Below the pieces are notes generated by a model. It was not told the origin of the DNA. It made no database searches and was given only the letters and a program-made list of their open reading frames with translations. Made by a program: the position numbers and the translations under genes. A DNA stretch of 64,000 nucleotides from an uncultured Desulfobacteraceae bacterium. Its GTDB lineage: Bacteria; Desulfobacterota; Desulfobacteria; Desulfobacterales; UBA2156. The stretch's first letter is position 1; every line of letters begins with the position of its first letter. Location of the stretch: assembly GCA_964596535.1 (NCBI GenBank), contig CAZQUR010000004.1, positions 33 to 64,032 on the forward strand, given 5' to 3'. Shown here one piece after another: positions 1-64,000 of this stretch.

Positions 1-1
1 T

Positions 2-763
2 GTGGAAGAAAAGGATCAGACCGCGGTATTGACGCTGAACCGGCCGGAGGTCATGAACGCCCTCAACTTTGACCTCCTTCATGCCCTGCGGCGTGCCGTC
101 GAAGATCTCCGGATCCGGACGGATATCCGGGTCCTCATCGTCACCGGGGCCGGAAACAAGGCCTTTTGTTCCGGGGCCGACCTGAAGGAACGGGCCACCC
201 TTTCCCCGGAGAAGGTCCGGGAGTATATTTATACCATCCGGGACCTGTTCACCGTCATCGAGTTTTTAAACAAGCCGGTGATCGCCGCCGTCAACGGGCT
301 GGCCCTTGGGGGCGGCACCGAACTTGCCCTGGCATCGGATATCCGCATCGCCTCTGAAAACGCCACCCTTGGACTCACCGAAACCCGGCTGGCCATCATC
401 CCCGGGGCCGGCGGCACCCAGCGCCTTCCCCGGCTGGTGGGAAAGGGCAAAGCCAAGGAGTTGATCTTCACCGGCCGGCGGGTGGGCGCTGAAGAAGCCC
501 TGAACATTCACCTGGTGAACCAGGTCTGCAAGGCGGATGCCCTCATGGACGAATGCATGAAAATGGCGGCCATGATCTGCGAAACCGGTCCCATCGCCAT
601 TGAACAGGCCAAATACGCCATCAACTACGGGCTTGAATCGGATATCCACACCGGATTGGCCCTCGAATCCAACGCCTATTGGGTCACGATCCCCACCGAG
701 GACCGCACCGAAGCCCTGGCCGCCTTTAAGGAAAAACGAAAACCCAATTTCAAAGGAAAATAG
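2..763 (+). CDS. enoyl-CoA hydratase/isomerase (crotonase) family protein; N-terminus at or just beyond window edge
   Basis: ORF 2..763 (GTG at 2). Crotonase motifs VLTLNRPEVMNALN, VTGAGNKAFCSGADLKE, AAVNGLALGGGTELALASDIRIA; C-terminal EALAAFKEKRKP typical of the family. Confidence 0.85.
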   Translation: MEEKDQTAVLTLNRPEVMNALNFDLLHALRRAVEDLRIRTDIRVLIVTGAGNKAFCSGADLKERATLSPEKVREYIYTIRDLFTVIEFLNKPVIAAVNGLALGGGTELALASDIRIASENATLGLTETRLAIIPGAGGTQRLPRLVGKGKAKELIFTGRRVGAEEALNIHLVNQVCKADALMDECMKMAAMICETGPIAIEQAKYAINYGLESDIHTGLALESNAYWVTIPTEDRTEALAAFKEKRKPNFKGK

Positions 764-780
764 AAAGGAGAAAAGAGATC

Positions 781-1947
781 ATGACCGAGTACGATCTGTG
801 GAAGGTCTTTCCGAGGATGCCCCGGAAAGTGTCCCTCGGCGACATCACCGTCCGGGACGGGTTCCAGCACGAGGAGAAATTCATTTCCACCGCCGCCAAG
901 ATCTTTTACATTGAAGAGATGGTCTTCGCCGGTTGCCGGCACCTGGAGGTGACCAACCTGGCCAATCCCCGGATCATGCCCCAGTTCCGGGACGCCGAAG
1001 AGATCCTGACGTACCTTCGGGGGGATGTCTTCCGGAAAAAATGCGAAAAACGGGGAATCAACGTGGATGACGTCTGCTTCACCGCGGTCACCATCCGGGA
1101 GCCGGCGGTGGATCGGGCCATCCGGCTCAAAGAAAAAGGAATCGGCCCCGACCGCCTGTTGATGATGGTCTCCACGGAAGAAGAACACCATTTTGCCAAT
1201 TCCAGCACCACGCTTCCCGAGTACTGGAAGGAAGCCGAACGCTCCATTCAAAAATGCCACGACGCGGGCATGAAGATGTGCGGGACCGTGAGTACCATCT
1301 GGGGGAGCCCCATCGGCGGCGCCACCAAACTGGAAGACGCCGTGGAATTCACCAAGCGGTGGCTGTCCATCGGCGCGGACGACATCGAGCACGCCGACCA
1401 CGACGGGAGCGCCTCGGCACCCGAGGTCTACCGGTATTATTCCATGATCCTGGACGAAATTCCCGACACCCGGCTGCACATCGCCCATTTCCACGAAACC
1501 AAGCGCATGGCCTCGGCCTCCATTTTGGCAACGCTCCAGGCCGGGATCACCCACTTCGAGGCCACCTTCGGAGGGATGGGCGGCCAGCCGTCCAATTTCT
1601 TGGACGACTGCCCCGTGAAAGGCACCGGGGAGTACTATTATGACGATCCCCGTTACGTGGGGTTGGTGACCCTGGAAGATACCCTGGTGCAGATCGATGA
1701 AATGGGAATCGAACACGGCTTCGACGTGGACCGGGTGTTGTGGCTCGGGAAACAGATGGAAAAAACCATCGGCCGGCGACTGCGATCCGAAGCCGTCATC
1801 AACGGCCGGACCCAAAGACAAGGGCACATGGAATACGCCCGGCCCGGCCTCAAGGAGCGAAAGTCCACGTTCGATGAAAGACCGGGGCAAAAAATCCCGA
1901 CGGAATGGCCTGAAAAGGCGGTATTGCCGGAACAACACCGGCCATAG
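781..1947 (+). CDS. HMGL-like (DRE-TIM / pyruvate carboxyltransferase fold) lyase-family protein with C-terminal extension
   Basis: ATG 781 preceded by AGGAG (766-770). Motifs ITVRDGFQHE and IAHFHETKRMASA resemble HMG-CoA lyase family metal sites. At 388 aa it is longer than the canonical lyase at 31900-32811. Confidence 0.7.
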   Translation: MTEYDLWKVFPRMPRKVSLGDITVRDGFQHEEKFISTAAKIFYIEEMVFAGCRHLEVTNLANPRIMPQFRDAEEILTYLRGDVFRKKCEKRGINVDDVCFTAVTIREPAVDRAIRLKEKGIGPDRLLMMVSTEEEHHFANSSTTLPEYWKEAERSIQKCHDAGMKMCGTVSTIWGSPIGGATKLEDAVEFTKRWLSIGADDIEHADHDGSASAPEVYRYYSMILDEIPDTRLHIAHFHETKRMASASILATLQAGITHFEATFGGMGGQPSNFLDDCPVKGTGEYYYDDPRYVGLVTLEDTLVQIDEMGIEHGFDVDRVLWLGKQMEKTIGRRLRSEAVINGRTQRQGHMEYARPGLKERKSTFDERPGQKIPTEWPEKAVLPEQHRP

Positions 1948-2016
1948 CACCACCGCTTTTTCCCGGTGGCATGAAGATATTCCGGTGAACCGCAAACCGC
2001 ACGGCAGGGTCTTCCC

Positions 2017-2052
2017 TTGACAGAGTAAACGTATAAGCTTATACGTTTACTC
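2017..2052 (+). promoter_or_regulatory. putative promoter -35 (TTGACA 2017-2022) overlapping a perfect 30-bp palindrome (2023-2052), candidate GntR operator
   Basis: GAGTAAACGTATAAG|CTTATACGTTTACTC is an exact reverse-complement pair centred on AAGCTT. It ends 1 nt before the AAGGAG RBS (2053-2058) of the GntR gene. Confidence 0.5.
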
Positions 2053-2069
2053 AAGGAGAAGAAGCATCC

Positions 2070-2831
2070 GTGAGCCGGGAAGATACGTCCATCGCCCTTT
2101 ACTACCGTGTGGCCGAAACGGTGAAAGGCCGGATCGCCTCGAACCGGTACGCGCCCGGATCCATCCTGCCTTCGGAAAACGCCCTGGCCCGGGAATTCAA
2201 TGTCAGCAACATCACCCTTCGCAGGGCCATGGCCCTGTTGGTGGAACAGGGGTGGGTCGTCCGGCGCCGGGGGATCGGCACCCTGGCCGCGGACCGCCGG
2301 GACGACCGGATTCCCCTGAAAATCACGGGGAATTTCAACGACTGGGTCGATTCGGCCGTGAACCGGCGCCTGGGACTGACGGTGGAAGTGCTGGGAATCT
2401 CCATGGTCCCCTGTCCCTTCGACGCCGCACGGCAGATGGGCGTGGAAAGCGGCTCCCCTATATGGGAGATGCGGCGCCTTCGAAAACAAAAAGGAAGCCC
2501 CGTTTCTTTATACGTCAATTATGCCCGCCCGGAACAGGTTGGCGGCGTGACCGAAAAAGATACGGTAAAAAAGCCGTTCATCGATGTATTCCAGGAAAAA
2601 ACCGGTTTAAAAATCCATAGAATCGCCCGGCAGGTGGAAGCCGGGGTGGCCGACCTGGACACGGGCGCCCTTCTGGGCGTCGATTTCGGGGCTCCTCTTT
2701 TTTTCGTGACCCATACCTACTTTTCTCTGGAAAACGCTCCCCTTATGGTCACGAAAATGGTCTTCAGGGGGGACCGCTACATTTATTCCGGCGATATTTT
2801 TTTGGATCGCTCAAAACCCAAGACAGGATAA
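2070..2831 (+). CDS. GntR/HutC-family transcriptional regulator (winged-HTH + UTRA-like effector domain)
   Basis: GTG 2070 after AAGGAG. N-terminal motif LPSENALAREFNVSNITLRRAMALLVEQGWVVRRRGIGT is a typical GntR wHTH; the ~170-aa C-terminal domain is HutC-subfamily sized. Confidence 0.85.
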   Translation: MSREDTSIALYYRVAETVKGRIASNRYAPGSILPSENALAREFNVSNITLRRAMALLVEQGWVVRRRGIGTLAADRRDDRIPLKITGNFNDWVDSAVNRRLGLTVEVLGISMVPCPFDAARQMGVESGSPIWEMRRLRKQKGSPVSLYVNYARPEQVGGVTEKDTVKKPFIDVFQEKTGLKIHRIARQVEAGVADLDTGALLGVDFGAPLFFVTHTYFSLENAPLMVTKMVFRGDRYIYSGDIFLDRSKPKTG

Positions 2832-3095
2832 ACCTCAATGTTGCATAAAAAACATGGCGAAGAGTGTTTAATATGATGAATTTTTTACAAAATAAAACGT
2901 TCTATGATATCGGTCCAGATATCACCGCGGGTGAAGTCAAGAATCGCGTTCATTTTCGACATGTTTTTACCCTTCGGGAAAGCCGGAGGACTCCAGATCC
3001 TGCGTTGCAAAGGGTTCGCAGTAGACGACTACGGCTTCACCCTTTGCGCCTTGGCTCTGAAGCCCTCCGACTTTTGCAACGTTGAGGTAAAGCGG

Positions 3096-3293
3096 ATGGC
3101 GTGGATTCACATCCAGGGGATCGAAGGAAAGGTCTATCAACCCGAAACGGATCCGGCGGCGCCCCGTAAACACGATTGCACCGATTGTTTTTCCTGCCAG
3201 ATGTGCGGCGACAGCCGGTGTGCAAAATGCCGTGTGAAGAAAAGCGGAACCCATCGCCCCTTTTGCGATAAATGGGATGAGCCTGCCACCTGA
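3096..3293 (+). CDS. small cysteine-rich hypothetical protein (65 aa)
   Basis: ATG 3096 with GAGG 8 nt upstream, inside longer ORF 2904..3293. Sequence MAWIHIQGIEGKVYQPETDPAAPRKHDCTDCFSCQMCGDSRCAKCRVKK... contains CxxCxxCxxC-x4-CxxC. No family recognised. Confidence 0.4.
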   Translation: MAWIHIQGIEGKVYQPETDPAAPRKHDCTDCFSCQMCGDSRCAKCRVKKSGTHRPFCDKWDEPAT

Positions 3294-3572
3294 AATAATA
3301 TCGTGCCCTCTTCTTTTGCTATTAATCGTGATCTAACCCGCCAAGACACCCGTATTCGGTAACCACCATCCTTAACGAACCAACTTTCATAACGGCTTAA
3401 CTCCGACGTTGAGACGCCTGGAAGCAATAAAATAGTATTCTATAAAATTGGAAAATGTTCTCGATCGGGGATTTTACCTGCGGAAAGCATCCCCAATTTT
3501 CCCTTTCATAACATGTAAAAAACATGTAAGATATTGTCGTGTTGATTTATTGTTGCGAGTGGAGGTTCTGAC

Positions 3573-5177
3573 ATGATCGATTCAATCAATTCAAAGGGAT
3601 GGCGAATCGTCTTCATTGATGACGAAGAAGACATCCGGCAGATCTCCCAGATGACCCTCGAAGACGCCGGATATGAAGTTCACACAGCGCCGGACGGCAA
3701 AACAGGACTGGAGCTGTGCGAAAAGATATCCCCCCAGATCGTAATCACCGATATCCGCATGCCCCGAATGGACGGCATCCAAGTGCTCGAAACGGTCAAA
3801 ATTCGGTTTCCGGATATGGAAGTCATCGTGGCCACCGCTTTTGGGGAAATGAATCTCGCCATTCGCGCCCTGCAACTGGATGCCTCTGACTTCATCACCA
3901 AACCCATCAACGCAGAAGCGCTCCACCTGGCCTTGAAACGCGCCAAAGAACGGTACACCTCGAGAAAACAACTGGTCGATTACACAGTGCTTCTGGAGCG
4001 GGAAAAGGCGGAAACGAGCCAGGAACTGCTCAAGATCGCATCATTTCAAAAAAATCTCATCGAAAGCTCCATCGACGGTATTCTGGGCTGTGACGAAGAG
4101 GATCGGATTGTCACCTATAATCGAAGCATGGAACGATTCCTGGGATATCCAAAAGAAGAGGTGCTGCTGAAGTTTTCCTTAAGCCGTTTTTTCGCCTCCG
4201 GAGGTCCGGAGCAGGTCAAAGACGCCTTGAGAAGCGAACGCTATGGCGGCGAAGGACGCCTCTACTTGTATGAAACCGAAATTTTGGCCAAAGACGGACA
4301 CAGCATTCCGGTGCAGGTCTCGGCAACCGAATTGACCGATCAGGAGGGAAAACCCGCCGGCTTTGTCTTTTTTTTCCGGGATCTCAGGGAAATTCGTAAT
4401 CTGGAGCGGGAAATGGCCGACCAGGCGCGCATTCTGCACCAGGATAAGATGATGTCTTTGGGACGCCTTTCAGCCAGCGTCGTCCATGAAATCAACAATC
4501 CTCTGTCCGGAATCTTGAACTATCTCCGGCTGATGAACCGGATTTTAAAACAAGGGCCCTTATCGGAAGAGCGGCAGAATAAATTTCAACGCTATGTGGA
4601 ACTGATTGAAAAGGAAACGGACCGGTGTTCCCAAATCGTTTCCGGTCTGCTGAGTTTTTCCCGCCGATCCTCTCCCTCTTTCGGAGACGTCCGAATGGAA
4701 GAAGTCCTTCGCCTCTGTATCCTTCTCAGCCAGCATAAACTCGAGTTGAGCAATATCCGGCTTGAAAGTGATATCGAGCTTGATCTGCCGCCCATAAATG
4801 GAGATTTCAATCAGCTACAGCAGTGTGTGATCAATCTCATTTTCAACGCTGTGGATGCCATGCCGGATGGAGGAATTTTAACGCTGAAGAGCTTCCTTAA
4901 CAAGAGCACCCTCAAGGTGATTGTCACTGTTCAAGATACGGGACATGGAATTCCCCCGGAAAATCTTTCCCATATTTTTGAACCCTTTTTTACCACCAAA
5001 AAAGAAGGCTATGGAACCGGACTGGGCCTTTCCACCGTTTACGGGATAATCGAGAGGCACCGGGGAACCATCAATGTTGAAAGTCACGTCGGGAAAGGAA
5101 CGACCTTTGTCATCGAATTCCCGGCTTCTGATTCGAAACCGGAAGATGGAAAAGAGCGCCTTGCCCGCGAAGGTTGA
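3573..5177 (+). CDS. hybrid receiver-PAS-histidine kinase
   Basis: ATG after GGAGG. Receiver motifs: RIVFIDDEEDI, VITDIRMPRMDG, FITKPI. Kinase motifs: H-box SASVVHEINNPLSGI, N-box LIFNAVDAMP, DTGHGIPPE, GYGTGLGLS. Confidence 0.9.
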   Translation: MIDSINSKGWRIVFIDDEEDIRQISQMTLEDAGYEVHTAPDGKTGLELCEKISPQIVITDIRMPRMDGIQVLETVKIRFPDMEVIVATAFGEMNLAIRALQLDASDFITKPINAEALHLALKRAKERYTSRKQLVDYTVLLEREKAETSQELLKIASFQKNLIESSIDGILGCDEEDRIVTYNRSMERFLGYPKEEVLLKFSLSRFFASGGPEQVKDALRSERYGGEGRLYLYETEILAKDGHSIPVQVSATELTDQEGKPAGFVFFFRDLREIRNLEREMADQARILHQDKMMSLGRLSASVVHEINNPLSGILNYLRLMNRILKQGPLSEERQNKFQRYVELIEKETDRCSQIVSGLLSFSRRSSPSFGDVRMEEVLRLCILLSQHKLELSNIRLESDIELDLPPINGDFNQLQQCVINLIFNAVDAMPDGGILTLKSFLNKSTLKVIVTVQDTGHGIPPENLSHIFEPFFTTKKEGYGTGLGLSTVYGIIERHRGTINVESHVGKGTTFVIEFPASDSKPEDGKERLAREG

Positions 5178-5227
5178 GCCTGACGCCAGCATCGCGTTCA
5201 CGCGTCCAAATTCAGGAGACACGCATC

Positions 5228-6967
5228 ATGGGTATGAAGCAACATAGTCCGGGGAACATGGTATCGTCCGAATACTGGTTGGAGATTATGGAGGAATTGA
5301 ACCTTGGCGCTTTCACAGTTGGCGCCAACCGGGAGGTGATCTCCATGAATCATACCGCCCAGGCGCTGCTCGGGCTAAAAAACGCGGAAGTCTCGGGGAG
5401 AAATTGCCGGGAAGTATTTATGGGCGTCCCCTGCCTGGCGAAATGTCCATTTAAAGGCCCTAAAGAACCCGAGACCCGAGAACCCGTTATCCACTTGACA
5501 AACGATGAAGAAGCCACCCTCTGGGTAACACGTATGGCAGCCCCCGTTTTCAGCCCTGACGGCGAGGTGGTGGGATGCATGACCATCCTGCAGGATCACT
5601 CCCCCATTGCGGACCTCATCGACCGTATTCATCACGAGGAACAAAACACAAAAATTATTCTCGACAATCTGGATGTCGGCATATTCACAACAGACTGCGG
5701 AGGACATACCACCTTCTTTAATACCGCAGCCGAAAAAATCGTCGGTTATAGTCGCCGTGAAATATTAGGTGAACATTATAAAGCGATCTTTGACGGCTTA
5801 ACTCCTCAGGAAGTCTGCCTGCTCAAAGATACGATTGCCGACGGCGTGTCTCGCAGCAATCGGCACGGCAAAATGGTCACCCGAGACGGCTCGGTTATTC
5901 CCGTGCGAATCAATTTCATGGCGTTGAAAAACGAGAAAGGAACGATTGTCGGGGGACTGGCCACCTTTCACGATCTTACGCTGGTCCATCAGCTCAAACA
6001 AGCCACGAGGGAACGCTATACATTCTATGATATGATCGGCAAAAGCCCGGCAATGGAAAAAATATTTGAAATGGTCAATGTGGTGGCAAAGACCGATGCC
6101 ACGATTTTAATCGAGGGTTCAACAGGGACCGGGAAGGATCTGCTGGCCCGAGTGATCCATTCCGTCAGCCACAGGGCGAATAAACCCTTCGTCAAAGTGA
6201 ACTGTGCGGCGATTCCGGACAATTTACTCGAATCGGAAATGTTCGGATACGTCAAGGGAGCCTTTACCGGGGCAGACAAAGATAAAATCGGTCGCTTTCA
6301 GGAAGCCGATAACGGAACCATATTCCTGGATGAAATCGGAGATCTTCCGCTTTCATTGCAGGCCAAACTGCTTCGCGTGTTGGAAGATAAAGAATTTTAT
6401 CGATTGGGCAGCCGACATACAGTCAAAGTCAACGTGCGCATTATTTCCGCCTCCAACCGGAATTTGCCCCGGCTTGTTGAAAAAAGGCTTTTCAGGCAGG
6501 ATCTTTTTTATCGATTGAATTTGTTTCACATCGAACTTCCGGAACTGAAGGATCGCAGGGTGGATCTGCCGCTGCTGATCGGCCACATCTTGAGGCGCCT
6601 GAGTTCCGCTAGGGGCATCCAGCTTCCGGAGGTGTCGGAAAAAGTGATGGGGGTCCTTCTGAATTATCATTATCCGGGCAACATCAGGGAACTTGAGAAT
6701 ATCCTGGAACATGCCCTAATCATATGCCAGGAAAATACGATCTGGCCGGAACACTTACCGGAATACCTCCGTTTTCCCTCTTCCATGCGGCAAAGCGTCT
6801 CCACGAAAAATCCGGCAGTGGAGGGGAAGCCCGAGAGCCACGAGCGCAATAAAATTCTTTCCATGCTCGAGCAATACCACGGGATGCGATCTGAAACAGC
6901 CCGGGCTCTGGGAATGGATCGAACCACTTTATGGCGGAAGATTAAAAAATACGGCATCGAAGGATAG
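5228..6967 (+). CDS. sigma-54-dependent transcriptional activator (PAS-PAS-AAA+-Fis HTH)
   Basis: ATG 5228 after AGGAGA (ORF open from 5174). Walker A EGSTGTGKDLLA, GAFTGA motif in GYVKGAFTGADKD, FLDEIGDL, C-terminal HTH ETARALGMDRTTLWRKIKKYGI. Confidence 0.9.
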   Translation: MGMKQHSPGNMVSSEYWLEIMEELNLGAFTVGANREVISMNHTAQALLGLKNAEVSGRNCREVFMGVPCLAKCPFKGPKEPETREPVIHLTNDEEATLWVTRMAAPVFSPDGEVVGCMTILQDHSPIADLIDRIHHEEQNTKIILDNLDVGIFTTDCGGHTTFFNTAAEKIVGYSRREILGEHYKAIFDGLTPQEVCLLKDTIADGVSRSNRHGKMVTRDGSVIPVRINFMALKNEKGTIVGGLATFHDLTLVHQLKQATRERYTFYDMIGKSPAMEKIFEMVNVVAKTDATILIEGSTGTGKDLLARVIHSVSHRANKPFVKVNCAAIPDNLLESEMFGYVKGAFTGADKDKIGRFQEADNGTIFLDEIGDLPLSLQAKLLRVLEDKEFYRLGSRHTVKVNVRIISASNRNLPRLVEKRLFRQDLFYRLNLFHIELPELKDRRVDLPLLIGHILRRLSSARGIQLPEVSEKVMGVLLNYHYPGNIRELENILEHALIICQENTIWPEHLPEYLRFPSSMRQSVSTKNPAVEGKPESHERNKILSMLEQYHGMRSETARALGMDRTTLWRKIKKYGIEG

Positions 6968-7004
6968 GCCATTCCTCCCATAATAAACCACAGGATGTTG
7001 CATT

Positions 7005-7020
7005 GATGTTGCGAAACATC
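7005..7020. promoter_or_regulatory. inverted repeat GATGTT-GCGA-AACATC, candidate activator-binding site
   Basis: Exact 6-bp arms. Preceded by a direct copy of GATGTTGC at 6994-7001. Lies ~180 bp upstream of the sigma-54-type promoter. Confidence 0.3.
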
Positions 7021-7080
7021 GTTTCAATTTATTTTAACTAACTATTTTAATTATAATTTACTCTATCTACACACCTCAAC

Positions 7081-7100
7081 CGTTGCATGGTTTTGCAACG
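7081..7100. promoter_or_regulatory. inverted repeat CGTTGCA-N6-TGCAACG, candidate activator-binding site (UAS)
   Basis: Exact 7-bp arms ~100 bp upstream of the TGGCAC element, a distance typical of bacterial enhancer-binding protein sites. Confidence 0.35.
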
Positions 7101-7186
7101 CTCAAAATCGCCTGAAATAGATTTACTGACCCTCCTTTTCCATTCAACCACCTGTTATCACGGTACATTTTTTCATTTTTTCTTTA

Positions 7187-7201
7187 TGGCACACTCTGTG
7201 C
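7187..7201 (+). promoter_or_regulatory. sigma-54-type promoter (TGGCAC-N5-GTGC)
   Basis: TGGCACACTCTGTGC matches TGGCAC-N5-TTGC with one mismatch. It lies 74 nt upstream of the first gene of the hdr-like operon and 220 nt downstream of a sigma-54 activator gene. Confidence 0.55.
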
Positions 7202-7274
7202 GTTTAAGTGTGCCAAAACAATCCTGATCCTCTCCGAAGTGGGCTGAACCAAACTTGACCAAGCAGAGGTCACT

Positions 7275-7745
7275 TTGAGTCCCAAGCTTGCGGAAAAAAC
7301 GATCATTATCGTTTCTGATGAACTGAATATGCGCATTTTTCTTTGCAATATTTTGGGCAGCTGCGGTTATGCGCCTGTTGATGCCGGGAGCCGTAAGGAG
7401 GGAATGCAAAAAATCAAAACCGAGAAACCGGCGCTCATCATCCTCGATGTCATGATGCCCAAAGAGAGCGGCGTCCAGATGTATCGTGAACTCATGGATG
7501 ACGAAGAGCTGAAATCCATTCCGGTGATTCTCTTGTCGACCATCGATAAAAAAACGTTCTCTTATTACCATAAATTCCGAAGTGCATCCCTGGACAATGA
7601 TTTTTTCAAACCGGGCGCCTATCTGGAAAAACCGTTTGAGGCCAACACCCTCATTTCGCTTGTAAACGGCATGGTCTCATCGGGGGAAGGCCGCATCGCA
7701 GATCCTGTAAGCGAGTCCACTCGAAAAAAGACAGGGTTGTTTTGA
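7275..7745 (+). CDS. single-domain response regulator (CheY-like receiver)
   Basis: TTG 7275 after AGAGG. Motifs IIIVSDELNMR, LIILDVMMPKESG, YLEKPF. No output domain. Confidence 0.8.
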   Translation: MSPKLAEKTIIIVSDELNMRIFLCNILGSCGYAPVDAGSRKEGMQKIKTEKPALIILDVMMPKESGVQMYRELMDDEELKSIPVILLSTIDKKTFSYYHKFRSASLDNDFFKPGAYLEKPFEANTLISLVNGMVSSGEGRIADPVSESTRKKTGLF

Positions 7746-7800
7746 AACGGCATAGGATTTGAATACACTGAACACAAACCGGAAAGAACGGTCTGATGCG

Positions 7801-10089
7801 ATGAATGAAAACATTGATTCCAAATTGTATCAAGAGGTGGCACAATTCGGAGCGATGGATATGGAGATCTGCATGCAGTGCGGCACCTGCAGCGCATCCT
7901 GTCCATTGTCGAGCGGAACGAATCCGTTTCCCCGAAAGATATATCGATATCTCCAACTTGGAATGAGGGACAAGCTCCTCAAGTCGTCCGAACCCTGGCT
8001 GTGCTACTACTGCGGAGAGTGCAACAAGGACTGTCCCAGAGGCGCCGAACCGGCTGAAACCATGATGGCGACGCGACGCTGGTTGACCGCCCAGTACGAC
8101 TGGACAGGACTTGCCAAGAAACTCTATCTCTCCGAAGCATGGGAAATCACCGCGCTGGGTTCTGTTGCGCTTTTCATCATTTTACTTTTCGTTTTCTTCC
8201 ATGGGCCCATCATTACTGATCGCGTTGCAGTCAATACCTTCGCGCCCGTCTTGTGGATTGAAATCGGCGATCTGGTCATGGCCGCAATTTTGTCGACGTT
8301 TCTGCTGTCAAACGCCTTCAGAATGTATCGTTTTATCATGGATGGCACCCAGGTGCCGTTCCGGCTCTATCTCACGCAAGCCAAAGCCTTTGTCCTGCAC
8401 TTTTTAACGCAGAAGCGATGGCGGGAATGCGGAGAAGATCGGAGTCGATGGATCAAGCACCTTCTCCTGGTGACCGGTTATTTGACCATGATGTCCCTGA
8501 TCATCATTTTCATCCGCTGGTTTCAGGTGGATGACGACAGCTGGCATTTTACAAGTCTTTTCGGCTACTATGCCACCGCGGTCCTTTTAATTATTACCGT
8601 AGAGATGTTCGTCAGCCGCCGTAAAAAACAAGAGACGATTCATCGGTACTCCCACCTGTCCGACTGGCTTTTTCTGATCCTGCTGTTTTTCACCACATTG
8701 ACCGGTATCCTGATGCATCTGGTCCGCATCGCCGGATGGCCCATGGGAACCTATGTCATGTATGTGATCCACCTCGCTGTGGCAGTCCCCATGCTGGTCA
8801 TCGAAGTCCCCTTCGGAAAATGGTCTCACCTCTTCTACAGGCCGTTGGCGGTGTTTCTGGCAACCGTCAAGGAGAAGGCGGATAAAGAGTCAAACATCCA
8901 CGTCGAAGATGTAAAAGCCGAGATCGGCGATACCTTCCTGACCTGTCTGCAATGCGGCACCTGCACGAGCGTCTGCCCTGTGAACATGATTTCATCCAAT
9001 AGTCCGCGCCGGATTCTGCGTCAGCTCACAATGGAAACCGGTACAGAGCAGTCCGTCGACCAAGCCGTCTGGAGCTGTGTCACCTGCAACGCCTGCGGGG
9101 CAAGTTGTCCCCGAGGCATACCGATGATCAACGTCATAAAAGCGGTCAGGGAACTCAACGTCGCCGGCGGAATAGTCCCTGAGATTTTCGAGGCGCCGCT
9201 GAACAGCCTGAAAGAAAACGGCAATCCCTGGAACGGACTGCGCGAAAGACGGATGGAATGGGCGGAAGATATCCATATCCCCCCCTTCCGGCCCGAGCAT
9301 GCGTACTGCCTTTTCACGTGCTGTACCACGGCATATGATCCCGCGAATCGCAATGTCGGCAAAGCCCTTCCCCGTCTCCTTGAGTACGCAGGTGTTTCTT
9401 TCGGCACTCTCGGAATCGAAGAAAATTGCTGCGGAGACCAGGCCCACAAGATGGGAGCGCAGGCAATCTTCTCTGATCTGGCCCGGAAAAATACCGAACT
9501 TTTCTTGCGTGCCGACGTCCGAAAGATACTGACCGTTTCACCCCATTGCCTGAACGCCTTTAAAAACCATTACACCGATTTGAGAGGTTTCGTCGGCACC
9601 GAGCACTATTCCGAACTCCTGGACCGGCTCATCGAGGAAGGCCGGTTAAGACCTCTCCTGGAGGTGGCGTCCACCGTCACCTATCATGATCCGTGCTATT
9701 TGGGCCGCCATAACGGCATCTACGAGGCGCCGCGCCGCGTTTTAAAAAGCATTCCGGGCCTGAACCTGATTGAAATGACAAACAATAGAGAATGCAGCCT
9801 GTGCTGCGGAGGCGGCGGCGGCGGGGCGTGGACGGATTGTCCGCCTCGTCATGGCCCCGGTGCAATGAGGATCAAAGAGGCTCTGGAAACCGGCACCGAG
9901 ATGATTGCCACCGCATGCCCCTTTTGCATCCGAATGCTCGATAACGGCATACGGGAACTCGGCGTTGAAAAAGAAATCGCTGTCTGCGACGTGGCCGACT
10001 TGCTGTTACGGTCGGTTGTGGTGAAGGATGAAACTACTGTGATGAGACACATTGATTTGGGCGCAAGCCGGGAGGTCTGTCATGTCTGA
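7801..10089 (+). CDS. fused ferredoxin / multi-span membrane domain / HdrD-like (CCG-domain) Fe-S oxidoreductase
   Basis: ORF open from 7759 (TTG); ATG 7801 preferred. Four 4Fe-4S motifs (CMQCGTCSASCP, CYYCGECNKDCP, CLQCGTCTSVCP, CVTCNACGASCP). Several hydrophobic His-containing segments between them. Two CCG motifs (ENCCGDQ, SLCCGGGGGG). Confidence 0.85.
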   Translation: MNENIDSKLYQEVAQFGAMDMEICMQCGTCSASCPLSSGTNPFPRKIYRYLQLGMRDKLLKSSEPWLCYYCGECNKDCPRGAEPAETMMATRRWLTAQYDWTGLAKKLYLSEAWEITALGSVALFIILLFVFFHGPIITDRVAVNTFAPVLWIEIGDLVMAAILSTFLLSNAFRMYRFIMDGTQVPFRLYLTQAKAFVLHFLTQKRWRECGEDRSRWIKHLLLVTGYLTMMSLIIIFIRWFQVDDDSWHFTSLFGYYATAVLLIITVEMFVSRRKKQETIHRYSHLSDWLFLILLFFTTLTGILMHLVRIAGWPMGTYVMYVIHLAVAVPMLVIEVPFGKWSHLFYRPLAVFLATVKEKADKESNIHVEDVKAEIGDTFLTCLQCGTCTSVCPVNMISSNSPRRILRQLTMETGTEQSVDQAVWSCVTCNACGASCPRGIPMINVIKAVRELNVAGGIVPEIFEAPLNSLKENGNPWNGLRERRMEWAEDIHIPPFRPEHAYCLFTCCTTAYDPANRNVGKALPRLLEYAGVSFGTLGIEENCCGDQAHKMGAQAIFSDLARKNTELFLRADVRKILTVSPHCLNAFKNHYTDLRGFVGTEHYSELLDRLIEEGRLRPLLEVASTVTYHDPCYLGRHNGIYEAPRRVLKSIPGLNLIEMTNNRECSLCCGGGGGGAWTDCPPRHGPGAMRIKEALETGTEMIATACPFCIRMLDNGIRELGVEKEIAVCDVADLLLRSVVVKDETTVMRHIDLGASREVCHV

Positions 10090-13000
10090 GCGCATCGGAT
10101 TTTATATATGCCACTGCGGCATCAATATCGCTTACCGGGTCAGGGTTCAGGAAGTGGCCGAGTATGTGGCGAAATTTCCGAATGTGGCAATCTCAAGGGA
10201 TTACCTTTTCATGTGTTCCGATCCCGGCCAGGAACTCATTGAAAAAGATATCCGGGAGCATCATCTCACCCGCGTTATCGTGGCCTCCTGTTCTCCGCGG
10301 ATGCATGAAAAAACCTTTCGGGCGGCCTGCCAGAGGGCGGGGCTCAACCCTTACCGGACATTTCATATGGTGTGTGTGCGCGAACATGTCTCGTGGGTCA
10401 CCGAAAATGAAGACGAAGCCACCGAAAAGGCCAAAAACCTGGCCAGAGCCGGTCTCTTGCGCGTGGTGCACCAATGCGAATTGACCCCTGCAACATTTTC
10501 GGTATGCACCAATACCCTAATTGTGGGCGGAGGGATCGCCGGCATGCAGGCAGCCCTGGATGTGGCCAAGGCCGGATTCAACGCCTATCTGGTTGAGCGA
10601 CAACCTACAATCGGAGGGCACATGCTCCAATACGACAAGACCTTCCCCACCCTTGACTGCGCGGCGTGTATCGGCACACCCAAAATGGTTTCCGTGGGTC
10701 AGGAGTCCCAGATCCGGTTGCTGACGCATAGCGAAGTGGAAAACGTTAGCGGGTTCATCGGCAACTTCAGGGTCAGCGTTCGGCGAAAAGCCCGTTACGT
10801 CGAAACGAATTGCACCGGATGCGGCGAGTGTGAAAAGGTCTGCCCCATCGATTTTCCCAACCTCTGGGATGTAAACACCAAAACCAGAAAGGCCATTTAC
10901 CGGCCCTTCCCCCAGGCCGTACCGATTACCTACTGCATCGATAAATACGACCGCGCTCCCTGTGTTCAGACCTGCCCGGCCGGAACCAACGCGCAAGGCT
11001 ACGTCGCGCTGATAAAGACGGGTAAATACCGGGAAGCGTTGAGCCTGATCATGGAACGCCTGCCCTTGCCCGGCACCCTGGGTCGCGTGTGCCCGGCACC
11101 GTGTGAAGACGTCTGTCGCAGATCCGAAGTGGATGAGGCCGTCGCCATCCGCGATCTGAAGCGATTTGCGGCCGACCAGGTGGATCTTCTGGAACTGCCG
11201 CTGCCGGATATCCAGGATCGGCCGGAAAAAGTGGCCGTGATCGGATCCGGTCCGGCCGGCCTAACGGTGGCGCATTACTTGCGGCTGAAAGGCTATCAGA
11301 TCACCATTTTTGAAGCGTTGCCGGTGCTGGGAGGCATGCTCCGTGTGGGCATCCCCGACTATCGGCTTCCTCCTGAAATCCTGGATCGCGAAATTCAAAA
11401 CACACTCCGAATGGGAATCCAGGCCCAAACGAATCAGAAGTTCGGGGTCGATTTCAGTCTCGATGACCTGAGAAAGCAGGGTTTCAAAGCCATCTTCTTC
11501 GGAATCGGCGCCCACCACAGTCTGAAGCTGGGTATTAACGGGGAGGAAGAATTCCAGGGCGTGATGGATGCGGTCGATTTTCTCCGGGAAGTCAATCTGG
11601 GCAGTCCTAGGCCTCCCGGCAAACGGGCGGCAATCATCGGCGGAGGCAATGTGGCCGTCGATGCCGCCCGAGCCGCTTTGAGGACCGGCTGTGGAAAGGT
11701 GGATATCGTTTATCGTCGCAGCAGAGAGGAGATGCCCGCCTATCCGGAAGAAATCGAAGGCGCGATCGCCGAGGGCGTGAAAATCCACTTTCTGACAGCC
11801 CCGATCGCGATCCGGGGGGAAAGCGGCAGGGTCGCAGGAGTGGAATGCATCCGAACCGAGTTGGGTCCCCCTGATGACAGCGGGCGACGACGCCCTGTGC
11901 CAGTGGAGGGTTCCGAGTTTGTAATCGAGGCCGATGCGATCATTCCCGCCATCGGGCAGCAACCCGACTTTGACTGGCCTGCCGAAAGACAGATTCTGGA
12001 ACTCACGAAGCGCAAGACCATATCGGTGAATCCGCACACCCTGCAGACCAATTTTCCTGATGTATTCGGAGGCGGCGATGCGGTGAGCGGTCCGGCAACG
12101 GTGATCGAAGCGGTGGCCGCAGGCCGAAAGGCGGCAGAGGCAATCCATTCCTATATCATGGGAGAGGATATGGAAACTTACGCACAAAAAGTCGCCACCC
12201 GGGAACCGATCGGCCAAAACTGGCGAGAATTATTTAAAACCACCCTAAAGAAAGAGAGAGCCCGGCTGCCGCATCTGAATGCATCCGAAAGTGCCGCCTC
12301 CTTTGCGGAGGTGATGTCGGGTTTTGGTGAGATCCAGGCTCGCGAGGAAGCGGCCCGTTGCGTCAATTGCGGCGGATGCTGTGAGTGCAAGCTCTGCGAA
12401 AGCGCATGCGAAGCCAAAGCAATCAATCACTCCATGAAAGATGAGATAGAAGAAATAGAGGTGGGTTCCATCATCGTCGCTACGGGCTTCGATCCCCTTG
12501 ATCCAACACCGATCCGGCAATACGGATACGGTCAGTACGCCAATGTTTTTACCAATCTGGAATTCGAACGCCTGTCGAACGCCACGGGACCCACCAAAGG
12601 AAAACTGCTGAAACGGGATCCGAAGGATCGTTTTAGCTTCACCGAGTCTCCGAAGAGCGTGGCAATCCTCCATTGCATCGGAAGCCGCGATTTAAATTAC
12701 CACGAATACTGTTCGCGCACCTGTTGCATGTATGCGCTTAAATATGCCCACCTCATAAAGGACAAGTGCGGTCATGATACCGAAGTCTATAATTTTTACA
12801 TCGATATGCGATGCTTCGGCAAAGGCTATGAGGAATTCTACAAGCGCGTTCAGAGTGAAGGCGTACGGATGGTTCGCGGTAAAGCCTCCCGGGTGGAAGA
12901 GAAGGACGGTATGCTGATCGTCACCGCAGAGGATACGCTGTCCGACCGGATGCTGAAAATTCCTGTGGAGATGGTGATTCTTTGTACTGCAATGGAAGCG

Positions 13001-13462
13001 CGTCCCGATGCAAACGAAGTGGCGCGCATCTTCGGAATCAGTATTGGAAGTGACGGATTCTTCCAGGAGGAGCATCCCAAACTCGAACCGGTTTCCACTC
13101 CCACCAGCGGCGTTTTTCTCGCCGGGGCCTGCCAGGGGCCTAAAGATATCCCCGACACGGTTGCCCAGGCAAAAGGGGCCGCCGCCGAGGCCCTCGCCCT
13201 TTCCGCCTCCGGAAAGGTATCGGTTTCTCCGATGGTTTCCTCCGTTGATCCTGATATCTGTATCGGCTGTCAGATTTGCATCGACCTGTGCGCATACTCG
13301 GCAATCGAGTTCAATCCCTTGAAAGGAATCAGCGAAGTAAACGAGGCCGTTTGTAAAGGCTGCGGAAGTTGCGCCGGCTACTGCCCGAGCGGCGCCGCGC
13401 AGATTCGTCACTTTACAAGCAAACAGATTTTTGCGGAAATCGACGGGATCTTGGTCGCCTGA
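10082..13462 (+). CDS. hdrA: HdrA-like flavoprotein fused with an internal GltD/NfnB-like NAD(P)H-binding module
   Basis: ATG 10082 overlaps the upstream stop (ATGTCTGA). Motifs GGGIAGMQAALDVA; HdrA signature HCIGSRD-x8-CSRTCCMYALK; CTGCGECEKVCP, CIGCQICIDLC, CKGCGSCAGYCP. GltD-like part at ~10960-12160: GRVCPAPCEDVC, VIGSGPAGLTVAHYL, IIGGGNVAVDAARAA, VFGGGDAVSGPATVIEAVAAGRKAA. Confidence 0.9.
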   Translation: MSERIGFYICHCGINIAYRVRVQEVAEYVAKFPNVAISRDYLFMCSDPGQELIEKDIREHHLTRVIVASCSPRMHEKTFRAACQRAGLNPYRTFHMVCVREHVSWVTENEDEATEKAKNLARAGLLRVVHQCELTPATFSVCTNTLIVGGGIAGMQAALDVAKAGFNAYLVERQPTIGGHMLQYDKTFPTLDCAACIGTPKMVSVGQESQIRLLTHSEVENVSGFIGNFRVSVRRKARYVETNCTGCGECEKVCPIDFPNLWDVNTKTRKAIYRPFPQAVPITYCIDKYDRAPCVQTCPAGTNAQGYVALIKTGKYREALSLIMERLPLPGTLGRVCPAPCEDVCRRSEVDEAVAIRDLKRFAADQVDLLELPLPDIQDRPEKVAVIGSGPAGLTVAHYLRLKGYQITIFEALPVLGGMLRVGIPDYRLPPEILDREIQNTLRMGIQAQTNQKFGVDFSLDDLRKQGFKAIFFGIGAHHSLKLGINGEEEFQGVMDAVDFLREVNLGSPRPPGKRAAIIGGGNVAVDAARAALRTGCGKVDIVYRRSREEMPAYPEEIEGAIAEGVKIHFLTAPIAIRGESGRVAGVECIRTELGPPDDSGRRRPVPVEGSEFVIEADAIIPAIGQQPDFDWPAERQILELTKRKTISVNPHTLQTNFPDVFGGGDAVSGPATVIEAVAAGRKAAEAIHSYIMGEDMETYAQKVATREPIGQNWRELFKTTLKKERARLPHLNASESAASFAEVMSGFGEIQAREEAARCVNCGGCCECKLCESACEAKAINHSMKDEIEEIEVGSIIVATGFDPLDPTPIRQYGYGQYANVFTNLEFERLSNATGPTKGKLLKRDPKDRFSFTESPKSVAILHCIGSRDLNYHEYCSRTCCMYALKYAHLIKDKCGHDTEVYNFYIDMRCFGKGYEEFYKRVQSEGVRMVRGKASRVEEKDGMLIVTAEDTLSDRMLKIPVEMVILCTAMEARPDANEVARIFGISIGSDGFFQEEHPKLEPVSTPTSGVFLAGACQGPKDIPDTVAQAKGAAAEALALSASGKVSVSPMVSSVDPDICIGCQICIDLCAYSAIEFNPLKGISEVNEAVCKGCGSCAGYCPSGAAQIRHFTSKQIFAEIDGILVA

Positions 13463-13540
13463 CCGGCGAAGGCGAGAGATCTTCTTGAATCCTGAAGTAA
13501 AACGAATTCCCTGGAGCATGTAACAGAAAGGAGTTGAAAG

Positions 13541-13963
13541 ATGAGTGAGTTTGAACCGACAATTGTGGCTTTTTTTTGCAACTGGTGCACTTACACAGCC
13601 GCGGACTTAGCCGGCACTTCTCGTCTGAACTATCCCCACAACATTAGAATCATCCGGGTCATGTGCACCGGCATGGTCGATACCCAATATGTCATTAAAG
13701 CGTTTTTGGAAGGAGCGGACGGCGTGCTGGTGAGTGGATGCAATCCCGGGGATTGTCATTACATCAACGGCAATTATAAGGCCCGGAGACGGATCAAGCT
13801 TCTCAAAGAGATTCTACCCCAATTCGGTTTTGATCAAGAACGGCTTCGATTAACCTGGATCGGAGCCAGCGATGGGGTTCACCTGGCTGAGGTCATTCGA
13901 ACCTTTGTATCACAAATCAAAGCCCTGGGACCGAGCCAGACAAAACTTAAAATGGCGATTTAG
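13541..13963 (+). CDS. mvhD: MvhD-like (methyl-viologen-reducing hydrogenase delta subunit family) Fe-S protein
   Basis: ATG after AAAGGAG. Motifs FFCNWCTYTAADLAG, RVMCTGMV, GADGVLVSGCNPGDCHY. Confidence 0.85.
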   Translation: MSEFEPTIVAFFCNWCTYTAADLAGTSRLNYPHNIRIIRVMCTGMVDTQYVIKAFLEGADGVLVSGCNPGDCHYINGNYKARRRIKLLKEILPQFGFDQERLRLTWIGASDGVHLAEVIRTFVSQIKALGPSQTKLKMAI

Positions 13964-14048
13964 AAAATATAGATATCGGATTTGCCAAAATGGTTTTCAC
14001 GCACATAATCCCCATGCCGAATTTAACACCATTTCTCCGGAGGCAGTT

Positions 14049-15191
14049 ATGACCACCATGGCCAAAATCGACCTGAAGGAACAGAATCCTTTGGAAGCCT
14101 TGCAGCAGTTTTTTGCAGGCATTCTCAAACTGAAAGATGTCACGTCTATCCTGGTCCCCCAGCGGCTTCCAGCCCGAAACATGATTATGCCGACCCTGGT
14201 AACCGATGCCGCTCTCCTGGAAGGCGTTGATCCCCTTGCCCCGGCTTTCCCGATGAATGCCGCAAGAATCGCCTCCCGATTGACCCGGAAACCGATGGGT
14301 TCGAAAGTGGCGGCGGTGTTGCGCCCCTGCGAGATCCGGGCGTTCATCGAGCTGGTCAAACTGAATCAGGCTAAAAGGGAGGAGATTTTTCTCATCAGCA
14401 CGGATTGCCTGGGTGCATTTCCGAACAAAGAATACTTCATGTTTGCAGACCGGAATGGAGGAGAAGGAACCCTTGACTTTTATAAAACCATGCTGGGGGG
14501 AAACACCGGTGAAATGGAAGGGTATCCGCTGGCTCCGGCCTGCAAGGCATGCGAACATCCGATTTCCGAAAACGCGGATATTCAAATCGGTTTTTACGGC
14601 ATCAAGCCCGGCGAATCAATTCTGATCAAGTCTCAATCCGAAGCAGGAGATCGTATTTTACAGCAGATGAATCTCTCCACAACCACGGAACCAGCCGGCC
14701 GCCGGACCGCCATCGACACCCTCATCTCCCAGCGCATCCGTTACCGAGACGAAATGTTCGTCAAGACTCATGAGGCCATTGATAGCCTGGACAAGATGGA
14801 AACGTATTTCTCCAATTGCGTCAATTGCTACAACTGCCGGGTGGCTTGCCCGGTCTGTTATTGCAGGGAATGCGTCTTTGTCACAGACGTGTTCAACCAT
14901 GAACCTTCCCAGTATCTTCATTGGGCCGCCCGAAAAGGGATGATCAAAATGCCAACGGATACTCTCTTTTATCATCTCACTCGGCTGGCCCATATGAGTA
15001 CGGCGTGCGTGGGCTGCGGCCAATGTTCCAACGCCTGCCCCAATGACATCCCTGTCATGGAGATCTTCCGCACGGTGGCCCAACACACCCAGCAGGCCTT
15101 TGACTATGAAGCCGGGAAGCACCTCGAGGAAAAACCGCCTTTATCCGTTTTTCATGAAGATGAGTTTCAAGAAGTTGTGGGTATTTCATAA
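14049..15191 (+). CDS. FrhB/FdhB-family flavin-binding Fe-S protein with C-terminal 2x[4Fe-4S]
   Basis: ATG 14049 after GGAGG (ORF open from 13872). Motifs LRPCEIRAFIELV, ISTDCLGAF, CKACEHPISENADIQIGFYG (FrhB_FdhB_C-like); CVNCYNCRVACPVC and CVGCGQCSNACPND. Confidence 0.65.
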   Translation: MTTMAKIDLKEQNPLEALQQFFAGILKLKDVTSILVPQRLPARNMIMPTLVTDAALLEGVDPLAPAFPMNAARIASRLTRKPMGSKVAAVLRPCEIRAFIELVKLNQAKREEIFLISTDCLGAFPNKEYFMFADRNGGEGTLDFYKTMLGGNTGEMEGYPLAPACKACEHPISENADIQIGFYGIKPGESILIKSQSEAGDRILQQMNLSTTTEPAGRRTAIDTLISQRIRYRDEMFVKTHEAIDSLDKMETYFSNCVNCYNCRVACPVCYCRECVFVTDVFNHEPSQYLHWAARKGMIKMPTDTLFYHLTRLAHMSTACVGCGQCSNACPNDIPVMEIFRTVAQHTQQAFDYEAGKHLEEKPPLSVFHEDEFQEVVGIS

Positions 15192-15217
15192 AGCCAAAAC
15201 ACAAGGGAGATGCAACG

Positions 15218-16537
15218 ATGCCGCAAGAAGCCATTCAATTAACCCGGGAAAGACAAAGTCCCTTCATGGACAAAGTGGAAGCGCTCCTTCCGGAAGGAGG
15301 AAATCTCAATCTATGTCTGACCTGCGGGGCTTGCGTCTCAGGATGTCCGGCAAGCGGCCTGGAAGAAATGGACCCCCGGAAATTTTTGCGCATGGCTGCG
15401 TTGGGTTTGGATGACGAAATCCTGAAAACGGATTGGGTCTGGATGTGTTCCATGTGCCAGCGCTGCATCTATGTCTGTCCGATGAAGATCGACATCCCCC
15501 AGTTAGTCTATCAGGCCCGGGCGTCCTGGCCCAGAGAAACCCGCCCCAAAGGAATTCTGGGCTCCTGCGATATGGCGTTGAAAAACGATAGCTGCAGCGC
15601 CATGGGCGCATCGCCGGAGGACTTTGACTTTGTTGTCAACGACTTGCTGGAGGAATACCGGGAGGCCCAGCCCGAATTCGCCGAAATGGCGGCGCCCATC
15701 GATAAGGAAGGAGCCGAATTTTTCCTGAATCAGAATTCCCGGGAACCGGTAACCGAACCCGACGAATTGATCCCTCTTTGGAAAATTCTCCATGTCGTCG
15801 GGGCGGATTGGACCTATGGTTCCAAAGGATGGGGCGGTGAAAACTATTGCATGTTCCTGGCAGACGACTCGTCTTGGGAGCACATTGTCCGAACAGCGGC
15901 AAATCAGGCGGACGCTTTGAGGTGTAAAGTCTTTCTCAATACGGAGTGAGGGCACGTCACCTTCTCGGTCCTGGCAGGACTGAAAAAATTCAAGGTTCCG
16001 CATAATTTTATCGTCAAGAATATCTATGAATACTACGCCAAATGGATCCGCGAGGGAAAGCTGAAGGTCAACTCGGATTGGAACAAGGATCTGAAGATAA
16101 AATTTACGGTGCAGGATCCCTGCCAAATCGTCCGTAAAAGCTATGGAGATCCCATCGCCGAAGACCTTCGACTCGTGGTGAAATCCATCGTGGGAGAAGA
16201 AAATTTTATCGAAATGGAACCGAATCGATCCAACAATTACTGCTGCGGCGGCGGCGGCGGATTCCTTCAATCGGGATATAAGGACGCCCGTCTCGAGTAC
16301 GGGCGCATTAAGGACCGCCAAATCCAGGAAACCGGTGCGACATATTGCATTGCGGCGTGTCACAATTGTCACGCCCAGATTCACGAACTCAGCGAGCACT
16401 ATGGAGGAGGGTATCACGTAGTTCACCTGTGGACGCTCATTTGTCTTTCCCTGGGGATTTTGGGACCCAATGAACGGGAGTATCTTGGAGAAGACCTCAA
16501 GGAAGTCCTGGTCTTCCACCCGGAATCCGCTCATTAG
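15218..16537 (+). CDS. HdrC/HdrB-like fusion (4Fe-4S + CCG domains) with in-frame UGA read as selenocysteine at codon 244
   Basis: ORFs 15218..15949 and 16109..16537 share one frame. The only stop between them is TGA 15947-15949, and 15950-16108 is open and protein-like. Motifs CLTCGACVSGCP, CSMCQRCIYVCP, NTE-U-GH, DPCQIV...NYCCGGGGG...CIAACHNCH. Confidence 0.7.
15959..15996 (+). ncRNA. candidate bacterial SECIS stem-loop (mRNA element)
   Basis: Starts 10 nt after the UGA. Lower stem ACCUU(15959-63)/AAGGU(15992-96); upper stem GGUCCU(15967-72)/AGGACU(15976-81); G-rich apical loop GGC. Folded by eye only. Confidence 0.45.
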
Positions 16538-16617
16538 AAAGGGACAGCCGCACACCAGCATGCTCTGTGAGACAGAATATCGGAATAAGCCATACGTATT
16601 GAGTGAAAGGACGCACC

Positions 16618-19600
16618 ATGAACAGAAAAATCGGCACGGCATTAGTGGTCGGGGCCGGAATTGGCGGTATGCGGACCGCCATGGATCTGGCGGAATTCGG
16701 ATATGGAGTGACCCTGATCGACCGGGCTCCCCACCTGGGAGGCATTCTGAGCCAGCTCGATTATCAGTTTCCCACCGATCGTTGCGGCATGTGCAAAATG
16801 CTCCCGCTCATCGATCGGGACGTTTCGTCCCAATATTGCCTGCGGAAGGGTTTTACCCATGAAAATATCCACGTCTTTCTTTCCACCGAACTCATTTCCG
16901 TGGAAGGGGAGCCGGGGCGTTTCGGTGTCACTCTCAAACGAAAACAGAACTGGGTGGACCCCGCCCTCTGCGTTGGTTGCGGTCTTTGCACAGAAGTGTG
17001 CCCGGTGGAAGTTCCGGACACTTTCAACGCCGGACTGTCCAAAAGAAAAGCCATCTACCTTCCTGTTCCCCATGAGATACCGAACCCGTATATCATCGAC
17101 ATTGCCGCATGCAACCGGTGCGGAGAATGTGTGAAGGCCTGCCCGACCCATGCCATACGATTATCGGAACAGGAACGTAAAAAATTCCGTATCCTGGTGG
17201 TAGATGATGAGCTGATCGTCCGGGATTCGCTCAAGGAACTCCTTGAAAATGAAGGTTTTTTCGTCAACATGGCGGCCTCCGGAGCAGAAGCGCTGGATCG
17301 TTTGTCCGAAGCGCCATATCATCTGATGCTCACCGATATCAAGATGCCGGAGATGGACGGTGTTGAGCTTTTACAAAAAGTGCGGGAAACTTTTCCGGAT
17401 ACGACCGTGATCATGATGACGGCGTATGCAACCGTTGAAACCGCTGTGGAAGCGATGAAAATCGGAGCCGTCGACTATCTCATCAAACCATTTGAACCCG
17501 AAACCCTCATTCCCATGATTCTTAAAAAATACGAAGATTTTGAAACCGCCGGCGCCAGCCGGATAGAGGTGGGTGCGATCGTTCTCAGCGGCGGCACGGC
17601 CTACTTCGATCCCCGGAGCGGGAAAAACACCCTAGGTTACGGGATTTATCCGAATGTGATGACGAACATCGAATTCGAGAGAATTCTCAGCGGCTGCGGA
17701 CCCACCCAGGGCCGGCTCATCCGATTCGACGGCAAGCCGATCCGAAAAGCTGCATGGCTCCAGTGCATCGGCTCCCGGGACATCCAAATCGACGCCGACT
17801 TCTGCTCCAATGTCTGCTGCATGTTCGCCATCAAGGAAGCCCTGGTCGCCCAGAGACGGGCCGATGGGGATTTCGAAGCATCCATACTTTACATGGACAT
17901 GCGGACTTTCGGCAAATCTTTTCAGCGGTACCGGGACACTGCAGAGCAGGAGCACGGCGTTCGTTTTATCCGGGGACGCGTGCATTCCGTCACCCAGGAT
18001 CGCGGAACCGGAGACCTCTTGATCCGTTATGCGGATCCAGGCGGTCAAATGGTTGAAGTCGCCCAGGATGCGGTGATCCTTTCCGTCGGCCAGAGGCCGG
18101 CCACCGGATCGCAGGCGCTGGCGGACCTGCTTGGAATCCAGCTTAATCCATGGGGCTTCCATGAAAATCCTCCCTTCTCCGTCACTCGAACCTCCCGGGA
18201 AGGAATCTTTGTGGGGGGTTCGTTTTCCGGTCTTAAGGACATTTCGGATTCGGTGATCCACGCCTCTGCCGCAGCTCTCTCCGCTTCCCGAATTCTGCAT
18301 GCCTCAGGAGGCAGCTTGACACCTCAACCGTCGCCAAGCGTCGAACTCCGGGATGTAACCCGGGAATCCCCATCCCTTCTCATGACCCTTTGCACCTGCA
18401 ACGGCGCCATCCTTGACGAAACCGTCAAAGCGGCCCTAAAGACGCATTTTACATCCGATCCGGATGTGGCTCAAGTGGAGTATGCGGAACAAATCTGCAC
18501 CACTGAAGGATGGACGGGATTGTCTAAGCTCGCAAAAACTCGCCGGCCGAACCGGATTCTCATCGGAGCCTGTCTTTTCAACGGATACACCGGAAAACTG
18601 AGGGAACTGAGCATGGAAACAGGGCTCTCTTCCGCCTTAATGGAAATGGTCGATATCGGGTCTCCGGTATTTTGCGTCAAAGATGCTCCGAAAGAAAAGT
18701 ATGAGGCGACCCTGGAACGGATCCTCAAAATCGGCATCACCAGACTCAAAAATGTCGATCCCGCCCCCAAGGCGCCCACCCGTATCCAGCAGAGGGCGCT
18801 GGTGGTAGGCGGCGGCATCGCGGGCATGAGCGCAGCCCTTGCCGTCGCCGATCATGGTTATCCCGTGGATATTGTGGAACAGGACACCCAGCTCGGTGGA
18901 AATCTTTCCTGGATCAAGAAAACCATCGAAGGCCACGATACCCAGTCGCTGCTGGAAGAAACGCTTTCCCGTGTGGAAAAGCATCCGAATATCCGCGTGC
19001 ATACCGAATCCCATGTCTTGGAGGCCTTCGGACAGGCGGGACATTTTATGACGAATATTCAAAACGGCGCAAAGGAAATCAAAACCATCACGCACGGCGT
19101 TGCGATCTTGGCCACGGGTGGCATTGAAGCCCGGACCCAATCTTATGGCTACGGTACATCCGAAACCATCGTGACGCAGAAGGAGTTGGAACTCAATCTT
19201 CACGAAAACCGGATAGACGCTGCGAAGTTAAAATCAGTGGTGATGATTCAATGCGTCGACTCGAGGGAAGAACCCCGCAACTATTGCAGCCGCATCTGCT
19301 GTGTGTCGGCGCTGAAAAATGCGCTTTATTTGAAGGAAAAGAACCCGACTTGTAAAATCACCATTCTCTATCGGGATCTGATGACCTATGGATTCTCTGA
19401 AACATATTATACCCGGGCTCGACGCGCCGATATCCTCTTTATGCAGTATGATCTGGAAAACAAACCCGCCGTCGTCCAGATGGATGACGACCTCCTGGTC
19501 AAAGCGCATGAACCGATTCTCGATCGCCAAATTCAAATAGGGGCGGATCTGGTCGTTCTGGCGACCGGCATTGTGCCGACACTCCCGGTGACTCTCGCTC

Positions 19601-20034
19601 AGGTTTTCGGAGCCTCAATCGATCCGGATGGCTTTTTCCTGGAAGCGGAATCGAAATGGCGGCCGGTGGATTCCCTCAAAGACGGGGTCTTTGCCTGCGG
19701 TATCGCTCATTCGCCCCGTTCCATCACCGAATCCATCGCAACGGCGGAGGCGGCCGCCCAGCGCTCCCTTCGGATCCTGAATCAGGAAAGCATCCCGACG
19801 AGCAGGGTGACCGCCATCGTCCGTCACAGCCTCTGTAGCCTCTGCGAGCGATGTATCGAAGCCTGCCCATACGGCGCCAGGACATTCAATTTGGATCAAA
19901 CCCAGGTGCAGGTCAATTCCCTGATGTGCCAGGGTTGCGGGACGTGTGTTTCGACTTGTCCGAACGGCGCTTCGGTGTTGGAGGGATTCCGAAAACAACA
20001 GATGTTCGATGTCATCGATGCGGCGCTCATATGA
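16618..20034 (+). CDS. tandem HdrA-like flavoprotein with an embedded CheY-type receiver domain
   Basis: ATG 16618 after AAGGA. Module 1: VVGAGIGGMRTAMDLA, CVGCGLCTEVCP, CNRCGECVKACP. Receiver at 17182-17545: RILVVDDELIVRD, LMLTDIKMPEMDG, MMTAYA, DYLIKPF. Then CIGSRD-x8-CSNVCCMFAIK. Module 2 from ~18787: VVGGGIAGMSAALAVA, CVDSRE-x6-CSRICCVSALK, CSLCERCIEACP, CQGCGTCVSTCP. Confidence 0.9.
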   Translation: MNRKIGTALVVGAGIGGMRTAMDLAEFGYGVTLIDRAPHLGGILSQLDYQFPTDRCGMCKMLPLIDRDVSSQYCLRKGFTHENIHVFLSTELISVEGEPGRFGVTLKRKQNWVDPALCVGCGLCTEVCPVEVPDTFNAGLSKRKAIYLPVPHEIPNPYIIDIAACNRCGECVKACPTHAIRLSEQERKKFRILVVDDELIVRDSLKELLENEGFFVNMAASGAEALDRLSEAPYHLMLTDIKMPEMDGVELLQKVRETFPDTTVIMMTAYATVETAVEAMKIGAVDYLIKPFEPETLIPMILKKYEDFETAGASRIEVGAIVLSGGTAYFDPRSGKNTLGYGIYPNVMTNIEFERILSGCGPTQGRLIRFDGKPIRKAAWLQCIGSRDIQIDADFCSNVCCMFAIKEALVAQRRADGDFEASILYMDMRTFGKSFQRYRDTAEQEHGVRFIRGRVHSVTQDRGTGDLLIRYADPGGQMVEVAQDAVILSVGQRPATGSQALADLLGIQLNPWGFHENPPFSVTRTSREGIFVGGSFSGLKDISDSVIHASAAALSASRILHASGGSLTPQPSPSVELRDVTRESPSLLMTLCTCNGAILDETVKAALKTHFTSDPDVAQVEYAEQICTTEGWTGLSKLAKTRRPNRILIGACLFNGYTGKLRELSMETGLSSALMEMVDIGSPVFCVKDAPKEKYEATLERILKIGITRLKNVDPAPKAPTRIQQRALVVGGGIAGMSAALAVADHGYPVDIVEQDTQLGGNLSWIKKTIEGHDTQSLLEETLSRVEKHPNIRVHTESHVLEAFGQAGHFMTNIQNGAKEIKTITHGVAILATGGIEARTQSYGYGTSETIVTQKELELNLHENRIDAAKLKSVVMIQCVDSREEPRNYCSRICCVSALKNALYLKEKNPTCKITILYRDLMTYGFSETYYTRARRADILFMQYDLENKPAVVQMDDDLLVKAHEPILDRQIQIGADLVVLATGIVPTLPVTLAQVFGASIDPDGFFLEAESKWRPVDSLKDGVFACGIAHSPRSITESIATAEAAAQRSLRILNQESIPTSRVTAIVRHSLCSLCERCIEACPYGARTFNLDQTQVQVNSLMCQGCGTCVSTCPNGASVLEGFRKQQMFDVIDAALI

Positions 20035-20269
20035 AAGAAGGCCCGGCATGATCCGGATCGCAAGCCCTTCGATTCTTGGGGAGACGGCCTTTCCATCCTC
20101 AACGGACCCGTCAGAAGATCCTCAGGAATGGGAAGATCGCGGATTCGATTCGGAACCTCTACGGCGTTTCTTTCCGTACTTTCGGCAATGACGCTGCCCC
20201 CCGTGATATGCGGCGTCTGATCTTTTCTTCGGGGTCATTCCCCTGAAAACAAAAACCGGGGATGTGAAA

Positions 20270-22588
20270 ATGTTGACATGGCTGAAAAACATCCGTCACA
20301 GACTCGCGGCAAAACTGATCGTCATGATGGGAATAATTCTTGTCGGCAGCTTCAGCGTCTGGGCTCATTATAATCTCAACTTTCAGAAAACCAAATTGAT
20401 GGCTTACACCATAGAAAGCACGGACCGCCTTACCAATACCATCAAACTCGGCGCCCATTATTCCATGATGTCCAACAGCCGTGAAGATATCAATCAGATT
20501 ATCAAAAACATTTCAACGCAACCCGAATTCGAGCAAATCCGCATCTACAACAAGGTCGGGCAAATTAAATTTTCCAACAATTCCTCAGAGATCAACCAAA
20601 CCACCAACATCCGGAATGAGGCCTGCATCATTTGCCATCAGACGGATCCGCCGAGAACTCAGGTCGGTCTTTCCGAAAGAATACGGGTGCTCGATTCAGA
20701 CAAGGGCTATCGCATCCTCGGAATCATCAGCCCCATCTATAACGAGCCCGCTTGTGCTAGTACCGATTGTCACTTTCATCCGGAGGAAAAAAAGATTTTG
20801 GGCGCTCTGGATGTCGTGATTTCCCTGGAAGCACTCGATCAAGAAATTGTCCGGGCTGAAAAGAACTTCGTCGTCTTTTCGGTAGTCGTCTTCACCGTGA
20901 CGTCCACCATAATTTTTCTCTTTGTTCTAAAGTTCGTCAACCAACCCATTAAAAAGATGATCAACGGCGCCAGGCGAGTCGCAAAAGGGGAATATTCCAG
21001 AGCCATTGAGATCGAACAAATCGATGAAATGAGTGAACTTGCCAACGCCTTTAATCATATGTGCAAAGAAATCCTCAAGCACGAAACCGAACTGAAAGCA
21101 AAGCAACGGGAATATCAAAATCTTTTCGAGTCGGTTCCATGTTTGATCACGGTGCAGGATCGGAATTTTACGCTCCTGAATTACAACCGTCAATTTTCCG
21201 ACATGTTCAACCCCACTCCCGGGGACTATTGTTTTCGTGCGTACAAGGGGCGCAACCAAAAATGCGATCCCTGCCCGGTGGAGGAGACATTCACCGATGG
21301 ACAATCGCACCACACCGAAGAAAGCGGCCCGGGAAAGGACGGAACCGTTCGATCCTGGATCGTCAGGACCTCCCCGATCGTTAACGAGAATGGCGAAATC
21401 GTCGCGGCCATGGAGATTTCCCTGGATATTACCGAGAGAAAAAAGCTCGAGTTCGATCTCTTAAAATCCGAAGAAAAGTACCACGCCATCTTCAACAACA
21501 TCCCGAACCCGGTTTTTGTATTGGACGCGGACAATTACGAAATCCTCGATAGCAATAAAAGCGTGAATACCGTTTATGGCTATGAAACGCATGAACTGCA
21601 GAATCTCCCCTTCTTAATTCTCTTTCCGGAAAAAGAAAGGATACATTATTCCTTCAAGCTGGCGGCGTCCCACATCCTCGATCGTGTCAAACAGATCCAT
21701 AAAAATGGAAAGGTCCTGTATGTCAACATTCGCATCTCCCCCTCCGAGATTTTAGAGAAAAAGGTGCTGCTGGTGACGACCAGCGATATCACCAAGCGTC
21801 TTGAAACCGAGCAGCAACTCATACAGGCAGGAAAAATGGCCACTCTCGGAGAAATGGCAACCGGCATCGCCCATGAACTCAACCAGCCCTTATCGGTCAT
21901 CAAGACCGTGAGCAGTTTTTTCATCGACAAGCTCCGGAGGAAAGAACCCATCGAGGAAAAAACCCTTTCTACCATGCTGACCAAGGTGGACAGCAATGTG
22001 GACCGAGCCACCCGGATCATCAATCACATGCGACAGTTCGCAAGAAAATCCGAAGTGGAGTTGGAAAGGATTCGGATCAACGATGTCATCCAAAACGCGT
22101 TGGAAATTTTCAGCCAGCAGTTGAAGGTCAAAGGCATCGAAATCGTACAACGGCTCGATCCCCAATTGCCTTCCATCCTGGCAGATCCCGGAAGGCTTGA
22201 ACAAGTGATCATCAATTTATTGGTCAATGCGCGGGACGCCATTGAAGAAAAATGGAACAGCACAGGTCGCCGGCAGGAAAAAGAGAGTATCGAACTGATC
22301 ACGCGGTACGAAAAAGAGCAAGCGGTCCTGGAAATCATAGACAGCGGGATGGGAATCCCTGAGGCCTTTTTGGAAAAGATCTTCGAACCCTTTTTTACCA
22401 CCAAGGAAGTGGGAAAAGGCACGGGTCTCGGCCTGTCCATCAGTTACGGGATCGTCGCGGAGTGCGGCGGCAAAATCGAGGCAAAAAACGTGAACGGCAA
22501 CGGCGCCTGCTTTATCCTGCGGTTTCCTGTTACAAAGGTCGAAAAATCGGATCCGCGTTTCAAGTATCTTCCACGTGTCGGCGGATAA
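20270..22588 (+). CDS. sensor histidine kinase: periplasmic domain with c-type-heme-like motifs, HAMP, two PAS, HisKA/HATPase
   Basis: ATG 20270 (GTG 20264 also in frame). TM-flanked ~180-aa domain with CIICH (20624-20638) and CASTDCH (20753-20773). H-box [38 protein letters not shown]. Confidence 0.9.
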
Positions 22589-22600
22589 AGGGCTTTATCG

Positions 22601-23746
22601 GTGGCTCAAACAGAAAAAAGCCAAACCATTTTACTCGTCGACGATGAAGAGGATATCCGGGACGTCCTGAACCTGGCCCTTTCCAGTTCCGGATACGATG
22701 TCCTAACCGCGAAGAACGGCGTCGAGGCCCTCCAGATTTTTACACAAACGCATCCACCCATCGTGTTGACGGATATCAAGATGCCCGGGATCATCGACGG
22801 TATCGAGCTGCTTCGGCGCATCAAAAATGAGAATCCGGATACCGAGGTCGTCATGATCACGGGTCATGGTGATATGGATCTGGCCATCCAAAGCTTGAAA
22901 AACGAGGCCACCGATTTCATCACCAAGCCCATTAACGTGGAAGCCCTCAAGGCGTCTTTGCAGCGGGTGGAAGAAAAAATCCTCATGAAGAGAAAGCTTC
23001 TGGAATACACCCAAAAGTTGGAAGCTTTGGTCCTGGAAAAGACGGAACTTCGGGATCGACTATCCTCCTTGGGCCTGATGATCGGCTCCATCTCCCACGC
23101 GATGAAAGGTCTGTTGACGAACCTGGATGCCGGTCTTTACCTTCTTGATTCTGGGATTTCCAAAAACCGTACGGAGCGGTTGAAGGAGGGGGTGGAAACG
23201 GTCCGGCAGACCGCCGGGCGCATTAAAAAACTGGTTCTGGATATCCTTTTTTATGCCAAAGAAAGGGAACTCAAAATCCGGTCCACGGCTATCGAACCCT
23301 TTGCGAATGAAGTGGCGGACATCATCGAAAACAAGATCAAGGAAAAACCAATTGAACTGGTCCGCAGTTTTAAGGCCGCCCCAAAGTCGTGGATGATCGA
23401 CCCCGATTTTCTCCGCACGGCCCTGATCAACGTCCTCGAAAATGCCGTAGATGCCTGTTGTGAGGACCCGGAAAAACCTTCCCATGAAATCCGATTTACC
23501 GTTGAGGAAAAAGACGGAGAACTCCTCTTCAATATTCTCGACGACGGGCCGGGTATGGACAGCGGCACCCTGGAAAAGGCGTTCAATTTATTTTTCTCCA
23601 CAAAAGGCCCCAAAGGGACGGGCTTCGGTCTTTTCATTACGGATAACATCATCAAACAGCACGGGGGTCGGATTCAGGCCCATTCTTCAAAAGGGAAAGG
23701 CACCCAGCTCTGCATCCGGATTCCTTTTCCGGAATCGAATCCCTGA
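22601..23746 (+). CDS. hybrid receiver-histidine kinase
   Basis: GTG 22601. Receiver ILLVDDEEDIRD, VLTDIKMPG, FITKPI. Kinase IGSISHAMKGLL, NVLENAVDA, DDGPGMD, GTGFGLF. Confidence 0.85.
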   Translation: MAQTEKSQTILLVDDEEDIRDVLNLALSSSGYDVLTAKNGVEALQIFTQTHPPIVLTDIKMPGIIDGIELLRRIKNENPDTEVVMITGHGDMDLAIQSLKNEATDFITKPINVEALKASLQRVEEKILMKRKLLEYTQKLEALVLEKTELRDRLSSLGLMIGSISHAMKGLLTNLDAGLYLLDSGISKNRTERLKEGVETVRQTAGRIKKLVLDILFYAKERELKIRSTAIEPFANEVADIIENKIKEKPIELVRSFKAAPKSWMIDPDFLRTALINVLENAVDACCEDPEKPSHEIRFTVEEKDGELLFNILDDGPGMDSGTLEKAFNLFFSTKGPKGTGFGLFITDNIIKQHGGRIQAHSSKGKGTQLCIRIPFPESNP

Positions 23747-23757
23747 ACCAAAATTCG

Positions 23758-24114
23758 TCAACCCTTGGAAGAATGCAGCTTTTTATGTTCGCAGGCGGCA
23801 TTCATCTTGATGAGCAGTTCTTCAAACGTCACCGGTTTGATGAGATAGTCAAAGGCCCCGTATTTCATTCCTTCGATGCTCGCCTCGAGAGACGCATGAC
23901 CGGTGAGCATGATCACCTGGACATCGAAACGGATCTTTTTGATCTCTTTAAGGGCCTCGATCCCGTCCATGCCGCCGGGCAGCTTGACGTCCAGAACGAC
24001 GATGTCACAGGCGTTTTGCTTCAAGAACGCCAAACCTTCTTCTGCGCTGGTCACACCCGTTGCCTTCAGCTTGCGGCGGCACAATCGGTTGACGATCGTT
24101 TCAAGAAAGTCCAC
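23758..24114 (-). CDS. single-domain response regulator; true start probably upstream of the first canonical start codon
   Basis: Motifs VVLDVKLPGGMDG, IMLTGHAS, DYLIKPV. The frame stays open upstream of GTG 24114 and encodes ...FFRVLIVDDE, the conserved receiver N-terminus (compare paralogue 31183-31617, MGTFSVLIVDDEIDF). Confidence 0.75.
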   Translation of the reverse strand: MDFLETIVNRLCRRKLKATGVTSAEEGLAFLKQNACDIVVLDVKLPGGMDGIEALKEIKKIRFDVQVIMLTGHASLEASIEGMKYGAFDYLIKPVTFEELLIKMNAACEHKKLHSSKG

Positions 24115-24172
24115 TTCGTCATCGACGATCAGTACGCGAAAAAAATTTATCGGATGTTCTCCCTTCCGGCGA

Positions 24173-25834
24173 TTAGCGCTTTTCGGGCATGGTTACCGGC
24201 AGTCGTACCGTGAAGGTGGTTCCTTTCCCTTCCCGGCTTTCAACACGGATCTGCCCCCCCATCTTCTCAAGAATAGTATGGCTGATGGAAAGACCCAGGC
24301 CGGTGCCCTTTCCTCCCGGTTTGGTCGTATAAAAAGGGTCGAAAATATTGCTCAACTGGGATTTTGGAATCCCCGGCCCGTCGTCCCGGACATCGACTTC
24401 AATGAATTCTCCGACCCGCCGGGTGATCAGTTCAATATTCCCGTCCTTTCCAATGGCATCAATGGCGTTGTCGATGAGATTCAAGAAGACTTGCTGGAGC
24501 TGGGATGGATCACCGGCGATGACCGGCAAGTCGGATTCCAGATTGCGGTGAACTTCGATGTTATTGATCCGGGCGTGGTTTTGCAACAGTTCCATGGTCT
24601 GGGTGAGAACCGCGTTGATGTTGACCTCGCCCAAATGGGGTTCCATCCGTCGTGCAAACCCGAGCACGTTGTGAACGATCTTTCGTACCCGCTCCACGTG
24701 TTCTTCGATTTTTTCGATGGATTTTTGATATTCTCTCAGATTTTCGCTCTTCTGAAATTCTTCTTCGGAGAGCAGGTCCCGCATCCAACTCGCCTTTTCA
24801 CCGATAACGGCAATCGGATTGTTGACTTCATGGGCGATCCCCGCCGCCATTTTTCCCAGCGCCGCCAGCTTATCCGTTTGCAACAGGTGAGCACTGAGTT
24901 CATCCATCTTGATGTGGGCATCTTCAATTTTTCTGACCGTGAAAGTGGTAATGACATAGGTGACAAGTACGATCAAAACCAGGCCGGCCGAAATGATGAG
25001 AATCCCGAGGTTTCGCGTCACCAGCAGGGAATCCATTTCTTCATCGATTTCCTGGGTGATGATCAGGAGCCAATCCGTATTCTTGACCCTGCTTCCGGCC
25101 ATGAGCAATTTTCTTCCCTGGGGGTCGATATGCTCGATGACGGACGTCTGCCCGCCGAAACGGTTCGTGTCGATGCCGGACTCCCAGAGTACTTCCCCGT
25201 AAAAGCGCGGCCGTGTCTGATAGATTCCGGCCCGGTTCACGATAAAGGCGTCCCAGGTCTTCCCCACTTTGGCACCGCGGACAAGGTTCCTCAGCGCATC
25301 CGGATCGATGGTGGCCCTGAGAATCCAGGAGTCTGCATTCTCTGAATGGCGTACTGCGATGACGAAATGCGGCAACCTGCGGAACCCCATGAACAAATCG
25401 CTGATATAAACGCCCTTGGCCATCACCTCATCGAACCAGGCTTGTTCACTGTATATCCGGCCCTTCAAATCGTACGGTCCGACATAGGCCTGGTGAAGCC
25501 CGTCGGTATCGATCACTCCCAGGTCAAGGAACGCACCGACCCGGCGGTTCATCCGCTTCAGCAGTTCGGCTAAAAATGTTTCCTGGAGGACGGCCTTGTA
25601 CGACTGGGTATCCACAAGGGTAGCGAGCATGGCAACCCGCTTCTTCAGAAAAAGATCCACCATCTCCGCCTGTGCTTCCGCCCGGTAACGAATCTGCTCC
25701 TCCACTTTCTGCCGATACATCTTGGCAAACTGGACATAGAGCGTCCCTCCTAAAATGAGCAAAGGAATGAAAGCCACCAGCACCGTCAGGAGGATCAATC
25801 GGAATCGAAGCCTTTTGAAAATCTTTTGTTTCAT
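24173..25834 (-). CDS. membrane sensor histidine kinase with large extracytoplasmic domain
   Basis: N-terminal TM (LILLTVLVAFIPLLILGG), ~260-aa extracytoplasmic region, second TM. H-box [40 protein letters not shown]. Confidence 0.9.
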   Translation of the reverse strand: MKQKIFKRLRFRLILLTVLVAFIPLLILGGTLYVQFAKMYRQKVEEQIRYRAEAQAEMVDLFLKKRVAMLATLVDTQSYKAVLQETFLAELLKRMNRRVGAFLDLGVIDTDGLHQAYVGPYDLKGRIYSEQAWFDEVMAKGVYISDLFMGFRRLPHFVIAVRHSENADSWILRATIDPDALRNLVRGAKVGKTWDAFIVNRAGIYQTRPRFYGEVLWESGIDTNRFGGQTSVIEHIDPQGRKLLMAGSRVKNTDWLLIITQEIDEEMDSLLVTRNLGILIISAGLVLIVLVTYVITTFTVRKIEDAHIKMDELSAHLLQTDKLAALGKMAAGIAHEVNNPIAVIGEKASWMRDLLSEEEFQKSENLREYQKSIEKIEEHVERVRKIVHNVLGFARRMEPHLGEVNINAVLTQTMELLQNHARINNIEVHRNLESDLPVIAGDPSQLQQVFLNLIDNAIDAIGKDGNIELITRRVGEFIEVDVRDDGPGIPKSQLSNIFDPFYTTKPGGKGTGLGLSISHTILEKMGGQIRVESREGKGTTFTVRLPVTMPEKR

Positions 25835-26228
25835 GCGGTCCCTCTTCCGATTAAAACGTGTATCCGTTCCATGAAGTTACCGTTCTTTTTTTCCCGATCC
25901 GGTCATCCGGAACGGTATCCGCATCCAGGGGGAGGTACCCGGTGGACGATTCAGGGCCCACCTCCCGGACTTCAATCGTGCCTTTCACCCGACGATCCTT
26001 CCCGAGAATCAGCAATTGATGCCCCGATTGAACCCCTTGAGCGGATCCCAAACTGAAAATCACCTTCTAAGGCGTTTTTCGTTTCGCCAGTGTGTAAATG
26101 GGGCCGATACCTTCGGACCGAAGCACCGCGTCTTCCCCGGCCGTCTGCCGCATCACGCAGTAAAGGCAGATCAACGAAACCGAAAAAAGCATCAGCCGGA
26201 TCCTCAAGGGTTCAAGTCCGAAGTATCG

Positions 26229-28919
26229 TCAAGAAGTATCAGAGACCGGTTCAGAGGCGGTATCGGGATCCTCCAGCCAGCAAAGGTCCAGCTTCAGATC
26301 GTCCGGCTCGGCGCAGGTGGACAAAATCGTATGAATATCCGTTTTCAGTTTTGACCGGTAGTGCTCCACATGGTTCGCATTGGCCATGATCATGTCGAGC
26401 TGCCGGGTATGCAGCGTCAGGTATCCCAATGCCTCCAATCGCTTGAGAATGAAGGGCATGTCCTCGTTTTTCATCCTGGCGCTGAGGTGATCCTCCTTGA
26501 TGGCAACACGGAATCCGAGATCCTCCAGTATTTCGGCGATGAAATGCACCCGCATAATCCGTCGGTCAAAATCGGCCGCGCCTCCTTTGAATTGAAAGCT
26601 GATGTAGTTTTCCGACGCACGCTCGCCGACCAGGGTCTCCAGAGTCGAAAAATGGAATCCCAGGCGCGAGGTGAGACTGCAGAAGTTTTTTGAAATCATG
26701 AAATAGTTCCGTTCTGCGTATTTGGACCGCACCCCGGTGGCCAGAGAGGGATCGACGGTGGCCCGAAACATGACGGACATCATGCCTTTCCCATCGGGGG
26801 CGGGCGGTCCCTCCCAGGGAATGGCGGTAAATCCCCGCCACAGGGCCCGCATGGGGATCGAGACGATGTTTTCCAGCTTGACATATTTGCCTTTGATCTC
26901 CCGGTCGAACCCGTCATCCAGGTTCAAGATCCACCAATGCATGGGGACATTGTAATAAAGCTGTTTGCTGGAACGTTCGCTGAAATCGTGATCCCTGCCG
27001 AAGCGGAATATCTCCTGAACCGATTTTTCATGGATGAAGCGGGTGATATCATGAAATGTTTTGCAGTGTTCCGGATGAAATTCCGGTGCGTCGGGATCCA
27101 GAAGGTTCAACGGTACGATGTGGGCACTGACGGCCTTGAGGAGATTGTGGACCGGGCTGTTTTCCATCAGGTTTTTCCGGGATTGCTTGTGACCCAACAA
27201 TTTTTCGATTTTTCCGCGATACAGCACCCGGCCGGTGGCGTCCACCGTGGCGAATTCCCCCCGGCGCAACAGCGTTGAGGCCTCCGGGATCCCGAAGAGC
27301 GCCGGAACCTGGAACTCCCGGGCCACATTGGCAAGATGGCCGGCAAAGCCCCCCTTCTCCGAGACCACAGCGGCAGCCCGGCTCAGAAGAGGCGCCCACC
27401 GGGGAAGCGCCTGTTTCACCATCAAGATCGCACCCTCGGGGAAAGCCAGAAGGTCGCCTTCTTTTTCCACGGTGAATACTTCTCCGGAGGCGGCTCCCGG
27501 ACTCGCCGTCACTCCCCCCCGAACAACTACCGCGGCATCCGGAACGGCGGGCATGGATGGGGCAGGGGATATTTCCATTTCGTCAGCCACCTTCAGGGGG
27601 CGACACTGAAGTACATAGATAATGCCGGCGGCATCCACCCCCCATTCCACATCCTGGGGCGTCCCGTAGTACCTTTCCAACCGAATGGCGGTTTGAGCCA
27701 GGGTCTTGACGGTTTCATGGGATATTGCCGGAAGATCCCGGGTGTCCCCTGTAAGGTCCGTCCGGCACACGCCTTCTTCCGGATAACAGACAAACTTGCG
27801 TTCTTTTCTTTTAATTTCTTCGGCCACCACTTGTAAGGAGGTGCCGCGGGCCACGCGGTACTCGTCGCAGGCATCACTCCCGTCCACCACCGATTTGGGC
27901 AATCCCCAGGCCGCATTGATAATGACGGTATCGTCGCGAACGTTCACCGGACTGCGCGAATAGGTGACCCCTCCGGCCACGGCGTCCACCATCACCAGGC
28001 ACCCCACGCACATGGGGATGTCTTCGTCCCGGTAGCCCCGATTCAGCCGGTAGGTGACAGCCGGAAGGCTGTATTTGCTTGCAATCACGTCCCTGTAGGC
28101 ATCAAAAAAACCCTCTTTGCTGATGTTGAGTTCCGAACGGTATTGGCCCGCGAAGGAGCTTTCGGCCAGATCCTCCCCTACGGCGCTGCTGCGCAGTGCA
28201 ACGGTGATTGTTTTCCCCGCCCTTTCTTCCAGAAGCATCCAGGCCTCTTTCACCGCATTTTCTACATCCCCGGGGATTGGTGAACGAAGGATCAATTGTT
28301 GGATTTCGATACTCAAATTATACAGTCTTTCAAAATCTTCCGCATCCGCATCTGTGGATTGGATTCGGCGATCGATCTCTGCCTGAAGGTCGTTTTCCTC
28401 GATGAATCGTTGATATGCCGCCGCGGTGAGGGTAAAGCCGTCCGGAACGTTCATCTTCAGGCGTTTCCCGATCTCTCCCAGGTTGGCCATTTTGCTGCCC
28501 ACCACATCGACCATATCCTTGTCGATGTCTTCCATGAAAATCAGCAGCCGCTTGTCCGGCAGGGCTTTCTTTTCGGATAGAAGCGCTTCGATCTTTTTTT
28601 CGATTTCGTCAAAGCGTTGGAATAAAAGGGTGTACTTCTCCGGCGCCAGCCGGTTGATTTTGCGTACCATGCGGTAGACGTTCACCCCCACCGAGGTGCA
28701 GCGGGACCGGATGAAGGCCATGCCGAAGGGCTCCCGGCCGGAAAGAGCCCTTTCCATGTCCGCCATCATCTCAAGGGCGCGATTATTGGCGCTCAACAGC
28801 AGTTTAAAATTGTGATACCGCTCTTTGAAATCAAGGCGCAGTTTCTCGACGTCCTCGGGCGTAAGGGACCGGGACCTTCTTTTCAATTTATGACGGATTG
28901 TTTTCAGCAAACGCATCAT
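26229..28919 (-). CDS. PEP synthase/PPDK-family phosphotransferase-like protein (ATP-grasp + phosphohistidine swivel domain, non-canonical C-terminus)
   Basis: Motifs VGSKMANLGEIGK and VALRSSAVGEDLAESSFAGQYRS (PPDK_N-like); swivel-domain EKGGFAGHLANVAREFQVPALFG. I do not recognise the last ~330 aa as a PEP-binding TIM barrel. Confidence 0.8.
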   Translation of the reverse strand: MMRLLKTIRHKLKRRSRSLTPEDVEKLRLDFKERYHNFKLLLSANNRALEMMADMERALSGREPFGMAFIRSRCTSVGVNVYRMVRKINRLAPEKYTLLFQRFDEIEKKIEALLSEKKALPDKRLLIFMEDIDKDMVDVVGSKMANLGEIGKRLKMNVPDGFTLTAAAYQRFIEENDLQAEIDRRIQSTDADAEDFERLYNLSIEIQQLILRSPIPGDVENAVKEAWMLLEERAGKTITVALRSSAVGEDLAESSFAGQYRSELNISKEGFFDAYRDVIASKYSLPAVTYRLNRGYRDEDIPMCVGCLVMVDAVAGGVTYSRSPVNVRDDTVIINAAWGLPKSVVDGSDACDEYRVARGTSLQVVAEEIKRKERKFVCYPEEGVCRTDLTGDTRDLPAISHETVKTLAQTAIRLERYYGTPQDVEWGVDAAGIIYVLQCRPLKVADEMEISPAPSMPAVPDAAVVVRGGVTASPGAASGEVFTVEKEGDLLAFPEGAILMVKQALPRWAPLLSRAAAVVSEKGGFAGHLANVAREFQVPALFGIPEASTLLRRGEFATVDATGRVLYRGKIEKLLGHKQSRKNLMENSPVHNLLKAVSAHIVPLNLLDPDAPEFHPEHCKTFHDITRFIHEKSVQEIFRFGRDHDFSERSSKQLYYNVPMHWWILNLDDGFDREIKGKYVKLENIVSIPMRALWRGFTAIPWEGPPAPDGKGMMSVMFRATVDPSLATGVRSKYAERNYFMISKNFCSLTSRLGFHFSTLETLVGERASENYISFQFKGGAADFDRRIMRVHFIAEILEDLGFRVAIKEDHLSARMKNEDMPFILKRLEALGYLTLHTRQLDMIMANANHVEHYRSKLKTDIHTILSTCAEPDDLKLDLCWLEDPDTASEPVSDTS

Positions 28920-28925
28920 TTAATG

Positions 28926-28964
28926 CAAAGGGCCGAACGCGCTCCCGGTGCATTCGGCCCTTTG
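28926..28964. other. strong hairpin (12-bp perfect stem, 15-nt loop) between two minus-strand genes
   Basis: CAAAGGGCCGAA (28926-37) pairs with TTCGGCCCTTTG (28953-64). On the minus strand it ends 6 nt before the ATG at 28919. There is no U-tract in that orientation. Confidence 0.4.
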
Positions 28965-29146
28965 TCCATTTCCATGCATTTTTTCCGGGTACGAAATCCG
29001 GCCCGCGCCCGATACAAGTAATGAAATAATGAATTCGGCGGAGCAAACGTACTCTTTTCCCCCGGATTTTTGCCGGTGAGCACCCGTCACCGGCATTGCC
29101 TCGGATGCCGCCATTCAGGGATCTCCCTTGCGGCAATGGCGCCGGA

Positions 29147-29833
29147 TCAGTGTTCCAGTTTCATTCCCCACCCTTCGAACATGAACATGATGGCAAATCC
29201 ATACCAAAGGGTGTATACCACGTAAAAAACGAGAGAAAAGATAACAATCCAGATTTTCTCTCCGATCTGCTTTGGCTCAACTTTGTAGTAATTATAGGCC
29301 GTTTCCACGGCTTTGGTCTTTATCAGGTCCACCACCTTGGCCGCCTTGAATTTCTCCTGAGCGGTCAGTGCCTTGTCTGCGGCGGAAAGGACGTTCCACC
29401 AGTGGTACAGAACCGCCCTTTCGTCCGTCCCGTATTTGGCTGCAATGGACTGACCGTCGTTGGCGTACATCTTGTCCGCATCCGAAAGGCAGTTTTCTAG
29501 GATCTCGGCCAGGTCCCCCTTCACCGTAACCGTTGTACCGGAGACCTGTGCCGTTGCACCCGCCTCGGTGAAAAGGGATACCGCCTGTTGGGCCATTTCT
29601 TCGTTTTTCAGCGAAAGAGCCGCCTCCAGGACGGTCCCTTTCATTTTTGCCGATTCTTCTTTTGCATACGGGACATAGTACGCCGATCCTTTGGAAATGG
29701 TATTGTACAGATCATCCAAATACACCATCCCGTTTTTACCGTCGAATATGGGAGAAAAGAAAATGATCAGGACAATGAAAAAAGCCGCCAAAAGACCGAG
29801 GCCCAGGGTGAATTCCCCTTTTTTTGCGATCAT
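29147..29833 (-). CDS. hypothetical membrane protein (1 N-terminal + 2 C-terminal TM segments, ~170-aa soluble middle)
   Basis: Start ATG 29833 overlaps the stop of the TSUP gene (ATGA). The longer ORF to 30352 overlaps that gene and has an Arg/Gly/His-rich shadow-like N-terminus. No family recognised. Confidence 0.6.
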   Translation of the reverse strand: MIAKKGEFTLGLGLLAAFFIVLIIFFSPIFDGKNGMVYLDDLYNTISKGSAYYVPYAKEESAKMKGTVLEAALSLKNEEMAQQAVSLFTEAGATAQVSGTTVTVKGDLAEILENCLSDADKMYANDGQSIAAKYGTDERAVLYHWWNVLSAADKALTAQEKFKAAKVVDLIKTKAVETAYNYYKVEPKQIGEKIWIVIFSLVFYVVYTLWYGFAIMFMFEGWGMKLEH

Positions 29834-31128
29834 GTGTGCACCTCCCCTTTCAGCTTGCGGATGTTGGTGAGAAACGTACCGATGACCCAGACCGAGAATC
29901 CGCCGATAACGATGAAAAAGGCCCAGATGCCGATGGTGTTCAGGATGTCTCCGGCCCTCTTGGATAGCGGTATCACATCCATGGCCGCCAGTTTCGACGG
30001 CAGCGCAAAGAGCCGGTTCACCGCCCCGGCCATGACCGCCATGGCGTAAAAGCCCCGGATGGTGATGCCGGGGACCACCTTGGTGGCCATGGCGCCGATC
30101 TGAATCCCCAGAAGCGACCCGAGTAACATCCCCATGGCAAGGGTATAAAAGATGAACCCGTAAATGGCGTACTGGCTGATGGCGGCGTACCCCGCCGTAA
30201 ATACGATCTGGAAGATGTCGGTGCCCACGGTGGTCATGGATGACACGCCCAGGACGTACACGAAGATGGGGAAGGTTAAAAACCCTCCGCCGACGCCCAT
30301 GATTCCGGCGGCCAATCCCACCAGGGCGCCGCTGGCCACTAGAAACAGCCACGAGATGTTGCGGCCGCCGGGTACCAGTTCCTGGTCGAATTTCACCATG
30401 GGCGGGAGTTTCACGGCCTGCAGCTTCCTGGGAAGGTTCCCCATCTCCGCCCCTTCTTCCTTTTTCCCGTGCGCCGTTGTCCCCTTGGGCGCCGTCTTCT
30501 TCAACGCGGCTTGCGACTTTAAAAAGTCGGTCAGGGCATAGATTCCAAGAAAAGTGAGCATCAGGGAATAAATCACGGTGATGAAGGCGTCGGAAAGGAT
30601 GGGATTGATTTCATACAAGGTCCGGTTAAGAATCCCTCCCAGAGTCGCACCGATGATGGCGCCGATTAAAAAGACCGCGGCCAGCGCCACCGAAACGTTT
30701 CCCAGTTTCCGGTGAATCACGCTCCCCATAATGGCCTTGGCAAAGATGTGAAACAGATCCGTCCCTACGGCCAGAATCCCTTTGATTCCCGCACTCATTA
30801 ACGCCGGCGCGATGATGAATCCGCCTCCGGCACCGATGCACCCGGTGATCAGCCCCGCCCCCATGCCGATGGCGATGGAAACAAGAAAGATCCCGGTGCT
30901 GTAAAAAGCGGGGCTGTAAGCTTTTTTCCCGCCCAAAAGATCGGGGAGCGCACCCACGATTTCATCGGCAAAGACGATTCCTCCCAAAAGAACCGGCGTC
31001 GTCAGCAGAGCCAGGGCAAGAAGGCGTTTCCGGCTGTTCAGGATGGTGGTGGATATGTTCAGCTCCCAGCGGGCATGCGCCTGGGCCCCCATCATGAAGA
31101 ATTGGCCTAAACGTCTTAAGCAGTTCAT
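29830..31128 (-). CDS. TSUP (TauE/SafE, DUF81) family anion permease, long form with central hydrophilic loop
   Basis: Duplicated motifs GAGGGFIIAPALM and GVGGGFLTFPIFV. Multiple TM segments. Lys-rich loop KKTAPKGTTAHGKKEEGAE between the halves. Confidence 0.8.
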   Translation of the reverse strand: MNCLRRLGQFFMMGAQAHARWELNISTTILNSRKRLLALALLTTPVLLGGIVFADEIVGALPDLLGGKKAYSPAFYSTGIFLVSIAIGMGAGLITGCIGAGGGFIIAPALMSAGIKGILAVGTDLFHIFAKAIMGSVIHRKLGNVSVALAAVFLIGAIIGATLGGILNRTLYEINPILSDAFITVIYSLMLTFLGIYALTDFLKSQAALKKTAPKGTTAHGKKEEGAEMGNLPRKLQAVKLPPMVKFDQELVPGGRNISWLFLVASGALVGLAAGIMGVGGGFLTFPIFVYVLGVSSMTTVGTDIFQIVFTAGYAAISQYAIYGFIFYTLAMGMLLGSLLGIQIGAMATKVVPGITIRGFYAMAVMAGAVNRLFALPSKLAAMDVIPLSKRAGDILNTIGIWAFFIVIGGFSVWVIGTFLTNIRKLKGEVHT

Positions 31129-31182
31129 GAATTATTGCTCCTTTTGATGATGTCTTTCTTCAACAGAATCGAGAACCGTCAA

Positions 31183-31617
31183 TCAGCGTTCACCAGCATC
31201 CGACTTTTCCATCACCTCCTTCAGACTTTGAATTTTCTTTTCCTGTATCTTTTTCTTTTCATTGGCATCCTGAAGCTTATAAAGGAGTTCATCGATATTG
31301 ATGGGCTTCATGAGATAGTCGAAAGCGCCCAGTTCCAGTCCCTCCCGGGCCACGGCGAGGGAGGCATGGCCGGTGAGGAGGACCACTTCCACCAGGGGAA
31401 AATTGTTCTTGATAGCGCGCAGGGTTTCAATTCCGTCCATACCGGGCATACGGACGTCCAGCACCACAACATCGGCATTGTTTTGAGACAAATGCTCCAA
31501 CGCTTTTGCACCACTGGAAACACCGGAGGCCTCCACGTCCCGGCGGCGCATCCGCTTGACCAGGGTTTCCATGAAATCGATTTCGTCATCGACGATCAAA
31601 ACGCTGAACGTGCCCAT
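31183..31617 (-). CDS. single-domain response regulator
   Basis: Motifs VLIVDDEIDF, VVLDVRMPGMDG, LLTGHAS, DYLMKPI. Paralogue of 23758-24114. Confidence 0.85.
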   Translation of the reverse strand: MGTFSVLIVDDEIDFMETLVKRMRRRDVEASGVSSGAKALEHLSQNNADVVVLDVRMPGMDGIETLRAIKNNFPLVEVVLLTGHASLAVAREGLELGAFDYLMKPINIDELLYKLQDANEKKKIQEKKIQSLKEVMEKSDAGER

Positions 31618-31899
31618 CCGCCCGATCTCCCTTCCGGCATGCCCCGCCTTCGGTTTCGGGGCCGTTGCCGCCGATCATAAAATAAAAAACAAAAAGATTA
31701 TTTAATACCTGCCTTTCGAAAGGGATTCAAGAACAATTTATTTCATATGAAATCACAAGAAAATTAGAGCACATGATTCGGACTCAAAGCGATTTGCTCG
31801 AAAAGGCCTTTTTACCGGAAGGCGAAGATAAAAAGAGGCATCATGGACGGCAAATCAGGGGCAGTCGCCCTCTTCAAGGAATGGTGAGCCGAGTCGGCC

Positions 31900-32811
31900 T
31901 CAGCGGGTTTGGATACGTCTCACCGCCCCGCTTTTCATGACCTGGCCCGGAAGGGGATGACCCACGATGGACTCCAGGCGCCGGGCCGCCGTGATGAGGG
32001 CTTCCAGGTCGATGCCGGTTTCAATCCCCATCCCTTCCAGCATGAAGACCGCGTCTTCGGTGGGGATGTTGCCGGCGGCCCGGGGAACGTAGGGGCACCC
32101 CCCGAGGCCGCCCAGGGCCGTGTCAAAGACGGTGACACCCGACAGGAGCGCGGCGAGGAGATTGGCCATGGCGGTCCCCCGGTTGTTGTGAAAGTGCAGG
32201 ATCAACTCGGTTTTAAAAACCCGTTCCTGGAATTGCTTCACCCGTTTTTCCACATGGACGGGAGTTGCCATACCCACCGTATCGGCGAGGATCACGGCAT
32301 CGGCGCCTTTTTTGACCAACGCGTCGGTGATCTTAAACACATCTTTTTCCGGGACGTCTCCCTGAAACGGGCATCCAAAAGACACGGCCACGGCGCCGGT
32401 GACCGGTACATGATATTGCCGTGCCGCCCGGAAGATGACATCGAGGTTTTTCAACGCGGCATCGATGCCGCACTTCATGTTGGCGCGGCTGTGGGCGTCC
32501 GTGGCGGAAACCACCGTGATCAGCCGCCGGGCCCCCGCCGAAAGGGCCCGCCGGGCCCCCTTTTCATTGAAGACCATGGCCGAAAGGAGGGTGTTTTTTC
32601 CGGACACCCGGGTCAGCACCTGGTCGGCATCCTGAAATTGGGGCAAGGCCTTGACGCTGGCAAAGGAGGTGGCCTCCACTTCCTGGACACCGGCGCCCAT
32701 GAGGGCTTCGATGATTTCAACCTTTTCCGCCAAGGGGATACGGCGTTTCAGGGACTGGAAGCCGTCCCTGGGGCCGACTTCCCGGATCTTGACGGAACCC
32801 GGTAATTTCAC
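31900..32811 (-). CDS. hydroxymethylglutaryl-CoA lyase
   Basis: 303 aa. Motifs IREVGPRDGFQS and ILHFHNNRGTAMANLLAAL are typical of the HMG-CoA lyase family. Confidence 0.85.
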   Translation of the reverse strand: MKLPGSVKIREVGPRDGFQSLKRRIPLAEKVEIIEALMGAGVQEVEATSFASVKALPQFQDADQVLTRVSGKNTLLSAMVFNEKGARRALSAGARRLITVVSATDAHSRANMKCGIDAALKNLDVIFRAARQYHVPVTGAVAVSFGCPFQGDVPEKDVFKITDALVKKGADAVILADTVGMATPVHVEKRVKQFQERVFKTELILHFHNNRGTAMANLLAALLSGVTVFDTALGGLGGCPYVPRAAGNIPTEDAVFMLEGMGIETGIDLEALITAARRLESIVGHPLPGQVMKSGAVRRIQTR

Positions 32812-32881
32812 GGCGCCGCGGCTCCGCTTCCATCCCGGCCCGTCTTCTTGGTGTTTGGAAGAAAATCGGATGCGCCGGGGG

Positions 32882-33379
32882 TCATTCCTTTTCCTTGGCC
32901 TTGGCGATATGCCCCATGAGGCCGCCGTCTTGAATGATGCGCTGCATAAAGGGCGGAATCGGTTTGGAGGAGAAAACTGCGCCCGTGGTCAGGTTCGTGA
33001 TTCTGCCCGATGACAGATCCGCTTCCACCGTGTCTCCTTCGGATACGCCCGCGACGGCGTCGCTGCTTTCCAGGATGGGCAGGCCCATGTTGAAGGCGTT
33101 GCGGTAGAAAATCCGGGCAAAACTTGCGGCGATGACGCAGGGGATGCCCCGGGCCTTGATGGCGATGGGGGCGTGTTCCCGGGAGGAACCGCATCCGAAA
33201 TTGGTTCCCGCCACGATGATGTCTCCGGGCCCGGCGTCAAAGACGAATCGGGAGTCTTCATCTTCCATGCAATGGGCCGCCAGTGCCTCCGGATCCGACT
33301 CATTGAGATACCGTGCGGGGATGATGGCGTCCGTGTCCACGTTGGCGCCGAACTTCCATGCTCTGCCCTGAAACCGCAT
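32882..33379 (-). CDS. 3-isopropylmalate/homoaconitate-type dehydratase small subunit (LeuD-like)
   Basis: 165 aa. Motifs GANVDTDAIIPARYL, NFGCGSSREHAPIAIK. Confidence 0.85.
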   Translation of the reverse strand: MRFQGRAWKFGANVDTDAIIPARYLNESDPEALAAHCMEDEDSRFVFDAGPGDIIVAGTNFGCGSSREHAPIAIKARGIPCVIAASFARIFYRNAFNMGLPILESSDAVAGVSEGDTVEADLSSGRITNLTTGAVFSSKPIPPFMQRIIQDGGLMGHIAKAKEKE

Positions 33380-33390
33380 CGACTATCCTC

Positions 33391-34662
33391 CTAATATTGA
33401 ACGCCAAGATCGTCCGGACCGGCGAGCCGCCCGAGTACCGCGGAGGCCGCGGCCACGGCCGGGTTGGAAAGATAGACTTCGCTTTTCCTGTGCCCCATGC
33501 GTCCCACGAAATTTCGGTTGGTGGTGGCCACCGCCCGTTCCCCCTCGGCCAAAATCCCCATGTATCCACCCAGGCAGGGGCCGCAGGTGGGGGGACTGAT
33601 GACCGCCCCGGCATCGAGAAAAACATCGAAAAGACCCTCTGCCAGGGCCTGTTTATAAATAGCGGGGGTGGCCGGGATGATGATAAGGCGCACACCCGGG
33701 GCCGCCTTTTGTCCCTTTAAGACTTTCGCCGCCGTCATTAAATCGGAAAGCCTGCCGTTGGTGCAGGAACCGATCACCGCCTGATCGATGGGGACCTCTC
33801 CCACCGCGCGGATCCCCCGAACATTTTCGGGAAGGTGCGGGAAGGCCACCTGGGGCTCGATGCCCGACACGTCGATCTCCACGATGTCTTTGTACGATGC
33901 GTCCGGATCGCTTTCATAAAAACGGTAGGACCGCTTGGCCCGTTGATGCACATACGCTTCAACAACGCCGTCGGGAATGAAAATGCCGTTTTTCGCCCCC
34001 GCCTCGATGGCCATGTTGGCCATGGTGAACCGTTCGTCCATGGACAGGGTGTCGACGGTTTCCCCGGTGAATTCCATGGCCTGATAGAGGGCGCCGTCCA
34101 CGCCGATCCTGCCGATGGTATACAGGATCAGATCCTTGCCGTCCACCCAGGGCCGGCGGCTTCCGGAATAGACGAATTTCACCGTTTCCGGAACCCTGAA
34201 CCACAGCCGGCCGGTGGCCATGACAGCGGCAAGGTCCGTGCTCCCGACGCCTGTGGCGAACGCGCCCAAGGCACCATAGGTGCAGGTGTGGCTGTCCGCG
34301 CCGATGACGAGATCCCCCGGCAGGACGATCCCCTGTTCCGGAAGCAACGCGTGTTCGATGCCGGCATTCCCGCCCTCGAAATAATGCGTCAAATCCTGTT
34401 CCCGGGCGAACCCGCGCATGAACGCACACTGCTGGGCGGACTTGATGTCCTTGTTGGGGGCGAAATGATCCGCCACCAGGACCACCCGGTTTTTATCAAA
34501 AACATTCTCCCGCCCGGTTTTGCGGAACTGTTCGATGGCAATGGGCGCGGTAATGTCGTTTCCCAGGGCCGTATCCACCCGGGCGTCGATGAGATCCCCG
34601 GGACGGACCGCCTCTTTTCCGGCATGGGCGGCCAATATTTTTTCAGTGATGGTCATCCCCAT
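33391..34662 (-). CDS. 3-isopropylmalate/homoaconitate-type dehydratase large subunit (LeuC-like aconitase-family)
   Basis: 423 aa. Motifs MTITEKILAAHAG, GADSHTCTYGALGAFATGVGSTD, GSCTNGRLSDL, CGPCLGG (Fe-S ligands). Confidence 0.9.
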   Translation of the reverse strand: MGMTITEKILAAHAGKEAVRPGDLIDARVDTALGNDITAPIAIEQFRKTGRENVFDKNRVVLVADHFAPNKDIKSAQQCAFMRGFAREQDLTHYFEGGNAGIEHALLPEQGIVLPGDLVIGADSHTCTYGALGAFATGVGSTDLAAVMATGRLWFRVPETVKFVYSGSRRPWVDGKDLILYTIGRIGVDGALYQAMEFTGETVDTLSMDERFTMANMAIEAGAKNGIFIPDGVVEAYVHQRAKRSYRFYESDPDASYKDIVEIDVSGIEPQVAFPHLPENVRGIRAVGEVPIDQAVIGSCTNGRLSDLMTAAKVLKGQKAAPGVRLIIIPATPAIYKQALAEGLFDVFLDAGAVISPPTCGPCLGGYMGILAEGERAVATTNRNFVGRMGHRKSEVYLSNPAVAAASAVLGRLAGPDDLGVQY

Positions 34663-34865
34663 CGCAGGTGATTCCTTTCCCCGATCCGATTGACGTATAA
34701 ATGTATATTGACATACTTTTAATTGTTGTCAAGGGCCTCTTGAACGCACAAAAAGCCGGAACCCCGCTATCTTTTCCCCGTCCATGGCGGGTGTCCATTG
34801 ACAAGGGACGCCGGTTTTTATATCCCTTTATACACCTTTTCACCCGAAACAAAAGGAGACGCTTC

Positions 34866-35621
34866 ATGGCCGATGCTCCCCTGGTATTCGAGGCCCTGGA
34901 CCGGGAGGACAGAGCCCGGTTCATTCTGGACATCTTTCACCGGATCCTCATCCATTACGCCCTGTGGTTCACGGAAATCCGGCACCAGATGGGGCCGGAC
35001 AAGGCCTTGGAGATGCTGGGGGCGGCCTGGGATCGGGGCTATCCGATCCAGATGCGCCGTCTTTCCAAACTCCTTCATTTCAACCTTGAAAACAACCTCC
35101 CCGAAGCCCTTCTGAACATGCCCTTGGAGGCGCAAAAGGCCCTCCTGGAAGGGGTCGCCGCCAACTGGCTGGCCAATGACGGGGTATGGTTCCAGGCCGT
35201 GGAGTTTTCCAGCGGCATGGTGGATGCCAAGCGGTGCAACGACGCCTGCTGGGGGCATTTCTCCCCCTTCGAAGCCTGGTCCATCAAGCGCTTTGCATCC
35301 ATTCCGGAAAATGCGGGGCTGGAAGGACTCAAAACCGCATTGACCTATCGCATCTACGCCTTGATCAACCGGTATTCCGTCATCGATGAGGGTCCCGATG
35401 CCTTTCTTTTCCAAATGAACGACTGCCGGGTGCAATCCGCCCGAAAGCGCAAAGGGCTGGACGATTACCCCTGCAAGTCCGGCGGCATGGTGGAATATAC
35501 CTATTTCGCCAAGGCCATGGATCCGCGCATTCACGTGGAGTGCATCGGGTGTCCCCCGGATCCCCACCCCGATGAATGGTTCTGCTGCTGGCGCTTTTCG
35601 ATCCCCGACGCGGCTTCTTGA
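34866..35621 (+). CDS. hypothetical protein with Cys-rich C-terminus
   Basis: ATG 34866 after AAGGAG (ORF open from 34701). C-terminal CRVQ...CKSGG...ECIGCPPDPHPDEWFCCWRF. Family not recognised with confidence. Confidence 0.6.
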   Translation: MADAPLVFEALDREDRARFILDIFHRILIHYALWFTEIRHQMGPDKALEMLGAAWDRGYPIQMRRLSKLLHFNLENNLPEALLNMPLEAQKALLEGVAANWLANDGVWFQAVEFSSGMVDAKRCNDACWGHFSPFEAWSIKRFASIPENAGLEGLKTALTYRIYALINRYSVIDEGPDAFLFQMNDCRVQSARKRKGLDDYPCKSGGMVEYTYFAKAMDPRIHVECIGCPPDPHPDEWFCCWRFSIPDAAS

Positions 35622-35643
35622 AACCGGGGATGCAAGAGATTCC

Positions 35644-36687
35644 ATGAAAGCCCTGATTCTACGACAAGTCACCGATATGGCCCAAAATACCGCACCCCTG
35701 GATCTTGTGGAACGCCTGGTTCCGGTGCCGGGCGAAAACGAAATCCGGATCAACGTCACCGTGTGCGGCGTCTGCCACACGGAACTGGACGAGATCGAGG
35801 GCCGGACACCGCCGAGTGTTTTTCCCATGATTCCGGGGCACCAGGTGGTGGGCAGGGTGGCGGAAAGGGGTCCCGGGGCACATCGGTTCCGCATCGGGGA
35901 CCGGGTGGGGGTGGCCTGGATTTTTTCCGCCTGCGGCGCCTGCGGCCACTGCATCAACGGGGAGGAAAACCTGTGCCCGGATTTTCAAGCCACGGGAAGG
36001 GACGCGCCCGGCGGCTATGCCGAGTCCATGACCGCCAAAGAAGACTTTGTATTTCAAATCCCTCCTGTTTTCTCGGACGCCGAGGCCGCGCCCATGTTGT
36101 GCGCCGGGGCCATCGGCATGCGGTCCCTGCGCCTTTCCGGGATCCGAAACGGTCAACGGCTGGGATTGACCGGTTTCGGAGCGTCCGCCCACCTCGTGAT
36201 TCAAACGGTGCGGCACGGGTATCCCGGCACACGGATCTACGTCTTCGCCCGAAGCGCGGCCGAGCGGGAATTCGCGCTGACACTCGGGGCGGTCTGGGCG
36301 GGGGATACCACCGAAACACCGCCGGAAAAGCTGGACGCCGTCATCGACACCACGCCGGCCTGGAAACCGGTGGTGGAAGCGCTGAAACACCTCAAGCCGG
36401 GCGGCCGGCTGATCATCAATGCCATCCGCAAGGAAGACGCCGATAAAAAAGAACTCCTCCGCCTCGATTATCCCGAACACCTGTGGCTGGAAAAAGAGAT
36501 CAAGAGTGTGGCCAATGTGGCCCGAAAAGACGTGAGCGATTTCCTGCGTGCAGCCGCGGAAATCCCCATCAAGCCGCACATCCGGGAGTTCCCCCTGGAA
36601 AAGGCCAATGAGGCGCTGATGGAACTGAAAAAAAGAAAAGCCCGGGGGGCCAAAGTCCTGCGGATCCGTCACCCGGACCAAGAGTAG
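35644..36687 (+). CDS. zinc-dependent alcohol dehydrogenase (MDR family)
   Basis: ATG 35644. Motifs CGVCHTELDE, GHQVVGRV; structural-Zn motif CGACGHCINGEENLC; Rossmann LGLTGFGASAHL. Confidence 0.9.
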   Translation: MKALILRQVTDMAQNTAPLDLVERLVPVPGENEIRINVTVCGVCHTELDEIEGRTPPSVFPMIPGHQVVGRVAERGPGAHRFRIGDRVGVAWIFSACGACGHCINGEENLCPDFQATGRDAPGGYAESMTAKEDFVFQIPPVFSDAEAAPMLCAGAIGMRSLRLSGIRNGQRLGLTGFGASAHLVIQTVRHGYPGTRIYVFARSAAEREFALTLGAVWAGDTTETPPEKLDAVIDTTPAWKPVVEALKHLKPGGRLIINAIRKEDADKKELLRLDYPEHLWLEKEIKSVANVARKDVSDFLRAAAEIPIKPHIREFPLEKANEALMELKKRKARGAKVLRIRHPDQE

Positions 36688-36721
36688 CAGACCCTTTCAA
36701 ACTCTTTCGGTGCGTGATCCG

Positions 36722-36894
36722 CTAGGTAACGGGCCTGCACCCTTTTTTCACCAGAAGCGCCGTCACCGCTTCCATGGCTTCTTCCACGGAAAGGTGCTCC
36801 ATGTTGAGGACCAGGTCGTAATTCAGCGGGTCGGCCACATCCGCGTTAAGGGAAGTGCGCGTCCCAAAATCCGCCCCCACGACGCCGCCGGTCC
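36722..36894 (-). pseudogene. 3' remnant resembling the C-terminus of a cytidylate-kinase-like family protein
   Basis: Frame encodes ...TSLNADVADPLNYDLVLNMEHLSVEEAMEAVTALLVKKG*, recalled C-terminal pattern (dP.lYDLviNt..ls.eea). The upstream part of this frame runs into the gdhA coding region. No credible N-terminal domain. Confidence 0.3.
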
Positions 36895-38250
36895 TTACAC
36901 CAACCCCTGGTCCATCATGGCCTCCACCACTTTCACGAAACCGGCGATGTTCGCCCCCCGGACATAATTTCCGGGCGTGCCGTAGGCCGCGGCGGCGTCC
37001 AGGCACGTGCGGTGGATACTGCGCATGATCATCTGCAGGCGCTGGTCCACCTCCTCGCGGGTCCAGGAAATCCGCATGCTGTTCTGGGTCATTTCCAGCC
37101 CGGAAACCGAAACCCCGCCGGCATTGGCCGCTTTCCCCGGGCCGTACAGGATATGGCTGTCCAGGAAAAGATCCACGCCCTGGGGGACGGTGGGCATGTT
37201 GGCCCCTTCGCACACCACCTCCACGCCGTTTTGCACCAGGTTCCGGGCGTCTTTTTCGTTGATTTCATTCTGCGTGGCGCTGGGGAATGCGCAGTGGGCC
37301 TTGTGGTTCCAAAGGGGATTATCGTCGAGGGCGGGGTCCACGGGGGTGTAAACGGCCTTGGGATACGCATCGGCATATTCCTTGATCCGGCCGCGCTTGA
37401 CGTTTTTCAGGCGTTTCACAAAGGAAAGCTTTTCCCGGTCGATCCCCTCTTCATCGAAAATATACCCGGAAGAATCGGAGAGGGTGACGGGGAGGGCATC
37501 GAAATCCAGCAGTTTTTCGACCGTGAACTGGGCCACGTTCCCGGATCCGGAGACCAAACAGATTTTGCCCTCCAGGGTTTTGTTTTGCGTTGCCAGCATT
37601 TCCGAGGCGAAATAGACGCTCCCGTAACCGGTGGCCTCGGGCCGGATGAGGCTCCCGCCCCAGTTGAGATTCTTCCCGGTCAAAACCCCCGTGAATTCAT
37701 TGGTCAATTTTTTGTACATCCCGAACAGATACCCGATTTCCCGTGCCCCCACGCCGATGTCCCCGGCCGGAACATCCGTGTTGGGCCCGATGTGCCGGAA
37801 AAGCTCGCACATGAAGCTCTGGCAGAAACGCATCACCTCGGTGTCGGATTTCCCCTTGGGATCGAAGTCGGAGCCCCCTTTCCCGCCGCCCATGGGAAGG
37901 GTGGTCAGGGCGTTCTTGAAGACCTGTTCGAAGGCAAGGAATTTGAGGATCCCCAGGTTCACGGAAGGATGAAACCGGAGCCCCCCTTTGTAAGGTCCGA
38001 TGGCGTTGTTCATCTCCACCCGGAATCCGCGATTCACATAAACCTCTCCCCGATCATCCATCCAGGGGACCCGGAACAGGATCACGCGGTCCGGCTCCAC
38101 CAGCCGCTCCAGGATCTTGGCCTTCCGGTATTCAGGGAATCGATCCAACACCGGCATGATGGATTCCACCACCTCCCCCACCGCCTGATGGAATTCCCGT
38201 TCATTGGGATCCTTGTCTTTCACCACCTTCAAAACGTCTTCTTTCATCAT
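36895..38250 (-). CDS. gdhA: NADP-specific glutamate dehydrogenase
   Basis: 451 aa. Hallmark KGGLRFHPSVNLGILKFLAFEQVFKNALTTLPMGGGKGGSDFDPKGKS and a C-terminal Rossmann domain. Confidence 0.95.
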   Translation of the reverse strand: MMKEDVLKVVKDKDPNEREFHQAVGEVVESIMPVLDRFPEYRKAKILERLVEPDRVILFRVPWMDDRGEVYVNRGFRVEMNNAIGPYKGGLRFHPSVNLGILKFLAFEQVFKNALTTLPMGGGKGGSDFDPKGKSDTEVMRFCQSFMCELFRHIGPNTDVPAGDIGVGAREIGYLFGMYKKLTNEFTGVLTGKNLNWGGSLIRPEATGYGSVYFASEMLATQNKTLEGKICLVSGSGNVAQFTVEKLLDFDALPVTLSDSSGYIFDEEGIDREKLSFVKRLKNVKRGRIKEYADAYPKAVYTPVDPALDDNPLWNHKAHCAFPSATQNEINEKDARNLVQNGVEVVCEGANMPTVPQGVDLFLDSHILYGPGKAANAGGVSVSGLEMTQNSMRISWTREEVDQRLQMIMRSIHRTCLDAAAAYGTPGNYVRGANIAGFVKVVEAMMDQGLV

Positions 38251-38409
38251 CCCTCCTTTTTCATCCTCTCCACATCCCGAATGACGGAGTCCCTTTCCCC
38301 TGATTGCAGTTCATTCTTGACACTTGTCTTGACTTTTGACAAAGTATTCCAAAGGTTATTAATGTACCCGTTACGACAAATGAAAACAAGCGTAAAGGAG
38401 TTTCTCCGA

Positions 38410-38985
38410 ATGGAAAAAGCGCTGAGACGGATCCCCCGGGCCGTCGGGGTCATGATTCTCTTTTTCATGACAACCGGAACGGCTTTCGGGGCGGAAAGCC
38501 CGTTATATCTGAAAAACAACATTCACGCCCAGCAGGGAAGGCGCGACATCAAGGCCAGTTATGCCAACTGGACCGATCCGGGGGCCGGACATATCATCAT
38601 TCCCGTCAACACTCCGGTGATCTTTGAAAGAGGCGGGCATATCCGGCGGTCCGTTTTCACCATCGTGTTACCGGAATCGGGGAAAAAGATTCTCTTCGAA
38701 TTCGACAAAAAACGCATGGCCATGGAACCGGAAGCATACTGGAAGTTGATCGCTTCCCCGGACAAGGTGGACCTGACCCTCTTTTCCAAGATTGATCAAA
38801 GGGGAATTCAGGAGGGAAAGGCGTATCCCGGGATGACGAAAGACGGCGTCCGGATCGCATTGGGATATCCCGCCGCCCACCAGACGCCCTCGCTCACGGA
38901 AAACCGATGGGTCTACTGGACCAATCGCTTCCGAAGCGTTGCGGTGACATTCGGCCCCGACAACAAAGTGACCGCCGTTCGGTAA
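38410..38985 (+). CDS. exported hypothetical protein (signal peptide; BamE/SmpA-like C-terminal fold suspected)
   Basis: ATG 38410 after AAAGGAG. The rest of ORF 37012..38985 is antisense shadow of gdhA. Signal-like MEKALRRIPRAVGVMILFFMTTGTAFGAESP. C-terminal GMTKDGVRIALGYP...WVYW. Confidence 0.6.
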   Translation: MEKALRRIPRAVGVMILFFMTTGTAFGAESPLYLKNNIHAQQGRRDIKASYANWTDPGAGHIIIPVNTPVIFERGGHIRRSVFTIVLPESGKKILFEFDKKRMAMEPEAYWKLIASPDKVDLTLFSKIDQRGIQEGKAYPGMTKDGVRIALGYPAAHQTPSLTENRWVYWTNRFRSVAVTFGPDNKVTAVR

Positions 38986-39039
38986 GGATTCTTTCATTCA
39001 ATCACCTTTCCCTTGCCCATTCGATCAAAGGCATCGGTC

Positions 39040-39777
39040 ATGCAATCGTGCGCTTCCCGTAAAATCGCCTTGATCACCGGAGGAAGCCGGGGTATCGGTG
39101 CCGCCGTTTCCTGCGCGCTCGCCCGGGACGGATTCGACATCTGGCTGAATTACCGCAACAACCACGATGCCGCCGCTGGGGTCGCCCATGCGGTGGAAAC
39201 GATTGGAAGCGCCTGCCGCCTTGTTCCCTTCGACGTGACCGATCCGGAAAAGATCGAAGCACTGCTGGGAACGCTCCTGGAGACCCAAACCCCCTATGCT
39301 CTGGTCAACAATGCCGGCTTCAGCCGGGACGCCCTCATGGTCTGGATGACCCGATCGGAATGGAAAACCGTACTGTCCGTTTCCCTAAACGGCTTTTTCC
39401 ACGTCACCAAGCCGGTGCTCCACGCCATGCTCCGGAAACGGGAAGGACGGATCATCAACATCGTTTCCACCTCAGGCGAAAGCGGCATGCCCGGACAGGT
39501 CAATTACAGCGCCGCCAAAGCCGGGCTCATCGGCGCCACCAAGGCCCTGGCCAAGGAAGTGGGCAAGCGGAATGTACTGGTCAATGCGGTGTCTCCCGGA
39601 TTCATTCAGACGGAAATGACCGAAAAACTTCCGGGGGACAAGATTCTCCCCACGATTCCCTTGGGACGGTTCGGGACCCCCCAAGAAGTCGCCGCCGTGG
39701 TTTCTTTTCTGTGTTCGGAAAAGGCCGCTTATATCACAGGCCAGGTGATCGGCGTGAACGGGGGCATCTATATATAA
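39040..39777 (+). CDS. 3-oxoacyl-ACP reductase (SDR, FabG-type ketoreductase)
   Basis: Motifs IALITGGSRGIGAAV, LVNNAGF, NYSAAKAGLIGATKALA. Confidence 0.9.
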   Translation: MQSCASRKIALITGGSRGIGAAVSCALARDGFDIWLNYRNNHDAAAGVAHAVETIGSACRLVPFDVTDPEKIEALLGTLLETQTPYALVNNAGFSRDALMVWMTRSEWKTVLSVSLNGFFHVTKPVLHAMLRKREGRIINIVSTSGESGMPGQVNYSAAKAGLIGATKALAKEVGKRNVLVNAVSPGFIQTEMTEKLPGDKILPTIPLGRFGTPQEVAAVVSFLCSEKAAYITGQVIGVNGGIYI

Positions 39778-39813
39778 CCCATCGGGCTTGCACGGCCCGG
39801 TAGTAAGGGACCC

Positions 39814-41034
39814 ATGCATCGCGTCGCCATCACCGGTATCGGGATCGTTTCCTGCCTGGGCAATGACATCCGCTCCGTTTCCACGGCGCTCCGGGAAGGA
39901 AAATCAGGGGTTGTCGTGGATCCCCGGCGTATACAACTGGGATTTCGAAGTCCCCTCACCGGAACCATTGCGAATTTTGAGTTAACGTCTCCCCTTCACC
40001 GGAAATATCGAAAAACCATGCCCGATTTTTCCGTGTGGGCGTACGGAGGCGTGCTGGAAGCCCTCCGGATGGCGGGTCTTTATCCCGGGGCAATCCAAAA
40101 CGAAGAAACCGGCCTGATATTCGGCTGCGATTCCAGTTGCGGGGCGGCTGTCCAGCAGGTGGACCTGCTGAAAAAACATCGGGAAACCAAATCCATCGGA
40201 AGCGGTTGGATCTTTCGTTCCATGACCTCCAATGTCACCATGAACCTGAACACCATCCTGAAAACCCGGGGCGCGTGCTGGACCGTCAGCGCCGCCTGTT
40301 CCAGCGGCGGGCATGCCGTGGGACAGGCCGCCGATCTCATCGCTTCGGGAAGACAGGAGCGGGTCATTTGCGGGGGTGCCCAGGAAATCAATTGGGAAAC
40401 GGTGTGCAGCTTTGACGGATTGGGGGCCTTTTCCACGCGGATCCAGGATCCGGAAACCGCATCCCGGCCATTTGACCGGGACCGGGACGGATTGGTTCCC
40501 GGCGGTGGCGCCGCCGCCCTGGTGCTGGAACGGATGGACAGGGCCCAAGGCCGGAATGCGCCGATTCTGGGGGAAATCCTTTCCTATGCTTTTTCTTCAG
40601 ACGGCGCGTTTCTCTACGTGCCCAGCCGGGACGGCCTGAAACGGGCCATGCAACAGGCCTTGAAACGCGCCCGCATGACGCCTTCGGATATCGGCTACAT
40701 CTGCGCCCACGCCACGTCCACCCAGGAAGGGGACGCCGCCGAAGCGGAAAACATTTATGCGGTCTTTTCGGATCGCTGCCCGCCCGTTTCGTCCACCAAG
40801 TCCATGACCGGCCATGAACTGTGGATGTCGGGCGCCTCCCAGGTCGTATACTCCACGCTGATGGCCCGAGACAATTTCATCGCGGCGAACATGAATTTCA
40901 CGGCCCCGGACGAACACACGAAGAAATTGAACATCGTCACGGAAACGCAACACAAAGGGCCCGAAACCGTCATGTGCAACTCCGCCGGGTTCGGGGGGAC
41001 CAATTCCTGCCTGATTTTGGGGTTTGCGCGATGA
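39814..41034 (+). CDS. beta-ketoacyl-ACP synthase (KS 1, Cys-His-His type)
   Basis: Motifs TVSAACSSGGHAVG, CAHATSTQEGD, MTGHELWMSGA. Confidence 0.9.
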   Translation: MHRVAITGIGIVSCLGNDIRSVSTALREGKSGVVVDPRRIQLGFRSPLTGTIANFELTSPLHRKYRKTMPDFSVWAYGGVLEALRMAGLYPGAIQNEETGLIFGCDSSCGAAVQQVDLLKKHRETKSIGSGWIFRSMTSNVTMNLNTILKTRGACWTVSAACSSGGHAVGQAADLIASGRQERVICGGAQEINWETVCSFDGLGAFSTRIQDPETASRPFDRDRDGLVPGGGAAALVLERMDRAQGRNAPILGEILSYAFSSDGAFLYVPSRDGLKRAMQQALKRARMTPSDIGYICAHATSTQEGDAAEAENIYAVFSDRCPPVSSTKSMTGHELWMSGASQVVYSTLMARDNFIAANMNFTAPDEHTKKLNIVTETQHKGPETVMCNSAGFGGTNSCLILGFAR

Positions 41035-42521
41035 AATTCGACTATGCCGTCATCGGCGCCGGCGCATCGGGCATGAGCGCCGCCGTCATACTGGCCAAGC
41101 ATGGATACTCGGTGGCCCTCATCGAAGCGGCCCACACCGTCGGGCCCCTGTTGCGGGGTTTTGAACGGAAAGGGATCTATTACGATACGGGATTCCACTA
41201 CACCGGCGGCCTCCACAAAGGCGGGGTGCTGGATATTTTCTTTCGGTATCTCGGGATCATGGAACATATCGAACCGGTACCCTTTGATCCGGAGGGCTTC
41301 GATCTGATCCGCTTTTTTGCACCCGATAGGGATTTCCTTTTTCCATACGGCTATGACCGCATCCGCGATCGGCTTTTGAAGGCCTTTCCCAAAGAACGCG
41401 CCGCCGTTGACGCCTATCTCGGCGCGGTCAGGGAAAGCTTTCAATCCAGGCCCTATCTCAATTTGGAAAAGGAATTTTCTCCTCTCCAGGAATTGCACAG
41501 CGTCCACGGCCCGAGCCTGAACGACGTCCTGGACCGCTTGAGCCCCGATGCGGCTCTCAAACACATCCTTTCGGCCCACTGTTATCTGCACGGTGCCGCG
41601 CCCGGCGATGTTACGTTTACCCAGCACGCGGCGGTGGTCGGATCCTACTACGAATCCGTTCACGGGCTCCGGGGGGGCGGCGCCAGCCTCGTTCACGCAT
41701 ATGAAAAGACCCTTTTCGACCACGGCGTCACCGTATTCTGCGGGAGGCGCGTTTCCGGAATCGATCTTTCCTTTCAGGGAAAGCCCGAGAGTGTCCGCCT
41801 GGCAAACGGAGAACACATCTCCTGCAGGGCCTGTATCGTTTCCATCCACCCCCGACGAATGCTTGAGCTGTTACCCTCCGAACGTTTCAGACCCTCTTAT
41901 GTCCGCCGCCTGGAAGGCCTGGACGAAACCTCTTCGGCTTTTATTCTTTATGGAAAAAGCCGGTCTTTACATCAGCGGCTGAACGGAAAAAACATTTTCT
42001 CTTTTTTTTCGTCCGCAGAAAACGGCTTCCGGGAAAAAGGGCCTTTGCATCGGCGCCCCCTCTTCATTTCATCGGCCGTACCGAAAAACAGCGCGTCCAC
42101 CGAACCGGGATTTATCGCCATCTGCCCCGCCACGCTGGGTCAGGCCGGGGCATGGTTGCATTCCTGCCCGGGGAAACGCCCCGGAGGATACCGCATCTTT
42201 AAAGCCCGTGTGATGGAGATGCTCAAAGATCGGGTTCGGGAAAGCTGCCCGGATATATCGGAGGACATTGAAATCGTGGAAGGCGCAACCCCACTGACAC
42301 TGCGGGATTTTTCCCACAGCCCCGCCGGGAGCCTTTACGGCGCGAAACATCGGGTGGGCCAATACAATCCCGTGTCCCTCACCCGCATCGACGGGCTTTA
42401 TCTTGCGGGGCAAGCCGTGGTGGCACCGGGCGTTCTCGGGGCCGTCATATCGGCTTTTCTGGCCTGCGGGAACATCCTGGGGCATGACCGCCTCCGGAAG
42501 GAATTGAACGCATGCCGGTAA
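41031..42521 (+). CDS. FAD/NAD(P)-dependent oxidoreductase, phytoene-desaturase (CrtI)-like family
   Basis: ATG 41031 overlaps the KS stop (ATGA). N-terminal dinucleotide fold YAVIGAGASGMSAAVILAKHG; ~500 aa, as in amine-oxidase/CrtI-type enzymes. Confidence 0.75.
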   Translation: MKFDYAVIGAGASGMSAAVILAKHGYSVALIEAAHTVGPLLRGFERKGIYYDTGFHYTGGLHKGGVLDIFFRYLGIMEHIEPVPFDPEGFDLIRFFAPDRDFLFPYGYDRIRDRLLKAFPKERAAVDAYLGAVRESFQSRPYLNLEKEFSPLQELHSVHGPSLNDVLDRLSPDAALKHILSAHCYLHGAAPGDVTFTQHAAVVGSYYESVHGLRGGGASLVHAYEKTLFDHGVTVFCGRRVSGIDLSFQGKPESVRLANGEHISCRACIVSIHPRRMLELLPSERFRPSYVRRLEGLDETSSAFILYGKSRSLHQRLNGKNIFSFFSSAENGFREKGPLHRRPLFISSAVPKNSASTEPGFIAICPATLGQAGAWLHSCPGKRPGGYRIFKARVMEMLKDRVRESCPDISEDIEIVEGATPLTLRDFSHSPAGSLYGAKHRVGQYNPVSLTRIDGLYLAGQAVVAPGVLGAVISAFLACGNILGHDRLRKELNACR

Positions 42522-43750
42522 ATCGCGTCGTTGTCACCGGAATGGGCGCCGTTTCACCGTTGGGCCGGGGCGCGGATGCACTTTTTCGGGGTTTGTCCCA
42601 AGGAAGAAGCGGGATCCGGTTTCAACCCGAGACCGCCGCCGTCCAGGGACTCCGGAGCCATGTGGCGGGTCGTGTCATGGATGTGGATCCCAAGGAGGTG
42701 CCGCGGAAATATCGCCGATCCATGTCGGCCGGATCCCTTTTTGCCGCCGTAGGGGCCCGGGAAGCCCTCATCCAGGGAAACCTCCCGGAGAACCTGCGGA
42801 CCCGCGAAGATTTCGGGATCGCCATCGGCTCCACAGTGGGGAGTGTCGGAACCCTGGAAGAATTTTTCAGGGAATATTTCTCCGATTTCTGCCTGGAACG
42901 GATGCGCTCCACCCTGTTTTTCAAGATCATGAACCATTCTCCGGCCTCCAACGTGACGCAGATCCTGGGCATCCGGGGGCGCACCCTGGCGCCGGCGGCC
43001 GCTTGTTCCACCGGATGCCAAACGGTGGGAATCGGTTTCGAAACAATCGCTTCGGGAAAACAACGCTTCATGCTCTGCGGCGGAACCGATGAATTTCACC
43101 CCCTTTTCACCGCCACCTTTGATATCATGAACGCGGCGTCCACCCGTTACAACGAACATCCCCACCGAACCCCCCGTCCCTTTGATCGGGACCGGGACGG
43201 CGTGGTGTGCGCCGAAGGCTGCGGGATTCTCCTTTTGGAATCTCTGGAGTCGGCACTGGAGCGGGGCGCACCGATTTTAGCGGAAATTGCAGGGTTCGCC
43301 ACCCTCTCGGACCCATCCCACATCGCCCACCCGGATGCCGCCTCCATTGTCTCTTGCATGCGGGCCTGTCTCGAAAATGCGGGCTTGAAACCGAAAGCGA
43401 TTGATTATATTAACGCCCATGCCACGGCCACCACGGAAGGGGATGCCGCCGAGTGCGCGGCCATCCGCAAACTCTTTGGCGGCGCCACGGCCGTGAGCAG
43501 CCTCAAGGGGCACCTGGGTCACACCATGGCGGCCAGCGGGACCCTGGAACTGATGGCGTGCATCTTCATGATGCAGCAAAATCGGATGGTCCCCACGTTG
43601 AACCTCGATCACGTGGATCCGGCCTGCGGAGGAATCCGGCATGTCCGCCGCGTTGAAGAAAAATCCTTGCAGTGGATTTTAAAAAACAATTTTGCCCTTG
43701 GGGGCGTCAACTCTTCGGTGCTGCTGCGGAGATTCAACCGTGACGGATAA
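42512..43750 (+). CDS. beta-ketoacyl-ACP synthase (KS 2)
   Basis: Motifs APAAACSTGCQTVG, NAHATATTEGD, GHLGHTMAASG. Overlaps the upstream gene by 10 nt. Confidence 0.9.
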   Translation: MPVNRVVVTGMGAVSPLGRGADALFRGLSQGRSGIRFQPETAAVQGLRSHVAGRVMDVDPKEVPRKYRRSMSAGSLFAAVGAREALIQGNLPENLRTREDFGIAIGSTVGSVGTLEEFFREYFSDFCLERMRSTLFFKIMNHSPASNVTQILGIRGRTLAPAAACSTGCQTVGIGFETIASGKQRFMLCGGTDEFHPLFTATFDIMNAASTRYNEHPHRTPRPFDRDRDGVVCAEGCGILLLESLESALERGAPILAEIAGFATLSDPSHIAHPDAASIVSCMRACLENAGLKPKAIDYINAHATATTEGDAAECAAIRKLFGGATAVSSLKGHLGHTMAASGTLELMACIFMMQQNRMVPTLNLDHVDPACGGIRHVRRVEEKSLQWILKNNFALGGVNSSVLLRRFNRDG

Positions 43751-44003
43751 GGAAATCATCGAAAAAATAAACACGGCGTTGGCCGGGGAATTCGAGCTGG
43801 ACGAGGCGTCCATGGTGCCTGAGGCGCATCTTTTCGACGACCTGGAACTCGACAGCCTGGACCTGGTGGACATGGTGATTGTCCTGGAGCAAACCTTTGG
43901 ATTTAAAATCCGGGAAGAAGAAGAAATCCGCAGCATCCGGACCCTGGGAGATATTCACGCCTTTGTCATCCGCAAGCGACACCAGAGACTTCAAAGTTCC
44001 TAA
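43740..44003 (+). CDS. acyl carrier protein (ACP 1)
   Basis: GTG 43740 overlapping the KS stop. Phosphopantetheine site DLELDSLDLVDMV. 87 aa. Confidence 0.8.
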   Translation: MTDKEIIEKINTALAGEFELDEASMVPEAHLFDDLELDSLDLVDMVIVLEQTFGFKIREEEEIRSIRTLGDIHAFVIRKRHQRLQSS

Positions 44004-44810
44004 ATGGCTTTCCGCAAAAACCCTGAAAAAAAGGATCATCCGCCGAAAACGGTCCCCGGATCCATGTGGGCCTGTTTTCTGATGACCCTGACGGTCTATC
44101 CTCTGCTCAGCTTGTGGACACTGGGCGGCATGGCTGTATTCCCCGCGGCCTTTTTGCTCTTCAAGTTCGGCACCCGGTGGTCCACCGAACGGATCGTTCG
44201 TTTTTTCATCTGGATCTACGGAAGGGGATGGATCGCCCTGGTTTTTCCCTTTGTCCGGTTCTCGCGGAAGGGCCTTGAAAAAGCCGCATCGATGCAGCCG
44301 GTAATCCTGGTGGTGAACCATTTAAGCTTTTTCGACACCTACTGCATGGCGCTTCTGCCTTTTTACAATCTGGCCCTTGCCATCCGGAGTTGGCCCTTTC
44401 GCATGTATTGGTACGCGCCGTTCATGCGCATGGCCAATTATTTGGACGTGGAAACATCGGGATGGGATGACGCCTCTTTGCAGGCCAAAAAGATCCTCGA
44501 GCGGGGCGGAAACGTTTTGTTTTTTCCGGAAGGCCACCGGAGCCGGAACGGGGCGTTGGGTCGATTCTACTCGGGCGCCTTTCTCCTGGCCGTGGAAACG
44601 GGACGCCCCGTCATTCCCCTGGTGATTTCCGGGACGGATGTCCTTCTGCCCCCGGGTCGCCGGAGGCTGCATCCCGCCCGAATCCGGCTGGAAGCCCTTC
44701 CTCCGGTGGAGCCGAGGCGTTTTTCAGGACCCACCGCCCACATCCAACTGAAAAAAGTCGTGCGGGAAGCCATTGGACGGCGCCTCGAGGAGATACGAAT
44801 GGAGAGATGA
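44004..44810 (+). CDS. lysophospholipid/1-acyl-glycerol-3-phosphate acyltransferase-family protein (PlsC-like)
   Basis: HX4D motif NHLSFFD and FPEGHRSRNG. N-terminal TM segments. Confidence 0.85.
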   Translation: MAFRKNPEKKDHPPKTVPGSMWACFLMTLTVYPLLSLWTLGGMAVFPAAFLLFKFGTRWSTERIVRFFIWIYGRGWIALVFPFVRFSRKGLEKAASMQPVILVVNHLSFFDTYCMALLPFYNLALAIRSWPFRMYWYAPFMRMANYLDVETSGWDDASLQAKKILERGGNVLFFPEGHRSRNGALGRFYSGAFLLAVETGRPVIPLVISGTDVLLPPGRRRLHPARIRLEALPPVEPRRFSGPTAHIQLKKVVREAIGRRLEEIRMER

Positions 44811-45262
44811 AAACATCCCTACGCCTTCCCGTGTCCACAGAAATCCTGATTCCGCATGCACCCCCCATGCGCTGGGTGGAACATCTTTTGCGGTTCGACG
44901 GGGAAAAAGGAGAGGCGGCGTCCCACCGTCTTTCCGAAAACCCCCTTTTTTCCGATACCGCGGTCCTCCCCCTTTTTGTCATGGCCGAACTGATCGCCCA
45001 GGCCTACGCCGCCATGAAGGGATACCAGGATCTTTCGGCGGGACTCCCCGTCCGAAAAGGCTTCCTGGTGGGAATCCGCAGGATCCGGATATTCGAATTC
45101 GTTTACGGGACCCGGACCTTTCTGATTCGGGTCCGGCCCACCGGAGCCCTGGGGGGGTTTTATATGGCGGAAGGGGAGGTGACGCTGGATGGCAGGTGTG
45201 TGGCCGCGGGGAGCGTCAAGGTATGGATCCCCGGCGAAGCACAGGAAGCGCCGTTTCAATGA
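44807..45262 (+). CDS. hotdog-fold beta-hydroxyacyl-ACP dehydratase-like protein (DH 1)
   Basis: ATGA overlap. Motifs IPHAPPMRWVEHLL and FVMAELIAQAYAA are typical of the small dehydratases found in aryl-polyene-type clusters. Confidence 0.7.
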   Translation: MKTSLRLPVSTEILIPHAPPMRWVEHLLRFDGEKGEAASHRLSENPLFSDTAVLPLFVMAELIAQAYAAMKGYQDLSAGLPVRKGFLVGIRRIRIFEFVYGTRTFLIRVRPTGALGGFYMAEGEVTLDGRCVAAGSVKVWIPGEAQEAPFQ

Positions 45263-45891
45263 AACGCATTCCCGCCGTGTTTTTTATCCTTTGCTGCCTG
45301 TTTTCAACGGGAGTCGCAACCGTTTCGCCATCCGATGGGCCCGAAGAAGAAGCGCTGGAACAAATCCGGCAGTCCATGGAAGACATCCATTCCCTGGCCG
45401 GGGATTTCATCGAGGAAAAACGCTTGGTGATGCTCAAGGCCCCTGTCCTCCTTAAGGGGCGTTTTTACTACGTCAAGCCGGATCGGCTCCGATGGGAATA
45501 TTTTTCCCCGGAAGCCCAGGGGTTTGCCCTTTCCAAGGACCGGGGCATTCGATGGCAAAAGAATCCGAACCAAAGGATCCCCTTCGATCTGAATGCCGCA
45601 CCGGCCCTTCAAGGGTTTGTGGATCAGATCTTTTCCTGGATCCAGGGGGATGTGGAAAAAATTCAGAACCGCTATCGTGTTTCCGTATCCTCGGAAGATG
45701 CCGTATCCGTCCTGCTGACGCCGCGCATACCGGCGGAAAAAGCGGTCCTGGATCGGATCCTCATCCGGTTCTCCCAAGATTTACGGTATGTCCGGAGCGT
45801 CCATATCCATGAAAAAAACGGAGACACCTCCCGGATCCGTTTCACACAAGTCCGGATCAACCCCCCCGTGGATTCCAAACTTTTTCCATGA
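45259..45891 (+). CDS. LolA-like outer-membrane lipoprotein carrier family protein
   Basis: ATG 45259 (ATGA overlap). Signal peptide MKRIPAVFFILCCLFSTGVA. Motifs FxQ/EKRL...LKGRFYYVKPDRLRWEY typical of the LolA fold. Confidence 0.75.
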   Translation: MKRIPAVFFILCCLFSTGVATVSPSDGPEEEALEQIRQSMEDIHSLAGDFIEEKRLVMLKAPVLLKGRFYYVKPDRLRWEYFSPEAQGFALSKDRGIRWQKNPNQRIPFDLNAAPALQGFVDQIFSWIQGDVEKIQNRYRVSVSSEDAVSVLLTPRIPAEKAVLDRILIRFSQDLRYVRSVHIHEKNGDTSRIRFTQVRINPPVDSKLFP

Positions 45892-48287
45892 AACCTTTTT
45901 TTACCATTTTTTCAAGAAGTTATATTTTCTTTTCGCCGCGGCGAAAAATCCTTTACGCCGGGACGCTTTTTATCGTTTTCCTCTTTATCATGTTGTCCCA
46001 CAAGATCCAGGTGACCGAAAATATCGCTTCTTTGCTTCCGGATAACCGATCCGAAGCAACCCGGCTCCTTTCCCTTTTGGAGCACATGCCTTTTTCCCGA
46101 AAGATCGCCATCACCCTCAGCGCCGGTCCCGGGACGGAAACGGAACGTCTTTTGGATGCCGGCCGGGAATTGTCCCGGAGCCTGGGACCCCCCTATTTCA
46201 CCCGCGTGGTCTCGGGCCCCGGGGGCCTGGCGGACGGCGCTTTTTTCACCTGGGTCCTTGAATCGCTACCCAATCTTATCACGGAATCGGATCTCCAGCG
46301 GATCGATGCGGCCCTCACCCCGTCATCCATCCGTTTGCGCCTCGAAGCCCTTTTCCAAAGACTCCTCTTTCCCACGGGAATCGCGGAAAAGGCGCTTCTC
46401 AGAGAGGATCCCCTGAATCTGGCCGCTTTCGGGCTGGAAAAATTTCAATCCATGAATCCCTTTCCCGGCACCCGGATCGTCCGAAACCAATTCCTGAGTG
46501 CGGACGGGCAGAGCACCCTCATCCTGGCCGACACGCCTGTCGAGGCCACCGATTATCAAGAAGGAAAGCGTCTGTGCCAGACCCTGGAAGAACGAATCGC
46601 CCGGCATGTCCCCCCGGATATCCGGGCCCGTTATATCAGCGCACATCGGTATACCGTCGCCAACGCCGACGTCATCCAAAAGGACGTGTGGCGGGTCATC
46701 GGACTTTCCACGGTATGCCTCCTTGTCATTTTCCTCGTTTTTTTGCGCCATTGGCGGGCCGGATTCGTATTTCTGGTCCCGGTATCCTCCCTGGGAGCGG
46801 CGGCATGCGCCGTATACCTGGTTTTCCCGGAGGTCTCCGCCGTCACCCTCGGCTTCGGTGCCGTCCTCCTGGGAATCTCCGTGGATTTCGCGATCCATGT
46901 CTATTTCGCTTTGTCCTCGGAAAATCAGAGCCCCGGCGCCGTTCTCGACGAAATCGCCAGGCCCCTTCTTTTTTCCGCATTGACGACGCTTTCGGCCTTT
47001 GCGGTCCTGTGGTTTTCGATCCTCCCGGGGCAACGCCAGACGGCCGTCTTTTCCATGGCAGGTCTTGTCTGGGCCGTGGCCGTTTCCCTGTGGGTGCTCC
47101 CGCATCTCCTCCCGTCTTCCGGACAAAAATCAAAGGCCGGCCCGTGGTGGTACGCACCTCGCCGCGCCAAAGCTCGGTGGGGGGTTTTCCTTTGGGCCGC
47201 TGCCATGGTTTCGGGCGTTTTTGCAATCCGAGACCTTCAGTTTGACGGGGATCTGGGTGCGCTCAACCGCGTTCCGGATTCCGTTTTGACAGCCGAAGAA
47301 AAAACGCAAAGGACCTGGGGGGACTTTCGCCGCACGGCCATGATTCTTTGCCGGGCACCCACCCTGGAAACGGCGCTGGCGCAAAATCATCGCCTCTTTT
47401 CTTTGCTGGAAACGGAAACGGTGCCCCAACACCCGGTGAGCATCGCCCCCGTATTCCCTCCTGTGCAGCGGCAAGAGATGCATCGAAAAGCCTGGGAAGC
47501 CTACTGGCGCCATGGAAGGGGCGCCCGGCACCTGGCAACCTTGAACAGGGAGGCGGCCCGGATCGGGTTTTCGCCCGGGGCATTTCAACCCTTCTTGGAT
47601 CGGCTGCGCCGGAAAGCCCCCCCCATTACCCTGGAAAGCTTTTCGAAAAACGGGTTGGCGCCGATGCTGGAGCCCTTTTTAAGCCGGACCGAAACCGGCT
47701 TTTCCGTGGCCACCCTGGTCCCGGACACGCCGGCGGCCGCAACCGCCTTTAAGAACTTAAAAGACAAGTTGCCGGGAGTGCGCTTTGTCTCCCAGAGCCG
47801 GTTTCGAGAAACCGTCAGCGAGGCCGTAACATCCGATTTCATGAACTTTCTGATCCGGGCCGCCGGAGTGTGCCTCTTCCTGACGGCCCTGTTGTTCCGG
47901 CGGATCACCCTGTTGATCCCGGCCGTGATCCCTGCGGTCTCGGGGGTGGTGGTCATGTTGGGAGGCATGGCGGCGCTGGGCCTGCCGTTCAACCTTTCCA
48001 ACATTGCGGCATCCATCCTGGTCATCGGGCTGAGCATCGACTACGGGATTTTCATGGTCTGCCGGCTCGCCGGGGAATACCGGCACCAAACACAACGGGC
48101 GGTCTTTGTCTCCGGCCTGACCACCCTCTCCGGATTCGCCGCCCTGGCCGCGGCAGATCATCCGGCCCTGTCCTCCATCGGCATCACCGTGATTCTGGGC
48201 ATCGGGGCCGCCCTCCCCGCGGCGCTCTGGGTGGTTCCTTCCTTTTATCGAATGGGTATCGGGGGAACGGATCATGCATCCGCTTGA
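45888..48287 (+). CDS. MMPL/RND-superfamily exporter
   Basis: 799 aa. Two bundles of ~6 hydrophobic helices separated by large soluble loops. ATGA overlap with the LolA-like gene. Confidence 0.8.
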   Translation: MKPFFTIFSRSYIFFSPRRKILYAGTLFIVFLFIMLSHKIQVTENIASLLPDNRSEATRLLSLLEHMPFSRKIAITLSAGPGTETERLLDAGRELSRSLGPPYFTRVVSGPGGLADGAFFTWVLESLPNLITESDLQRIDAALTPSSIRLRLEALFQRLLFPTGIAEKALLREDPLNLAAFGLEKFQSMNPFPGTRIVRNQFLSADGQSTLILADTPVEATDYQEGKRLCQTLEERIARHVPPDIRARYISAHRYTVANADVIQKDVWRVIGLSTVCLLVIFLVFLRHWRAGFVFLVPVSSLGAAACAVYLVFPEVSAVTLGFGAVLLGISVDFAIHVYFALSSENQSPGAVLDEIARPLLFSALTTLSAFAVLWFSILPGQRQTAVFSMAGLVWAVAVSLWVLPHLLPSSGQKSKAGPWWYAPRRAKARWGVFLWAAAMVSGVFAIRDLQFDGDLGALNRVPDSVLTAEEKTQRTWGDFRRTAMILCRAPTLETALAQNHRLFSLLETETVPQHPVSIAPVFPPVQRQEMHRKAWEAYWRHGRGARHLATLNREAARIGFSPGAFQPFLDRLRRKAPPITLESFSKNGLAPMLEPFLSRTETGFSVATLVPDTPAAATAFKNLKDKLPGVRFVSQSRFRETVSEAVTSDFMNFLIRAAGVCLFLTALLFRRITLLIPAVIPAVSGVVVMLGGMAALGLPFNLSNIAASILVIGLSIDYGIFMVCRLAGEYRHQTQRAVFVSGLTTLSGFAALAAADHPALSSIGITVILGIGAALPAALWVVPSFYRMGIGGTDHASA

Positions 48288-48732
48288 AGAAGCCATCGCC
48301 GCCTGCCGGGAGATCCTTCGTGTGGAACCCGGCGTATTTGTATCGGCGCGGTTTTGTTTTGACAGCCGGTTCATCGGATTTTCCGGACATTTTCCGGGAT
48401 ACCCCCTCCTGCCGGCCTCTGTCCAAATCGCCGGTGCCGCCCGCCTCATCCGGGACACGATGGGCCTGGAAGGAATCGATGGGATTCTCGAAAAAGCGAA
48501 ATTTCTCATGGAAATCCATCCCGGCAAGACGATCCGCATGGACTGCACCCGGATTCCGGAAACCGGGGAGGAACGATGGAAGGTGGATATTCGCGTCCAG
48601 GAGGCGCCGGCGGCTGCGTTTCAATTGATTTTTCAGGCGCCCCCGGAGGACTTCCGGAAGAAAAAGGGTGCGGCAAATCCCGAACCCACGGAGAGCCAGG
48701 ATGAACAAACCCTATTTTCCGAAGGCGGATGA
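48274..48732 (+). CDS. hotdog-fold (FabA/FabZ-like) dehydratase (DH 2)
   Basis: Motif FIGFSGHFPGYPLLPASVQIA (His-Phe-Pro...Pro-Gly-type dehydratase motif). Confidence 0.7.
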   Translation: MHPLEEAIAACREILRVEPGVFVSARFCFDSRFIGFSGHFPGYPLLPASVQIAGAARLIRDTMGLEGIDGILEKAKFLMEIHPGKTIRMDCTRIPETGEERWKVDIRVQEAPAAAFQLIFQAPPEDFRKKKGAANPEPTESQDEQTLFSEGG

Positions 48733-49159
48733 AACCGTGGCGCCCTTGCGCCACTCGGTGCCCCGCCGGGTTCGGTTCGAGGAGGTGGATGCACTGGGCA
48801 TCGTGTGGCACGGCCGGTATGCCAGTTATTTCGAAGACGCCCGTGCCGCCCTGGGGAAAAAATTCGGCATCGGATACCTGGATTTTTATGCCCGTAAAAT
48901 CATGACCCCCATCAAGGTGTTCCACGTGGACTATCACTTTCCCTTGACCTTTGACGAACCCTTTACCATCGAGGCGGTGCTGCACTGGACCGAGGCCGCC
49001 CGCCTCAACTTCGAATACATGATCCGAAACCATGAAGAAAAGATCACCACGACGGGATACACGGTACAGTTGATGCTGGACCCCGACGCGGAAATTCTCA
49101 TGCTCCCGCCGTTGTTTTACAGGGAATTTTTGGATCGATGGAAACAGAGAAAAAAATAA
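48701..49159 (+). CDS. 4HBT/YbgC-type acyl-CoA/acyl-ACP thioesterase
   Basis: ATG 48701. Motif RVRFEEVDALGIVWHGRYASYFEDAR typical of hotdog thioesterases. Confidence 0.75.
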   Translation: MNKPYFPKADETVAPLRHSVPRRVRFEEVDALGIVWHGRYASYFEDARAALGKKFGIGYLDFYARKIMTPIKVFHVDYHFPLTFDEPFTIEAVLHWTEAARLNFEYMIRNHEEKITTTGYTVQLMLDPDAEILMLPPLFYREFLDRWKQRKK

Positions 49160-50292
49160 GCCCGGCCGTTTGGGTGACCCAGGTTTCGGCCGTGACCGCC
49201 CTGGGAAGCACCCTGGATGCCACCTGGCAGGGACTTATCAAAGGGGAGACCGCCATCCGGGAGGTGAAACGCTTCCCCACGACGCCGTATGCCTCCCGCA
49301 TTGCAGCCTGTATCGACGGGCTGAATCCCGGTGAATCCGGATCCCGGATAGAATCCCTCATCGACAATACCCTGGACGCACTCACCGGCATTCCAAAAGA
49401 CGCGTTGTTGATTCTCGCCACCACCAAAGGACCCCTTGACCTTCTGGAAGAAAAAGGCTTTCGATCCGCCACCGGAACCGAACCGTTTCTGATACCGGAT
49501 CTCGTGGAATCGGTTTCCCGCAAATTGGGGATTTCCACCCCGGGCGTCAACATCAGCGCCGCCTGCGCTTCATCCACCCTGGCGCTCATTCTCGGAGGGA
49601 TGCGGATCGCATCGGAAAAGGCGGATGCGGTCCTGGTGGTTTGTGCCGACCTGGTTACGGAATTCGTCTTTTCCGGATTTTCGGCCCTTCAGATCCTTTC
49701 CGCGCACCCGTGTGCCCCCTTTGACCGGAAACGAAAGGGCCTTTCCCTGGGAGAAGGGGCCGCCGCCGTGCTGCTGATGTCGCCCCGCCGGGCCCGATCC
49801 CAGGGAATTTCTCCCCTGGCCGTGCTCCGCGGCGGGGGCATCTCCGGAGATGCCGCACACATCGTCTCCCCGGACAGGAGCGGAAGCGGCCTTGCACGGG
49901 CCGTAAAGCAGGCCCTGTCCGCGGCAGGAATCGGCCCGGAGGGAATCGCCGCCATTAACGCCCACGGTACAGGAACCGTACAAAACGACCGGATGGAACT
50001 GGCCGCGTTTCATTCGGTTTTCAAAGACCGTCCGATTCTAATTCACTCTGTCAAGGGGGCCCTGGGACACACCCTGGGGGCAGCGGGGGGCATTGAGCTG
50101 GCCGTGTCCGTAAAGGCGTTTCAGGAACAAAAGATTCCCTCCACGGTGGGATGCACGGATCCCGAACCCTCGGGAAAAGGACGGATTTTTTCGATCCCGG
50201 CGCCGCTTCCCAAAGGATGCATTTTGTCCACCAATTCGGGCTTCGGAGGCGTCAACGCCGCCGTCATTATCGAAAGCGGAGAGACCCCATGA
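49138..50292 (+). CDS. beta-ketoacyl-ACP synthase (KS 3)
   Basis: Motifs NISAACASSTLALILG, NAHGTGTVQND, GALGHTLGAAG. Confidence 0.9.
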   Translation: METEKKISPAVWVTQVSAVTALGSTLDATWQGLIKGETAIREVKRFPTTPYASRIAACIDGLNPGESGSRIESLIDNTLDALTGIPKDALLILATTKGPLDLLEEKGFRSATGTEPFLIPDLVESVSRKLGISTPGVNISAACASSTLALILGGMRIASEKADAVLVVCADLVTEFVFSGFSALQILSAHPCAPFDRKRKGLSLGEGAAAVLLMSPRRARSQGISPLAVLRGGGISGDAAHIVSPDRSGSGLARAVKQALSAAGIGPEGIAAINAHGTGTVQNDRMELAAFHSVFKDRPILIHSVKGALGHTLGAAGGIELAVSVKAFQEQKIPSTVGCTDPEPSGKGRIFSIPAPLPKGCILSTNSGFGGVNAAVIIESGETP

Positions 50293-51053
50293 ACTTTGTT
50301 GTCACCGGCCTGGGGTGGATGACCGCCGTCGCCTGGGGGACGGGGAAAACCGCAGCGGCCTTTCAGCCCGTGTCCGGGTCTTTTTCGGATGCCTCGGCGC
50401 GGTTTCGCCCCGCCCCCCCTTATCCGCGGTTCAACCGCATGGACGCCGTCTCCAAGGCCGCCTTCACCACCGTTGTTCTGGCCGCAAAAGACGCCGGTAT
50501 GGACTCTTCCGAAAGGAAAAAATCCGTGGGGATCATCGCCGCCACCCGCTTCGGCTGTCTGGAAACGGACAGCGCCTACTTTCAGGGACTTTCGTCCCGG
50601 GAAGGCGCCGGCGCCCGTCCCCACCGGTTTGCCTATACGCTCCCCTCCGCATGCATCGGGGACGCCGCCATCCATCTCGGGTTCACGGGACCGGGGTTCG
50701 TGGTCCAGGAAAAAAACGCCCTTTCCCTCAACAGCCTGCGGTTTTCTTTGGATATCCTCCACCGGAAAGAAGCCGTATCCATGGTGGTGGGGGCCTACGA
50801 CACCGGAGTTTTGGCTCCCCCTGCATTCGAGGAAAAGACGCCGGCCTATGCGGTTTTTTGGGTGATTGAAAGCGCGGCTGTCCGGAAAAAAGGCTACGGA
50901 AAAATCGAGGTCCAGGAAAACGACCACGTCTATTTCCGGGAAAAACGCGTGTATGATCTGTCCGGGATTCTCGACCGGATCCGTGTGGCGCCAAAAGGGA
51001 GCGGCACCTCCCCGCTTCCGCCACTTTCCTTTACCCAGGAGCCGATGAAATGA
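50289..51053 (+). CDS. KS-related protein lacking the catalytic triad (chain-length-factor-like 1)
   Basis: ATG 50289 (ATGA overlap; ORF open from 50151). KS-N-like sequence of 254 aa without the AAC(S/A)S, HGTGT or GHxxGAAG motifs. Confidence 0.65.
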   Translation: MNFVVTGLGWMTAVAWGTGKTAAAFQPVSGSFSDASARFRPAPPYPRFNRMDAVSKAAFTTVVLAAKDAGMDSSERKKSVGIIAATRFGCLETDSAYFQGLSSREGAGARPHRFAYTLPSACIGDAAIHLGFTGPGFVVQEKNALSLNSLRFSLDILHRKEAVSMVVGAYDTGVLAPPAFEEKTPAYAVFWVIESAAVRKKGYGKIEVQENDHVYFREKRVYDLSGILDRIRVAPKGSGTSPLPPLSFTQEPMK

Positions 51054-52318
51054 AGATGCAACTGGTCTATCCCTACTGGCCCAAGCTCAACCGGCAGACC
51101 GAATTTCACCTGCCGCCCCATGGTCCCGTGGTCTTTGCCGCCCAGGTGCCGGAGTGGGTGACCCTCGAGTTTGTCGATGAAAACGTGGACCCCATGATCT
51201 TTGACGAAACGGTCGATCTGGCGGCCCTTTCCGTGATGCTCACATGTCAATTGCCCAGGGCCTTTGAAATCGCCGACCAATACCGGCGAATGCAGATCCC
51301 TGTCATTATGGGAGGCATCGCCGTGAGTTTGCACGCCGGTGAAGCCGCCGGCCATGCCGACGCTGTCTTTCTTGGAGAAGCGGAAGGCCGATTCGAAAAC
51401 GTTTTGGAGGATTTTCGAAACGGTCGGCTTAAAAGGCGTTACGATTATCTGCATGATCCCCCCGATATCCGCCGGGTAGGCCCCGCGCGACGGGAAATTT
51501 TGAACCGGGATCGTTATGTGTACCGGGGGGTGCGGATGCTGGACTTGGTGCACGCCTCCAGAGGATGCCGGTTCCACTGCTTTCCCTGCTGCGTGGGATT
51601 TTTGGGCGGCCGGAGGTTCCGTCCCCGGCCCATCGACACGGTCATCGCGGAAATGGCATCCATTCCCAACAACCGGCTGTTTCTCGTCGACAACTCCCTT
51701 GCCCAGGACCGGGAGTGGCTCATGGAACTTTTTTCGGCCATGGTGCCGTTGAAAAAAAAGTGGGTCTCCCACCCCATCCTGGACGACGATTCGGTCCTCG
51801 AGCTGGCCGCCCGGGCCGGCTGCTGGTATGTTTATCAGGCCGTCTTTGATACTTCCGAAGTGATCCGAAATCGGATCCAGCGCCTCAAAGACCACGGCAT
51901 CGGCGTGGAAGGGACTATCCTTTTGGGCACGGACGACCAGAACGAAGACGCCATTTACCGGCTCGTCGATTTTCTCTTGGAAATCGATCTCGACATGGCG
52001 GAATTCACGATCCTCACGCCCTTTCCGCATACGCCCATTCGGGCCAAGTTTCAAAAACAAGGACGGATTCTCAGCGACGACTGGATCGAATACACATGTG
52101 ACCGGGTGGTTTTTCAACCCAAAAACATGTCGGTGGAAACCCTTGAACGGATGTACCACTATGCCTGGGACACCTTTTATGAAAAGGCCCCTTGCCAGTG
52201 GAAGATGGGAGAACTCTTTCAAAAAGTCATCCGCAAAGAAATGGCCGACGGCACCTATCGCCGATTCGAGGAAAAGGTGCCCCGAACGCCCCGTTTTTTA
52301 AGAAATCAGGAATCGTAA
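51050..52318 (+). CDS. B12-binding-domain radical SAM enzyme 1
   Basis: ATGA overlap. N-terminal Rossmann-like B12-type domain, then CxxxCxxC in HASRGCRFHCFPCCVG. Confidence 0.85.
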   Translation: MKMQLVYPYWPKLNRQTEFHLPPHGPVVFAAQVPEWVTLEFVDENVDPMIFDETVDLAALSVMLTCQLPRAFEIADQYRRMQIPVIMGGIAVSLHAGEAAGHADAVFLGEAEGRFENVLEDFRNGRLKRRYDYLHDPPDIRRVGPARREILNRDRYVYRGVRMLDLVHASRGCRFHCFPCCVGFLGGRRFRPRPIDTVIAEMASIPNNRLFLVDNSLAQDREWLMELFSAMVPLKKKWVSHPILDDDSVLELAARAGCWYVYQAVFDTSEVIRNRIQRLKDHGIGVEGTILLGTDDQNEDAIYRLVDFLLEIDLDMAEFTILTPFPHTPIRAKFQKQGRILSDDWIEYTCDRVVFQPKNMSVETLERMYHYAWDTFYEKAPCQWKMGELFQKVIRKEMADGTYRRFEEKVPRTPRFLRNQES

Positions 52319-52347
52319 ATTCCCTTTTGTAACAGACGTGATCCTTC

Positions 52348-53796
52348 ATGGTGAAAGCAAACGCGAAGAAAATCCTGCTGGTGCATCCCTTGGGGTATGC
52401 CGCCCACTCGGCGGGAAAAGACATTTCCCGGATCGCCAACATCATGCCGCCCTTGGGACTGGCAAGCCTGGCAGCCTATTTGGCGCAAAAGGGGGTGCAA
52501 AGCCGCCTCGTCGACTGCTTTGCCCGACCCGGTGCCGGCCGACGGATCCGGGATTTTCTGATCAGCGAAAAACCGGCGGGGATCGGGATCTCCTGTACCA
52601 CGTCCGGGTTTCTGGACGGCATACGCATCGCCCGGATGGCCAAGGCGACCCTTCCCGGCATAAAAACCGTCTTCGGGGGCCCCCATGTCTCCGCCCTCAA
52701 AGAAAAAACCCTGGCGGAGTGTCCCGAGGTCGATTTCATCGTGACGGGGGAAGGGGAGGAGAGCCTTGCCGAGATCATCGAGAACGGATATGAAGGATCC
52801 CGGGAGATACGGGGGATCGCCTTTCGGGAAACCCCGGAAGCAATCCGGTGGACCGGCCCCCGGACCGGCCTGGACCTGGATACGCTCCCCTTTCCGGCCT
52901 ATGAAAAGCTCGACGGGTTTCCCGAGGGTTATCGACTTCCCATCTTCAATTATCCCCGATCCCCCCATACGAGCTGCATCTCCAGCCGGGGGTGTCCTTA
53001 CGGGTGCAGCTACTGCGACCGTTCCGTCTTCGGATCCGGTTTCCGGTTCAACAGCGCCGAATATCTTTATGCCCACTTGAGGTATCTGAAAGACCGGTTC
53101 GGCATCCGGCATGTGAATTTTTACGATGACCTGTTCACCTTCCACCGCCGGCGGGTGAAAAAATTCACCCGGATGATGATCGACCGCCCGTTGAACATGA
53201 CCTTCAACTGCGCCGTGCGCGCCGAACACATCGATTCCGATCTGTTGAGACAGATGCGGGCCGCAGGGTGCTGGATGATCAGCCTGGGAATTGAAACCGG
53301 GGATCCCGCCTTGTTATCCCGGCACCGCCGCCATGCGGACTCGGCGTGCATCGCCGAGGCCGTGCACCGGATCAAGGCCGCCGGCATCCGGGCCAAGGGG
53401 CTTCTGATGATGGGGCTTCCCGGGGAGACGGAAGAAAGCATCCAGATGAGCATGGATTTTGTCTTTTCGCTCCCCCTCGATGATTTCAACCTCACCAAGT
53501 TCACCCCCTTTCCCGGCGCTCCCTTGTATGACCGGATCCGCGAACAGGGACGTTTTGAAGAAGACTGGGAAAAGATGGATTGCATGCATTTTGTCTTCAT
53601 CCCCAAGGGAATGACCCGGGAGGTCCTGGAAAAACGATTTCAGACTTTTTATAAAAGACATTTCCTGCGCCCCCGCACCCTCACGGGATACGCGGGCATG
53701 CTGTGGCACTCTCCGGAAAGCTGGGCGCGCTTTATCCGGCACCTGCCCGATTTCATCCGGTTTGCAAAGACAAACGAACGCCTGGGAGGATCCTGA
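52348..53796 (+). CDS. B12-binding-domain radical SAM enzyme 2
   Basis: N-terminus KKILLVHPLG...PPLGLASLAAYLAQKG (B12-type domain). CxxxCxxC in SSRGCPYGCSYCD. Confidence 0.85.
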   Translation: MVKANAKKILLVHPLGYAAHSAGKDISRIANIMPPLGLASLAAYLAQKGVQSRLVDCFARPGAGRRIRDFLISEKPAGIGISCTTSGFLDGIRIARMAKATLPGIKTVFGGPHVSALKEKTLAECPEVDFIVTGEGEESLAEIIENGYEGSREIRGIAFRETPEAIRWTGPRTGLDLDTLPFPAYEKLDGFPEGYRLPIFNYPRSPHTSCISSRGCPYGCSYCDRSVFGSGFRFNSAEYLYAHLRYLKDRFGIRHVNFYDDLFTFHRRRVKKFTRMMIDRPLNMTFNCAVRAEHIDSDLLRQMRAAGCWMISLGIETGDPALLSRHRRHADSACIAEAVHRIKAAGIRAKGLLMMGLPGETEESIQMSMDFVFSLPLDDFNLTKFTPFPGAPLYDRIREQGRFEEDWEKMDCMHFVFIPKGMTREVLEKRFQTFYKRHFLRPRTLTGYAGMLWHSPESWARFIRHLPDFIRFAKTNERLGGS

Positions 53797-54964
53797 TATT
53801 TTTCCGGAAAAGACGAAAATCCTGGCCGTGATTCCGGTCTACAACCACGCCCGCACCGTAGCCGGTGTGGCCCGGAAAACACGCGCGGTCATCCCCCGGG
53901 TGCTGGTGGTGGACGACGGCAGCACCGACGCGGGGGCCGCGGTCCTTTCCGAGGTCGATGTCCCCGTCCTCCGACACCCCGAAAACCGCGGAAAGGGCGC
54001 CGCGATTTTGACGGCGGCACGCCGGGCACGGGACATGGGCATGACCCACATGATCACCCTGGACGCCGACGGACAGCACGATCCCGCCGATATCCCTGCC
54101 TTCCTTGACGCCATTCAAAAGGATCCCGAATCCATATTCGTGGGGAACCGGCGGATCTTCCCCGCCGGAACCCCTTTCTTGTCCCGGTTCGGAAAGCATT
54201 TCTCCAATTTCTGGTTCCGCGTGCAGACCGGCCGGAAGGTCAAAGATACCCAGTGCGGCTTCCGGGCATATCCGCTCTTTCTCTTCGAGGCGTTATCGCT
54301 CACCCAGAGCCGATACGCCTTCGAAGTGGAAATCCTTGTCAAGGCGGCTTGGGCGGGCATCCCCCTGAAGGATCTTGATATATCCGTGTTCTACCCGTCC
54401 AAAAGTCAGCGGGTCTCCCATTTCCGGCCCATCATGGACAATCTGCGCATCTCTATTTTGAACACCCGGTTGACTTTCCGCTCCTTTATACCGTGGCCCC
54501 ATCGACAAATCCTCAAGCCGGAAGACCCGCGGTTGCGAATCACCCCCCTGCACCCCATCCGGTCTTTAAGAATCCTTTTGAAACAGAATTTAACCCCTGG
54601 AAAAGCCGCCCTCTCCAGCGCCATGGGCGTCTTTTTGGGAACCCTTCCGGCCATCGGCTTTCATACCCTGTCGATCCTTGCCGCCTCCGGGTATTTCCGG
54701 TTGAACCGCCTGGCGGCCTTGGCCGCCGGCCAGCTTTGCATGCCCCCTTTTGTCCCGGCCCTTTGCATTGAAGCGGGGTATTACCTGCGCCACGGCCGGT
54801 TCCTAACCGAAATCTCCACGGAAACCCTGGGATACCAGGGATGGGAACGCCTCCTCGAATGGGGCATCGGATCCCTGGTGGTGGCGCCGATTTTATCCAC
54901 CGTCGTCGGCGGGGTGACGTATTTCGCCGCCCTGGGGATCACGGGCCGCTTTCATGAAAAATGA
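53762..54964 (+). CDS. family-2 glycosyltransferase with C-terminal multi-TM (DUF2062-like) domain
   Basis: Motifs LAVIPVYNHARTV, VVDDGSTDAG, TLDADGQHD. Hydrophobic C-terminal third. Start uncertain (TTG 53762 overlaps the upstream gene by 35 nt). Confidence 0.8.
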   Translation: MQRQTNAWEDPDIFPEKTKILAVIPVYNHARTVAGVARKTRAVIPRVLVVDDGSTDAGAAVLSEVDVPVLRHPENRGKGAAILTAARRARDMGMTHMITLDADGQHDPADIPAFLDAIQKDPESIFVGNRRIFPAGTPFLSRFGKHFSNFWFRVQTGRKVKDTQCGFRAYPLFLFEALSLTQSRYAFEVEILVKAAWAGIPLKDLDISVFYPSKSQRVSHFRPIMDNLRISILNTRLTFRSFIPWPHRQILKPEDPRLRITPLHPIRSLRILLKQNLTPGKAALSSAMGVFLGTLPAIGFHTLSILAASGYFRLNRLAALAAGQLCMPPFVPALCIEAGYYLRHGRFLTEISTETLGYQGWERLLEWGIGSLVVAPILSTVVGGVTYFAALGITGRFHEK

Positions 54965-55886
54965 TGCCCGCACCCGTTCCGCCCGTCGATTGAAACGCTG
55001 GACATCCCGGAGCATTGGTTCACGGTTTCAGCATCGGATCTTTTACGCCCTGATTCGGGCGGGGGGCATCCATCTGGCCTACCCCCTCCTTTACGCCGTC
55101 GTCTTTTATTATATGACGTGCAGGCCGTCGATCCGGCAAAAGACGGCCTTTTACCTGGAAAAACGCTTTCCGCAAAAAAGCGCGGCAGAACGCTTTGCGG
55201 ACAGCTGTCGGATCAGCATAACTCTGGGAAAGGTCCTCATCGAACGGGCCAAAGCCGGTATCCGGGGGCCGGAGACCCTTACGCTTTCTTTTCCCGCCAA
55301 AGCGCGCCTCTTCCGCCTCCTGGAAGAAAACCGGGGACTCATCCTGATGAACGCCCACGTGGGGGGGTGGCAGGTGATTCTGCCGGCGTTGCCCTCTCTG
55401 GGACGCCCCGTGAAAATGCTCATCGAACGGGATGCACAGGATGTGGATCTGCATTATTACGAACACGCCCGTCGCCCCCGGCCGTTCACCGCCATCGACC
55501 CCAGAGGATTCCTGGGGGGGAGTCTCGAAATGATAGGCGCCCTGGAACGGGGGGAAATCCTGTGCGTGATGGGGGACCGGGTATTCGGCAGCGATAAAAA
55601 CGTCGTCCATGTCCCCTTTTTAGGCAAAAGGGCGGTTTTCCCCTTCAGTGCCTTTAAAATCGCGTCCGTTTCGGGTGCCCCCGTCGCGGTCTTTTTTTCC
55701 CACAGGATCGGGCGGGACCGCTACGGCATCGAGATCCCGGACGTGATCCGGGTCCCCGCCGGCCTCGGGCGATCCCCCCATGCCTTTGAGCCGTATGTTC
55801 ATCGTTTCGTGGCCGCCCTGGGCGCCTATACCCGGGAGCATCCCTATCAATTTTTCAACTTCTATGATATGTGGGCGAAATCTTAG
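54954..55886 (+). CDS. LpxL/HtrB-like lipid acyltransferase (LPLAT superfamily)
   Basis: N-terminal TM, then MNAHVGGWQV (H-x4-type acyltransferase motif). 310 aa. Confidence 0.7.
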   Translation: MKNDARTRSARRLKRWTSRSIGSRFQHRIFYALIRAGGIHLAYPLLYAVVFYYMTCRPSIRQKTAFYLEKRFPQKSAAERFADSCRISITLGKVLIERAKAGIRGPETLTLSFPAKARLFRLLEENRGLILMNAHVGGWQVILPALPSLGRPVKMLIERDAQDVDLHYYEHARRPRPFTAIDPRGFLGGSLEMIGALERGEILCVMGDRVFGSDKNVVHVPFLGKRAVFPFSAFKIASVSGAPVAVFFSHRIGRDRYGIEIPDVIRVPAGLGRSPHAFEPYVHRFVAALGAYTREHPYQFFNFYDMWAKS

Positions 55887-55905
55887 AACCTTGCATCCGA
55901 TACCC

Positions 55906-56160
55906 ATGGATATCAAAACCAAACTCAAAACCATCATCGTTGAAGAATTGAATTTCGAGGACTTGACACCCGCCGAGATTCCCAACGACATCCCCCTTTT
56001 CGGTGACGGTCTGGGGCTCGATTCCCTCGATGCCGTGGAACTTGTGGTGCAGATCCAAAAGTACTTCGGCGTGCAAATCAAAAACATGGAGGAAGGCCGC
56101 ACAGCCTTTCAGTCCGTCAACGCCCTTGCGGCATTCATCGCGGAGCGACTCCCGGAATGA
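55906..56160 (+). CDS. acyl carrier protein (ACP 2)
   Basis: ATG 55906. Phosphopantetheine site GLGLDSLDAVELV. 84 aa. Confidence 0.85.
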   Translation: MDIKTKLKTIIVEELNFEDLTPAEIPNDIPLFGDGLGLDSLDAVELVVQIQKYFGVQIKNMEEGRTAFQSVNALAAFIAERLPE

Positions 56161-57359
56161 ATGCCCCGGTGCCTGTGGCCGTTACCGGTATGGGGTGTAT
56201 CTGCGCCGCGGGAAAAGATTTTCCCGCCTGCGTGCAAACCCTTTTCTCCAAAGATCCGGATCCGAAACCACCGTCCCGCTTCACCGCCCGGCACCCGGAA
56301 ACCCATCCGGTTTTCGAGATCGAGGCATCGACCCTCACCGATCTTCACTCCAAGGAAGATCTTTCCGTCACCGCCGCCCTCGCCGTCGCCGCCGCCCGGC
56401 AGGCTCTGGAAGACGCCGGATGGGATCCGGAAGCCTTGAGCCGGGTGCGCACAGGGGTGTGCATGGGCACCACCGTGGGATGCACCCTGAACGACGAGGC
56501 GTTTTACCGCACCTATCGCTCCGGGACGCTGCCGGACCTGTTTCCCGTCCGGCGCTTCCTTTCGAGCAACCCGGCGGAAGCCGTCGCAAGAACCTTCGAT
56601 CTTTCCGGACCCTGCCTCACCCTTTCCAATGCCTGCTGCTCCGGCGCGGATGCCATCGGCATCGCCATGTCATGGATCCGCCGGGGGATTTGCGACGTGG
56701 CGATTGCCGGAGGCGCCGACGAATTGTCCCGAGTGACCTACAACGGGTTCATCGCGCTGATGATTACCGATACCCGTCCCTGCCGGCCGTTTGACCGGGA
56801 TCGAAACGGATTGAACCTGGGGGAAGGCGCCGCCGTGATGATCCTGGAACCGGAAGCCTCCCGGCGGGTTCGGAAACGGGCGCCCCGGGCCTTTGTCCTG
56901 GGGTATGGATCGGCCGCCGACGGGTACCATCTGACGGCGCCGGACCCCGACGGCGCCGGACTCCGGCGCGCCGCGGGCCATGCCTTGTCCGCGGATGGAA
57001 AGACCCTTTCCCGTATCGCTTTCGTGGCGGCCCACGGGACCGGAACAAAAGACAATGACGCCGTCGAAGCCCGCGTCCTCGACGCCCTGCTCCCGGGAAT
57101 CCCCTTCTTTTCCACCAAGGGGCACACCGGTCACACGCTGGGGGCCGCCGGGGCGATCCAGGCCGTACTGGCGGCCGCCTGCCTCAATAGAAGAACGATT
57201 CCCGGAAGCGCCGGTTTTTCCACCCCCGATCCCCAACTCCCGGCACACCCCACGCGTTATCCCCGGACGATCCGCGGCGATCTGGCCCTTTCCGAGTCCC
57301 TCGGATTCGGGGGCGCCAACGCGGTGTTGCTCCTGGAACGCGGAGAGGATTCCTCTTGA
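56157..57359 (+). CDS. beta-ketoacyl-ACP synthase (KS 4)
   Basis: ATGA overlap. Motifs LSNACCSGADAIG, AAHGTGTKDND, GHTGHTLGAAG. Confidence 0.9.
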   Translation: MNAPVPVAVTGMGCICAAGKDFPACVQTLFSKDPDPKPPSRFTARHPETHPVFEIEASTLTDLHSKEDLSVTAALAVAAARQALEDAGWDPEALSRVRTGVCMGTTVGCTLNDEAFYRTYRSGTLPDLFPVRRFLSSNPAEAVARTFDLSGPCLTLSNACCSGADAIGIAMSWIRRGICDVAIAGGADELSRVTYNGFIALMITDTRPCRPFDRDRNGLNLGEGAAVMILEPEASRRVRKRAPRAFVLGYGSAADGYHLTAPDPDGAGLRRAAGHALSADGKTLSRIAFVAAHGTGTKDNDAVEARVLDALLPGIPFFSTKGHTGHTLGAAGAIQAVLAAACLNRRTIPGSAGFSTPDPQLPAHPTRYPRTIRGDLALSESLGFGGANAVLLLERGEDSS

Positions 57360-58468
57360 AAGCCATCATCCGGGGAATCGGTGTTGTGGGGGGATTCGGC
57401 ACCGGGATTTCGACCCTGGAAAAGATCCTTGTGGATCATGGACCCTACATCGAATCCTTTGCCGTTCCGGACTGTCAGCCTTTGGGCGGAGAACCTTACG
57501 TCCCCGTCAATACCCGGAATTTGAAAGAACGGTTGCCCGCGCGATCCCTCAGGCGAATGGATCATCTTTCCCGGATGGCCCTTCTTGCCGCCGCCCTGGC
57601 CCTGGAAGACGCGGCGGATCCCGGGGAAAACGCCGACACCGGTGTCGTGGTGGCCAGCGGATACGGCGCCGTCCGTACCACATTTGCATTTTTGGATACG
57701 GTCCTGGAAGCAGGGGATGCCGGTGCCTCTCCCACCCTTTTTTCCAACTCGGTGCTCAACGCCCCCGCCGCGTACATCTCCATGCATCTGGGGGCGAGGG
57801 GCCCCAATCTCACGGTGAGCCGATTTGAAATGTCCTTTTCGGATGCCCTTTCCATTGCCGTGCAATGGCTGGAAGAAGGGCGCGCCCCTTCGGTCCTGGT
57901 GGGAGGGGTGGATGAATGGTGTCCGGTTTTGGGCCACTGCCATCATCGTTTTTCTAAATCCCGGGACGCGGCGGCCTTTTTGAGCCCTTTCGGCGCCGGC
58001 CGGGAGCGTGTCCGGATCGCCGAAGGGTCGGTTTTTTTCCTGTTGTCCCCGGAAAAGGAACCCGCATCGGGATACGGTGTCGTGGAATCCGTTGAAAGCG
58101 GACGTTTGCCCCGGGACACACCGACCTTCCCGAAAAACGCCGTGATTCTCACCGGGATCGACAGCCACCGGGATTCGGCCCGGCAGCCCCTTCCCGAGGA
58201 TCGCAGGGTCGTGGACTACACCGGCTATTACGGGACATTGCCTGTGGGGACGGGATTTGATATGGCCATTGCAAGCGTGATCGTGCGGCGGGGACGCCTC
58301 TTTTCTGCACCGGATTCCACCGGAAGCGAAACGGTCGTCGATGGGTTCCAAACCGAAAAAACGCCGAAAATCCGAAGGGCGTGCTGCTTGAACATCACCC
58401 CCTCCGGCGCCTACGGCCTCATCACCCTCGCCTCAGGCCCGGATTTTTCGGAAAACAGCAAATTTTAA
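57356..58468 (+). CDS. KS-related protein with active-site Cys replaced (chain-length-factor-like 2)
   Basis: Overlaps the KS 4 stop. TVSRFEMSFSDALSIA stands where a KS has xxAC(S/A)S. Confidence 0.7.
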   Translation: MKAIIRGIGVVGGFGTGISTLEKILVDHGPYIESFAVPDCQPLGGEPYVPVNTRNLKERLPARSLRRMDHLSRMALLAAALALEDAADPGENADTGVVVASGYGAVRTTFAFLDTVLEAGDAGASPTLFSNSVLNAPAAYISMHLGARGPNLTVSRFEMSFSDALSIAVQWLEEGRAPSVLVGGVDEWCPVLGHCHHRFSKSRDAAAFLSPFGAGRERVRIAEGSVFFLLSPEKEPASGYGVVESVESGRLPRDTPTFPKNAVILTGIDSHRDSARQPLPEDRRVVDYTGYYGTLPVGTGFDMAIASVIVRRGRLFSAPDSTGSETVVDGFQTEKTPKIRRACCLNITPSGAYGLITLASGPDFSENSKF

Positions 58469-58505
58469 GGATCACCTTTTAAGCAGGAAACGTTAGGATC
58501 AAAAT

Positions 58506-59282
58506 ATGGGTTTCAGCATCAGCGGTTACGTGGGCAGGCAGACGCTTCGCTCCGGAAATCACCTGCTCGAACTGGCGGCGTTCGGATACCGCATCGCCGG
58601 TGGTTTTTTCAGGCAAAGGCCCGGAGACAAAAAGGCGTTCCGGCGATGCCTCCTCGAAGAAGTCTTTTTTTCCTGTATTGAAGCCTTGAGAATCGTAGTC
58701 CCGGCCGCCCTTCTGATCGGCGCCGCCTTGATGCTTTATCTGAGTCGGGTATCGGAACAGTTTTTCCTGGGAAAAGCGATCCTCTTTGTGATCGTCCGGG
58801 AGGTCGGTCCCGCCCTCACCGCCCTGTTGGTCATCCTCCGCTCTTCCCCGACGCTGACCGGCGAAATCCTTTGCATGCGCGTCTGCGAGGCGGGCGGCAA
58901 TCCCTCCGCTCCGAGCCCAGTCGACTGGCAAACGGTCTGCAGCCCCCGGATTTTCGGCCTGATCCTTTCCCTCCTGTTGCTCTTTATCGTCTTTGACGTG
59001 GTCGCCATTTTCGGAGGATTCGCCGCCGTGTGGATCGGATCCGATATTCTGCTGGGCGACCTTCCGGCCCAAATCGGAAAAGCCCTGGTCCTCACCGATA
59101 TCGCGGTCCCCGCAGCGAAGGCGTTTTTTTTCGGTACGCTCATCGGCGTGACCAGCCTGTTCTACGGGTTCAAACGCCAGCCCGAAATGTTCGCCGTTCC
59201 CCGTGCCGCCTCCCGGGCAGCCATGGAAAGTTTCTTCTACTGCCTGGTGGCCAACATCGGCATCTCGGCAGCCTTTTATTGA
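58506..59282 (+). CDS. mlaE: MlaE-family ABC transporter permease
   Basis: Motif REVGPALTALLVILRSSPTLTGEI matches the MlaE/YrbE signature region. ~5 TM segments. Confidence 0.75.
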   Translation: MGFSISGYVGRQTLRSGNHLLELAAFGYRIAGGFFRQRPGDKKAFRRCLLEEVFFSCIEALRIVVPAALLIGAALMLYLSRVSEQFFLGKAILFVIVREVGPALTALLVILRSSPTLTGEILCMRVCEAGGNPSAPSPVDWQTVCSPRIFGLILSLLLLFIVFDVVAIFGGFAAVWIGSDILLGDLPAQIGKALVLTDIAVPAAKAFFFGTLIGVTSLFYGFKRQPEMFAVPRAASRAAMESFFYCLVANIGISAAFY

Positions 59283-59308
59283 TTCGCTTTTAAGGGCAAC
59301 GGAGAGTT

Positions 59309-60349
59309 ATGGAGCCTGAATTCACCGATAAAGAAAAGGCCGCCGGCGCCTTCATCGTCCTGGTGTGTATCGTCCTGATCGCCCTCGTGGCCGTCATCGG
59401 AAAAGGCAAGCACTGGTTCAAGCGCTCGGTGATTTACCACACCACCTTCAATGAAGGATACAACCTGAAGGTGGGGGCACCGGTAAAACTCCTCAAGGCC
59501 GACATCGGAAAAGTGGAAGAGATCGCACCAGTGGAAAACCAGGTGAAGGTCACCCTTGCCGTGCTGGAGGATTTTGTTCCACGGATCCGGCAGGATGTGA
59601 CGGTCACGGTGGAAAGTCCCACCCTCATCGGGTCCGAATACGTCTCCATCCAGCCCGGGACTCCGGGTGCCCCCGTTCTTCCCGAAGGAAGCCTTCTCCC
59701 CTCAAAAGAAAAAAAGTCGATATCGGACATTTTGGAAGAATTTCAAGTGGAAAAAACCGTCAAACAATTCATCCGGGCGGTTCAGGATCTTTCCGGCGCC
59801 GCGGAACTGCTCCGGGATCCTGAGGGACCCCTTTTTTCCGCCCTGGAGAATCTGAACCGAACCACCGGCCACCTGGAGCGGATCGTCGCCGATCTGGACG
59901 CCGGGAAAGGAACCGTCGGCAGGCTCCTGAGGTCCGACGCCCTGTATGACGCCATGACCGCGAACATGGAAACGCTTGGGGAAACGCTTGAAAAGATCCG
60001 CCAGGCCTCCGAAGCGGCACCGGATGCCATGGCCCGACTCAAGGACAACCTGTCGACCTTGAAAAGGGTGCAACTGGAACTCTTCGAACGCATTCAAAGC
60101 GTCCGGTCGCTCATGAACGCCGTGCAGGGAAATTTGAAACAGATGAAAACCATCCTTTCCAACCTGGAAAAAGGGAGCCGGGACATCCCGGAAATCACCC
60201 GGACGGCCAAGGATGGCATCCGGGAAATCCGGGAAGGCGTGGAACGCATGGACCGGGTCATCCACTCCATCCAGGAGAATGTCTTGATCCGTTCCAACCT
60301 CCCGCCGCCGGTGGAAGGCAAGAGCCTTGACGCGGATCTGAGACAATGA
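59309..60349 (+). CDS. mlaD: MlaD/MCE-domain protein with long C-terminal coiled-coil-like extension
   Basis: N-terminal TM AAGAFIVLVCIVLIALVAVIG. MCE domain GYNLKVGAPVKLLKADIGKVEEI...TLIGSEYVSIQPG. Confidence 0.8.
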   Translation: MEPEFTDKEKAAGAFIVLVCIVLIALVAVIGKGKHWFKRSVIYHTTFNEGYNLKVGAPVKLLKADIGKVEEIAPVENQVKVTLAVLEDFVPRIRQDVTVTVESPTLIGSEYVSIQPGTPGAPVLPEGSLLPSKEKKSISDILEEFQVEKTVKQFIRAVQDLSGAAELLRDPEGPLFSALENLNRTTGHLERIVADLDAGKGTVGRLLRSDALYDAMTANMETLGETLEKIRQASEAAPDAMARLKDNLSTLKRVQLELFERIQSVRSLMNAVQGNLKQMKTILSNLEKGSRDIPEITRTAKDGIREIREGVERMDRVIHSIQENVLIRSNLPPPVEGKSLDADLRQ

Positions 60350-60386
60350 GATATGTGCCCGTAATCAATATAAGGAGGAATGCATT

Positions 60387-61175
60387 ATGGATTGGGGAAT
60401 GAAAAACCGGCTGTCCCGGCTCATCCGGGAAGACGGCCGCTGCATGTTTTTACCCATCGACCACGGTTACTTTCAAGGGCCCACCCGGAAGCTGGAACGG
60501 CCCGGAGAAACCATCGCCCCGCTGATCCCTTACGCGGACGGCCTCTTCGTGACCCGGGGGGTGCTCCGGGCCTGCGTGGATCCGGACAACGCCCCCCCCG
60601 TGATCCTTCGGGTCTCCGGTGGCACCAGCATCATCGGGAAGGATCTTTCCCATGAATCGTTGGTGACCTCCATCGAGGACGCCATCCGGCTCAATGTGTC
60701 GGCCGTGGGAATGTCCATCTTCGTGGGGAGCGACTACGAGTACGACTCCCTGGTCAACCTGGGCACCCTCGTGGACGATTGCGAAACCTACGGCATTCCC
60801 GTCATGGCCGTCACCGCCGTGGGGAAGGAACTCGAAAAACGCGATGCCCGGTATCTGTCCCTGTGCTGCCGCATCGCTGCGGAGTTCGGCGCCAAAGTGG
60901 TCAAGACCTACTGGTGTGAAAACTTCGAAAAGGTCACCCAGGGATGCCCGGTACCCGTGGTCATGGCCGGCGGGCCCAAATGCGAAACTGAACAGGAGGT
61001 CTTTTCCTTCGTCCACGACGGGATGGAAAAGGGCGCCATCGGTGTGAACCTGGGCCGCAATATTTGGCAGCATGCCCACCCCGTGGCCATAATGAAAGCC
61101 CTGCGGGCCATCATCCATGAAAAAGCCTCGGTGAAAGACGCCCAGGAAATCTATGATCAGGAAAAAGAGGCCTGA
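60387..61175 (+). CDS. class I aldolase of the DhnA/FbaB/LsrF family
   Basis: ATG after AGGAGG. Motifs CMFLPIDHGYFQGP, GAKVVKTYW (Schiff-base Lys region), VVMAGGPK. Confidence 0.8.
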   Translation: MDWGMKNRLSRLIREDGRCMFLPIDHGYFQGPTRKLERPGETIAPLIPYADGLFVTRGVLRACVDPDNAPPVILRVSGGTSIIGKDLSHESLVTSIEDAIRLNVSAVGMSIFVGSDYEYDSLVNLGTLVDDCETYGIPVMAVTAVGKELEKRDARYLSLCCRIAAEFGAKVVKTYWCENFEKVTQGCPVPVVMAGGPKCETEQEVFSFVHDGMEKGAIGVNLGRNIWQHAHPVAIMKALRAIIHEKASVKDAQEIYDQEKEA

Positions 61176-61181
61176 TCGGGT

Positions 61182-63290
61182 ATGCCCGCCCGTTTCGAAG
61201 AAACCGAAGTCCGCAAGCTTGCGAAAAGAATCACCGGCCACCCGGAGGTCCTCGCCGCCCTGATTCACGCCTCCCGTCTGATCGGATGCGATCCCGGACT
61301 CGTCCTTCACGGCGGAGGAAACACGTCGGCCAAGGTGACGACGACCGATATTTTCGGAGAAACGGAAAACCGCCTCTATGTCAAGGGCAGCGGGATTCAC
61401 ATGGCCGACATCGGACCGGAAGGCTTTTCCGTCCTCCGGCTGGATCCCATCCGGCGGCTGAAGGCGATTCCGGATCTTTCCGACGACGCCCTCGAAAATT
61501 ACCTTTTTTCCCAGCGTGTCGTCGCCGGATGCCCCGGCCCTTCCGTGGAGATGTTACTGCATGCCTTTTTGCCGCATCGGTATGTCTTCCACTGCCATGC
61601 CGATGCGGTGTTGATCCTCGCGCACCAAAAAGAGGCAAAAAGGCTGATCCGCAACGTACTGGGAGAAAAGGCGGCGGTGCTGCCCTACCGGCATCCCGGC
61701 TATCCGCTGGCCCGGGCCGTCGCCGCGGCCCATGAGAAGGCGCCCGCCGTCGACACCCTGGTGGTGCTGGATCACGGCATCTTCACTTTCGGCGACGACG
61801 CCGGACAGGCCTACGCGCGGATGCGCACCTGCGTGAATCAAGCCGAAGCCTTGATCCAAAAGGCCTTGAAACGCGCCCTCCCAACATCGGCGGCGCGTTC
61901 GAGAAAGCGACGCACGCCCCAAATTTCCGATACCGCCCGGGTAGCCCAGGTCATCCGGGGGGTGTGCGCCCGCCGCACCCCTGACGGTTCCACATTGCGA
62001 CGCCTGGTGGTCTTACGGCAGGGTCTGTCGATTATGGACGCCTCCCTTTCCCGGGAGGCAAAAAAAATATGTGAAAGCGGGGTCCTGACGCCGGATCATG
62101 CCATCCGCACACGAAACCGGATGGTATATCTCGATGCGGTACCGGAAGAAGACGAGGCCCTGAAAAAGGCCGTGAAAAAGGCCGTGCATCAATTCCGCGC
62201 CGTCTATATGCGCTATCTTTATGGAAAAGGACTTTCGGGCCCGGAAGAAACGCCCCCGGAAAAAGCGGATCCGGTTCTCTTCCTGGTGGCCGGTCTCGGC
62301 CTTTTCGCCGCCGGCGAAACCCCTGCGTCGGCCGACATCGCCGCCGACATCGGCGAGCGCACCGTGATTGCCAAGCGCCGCGCCATGGCCATGGGCGCGT
62401 ACCGCCCCATCTCCCCCGCCCACGTGCGGGACATGGAACGATGGCCCTTGCAGGCGAAAAAAATAAAACCCCCGGCGACGGCGGCGTTGGCCGGGCAGGT
62501 GGCCCTGGTCACCGGCGGGGGCGGCGCCATCGGGCACGGCATCGCCCGGTGCCTCCTTTCGGCCGGTGCAGCGGTGGTCCTCGCGGACAAAGACATTCCC
62601 CGGCTGGAACGCGGCAAGGATCTATTGACCCGGGAATTCGGCCCCGAACGCCTTGACTCGATGACCTTCGATGTCACCGATTTCAAGGCCGTGCAGAAAG
62701 GATTCGATACGATCAGCACCCGGTTCGGCGGCGTCGACCTGGTGGTCCCCAACGCCGGAATCGCCCATGTGGCCAGGATCGAAGACCTGGATCCGGAGGT
62801 CCTCGACCGGACCATCGCCGTCAACTTGAAAGGCACCTTCCACACCATCAAGGCGGCCGTCCCCGTTTTCCGGCGCCAGAATACCGGAGGGAACATCGTG
62901 GTCATCAGTTCGAAGAATGTCTTCGATCCGGGGGCGGCGTTTTCCGCCTACAGCGCCTCCAAGGCGGCCGCCCACCAACTGGCCAAGATCGCCGCCATGG
63001 AGCTTTCCGAACTGGGGGTCCGGGTGAACATGATCAACCCGGATGCCGTTTTCGGGGATCAAAAGACGGCATCCGGGCTGTGGGAGGCGGTGGGGCCGGA
63101 GCGGATGCGCGCCAGGGGATTGAGCCCCGAAGGGCTTAAAACCTACTACCGGCAGCGAAGCCTCCTCAAAACGGAGGTCCTGGCGGAACATGTGGGAAAC
63201 GCCGTGGTCTTTTTCGCCTCCGAAAAAACCCCCACCACCGGCGCCTCACTCCCCGTGGACGGGGGCATCCCGGCGGCCTTCCCCCGGTGA
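61182..63290 (+). CDS. bifunctional class II aldolase/adducin-domain + short-chain dehydrogenase protein
   Basis: 702 aa. N-terminal aldolase_II-like half. C-terminal SDR with ALVTGGGGAIGHGIA, NAGIA, YSASKAAAHQLAK. Confidence 0.8.
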   Translation: MPARFEETEVRKLAKRITGHPEVLAALIHASRLIGCDPGLVLHGGGNTSAKVTTTDIFGETENRLYVKGSGIHMADIGPEGFSVLRLDPIRRLKAIPDLSDDALENYLFSQRVVAGCPGPSVEMLLHAFLPHRYVFHCHADAVLILAHQKEAKRLIRNVLGEKAAVLPYRHPGYPLARAVAAAHEKAPAVDTLVVLDHGIFTFGDDAGQAYARMRTCVNQAEALIQKALKRALPTSAARSRKRRTPQISDTARVAQVIRGVCARRTPDGSTLRRLVVLRQGLSIMDASLSREAKKICESGVLTPDHAIRTRNRMVYLDAVPEEDEALKKAVKKAVHQFRAVYMRYLYGKGLSGPEETPPEKADPVLFLVAGLGLFAAGETPASADIAADIGERTVIAKRRAMAMGAYRPISPAHVRDMERWPLQAKKIKPPATAALAGQVALVTGGGGAIGHGIARCLLSAGAAVVLADKDIPRLERGKDLLTREFGPERLDSMTFDVTDFKAVQKGFDTISTRFGGVDLVVPNAGIAHVARIEDLDPEVLDRTIAVNLKGTFHTIKAAVPVFRRQNTGGNIVVISSKNVFDPGAAFSAYSASKAAAHQLAKIAAMELSELGVRVNMINPDAVFGDQKTASGLWEAVGPERMRARGLSPEGLKTYYRQRSLLKTEVLAEHVGNAVVFFASEKTPTTGASLPVDGGIPAAFPR

Positions 63291-63392
63291 CGGCCTCCGG
63301 GTTCCAGGGACTTTCCGTTGCCTCTGCACCTTCCGGCCCTTTTCGTTTCCGGCGTATTCTAAATATGATGGCTTCGTAAAAAAACCATTTTT

Positions 63393-63413
63393 CCCCTCCC
63401 CTGGCGGGAGGGG
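63393..63413. repeat. G/C-tract hairpin CCCCTCCC-CTGGC-GGGAGGGG (REP-like intergenic element)
   Basis: Exact 8-bp stem, followed by a further GGGGAGGGGG tract (63419-63428). Confidence 0.5.
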
Positions 63414-63472
63414 ATTAAGGGGAGGGGGATACAACCCATAGAAAATACATCCTATTTTAACCCTCACCCCAA

Positions 63473-63494
63473 CCCTCTCCCTCAAGGGAGAGGG
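63473..63494. repeat. G/C-tract hairpin CCCTCTCCC-TCAA-GGGAGAGGG (REP-like intergenic element)
   Basis: Exact 9-bp stem with tetraloop. Ends 16 nt before ATG 63511. Confidence 0.5.
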
Positions 63495-63510
63495 AGATCG
63501 GGAGGAAATC

Positions 63511-63894
63511 ATGAAACTGTTACACGCGGCCCTGGTTTGTGAAACCCGGGAAAAGAGCGACCGGTTTTACAACGGCCTTTTGGGACTCGAAGAGATGGGT
63601 ACCAAGACGGTTTCCGCCGATTTGATGCACCGGCTTTTCGGGGTGAACACCCCTTATACCCTGGTCCTTTACGGCAATGCGGATTTCTGTCTGGAGATTT
63701 TTATCGGCCCGGGACCGGCCCCGAGGCCCGCGGGGGTGGAACATCTCTGCCTGGAAGTGGAAAACCCGGCCTCTTTTTTGGAGAAGTGCGCCCAATCCAA
63801 TGTATCCATCCTGCGGATTCCCAAGCCCGACGGCACGGACCTGGTCTTCATCACGGACTTCGACGGCAACCGGTTCGAAATCAAGGGGAAATAA
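63511..63894 (+). CDS. VOC (glyoxalase/bleomycin-resistance/dioxygenase fold) family protein
   Basis: 127 aa. Motifs HAALVCE...SDRFYNGLLGL, HLCLEVEN, DFDGNRFEIK. Confidence 0.75.
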   Translation: MKLLHAALVCETREKSDRFYNGLLGLEEMGTKTVSADLMHRLFGVNTPYTLVLYGNADFCLEIFIGPGPAPRPAGVEHLCLEVENPASFLEKCAQSNVSILRIPKPDGTDLVFITDFDGNRFEIKGK

Positions 63895-64000
63895 TCCCCC
63901 TTTTACACCCGGCCCCCGCTCCATCGGAGCTTGTTTTTCAACAGGTCGTAATAATGCCTGCCCGGCAGGGCGATCATGGCAACGGGATAGCGCGCTTTTT

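Follow-up and report, generated by a model that had tools for sequence, protein, structure and literature searches.

What does an aryl-polyene (APE)-like operon make when it carries a CrtI-like flavoenzyme and radical SAM genes and no aryl-starter genes, and is such a gene set unusual? The question is raised by positions 39040-58468 of the stretch of DNA analysed here (64,000 nucleotides, hereafter the window), which the initial annotation had taken to be a single compact operon with the gene inventory of APE clusters. The ORF listing and a gene model of the window gave 20 intact genes on the + strand over this interval, and all the overlapping starts that had been listed were recovered (41031, 42512, 43740, 44807, 45259, 45888, 48274, 48701, 49138, 50289, 51050, 53762, 54954, 56157 and 57356). 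Fifteen gene junctions are overlaps of 4-35 nt, and ACP1 and the PlsC-type gene abut with 0 nt between them, as had been claimed. Pfam and NCBIfam agree with the proposed parts list, including the CrtI-like gene and the two radical SAM genes with B12-binding-type domains. The genes are as follows.

39040..39777, +, 3-oxoacyl-ACP reductase (KR; SDR), ApeQ/FlxB-like; Pfam adh_short_C2, E = 7e-58
39814..41034, +, FabB-like ketosynthase (KS1), Cys-His-His triad; Pfam ketoacyl-synt N and C domains
41031..42521, +, CrtI/amine-oxidase-family FAD enzyme ('phytoene-desaturase-like'); Pfam Amino_oxidase, E = 6e-17, and NAD_binding_8
42512..43750, +, FabF-like, ApeR-like ketosynthase (KS2), Cys-His-His triad; Pfam
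43740..44003, +, acyl carrier protein ACP1; Pfam PP-binding, DSL motif
44004..44810, +, PlsC-type (LPLAT) acyltransferase; Pfam Acyltransferase, E = 3e-17, HX4D at H106
44807..45262, +, ApeP-like hotdog dehydratase (DH_P); profile match to the ApeP structure
45259..45891, +, LolA-like periplasmic lipid carrier; Pfam LolA, E = 6e-16
45888..48287, +, MMPL/RND (HpnN-like) inner-membrane lipid exporter; Pfam MMPL
48274..48732, +, ApeI-like hotdog protein (DH_I); weak matches to PDB 3esi_A, E = 5e-4, and 6qsr_A (ApeI), E = 0.006
48701..49159, +, 4HBT/YbgC-type thioesterase (TE), ApeK-like; Pfam 4HBT_2, E = 2e-13
49138..50292, +, ketosynthase (KS3), partner of the short CLF; Pfam
50289..51053, +, short KS-like protein of 254 aa (CLFs); weak Pfam ketoacyl-synt, E = 7e-7
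51050..52318, +, radical SAM protein with N-terminal B12-binding-type domain (rSAM1); Pfam B12-binding, 33.6 bits
52348..53796, +, radical SAM protein with N-terminal B12-binding-type domain (rSAM2); Pfam Radical_SAM, E = 7e-25, and B12-binding, E = 1.5e-23
53762..54964, +, GT2-DUF2062 fusion of a glycosyltransferase and a membrane domain; Pfam Glycos_transf_2, E = 6.5e-22, and DUF2062, E = 3e-11
54954..55886, +, LpxL-family (lipid A-type) acyltransferase; Pfam Lip_A_acyltrans, E = 6.6e-11
55906..56160, +, acyl carrier protein ACP2, ApeE-like; Pfam PP-binding, DSL motif
56157..57359, +, ApeO-like ketosynthase (KS4); Pfam, 36% identity to ApeO
57356..58468, +, full-length chain-length-factor-like KS homologue (CLF4); Pfam ketoacyl-synt and Ketoacyl-synt_2
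58506-59282, +, MlaE; Pfam MlaE, E = 1.6e-29
59309-60349, +, MlaD; Pfam MlaD, E = 1.3e-13

The remaining junctions within the 20 genes are spacers of 36 nt (KR/KS1), 29 nt (rSAM1/rSAM2) and, if ACP2 starts at ATG 55906, a start also chosen by a gene caller, 19 nt (LpxL/ACP2). The GT2 start is ambiguous (TTG 53762 or ATG 53828), as are those of KS2 and the dehydratases, for which a gene caller picked shorter forms. From this layout, 39040-58468 carries a complete operon whose genes are probably coupled in translation. Its 3' end is uncertain: MlaE begins 37 nt after CLF4 and MlaD 26 nt after MlaE, and the terminator scan found no convincing terminator before them; promoter and terminator scans performed no better than on shuffled sequence. 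MlaE and MlaD may extend the transcription unit. They lie outside the conserved core of the cluster family described below, and the only loci with them belong to the clade of the window (L005 and L008-L010).

Alignment and motif inspection found the catalytic motifs intact: each of the four KS keeps Cys-His-His, the two ACPs have DSL, the two radical SAM proteins carry CxxxCxxC, and the motifs of PlsC and KR are likewise present. Many of the chain-building genes have counterparts in the APE cluster of E. coli CFT073 (L168:33727-48748), and homology extends to Xenorhabdus Ape proteins. KR keeps its YxxxK motif, is 42% identical to ApeQ, and scores 316 bits against FlxB (below the 340 cutoff) and 287.7 bits against the FabG model NF004200 (above the 273 cutoff). 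KS2 and ApeR are reciprocal best hits (38%). KS1 has no specific counterpart in the E. coli cluster, where its top match is ApeR (33%); its best NCBIfam match is the FabB model PRK07967 (360 bits, under cutoff), and it is 57-69% identical across syntenic loci. ACP1 (PRK05350, 70 bits, cutoff 65; 42% identity to ApeF) and ACP2 (PRK09184, 72 bits, cutoff 70; 47% identity to ApeE) both pass their models.

The two remaining ketosynthases each stand next to a KS-like protein lacking the catalytic Cys. KS3, whose own Cys is invariant in 82/82 orthologues, is 37% identical to ApeO and best matches AmcF (228 bits; cutoff 325). In syntenic loci CLFs always comes after KS3; it has neither Cys nor His in the catalytic columns and is missing the C-terminal half. 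The Cys of KS4 is invariant in 58/58 orthologues. Its top PDB match is 9s5h_B (E = 3e-52), and that of CLF4 is the partner chain, 9s5h_C. CLF4 is without the Cys-His-His triad and has Glu in place of the catalytic Cys, a column occupied by Glu or Asp in 37/46 orthologues. As single sequences, both small hotdog proteins give weak matches only (DH_P, E = 0.024; DH_I, 25% identity to E. coli ApeI, E = 5e-4). A profile of 31 DH_P orthologues has as top PDB match 6qsr_B (ApeP, E = 1.1e-14), with FabZ structures at about 1e-8, and precomputed Pfam records exist for both proteins (ApeP-like and ApeI-like).

The thioesterase is 33% identical to ApeK and 43-66% across the family. GT2 and LpxL resemble the N-terminal (33%) and C-terminal (25%) parts of ApeJ, a GT2-acyltransferase fusion in E. 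coli that is represented in the window by two separate genes. The MMPL protein is 22-26% identical to ApeM, with the HAE3 and HpnN models under cutoff; the LolA-like protein scores 96 bits against LolA2_flexi (cutoff 125); and the PlsC gene occupies the position of its equivalents in syntenic loci.

The CrtI-like protein scores far under the CrtD and crtI_fam cutoffs of NCBIfam and has only weak PDB matches. rSAM1 has no Radical_SAM match in the Pfam scan, and carries an invariant C173x3C177x2C180 motif; rSAM2 has C216x3C220x2C223, falls far under the HpnJ and BchE cutoffs, and reaches 92 bits against TIGR04072 (cutoff 360). Both gave confident two-domain models, with nearest folds AprD4, TsrM, MgmA, OxsB, TokK and CysS (for rSAM1, AF2 pLDDT 85.5, AprD4, TsrM and MgmA; for rSAM2, AprD4, TsrM, OxsB and TokK). 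rSAM1 ranks with the family's best-conserved genes, at 65-72% identity beyond its clade and in other phyla; rSAM2 is 62-70% identical to homologues outside its clade, among the matches listed.

How unusual, then, is this locus? Species-representative genomes contain at least 515 loci with an rSAM1 relative, mostly in Desulfobacterota but also in several other phyla, and the cluster family spans several hundred species of anaerobic bacteria. Over the retrieved loci the conserved order is KR, KS1, CrtI-like, KS2, ACP, PlsC, a ligase and ammonia lyase where present, ApeP-like DH, LolA, MMPL, ApeI-like DH, TE, KS3, short CLF, rSAM1, rSAM3, rSAM2, GT2, LpxL, ACP, KS4 and CLF. The family is an APE/flexirubin-type type II PKS/FAS set that also includes a CrtI-like flavoenzyme plus two or three B12-binding-type radical SAM enzymes. 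The rarity implied by the initial annotation does not hold. Members in Desulfotalea, Geobacter and Pelobacter were described in 2009 as "ladderane-like" and set beside the anammox 'ladderane' candidates (Rattray et al., 2009; PMC2649909), and in non-anammox phyla the cluster type is routinely reported as antiSMASH 'ladderane', function unknown. The window cluster is of this type, known in kind since 2009. The suggested likeness to the proposed anammox ladderane gene sets is real yet remote: rSAM1 is closest to Kuenenia kuste3608 (its nearest named relative, 29.6%, E = 3e-50) and kuste2803 (28.5%, E = 7e-42), and the CrtI-like protein is 23-26% identical to kuste3336/3607. We found no paper assigning a product to this cluster type, in agreement with the initial annotation.

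The absence of an adenylating enzyme, ammonia lyase and SAM methyltransferase held for the whole 64-kb window, by Pfam analysis of flanking and upstream ORFs and by tblastn with ligase and lyase queries from related clusters. A FlxY-like ligase and/or HAL/TAL-type lyase lies between PlsC and the ApeP-like DH, inserted immediately 3' of PlsC, in 27 of 48 informative loci; the other 21 have no starter genes before DH_P. DarG and DarH genes of relatives score above their NCBIfam cutoffs. The initial annotation had the CrtI-like and radical SAM genes present 'instead' of an aryl starter. However, in lyase-bearing clusters of other taxa the CrtI-like gene, rSAM1 and rSAM3 are all present and identically ordered, with rSAM2 next in every such locus reaching that far, and the CrtI-like gene occurs in syntenic clusters with and without a lyase. 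These genes are thus family core and not substitutes for starter genes. The window also has no rSAM3 (TIGR04072, "ladderane-type", 671 bits against a 360 cutoff), a gene present in 67 of 74 loci and absent from 7, and falls in a small clade without starter genes. Its cluster is a reduced form of the family, without the ligase, the lyase and rSAM3.

Since the cluster encodes no enzyme activating an aryl acid, priming would most likely proceed by malonyl-ACP decarboxylation or from a short acyl unit, and a non-aryl polyene is plausible. An anammox KS/CLF-like FabF heterodimer has been shown to decarboxylate malonyl-ACP (bioRxiv 10.64898/2026.05.19.726425). The product could nonetheless be aryl, with starter genes elsewhere in the genome; in one related locus (L025) they lie at another place within the cluster. 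In the characterised APE pathway the aryl starter is loaded onto the carrier protein ApeE, and the 47% identity of ACP2 to ApeE would fit such a product.

Two further readings concern the chain. The operon encodes no enoyl reductase; a housekeeping enoyl reductase acting in trans could nonetheless yield a saturated chain. The substrate of the radical SAM enzymes may be a common cell lipid rather than the polyketide chain, because both enzymes occur outside the cluster: rSAM1 stands alone in Acidobacteriota loci, still at 67-71% identity, and rSAM2 is also found without KS genes, in L007 accompanied only by an LpxL-type gene.

We favour, with a probability of about 0.6, a reduced-form operon of this family that makes a polyene-type outer-membrane lipid. 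KS1, KS2, the KS3-CLFs and KS4-CLF4 pairs, the ApeQ-like KR and the ApeI/ApeP-like dehydratases would assemble, on the two ACPs, a polyenoyl chain that is unsaturated and probably conjugated. The CrtI-like enzyme would introduce, isomerise or saturate double bonds, and rSAM1 and rSAM2 would perform radical chemistry at C-H positions of the chain or its anchor, with methylation, cyclisation and oxygen-independent oxidation as candidate reactions. The thioesterase, the PlsC- and LpxL-type acyltransferases and GT2-DUF2062 would then load the chain onto a lipid or glycolipid anchor, and the MMPL and LolA-like proteins, possibly aided by MlaE and MlaD, would carry the product to the outer membrane.

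The cluster on the plus strand of the window is a reduced variant of a widespread, long-noticed and uncharacterised class of gene clusters, one without aryl-starter genes and without the TIGR04072 radical SAM enzyme. The same-strand set of 20 genes described in the initial annotation was confirmed, with its junctions and parts: according to the ORF listing and the gene model all 20 genes are intact, 15 junctions overlap by 4-35 nt, ACP1 and PlsC adjoin with a spacer of 0 nt, and there are three gaps (36, 29 and 19 nt), the 29-nt gap lying between the two radical SAM genes, rSAM1 and rSAM2. The parts list also held up in Pfam and NCBIfam scans of all operon genes.

36895-38250, minus strand: glutamate dehydrogenase gene, divergent from KR and followed by a 790-nt gap
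39040-58468, plus strand: the 20-gene cluster
51050-52318, plus strand: rSAM1
58506-60349, plus strand: MlaE and MlaD genes, downstream of CLF4, with gaps of 37 and 26 nt
60387-63894, plus strand: DeoC-type aldolase gene, 702-aa class II aldolase/SDR fusion gene and glyoxalase-family gene

Table. Parts of the cluster (Pfam/NCBIfam, motifs) and their matches in the E. coli CFT073 APE cluster (BLASTP, amino acid identity).
KR: one SDR ketoreductase, YxxxK motif intact; ApeQ, 42%
KS1-KS4: four ketosynthases, Cys-His-His triad in all four; KS2 with ApeR (reciprocal best), 38%; KS3 and KS4 with ApeO, 36-37%
CLFs, CLF4: KS-like, without the active-site Cys; CLFs cut to 254 aa, CLF4 full length
ACP1, ACP2: acyl carrier proteins, DSL motif intact in each; ACP1 with ApeF, 42%; ACP2 with ApeE, 47%
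DH_P: ApeP-like hotdog dehydratase
DH_I: ApeI-like hotdog protein; ApeI, 25%
TE: 4HBT-type thioesterase; ApeK, 33%
LolA: LolA-like protein; ApeL, at Pfam family level only
MMPL: MMPL protein; ApeM, 22-26%
PlsC: PlsC-type acyltransferase, HX4D motif intact; ApeD, at Pfam family level only
GT2: glycosyltransferase GT2-DUF2062; N-terminal half of ApeJ, 33%
LpxL: LpxL-type acyltransferase; C-terminal half of ApeJ, 25%
CrtI-like: CrtI/amine-oxidase-family flavoprotein
rSAM1, rSAM2: N-terminal B12-binding-type domain and CxxxCxxC core, intact

In NCBIfam, KS1 is FabB-like and KS2 FabF-like. The Cys-His-His triad is missing from both CLF-like proteins; the catalytic Cys is invariant in the orthologues of KS3 and KS4, and CLF4 has Glu or Asp at this position in 37 of 46 orthologues. 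The best PDB matches of KS4 and CLF4 are two chains (B and C) of a single FabF-like heteromer, 9s5h, which is probably the anammox amxFabF2/amxFabFmut heterodimer of a 2026 preprint. A profile of 31 DH_P sequences found 6qsr_B as its top PDB match (E 1.1e-14), ahead of FabZ structures (~1e-8), and DH_I matched 6qsr_A weakly (E 0.006). No enoyl reductase domain was found by Pfam in any of the 20 genes. None of them exceeds a function-specific NCBIfam equivalog cutoff, the generic FabG and ACP models alone being passed; the LpxL Pfam match is weak (42 bits) and below every equivalog cutoff.

The APE systems compared were apeA-apeR of E. coli CFT073 (NC_004431.1, 1143727-1158748) and the cluster of Xenorhabdus doucetiae (structures 6QSP and 6QSR). 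Shared with the window are KS and Cys-less CLF pairs of the ApeO:ApeC type, an ApeR-type KS, an ApeQ-type KR, an ApeI/ApeP-type dehydratase pair (the evidence for DH_I is weak), no enoyl reductase, and an anchoring and export set consisting of thioesterase, LPLAT, GT2/acyltransferase, LolA-like and MMPL proteins, with E. coli ApeJ being a fusion of what the window splits into GT2 and LpxL. In contrast, the window has no counterpart of ApeH (the starter-activating ligase), ApeB (SAM methyltransferase), ApeG, ApeN (DUF3261) or ApeA, whereas the E. coli cluster has none of KS1, the CrtI-like enzyme, a second KS-CLF pair, rSAM1 or rSAM2. The characterised pathways of E. coli and Xenorhabdus depend on ApeH, the adenylating enzyme that their own clusters encode. 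There is also a likeness to the flexirubin clusters of Bacteroidota, since KR scores 316 bits on FlxB (cutoff 340) and LolA 96 bits on LolA2_flexi (cutoff 125). In related loci it extends to a FlxY/PaaK-like ligase (460 bits against an NCBIfam cutoff of 520), a HAL/TAL-type ammonia lyase (FlxA, 468 bits against 700), and DarG and DarH, which exceed their NCBIfam cutoffs. The window lacks FlxA, FlxY, DarG and DarH; DarA and DarB were seen in none of the fetched loci, and the NCBIfam Flx/Dar matches include no radical SAM or CrtI-like model.

A 657-aa ORF at 37012-38985 (plus strand) overlaps the glutamate dehydrogenase gene and has a marginal BamE match alone; it is probably no real gene, leaving about 790 nt upstream of KR non-coding. 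Downstream of the cluster, same-strand gaps of 6-37 nt continue up to the aldolase-SDR fusion, and a terminator scan of the window gave no convincing terminator before ~63918, so that the 3' end of the transcription unit is uncertain; in promoter and terminator scans for the operon ends, counts were no higher than in shuffled controls. The MlaE/MlaD pair after the cluster is kept solely in the window's own clade (loci L005 and L008-L010; L-numbers denote fetched related loci), and the 64-kb window has no MlaF ATPase gene. The DeoC, aldolase/SDR fusion and glyoxalase-family genes are also conserved in this clade, and in two metagenome loci (L161, L162) homologues of DeoC and the aldolase-SDR fusion are found close to a lyase homologue and to a gene of LpxL type. 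Within rSAM1 lies a 430-aa antisense ORF (50930-52222, minus strand). Its equivalents stay open in 28 related loci, most likely as a side effect of how strongly the sense gene is conserved and of its composition. Elsewhere in the window, 7759-15191 encodes proteins of heterodisulfide-reductase type (a CCG-domain/4Fe-4S protein, a 1136-aa NAD(P)/FAD oxidoreductase with ferredoxin domains, and an FrhB-like protein), and regulators comprise sigma-54 and histidine-kinase genes at 3573-6967 and a further histidine kinase at 20264-22588. Both sets fit a Desulfobacterota host and have no relation to the cluster.

A scan with an rSAM1 alignment against one genome per species recovered at least 515 loci with rSAM1 relatives. 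Among the matches listed, they come from Desulfobacterota-type groups (Desulfuromonadales, Geobacteraceae, Desulfovibrionaceae, Desulfobacterales, Syntrophus, Syntrophorhabdaceae, Desulfatiglans) as well as Acidobacteriota, Nitrospirota (Thermodesulfovibrionia), Lentisphaerales, Pirellulales, Methylomirabilia and Rokubacteria; compared with APE, most carriers belong to anaerobic lineages. Among the carriers in culture are Desulfuromusa kysingii DSM 7343, Halodesulfovibrio spirochaetisodalis JC271, Geoalkalibacter halelectricus and Desulfuromonas versatilis. The nearest relatives of the window, among the matches listed, are Desulfobacterota MAGs, the closest being 'Deltaproteobacteria bacterium Meg22_1012_Bin_147' (86-98% protein identity), and two public sequencing runs hold contigs with genes 99-100% identical to those of the window at the protein level.

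Gene-order maps were built by tblastn of the window proteins and of extra genes of relatives on 80 genome and 80 metagenome loci. A single conserved order emerged over the 160 fetched loci, with which the window is colinear throughout (optional genes in parentheses): KR, KS1, CrtI-like, KS2, ACP1, PlsC, (ligase, lyase), DH_P, LolA, MMPL, DH_I, TE, KS3, CLFs, rSAM1, rSAM3, rSAM2, GT2, LpxL, ACP2, KS4, CLF4, followed in relatives by (PagL-like, DarG, DarH, ABC transporter), the PagL-like gene being present downstream in 27 related loci. Outside the window's clade, rSAM1 and rSAM2 keep ~55-72% identity, against 24-61% for MMPL, LolA, the CLF-like proteins and KS3/KS4; both radical SAM genes rank with the most conserved genes of the cluster. 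A Deferrimicrobium-type subgroup (L026, L045, L046, L055, L060, L064) has, upstream of KR on the opposite strand, a fourth radical SAM gene with a B12-binding-type domain (L060:4616-6085, minus strand), its top NCBIfam match being HpnR (254 bits, cutoff 650). Some lyase-less relatives (L027:18939-21237, L032 and L037) have a second CrtI/carotenoid-isomerase-like gene and a methyltransferase-like gene after CLF4.

Neither in the operon nor in its flanks or the remainder of the 64-kb window was there an adenylating enzyme, an aromatic ammonia lyase or a SAM methyltransferase. Among 80 species loci, of which 48 were informative, a ligase and/or a lyase directly precedes DH_P in 27, whereas PlsC abuts DH_P, as in the window, in 21, including every member of the window's clade; in the window this junction is a 4-nt overlap with no remnant of starter genes. 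The module also occurs as the ligase alone (L053, L086, L087), as the lyase alone (L019, L023, L164), or after CLF4 (L025). The third radical SAM gene of relatives, rSAM3, matches TIGR04072 (model name rSAM_ladder_B12; described as 'lipid biosynthesis B12-binding/radical SAM protein') at 671 bits against a cutoff of 360. It is present in 67 of 74 informative loci, with five of the seven exceptions belonging to the window's clade. It was not found in the window, where TIGR04072 reached only 42 and 92 bits against the same cutoff and tblastn gave no further match.

The rSAM1 neighbour-joining tree mixes loci that carry starter genes with loci that do not, implying several gains or losses of the module. 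The window's clade is monophyletic, without starter genes and rSAM3, and its sister is a locus with rSAM3. The absence of rSAM3 is a derived trait of the clade, and the window thus carries a derived and reduced form of the cluster. Seeding a metagenome scan with the lyase recovered the upstream parts of lyase-bearing clusters, where the same KR, KS1, CrtI-like, KS2, ACP and PlsC genes precede the starter genes and the same radical SAM genes follow them. The initial interpretation survives in part: the APE-type parts and the absent starter genes stand, whereas the idea that CrtI-like and radical SAM enzymes take the place of an aryl starter was rejected, since both co-occur with lyase and ligase in syntenic relatives. 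Because they are present in lyase-bearing clusters too, these enzymes belong to the core of an aryl-polyene/flexirubin-like pathway.

Clusters combining FASII genes, radical SAM enzymes and a 'phytoene dehydrogenase' were described as 'ladderane-like' in Desulfotalea psychrophila, Geobacter and Pelobacter carbinolicus, and no ladderanes were detected in D. psychrophila (Rattray et al., 2009; PMC2649909). In Kuenenia stuttgartiensis, the genes of the syntenic cluster kuste3335-3352 comprise a GT, a PD-like protein, FabZ, ACP, FabG, FabFs including non-canonical ones, radical SAM enzymes, a phenylacetyl-CoA ligase, a membrane protein/transporter and a VacJ-like protein (Javidpour et al., 2016; PMC4790861), a parts list that is the same as that of the family mapped here. 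The window clearly falls into the syntenic family mapped here in Desulfuromonadales, Geobacter and further groups; judged by gene content and host genera, this family is the cluster type of Rattray et al. Compared with this type, the window lacks the 'phenylacetyl-CoA ligase' (FlxY/PaaK-like), and the kuste3342/TIGR04072-type and the SPASM-type kuste3343-like radical SAM enzymes; a SAM methyltransferase was not found in it either. E. coli expressing the Kuenenia genes formed no new fatty acids, nor did the PD-like proteins show phytoene desaturation (PMC4790861). antiSMASH labels non-anammox clusters of this type 'ladderane', and metagenome surveys report expression of such 'ladderane' clusters in Desulfobacterota and other non-anammox phyla, their function being called unknown; ladderanes themselves have been reported from anammox Planctomycetota only. 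Anammox-enzyme papers of 2023 and 2026 and a 2026 review still treat the ladderane pathway as unsolved. Its current prime candidate is Cluster I (kustE3603-3608), which encodes amxACP, amxFabZ, amxFabF2/amxFabFmut, a PDH-like protein and a B12 radical SAM enzyme; it is said to occur in ladderane producers only (2026 preprint, bioRxiv 10.64898/2026.05.19.726425). Our literature searches (aryl polyene with radical SAM; Desulfobacterota, Geobacter and Desulfuromonas; TIGR04072) found no published product assignment for the cluster type, and the Pelobacter carbinolicus genome paper does not discuss the cluster.

We compared Kuenenia proteins, as the truncated sequences of ~400 aa in S6 Table of Javidpour et al. 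(2016), with the window and its relatives by BLASTP. rSAM1 was the most similar protein both to kuste3608, the B12 radical SAM enzyme of Cluster I (29.6% over 402 aa, E 3e-50), and to kuste2803 (28.5%, E 7e-42). kuste3342 is of the rSAM3/TIGR04072 type missing from the window (35.8%, E 5e-85), and no counterpart of kuste3343 was found. kuste3336 and kuste3607 are 23-26% identical to the window CrtI-like protein (26% for kuste3607) and 29-31% to the second CrtI-like gene of the L027 type, to which both are nearer. These alignments show homology, though not orthology, between kuste3608 and rSAM1 and between kuste3607 and the CrtI-like protein. All six protein types of Cluster I are present in the window, which has 14 further APE-type genes, and the logic of a heterodimer between a KS and an inactive partner is common to both. 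Nevertheless, we rejected membership in a true ladderane cluster, given the absence of TIGR04072, the 23-30% identity to the Kuenenia proteins and the non-anammox lineage. Tested against both known types, the window lacks the starter genes that define APE clusters and the TIGR04072 enzyme that marks 'ladderane-type' clusters; in all other respects tested, its gene content resembles both.

The assignment of rSAM1 and rSAM2 as radical SAM proteins with a CxxxCxxC core and an N-terminal B12-binding-type Rossmann domain draws on motifs, Pfam and fold matches. rSAM1 has no match to Pfam Radical_SAM, its C173x3C177x2C180 is invariant, and its AlphaFold model (pLDDT 85.5) has a radical SAM fold; PF02310 scores are 33.6 bits for rSAM1 and 83.4 bits for rSAM2. 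The same Rossmann-type B12-binding-like domain and CxxxCxxC core are found in AprD4, TsrM, MgmA, OxsB, TokK, CysS, BchE and HpnJ, whereas rSAM2 falls below the family cutoffs (HpnJ 175/577 bits, BchE 169/481 bits) and rSAM1 does not exceed 43 bits on any model. PDB sequence searches with both proteins gave only generic relatives of the fold. Foldseek searches with the AF2 models gave TM-scores of 0.6-0.76 to AprD4, TsrM, MgmA, OxsB and TokK, with AprD4 first, a dehydratase rather than a methylase, and the methylases and OxsB behind it. AprD4 is not known to use cobalamin. With a dehydratase as the nearest fold, neither methylation nor cobalamin use can be assumed for rSAM1 and rSAM2.

Both genes also occur outside complete clusters. 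In Acidobacteriota MAGs (L024, L038, L039, L043), solo rSAM1 homologues 67-71% identical to the window protein lie at ~10001-11260 (L024, L038, L043) or ~1531-2751 (L039), among genes for peptidases, a pseudouridine synthase and an MFS transporter, to which L039 adds a further radical SAM gene. These neighbours give no clue to function, and no other cluster gene was found in the fetched flanks of up to 10 kb. In Desulfococcaceae HSG8 (L007:10001-12938), an rSAM2 homologue (65%) has no KS nearby; an LpxL-type gene is its only immediate neighbour, and MlaC and MlaA follow at a distance of a few kb. In an Elusimicrobia locus (L006:8326-13351), again with no KS nearby, a 65% homologue is flanked on one side by a PlsC-type gene and on the other by the gene of an 887-aa protein that fuses GT2-DUF2062, methyltransferase and polysaccharide deacetylase domains, near MMPL, LolA and DUF3261 genes. 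rSAM2 keeps its acyltransferase/GT2 neighbours even at loci without KS genes. Given the solo rSAM1 genes and these loci, the two proteins may act on a substrate other than the polyketide chain.

Apart from the cited homologies, we infer the following mechanism. Two KS-CLF pairs, two FabB/FabF-like KS, the ApeQ-like KR and the ApeI/ApeP-like dehydratases would work on the two ACPs as an iterative type II system; lacking an enoyl reductase, this gene set favours an unsaturated, probably conjugated acyl chain. The anammox KS/CLF-like heterodimer decarboxylates malonyl-ACP (bioRxiv 10.64898/2026.05.19.726425). By analogy with it and with the CLFs of type II PKS, priming of the chain from malonyl-ACP could fall to one of the KS-CLF pairs, so that a cluster without ligase and lyase could still start a chain, and a non-aryl polyene is predicted. 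TE, the PlsC- and LpxL-type acyltransferases and GT2-DUF2062 (corresponding to ApeK, ApeD and ApeJ) would attach the chain to a (glyco)lipid anchor, and MMPL and LolA (ApeM and ApeL) would transport it to the outer membrane. An outer-membrane destination fits the PagL-like gene in 27 loci and the recurrence of Mla components (MlaE/MlaD in the window, MlaC/MlaA near rSAM2 in L007, a VacJ-like protein in Kuenenia). A bolder and rather unlikely reading, at a probability of roughly 0.3, is that rSAM1 and rSAM2, spread over several hundred species of about eight phyla at 55-75% identity, carry out an undescribed radical modification of an ACP-bound polyketide or fatty-acyl chain, leading to a new class of outer-membrane lipid in anaerobes. 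Candidate modifications are C-methyl branching, carbocyclisation and oxygen-independent oxidation.

Possible, if somewhat improbable, is that the host is an ordinary aryl-polyene producer. The aryl acid would come from a lyase and ligase encoded elsewhere in the genome, or from aromatic metabolism, and the product would not differ from that of the lyase-bearing relatives, an aryl polyene tailored by radical SAM enzymes. The starter module is indeed mobile in the family (ligase-only, lyase-only and after-CLF4 forms), the interleaving of loci with and without it in the rSAM1 tree points the same way, and the remaining Ape set is present, with ACP2 47% identical to ApeE. However, ligase and lyase are absent from the 64 kb, 21 of the 48 informative loci, the whole window clade among them, have no starter genes at that place, the 4-nt PlsC/DH_P overlap holds no remnant, and the E. 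coli and Xenorhabdus pathways need their cluster-encoded ApeH. The anchor might instead be lipid A, a quite unlikely alternative that concerns the identity of the anchor and so overlaps our preferred reading: an LpxL-type enzyme would place an unusual acyl chain on lipid A or a lipid A-like glycolipid, thereby remodelling LPS. An LpxL-family acyltransferase in the cluster, the PagL-like gene downstream in 27 related loci, the recurring Mla parts of the window, L007 and Kuenenia, and rSAM2 beside an LpxL-type gene even without KS genes would agree with this. Yet the LpxL match is weak (42 bits, no NCBIfam equivalog passed), the same domain forms the C-terminal half of ApeJ in E. coli, the PlsC-type LPLAT points to a glycerolipid anchor, and the cluster contains no genes for the lipid A core.

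Doubtful, too, is a modified membrane fatty acid in place of a pigment-like polyene, made by a FAS-like pathway with FabI acting in trans and rendered polyunsaturated, methyl-branched or carbocyclic by the CrtI-like and radical SAM enzymes, as in the 'ladderane-like / anaerobic PUFA' proposal of Rattray et al. (PMC2649909). The chain-building enzymes offer some grounds for it (KS1 is FabB-like, KS2 FabF-like, and KS4 and CLF4 best match chains B and C of the FabF-like heteromer 9s5h), as do the tailoring enzymes, rSAM1 being the nearest in the compared set to kuste3608 and kuste2803 and the CrtI-like protein a homologue of kuste3336/3607. On the other hand, the identities to Kuenenia are 23-30% only and the kuste3342-type TIGR04072 enzyme is absent; the dehydratases are of ApeI/ApeP type; LolA, MMPL, GT2 and the acyltransferases form the APE export and anchoring set; and most relatives carry an aromatic lyase and ligase and flexirubin-type DarG/DarH. 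Moreover, ladderanes are known from anammox bacteria only, none being found in D. psychrophila, and the Kuenenia genes gave no new fatty acids in E. coli (PMC4790861).

The product of the non-anammox 'ladderane-like' clusters has been a standing question since 2009. The class is recast here as a pathway of aryl-polyene/flexirubin type into which a CrtI-like enzyme and two to three radical SAM enzymes are set and in which the aryl-starter module is optional. The family now has a conserved gene order together with natural subtraction variants, which differ in whether they have ligase/lyase, rSAM3 or rSAM2. The window is one more member of this family rather than a unique case, and its own value lies mainly in being a minimal variant. 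Both the unsolved product and the highly conserved pair of radical SAM enzymes merit further work, for which cultured relatives offer a better route than this uncultured lineage. If the radical-modification reading is true, the window would hold the smallest gene set for the non-aryl version of that lipid, and the chemistry of rSAM1, as the closest relative found of kuste3608 and kuste2803, could inform the unsolved ladderane pathway.

Follow-up and report, generated by a model that had tools for sequence, protein, structure and literature searches.

Two adjacent radical SAM genes lie on the plus strand of the window, by which we mean the whole 64,000-nucleotide stretch of DNA that was analysed. 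The first, rSAM-A (51050–52318), encodes a divergent radical SAM protein of 422 aa with a B12-like domain, and the second, rSAM-B (52348–53796), encodes a canonical class-B protein of 482 aa that combines B12-binding and radical SAM domains; both were defined by ORF calls and begin with ATG. The CxxxCxxC motif reads CRFHCFPC in rSAM-A (51566–51589, plus strand; residues 173–180, with cysteines C173, C177 and C180) and CPYGCSYC in rSAM-B (52993–53016, plus strand; residues 216–223, with C216, C220 and C223). Immediately upstream lies a gene for a chain-length-factor-like truncated ketosynthase, CLF3 (50289–51053), whose stop codon (51051–51053) overlaps the start codon of rSAM-A (51050–51052) in an ATGA, an arrangement also seen at the junction between KS3 and CLF3. 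Downstream, a gene for an ApeJ-like GT2 glycosyltransferase with a DUF2062 domain (53762–54964; Pfam) begins within the 3' end of rSAM-B. An earlier note on this DNA had described the two open reading frames, their motifs, their position between CLF and glycosyltransferase genes and the ATGA coupling of the first to the CLF-like gene, and the ORF calls place both frames exactly at the coordinates it gave, with the overlap at 51050–51053. Are such short motifs likely to be coincidental? Homologue searches return thousands of proteins at 60–80% identity that share the same synteny, and for this reason a chance motif match can be excluded.

The pair is embedded, as had been claimed, in a FAS/PKS operon, which comprises 21 co-directional genes (39013–58468, all on the plus strand) with gaps of no more than 36 nt and eight 4-nt overlaps. 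It opens with a FabG/FlxB-like ketoreductase (39013–39777; FlxB 315.8 bits against a cut-off of 340), followed by the ketosynthase KS1 (39814–41034), a CrtI/CrtD-like FAD oxidoreductase (41031–42521) and KS2 (42512–43750), these three being assigned by Pfam and NCBIfam profile matches, and then by ACP1 (43740–44003), a lysophospholipid acyltransferase (LPLAT; 44004–44810) and an ApeP-like dehydratase (44807–45262). A LolA-like carrier (45259–45891; LolA2_flexi 96 bits) and an MMPL/RND exporter (45888–48287; Pfam) precede an ApeI-like dehydratase (48274–48732; tblastn with the ApeI-like protein of locus L134), a 4HBT thioesterase (48701–49159; Pfam 4HBT) and the type II PKS-like ketosynthase KS3 (49138–50292). 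KS3 is ApeO/AmcF-like and matches the N- and C-terminal Pfam ketoacyl-synt domains, with an AmcF score of 228.5 bits that lies below the cut-off of 325; CLF3 matches the N-terminal domain only, together with a weak match to AmcG. Beyond the GT2 gene lie an LpxL/HtrB-like lipid A-type acyltransferase (54954–55886; Pfam Lip_A_acyltrans), ACP2 (55906–56160; DSL phosphopantetheine site, PP-binding orthologue in loci L133 and L134), KS4 (56157–57359; NCBIfam and Pfam, including Ketoacyl-synt_2) and CLF4 (57356–58468; NCBIfam and Pfam), which forms with KS4 a second KS/CLF pair. The operon thus carries four KS, two CLF, two ACP and two acyltransferase genes alongside its ketoreductase, dehydratases, thioesterase, LolA, exporter, GT2 and CrtI-like oxidase.

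Judged by its gene content, this operon is of the aryl-polyene/flexirubin type, since a KS/CLF pair, ACPs, a ketoreductase, ApeI/ApeP-type dehydratases, a thioesterase, LolA-like and RND/MMPL export genes, and acyltransferase and glycosyltransferase anchoring genes are all present. With respect to an aryl starter, the window yielded no TAL homologue and the operon genes no acyl-AMP, 4-HBA or coumarate ligase, and the lack of such genes from the window counts against the reading that we prefer below. Among 88 related loci, 20 carry TAL, as does Geoalkalibacter, and the orthologous cluster of Geoalkalibacter halelectricus carries an aromatic ammonia-lyase together with DUF3261, both of which are expected in APE clusters (PMC8253772). 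The operon genes include no identified ApeB-like methyltransferase or HpnK-type deacetylase; genes for hopanoids or bacteriochlorophyll were not identified in the window, nor was any precursor-peptide or cofactor gene noticed near the pair. The aryl-polyene/flexirubin context, with its LolA and MMPL proteins, acyltransferases and glycosyltransferase, speaks for a specialised polyene lipid anchored in the envelope and not for bulk membrane fatty acids (PMC8253772). The type II FAS/PKS context proposed earlier is retained with this correction.

The two proteins differ in how clearly they belong to class B. A B12-binding domain (PF02310) and a radical SAM core with CxxxCxxC are found in both, as the earlier note had proposed, and for rSAM-B the assignment is clear; for rSAM-A it holds with the reservation that the B12-binding score is marginal (33.6 bits against a cut-off of 32.1) and that the PF04055 (Radical_SAM) score in the Pfam search is not significant. 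The segment of rSAM-A that follows the FDTS motif is shortened, and this feature and the PF04055 score both count against our preferred reading. The rSAM-A and rSAM-B families nevertheless align over 347 columns that include the N-terminal domain (hhalign probability 99.2%), and the N-terminal motifs PPxG..AA and GG are common to both. The AlphaFold (AF2) model of rSAM-A (pLDDT 88.4) matches radical SAM structures and barrels, with AprD4 as the best Foldseek match (TM 0.76) and B12 methylases at 0.63 or below. Because AprD4, the closest structure, does not bind cobalamin (PMC12931638), a dependence of rSAM-A on this cofactor must be regarded as uncertain.

At least about 600 species genomes, from more than 8 phyla, carry orthologues of rSAM-A that are 60–80% identical. 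Cysteines C173, C177 and C180 are invariant among them in three alignments (A1, A2 and A5), the first of which spans more than 8 phyla with a mean column identity of 73%. Across the related loci rSAM-A is more strongly conserved than any other cluster gene, with a median identity of 67% versus 46% for KS3, 32% for CLF3 and 52% for GT2. It would appear to be the universally conserved core enzyme of this cluster type, in a set of loci that were chosen by rSAM-A and contain it by construction. Conservation extends to gene order, CLF3 preceding rSAM-A, and in 23 of 82 loci the two genes overlap by 4 nt. The neighbours of a relative that is 49% identical are still ACPs, a CrtI-like oxidase, TAL and a KS-CLF fusion. 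No curated NCBIfam cut-off is reached by rSAM-A or by its 30–40% identical paralogues.

In rSAM-B, both the Pfam B12-binding (83.4 bits) and Radical_SAM (PF04055, 88.5 bits) domains are recognised, and cysteines C216, C220 and C223 are invariant (alignment A3). Its top NCBIfam matches are HpnJ (175.5 bits against a cut-off of 577.6; residues 80–476 aligned with 73–470 of the 472 in HpnJ) and BchE (169.5 bits against 481), profiles for P-methylases and C-methylases follow at 130–150 bits, and no curated cut-off is reached. AprD4 is again the best fold match of the model (Foldseek, TM 0.68). Orthologues are present in 41 of 88 related loci, or about half; GT2 follows the rSAM-B orthologue in 42 of 70 loci, and GT2 is found in many clusters without rSAM-B as well. 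rSAM-B is an accessory class-B enzyme, and the two proteins are not equivalent. rSAM-B and, less certainly, rSAM-A may use cobalamin, which AprD4, the best fold match of both, lacks (PMC12931638). [quoted passage not shown]

A central question is what such a pair would do in such an operon. We hypothesize, with about an even chance of being right, that rSAM-A and rSAM-B carry out radical SAM tailoring in a type II PKS-FAS lipid operon of the aryl-polyene/flexirubin kind, and the best reading of their role is tailoring of the chain or the head group of an exported polyene lipid, for which methylation or cyclisation is possible. The model begins with KS3-CLF3, the FlxB-like ketoreductase and the ApeI/ApeP-like dehydratases, which would assemble an ACP-bound acyl chain that is conjugated or polyunsaturated. 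rSAM-A, presumably co-translated with CLF3 via the ATGA overlap, would cleave SAM at a [4Fe-4S] cluster held by C173, C177 and C180, and the resulting 5'-deoxyadenosyl radical would take a hydrogen from the carrier-bound chain and start a step other than methylation: closure of a ring, a rearrangement, or a radical elimination like that of AprD4. rSAM-B, which is dispensable in roughly half of related clusters and whose gene is coupled to that of GT2, may act late and with cobalamin, tailoring the product by C-methylation or by ring chemistry like that of HpnJ and BchE. The two acyltransferases and GT2 would then move the product to a glycolipid anchor, and the MMPL and LolA proteins would export it to the outer membrane. 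In this model the substrate, reaction type, step order and cobalamin use are inferred, and the genes present, their domains, motifs and folds, and the conservation and synteny of the loci are observed.

An alternative hypothesis is that both proteins are class-B cobalamin-dependent C-methyltransferases, which would introduce methyl branches into the acyl or polyene chain or the aryl head group and stand in for ApeB, the SAM-dependent methyltransferase found in aerobic APE clusters. The presumption noted above for cobalamin-dependent radical SAM enzymes in general (PMC13598231), the strong B12-binding domain of rSAM-B and its scores against methylase profiles, the N-terminal motifs common to the two families and the failure to identify an ApeB-like methyltransferase in an operon of a type whose head groups are normally methylated (PMC8253772) all agree with this idea. 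However, universal conservation above that of every other cluster gene, as seen for rSAM-A, is unusual for a decorative methylation; the same protein is closest to the cobalamin-free AprD4 and has a marginal B12-binding score, the top two profiles of rSAM-B describe non-methylating enzymes and no methylase family cut-off is approached, and we consider this hypothesis unlikely, though one to be taken seriously. Somewhat less probable to us is that one or both proteins, especially rSAM-B, remodel a sugar head group set by the adjacent GT2, so that the acyl chain is not the target. By analogy, HpnJ follows the glycosyltransferase HpnI when hopanoid cyclitol ethers are made, and AprD4 deoxygenates an aminoglycoside sugar; the former is the best NCBIfam match of rSAM-B over nearly its full length, the latter, a sugar diol-dehydratase, is the best fold match of both models, and rSAM-B overlaps the GT2 gene that so often follows it. 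Yet HpnJ falls far short of its cut-off with BchE scoring nearly as well, GT2 persists in many clusters that have no rSAM-B, the HpnK-type deacetylase was not identified among the operon genes, and rSAM-A is coupled to the CLF gene and not to GT2.

Other explanations take the pair further from an exported polyene lipid. Tail-to-tail coupling of the Tes/Mss type, or Grs-like ring formation in mature membrane lipids, would yield membrane-spanning or cyclised bulk lipids, and could draw on the general precedent of radical SAM chemistry on lipids (PMC13459092) and on two KS/CLF-ACP modules able to supply two chains. Coupling of this kind had been put forward in the earlier note and is without support, because no PDB sequence match (E<=0.01 for rSAM-B, E<=1 for rSAM-A) and none of the top 50 Foldseek matches of either model is described as a tetraether synthase (Tes/GDGT-MAS); dedicated export and anchoring genes, moreover, are typical of a specialised envelope lipid, and we judge this explanation very improbable. 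The same low standing is given to the suggestion that the pair is unrelated to the operon and lies there by chance, for instance as RiPP or cofactor maturases. Sub-threshold NCBIfam matches to ApyD, rSAM_ocin_1 and BzaD would fit it, but these scores are far below their cut-offs, the synteny with KS, CLF, ACP and GT2 genes is conserved across phyla, the start and stop codons overlap neighbouring genes, and precursor-peptide or cofactor genes were not seen nearby. The earlier note had named close orthology to a radical SAM enzyme of unrelated function as grounds for giving up its reading; for peptide and cofactor maturases no such close orthology emerged, since all NCBIfam scores lie far below their cut-offs. 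Least credible of all is that the two proteins are ladderane (cyclobutane) synthases, as the antiSMASH label 'ladderane' implies. The composition of the operon does fit the cluster type of Kuenenia kuste3335-3352 (PMC2649909, PMC4790861), but the nearest relative is a deltaproteobacterial MAG and not an anammox planctomycete, Desulfotalea psychrophila has such a cluster and makes no ladderanes (PMC2649909), and the cluster is present in non-anammox phyla (PMC9902471), recurring in our searches in hundreds of anaerobic bacteria of many such phyla. In addition, neither protein is a member of TIGR04072 (rSAM_ladder_B12; 42.4 and 92.0 bits for rSAM-A and rSAM-B against a cut-off of 360), and the window contains no gene that is.

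Returning to the tailoring model, how does the pair compare with characterised radical SAM enzymes? The 1,2-diol dehydratase AprD4 (PDB 6FD2), whose substrate is an aminoglycoside, ranks first for both proteins, by structure and among PDB sequences, and its N-terminal Rossmann-like domain and radical SAM barrel are laid out as in rSAM-A and rSAM-B. The likeness is one of fold only, with 18–21% sequence identity, NCBIfam AprD4 scores of 30 and 104.7 bits for rSAM-A and rSAM-B (cut-off 500) and an entirely different genomic context. HpnJ and BchE, the anaerobic cyclase, are non-methylating cobalamin radical SAM enzymes of ring formation or rearrangement (PMC13598231); rSAM-B matches their profiles over nearly its full length at about one third of the family cut-offs, and rSAM-A reaches only 41.8 and 35.1 bits, respectively. 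AprD4 and HpnJ act on sugar-type moieties and not on acyl chains, an observation that counts against our model. The hopanoid methylases HpnP/HpnR and archaeal Tes/GDGT-MAS have in common with the pair only the general class of radical SAM enzymes that act on lipids: HpnR scores are 32.6 (rSAM-A) and 64.4 bits (rSAM-B) against a cut-off of 650. Of the earlier reading as a whole, B12-domain radical SAM enzymes in a type II FAS/PKS operon are kept, and the analogies to HpnP/HpnR and Tes do not hold as family membership.

At the level of the whole cluster, the ape/flexirubin clusters of Gram-negatives share with this operon the KS/CLF, two ACPs, KR, ApeI/ApeP-like dehydratases, thioesterase, LPLAT, glycosyltransferase, LolA-like and RND/MMPL export genes and an upstream lipoprotein (PMC8253772). 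Classical ape clusters, however, are without radical SAM or CrtI-like genes and have an aryl-starter ligase and the ApeB methyltransferase, whereas the operon described here has both of the former, is missing both of the latter and adds two extra KS genes and a second KS/CLF/ACP module. By published gene lists the operon also matches the 'ladderane-like' FASII clusters that Rattray et al. (2009) described in Kuenenia, Desulfotalea, Geobacter and Pelobacter (PMC2649909), in that radical SAM genes, a CrtI-like oxidase, a non-canonical FabF, ACPs and a glycosyltransferase occur together (PMC2649909, PMC4790861). Radical SAM tailoring in such clusters was proposed in that 2009 work (PMC2649909), so the idea itself is not new. 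Heterologous expression of the Kuenenia genes kuste3342/3343 gave neither detectable protein nor product (PMC4790861), which counts against our model. The 'ladderane' radical SAM enzymes figure in 2026 reviews as uncharacterised (PMC13459092, PMC13598231, PMC12931638), in keeping with the earlier remark that such functions are poorly characterised in bacteria. Clusters of this type also include the TIGR04072 enzyme, a lipid biosynthesis B12-binding/radical SAM protein, which is missing from this operon; in about 80% of the related loci its gene separates the orthologues of rSAM-A and rSAM-B, as illustrated by a neighbour gene in locus L006 (672 bits). The Kuenenia cluster also lists a CoA ligase and SAM methyltransferases, both missing here. 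Kuenenia and D. psychrophila were not among the genomes returned by the orthologue scans and protein search, and the likeness to Kuenenia stuttgartiensis kuste3335-3352 (with kuste3342/3343), to D. psychrophila DP1853/DP1855 and to the Geobacter and Pelobacter clusters is one of gene lists: radical SAM, CrtI-like 'phytoene desaturase', canonical and non-canonical FabF/KS, ACPs, FabG, dehydratase and glycosyltransferase are common to all. The taxa overlap as well, with rSAM-A orthologues in Geobacter, in Desulfuromonadales and in a Desulfotalea sp. MAG, where the orthologue (63% identity) is followed by a TIGR04072-like gene.

The two adjacent radical SAM genes lie where the earlier note had placed them, rSAM-A at 51050-52318 (+ strand, 422 aa) and rSAM-B at 52348-53796 (+ strand, 482 aa), and carry the motifs CRFHCFPC (residues 173-180, nt 51566-51589, + strand) and CPYGCSYC (residues 216-223, nt 52993-53016, + strand), respectively. 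An N-terminal B12-type domain had been claimed for both products. This holds for rSAM-B, in which Pfam scores are strong for both the B12-binding domain (83.4 bits) and the Radical_SAM domain (88.5 bits), whereas in rSAM-A the B12-binding match is marginal (33.6 bits versus a cut-off of 32.1) and the Pfam match to PF04055 is not significant. Alignment of the two proteins gives 24% identity (E = 6e-20), and comparison of their family profiles with hhalign gives a probability of 99.2% over 347 columns that include the N-terminal domain. AlphaFold models rSAM-A with confidence (pLDDT 88.4, pTM 0.85), and the model matches radical SAM structures. From sequence and model together, rSAM-A is judged a genuine member of the radical SAM fold despite its weak Pfam scores. 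The flanking genes are also as described: the stop of the chain-length-factor-like (CLF) gene overlaps the start of rSAM-A in an ATGA, the same overlap joins the ketosynthase gene KS3 to CLF3, and the GT2+DUF2062 glycosyltransferase gene begins at 53762, within the end of rSAM-B. Long reverse-strand ORFs over the operon (e.g. 50930-52222 and 52306-53229) overlap conserved plus-strand genes and were rejected as high-GC artefacts.

A fundamental question is to which radical SAM family these proteins belong. Neither reaches any NCBIfam cut-off (rSAM-B, rSAM-A and cut-off in bits: HpnJ 175.5, 41.8 and 578; BchE 169.5, 35.1 and 481; Sden_1168 P-methylase 150, 23.6 and 575; ApyD 147, 14.4 and 750; AprD4 105, 30 and 500; TIGR04072 92, 42.4 and 360; HpnR 64, 32.6 and 650), and all matches of rSAM-A are at or below 43 bits. 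Memberships in the hopanoid methylase, BchE, HpnJ, AprD4, PhpK, ApyD and TIGR04072 families were rejected on NCBIfam cut-offs. The specific analogies offered in the earlier note are therefore unsupported as memberships, the scores being far below the cut-offs; this includes the hopanoid methylases, for which HpnR gave the values listed. The analogy with the tetraether synthase Tes fared no better, in that no such PDB chain was found by sequence search or among the top 50 Foldseek matches of either protein, and a Tes/GDGT-MAS relationship was rejected. The PDB sequence search instead placed AprD4 at the top for both proteins, followed by QCMT/MgmA and TokK for rSAM-B. Structure prediction, which had been proposed as a check, was run for both, and AprD4 is again the best fold match, at TM 0.76 for rSAM-A (TsrM, QCMT, MiaB and CysS at or below 0.63) and 0.68 for rSAM-B (TsrM, OxsB, TokK and CysS at 0.61-0.67). 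AprD4, a radical SAM diol dehydratase, has a Rossmann-like domain yet does not bind cobalamin (PMC12931638). By these comparisons rSAM-B is classed as a bona fide class-B enzyme from the BchE/HpnJ-like region of that class, and rSAM-A as a divergent orphan with putative cobalamin use.

In a search of 1.84 billion representative proteins, rSAM-A orthologues correspond to approximately two full-length clusters, and the next relatives fall into 728 clusters at E<=1e-30 with 30-40% identity. None of the 70 paralogues scanned came near the cut-off of a curated family (best E ~1e-39, cut-offs 250-650 bits), and the genomic context of one, P0252, was uninformative. Another paralogue (P0346, L197:2051-5683) is a 1210-aa fusion of an MMPL/RND lipid transporter with an rSAM-A-like B12/radical SAM domain, which ties the rSAM-A-like superfamily to lipid transport.

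The FAS/PKS operon setting reported earlier is borne out by the ketosynthase (KS)/CLF, ACP, ketoreductase and dehydratase genes that surround the radical SAM pair. The operon (39013-58468) consists of 21 co-directional genes with gaps of at most 36 nt and 4-nt overlaps at eight junctions. It opens with a FabG-type ketoreductase, whose best match is the flexirubin reductase FlxB (315.8 bits versus a cut-off of 340), followed by KS1, a CrtI/CrtD-like FAD oxidoreductase (41031-42521, + strand), KS2 and ACP1, a lysophospholipid acyltransferase, an ApeP-like dehydratase (44807-45262, + strand), a LolA-like carrier with a signal peptide (45259-45891, + strand; LolA2_flexi, 96 bits), an MMPL/RND exporter, an ApeI-like dehydratase and a 4HBT thioesterase. 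KS3, CLF3, rSAM-A and rSAM-B come next in this order, then the GT2+DUF2062 gene and an LpxL-like acyltransferase, and ACP2, KS4 and CLF4 end the operon. An ORF at 44773-45891 was rejected as a single LolA gene and is instead two genes, ApeP-like and LolA, joined by a 4-nt overlap. This gene set is the parts list of an aryl-polyene (ape)/flexirubin cluster, in which a type II PKS makes a polyene acyl chain that is joined to a lipid anchor and reaches the outer membrane (PMC8253772). The CrtI/CrtD-like oxidoreductase is embedded among the FAS/PKS genes, and a lycopene assay of its Kuenenia homologues revealed no CrtI activity (PMC4790861).

Upstream of 38.3 kb lie unrelated genes, which encode two-component systems, Hdr-like redox proteins, a PEP-utilising enzyme and an aconitase-family protein and include gdhA. 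Among them, 16603-20034 (+ strand) encodes a 1143-aa HdrA-like FAD/4Fe-4S oxidoreductase with an internal response-regulator receiver domain, neighboured by Hdr-like (CCG-domain) and GltD-like redox proteins and PAS/sigma-54 two-component genes. Directly upstream of the operon, 38380-38985 (+ strand) encodes a predicted secreted protein or lipoprotein with a weak BamE-like C-terminus, possibly equivalent to the ApeA lipoprotein; a counterpart of this gene lies near the cluster in fewer than 10% of related loci. Downstream are aldolase and MlaE/MlaD genes, the latter lipid-transport-like and directly behind the cluster (58506-60349, + strand); their linkage is seen in the closest relatives only (loci L001-L003) and may be a lineage-specific export addition or simple adjacency. 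No cobalamin riboswitch or other Rfam element was found in the window, and a promoter and terminator scan of it was uninformative.

Homologues of both radical SAM proteins at 60-80% identity number in the thousands and bear generic names only. The closest genome, the deltaproteobacterial MAG Meg22_1012_Bin_147, carries the entire cluster collinear with the window, at 95% amino-acid and 94.8% nucleotide identity over 17.4 kb. Each of two scans of one-genome-per-species collections confirmed at least 594-597 rSAM-A relatives, whose carriers by record title include Deltaproteobacteria (Desulfuromonadales, Geobacter, Syntrophus, Desulfobacterales and others), Nitrospirae, Acidobacteria/Holophaga, Planctomycetes, Verrucomicrobia, Lentisphaerae, Kiritimatiellia, Omnitrophota, Bacteroidetes, Spirochaetes, Elusimicrobia and a Methylomirabilia MAG. 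Among the cultured carriers are Desulfuromusa kysingii, Geoalkalibacter halelectricus, Desulfuromonas versatilis, D. acetexigens, Halodesulfovibrio spirochaetisodalis, Desulfobacterium sp. N47 and Victivallis vadensis. With the window genes as reference, median identity across 68 fetched loci flanked by 8 kb or more on either side is 67% for rSAM-A versus 52% for GT2, 46% for KS3, 38% for MMPL and 32% for CLF3. Mean column identity is 73% among 14 rSAM-A orthologues from more than eight phyla, with C173, C177 and C180 invariant. The order CLF3 then rSAM-A is the rule, with a 4-nt overlap in 23 of 82 loci and mostly short gaps in the remainder; in one Geoalkalibacter genome (L134) an IS element is inserted between the two genes. 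A 49%-identical rSAM-A relative lies in a rearranged cluster (L196:1-17248) that encodes a KS-CLF fusion and two ACPs, together with a CrtI-like oxidase, a tyrosine/phenylalanine ammonia-lyase (TAL), a PS-DH/ACPS protein, an AMP-ligase and two further small radical SAM proteins. Judged by this relative and the synteny across loci, the partnership between rSAM-A and type II PKS genes is ancient and persistent.

The two proteins are not equivalent: rSAM-A is a universal orphan, whereas rSAM-B, with an orthologue in 41 of 88 non-redundant loci that have 9 kb or more of flank, is an accessory class-B enzyme. In 70 of these 88 loci there is also a third radical SAM gene, rSAM-C, usually between the other two, and its product (L006:11260-12627) scores 672 bits against TIGR04072, the 'lipid biosynthesis B12-binding/radical SAM protein' model with a cut-off of 360. 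It is absent from the window, which with its closest relatives (L001, L003 and L004) belongs to the minority (7/88) that has rSAM-A and rSAM-B without rSAM-C. After TIGR04072, rSAM-C scores best among NCBIfam models against BzaD (192 bits), followed by a tryptophan 2-C-methyltransferase model (127 bits). Both of these families methylate aromatic carbons, so that a possible role for rSAM-C is methylation of an aryl-polyene head group instead of ladderane formation. An aromatic ammonia-lyase lies within 10 kb in 17 of 41 loci with rSAM-B versus 3 of 47 without it (Fisher p ~1e-4, not phylogeny-corrected); the window holds no TAL. The Geoalkalibacter cluster has the same core as the window plus an aromatic ammonia-lyase, DUF3261 and PagL. 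Genes for BtrH_N/DUF4872 (ACP-dependent acyl-transfer-like) and ABC transporter proteins stand beside the cluster in G. halelectricus (L133/L134) and in L055.

Given the observed gene content, domains, motifs, predicted folds, start-stop overlaps, conservation and synteny, what would this cluster make? By analogy with APE pathways, KS-CLF, the ketoreductase and the ApeI/ApeP-type dehydratases would produce a conjugated acyl-ACP, which the acyltransferases and GT2 would join to a glycolipid for export by MMPL and LolA (PMC8253772). We infer that rSAM-A, produced with CLF3, would perform the core radical step on the carrier-bound chain, and that rSAM-B would act as an optional cobalamin-dependent late tailoring enzyme. 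For rSAM-B, priors point to methylation as the commonest single class-B reaction; mid-chain methylation was among the earlier proposals. The rSAM-A step is most likely non-methylating, since this is the most constrained and universal gene, its predicted fold is closer to AprD4 than to any methylase, and its B12 signature is marginal.

One alternative hypothesis is that the chemistry falls on the head group, as sugar remodelling in the manner of HpnI/HpnJ. It is a serious rival because the best matches of rSAM-B are two ring-forming or rearranging families (HpnJ and BchE) and its gene is coupled to GT2. Tail-to-tail coupling, which the earlier note had also put forward, has little or no support, with no tetraether synthase matched by sequence or among the top 50 fold matches; ladderane synthesis, which the antiSMASH 'ladderane' label would imply, and an unrelated maturase role likewise have little or no support. 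Returning to a core step of rSAM-A on the carrier-bound chain, a bolder version, which we regard as improbable, would assign to this unnamed multi-phylum radical SAM family the hallmark reaction, independent of oxygen, of a polyene-lipid pathway specific to anaerobes. Examples would be radical cyclisation or aromatisation of the carrier-bound polyene terminus, or a C-C/C-O rearrangement that lacks characterised precedent on polyketide or fatty-acyl chains, and such chemistry could be the ancestor of anammox ladderane synthesis.

How does the locus relate to what is already known? Rattray et al. (2009) described FASII clusters with radical SAM proteins (Kuste3342/3343 and DP1853/1855), 'phytoene desaturase' homologues, a non-canonical FabF and a glycosyltransferase in Kuenenia, Desulfotalea psychrophila, Geobacter and Pelobacter carbinolicus, and D. 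psychrophila has polyunsaturated hydrocarbons without ladderanes (PMC2649909). In a Desulfotalea sp. MAG cluster rSAM-A is followed by a TIGR04072-like gene; this arrangement, the cluster composition and the taxa named in that study suggest that the pair corresponds to Kuste3342/3343. Heterologous expression of kuste3342/3343 gave neither detectable protein nor product (PMC4790861). 'Ladderane' BGCs have been reported by genome mining in many non-anammox phyla without an assigned function (PMC9902471), radical SAM modification of fatty-acyl or polyketide lipids has, by the account of a 2026 review, so far been proposed only for ladderanes and the Jaw5 product (PMC13459092), and reviews and papers of 2026 still count the 'ladderane' radical SAM enzymes as uncharacterised. 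Literature searches on the non-anammox enzymes turned up genome-mining mentions and no functional study. To our knowledge, anammox bacteria are available neither in pure culture nor for genetic manipulation, which is part of the reason that ladderane-type enzymes remain uncharacterised.

The observation stands, and only putative functions can be given for the two genes. New here are the assignment of the cluster to the APE/flexirubin type, the contrast between a universal orphan rSAM-A and an accessory class-B rSAM-B, the missing TIGR04072 enzyme, the AprD4-like fold and the cultured organisms for functional tests. The locus belongs to a non-anammox branch of the 'ladderane-type' cluster kind that is present in at least ~600 species genomes, including cultured anaerobes (Desulfuromonas, Desulfuromusa, Geoalkalibacter, Halodesulfovibrio and Victivallis). 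Resolving the roles of rSAM-A and rSAM-B would name two very large orphan families, help to show what the 'ladderane' and 'arylpolyene' calls of antiSMASH in anaerobes truly represent, and open a route to the ladderane problem that is tractable by experiment. The cluster is a further member of an already noticed and very widespread family rather than a new kind of system, and the window adds one more example of its minority form without the TIGR04072 enzyme. Compared with ape/flexirubin clusters, its operon is distinguished by extra ketosynthases, the CrtI-like enzyme and the radical SAM genes.
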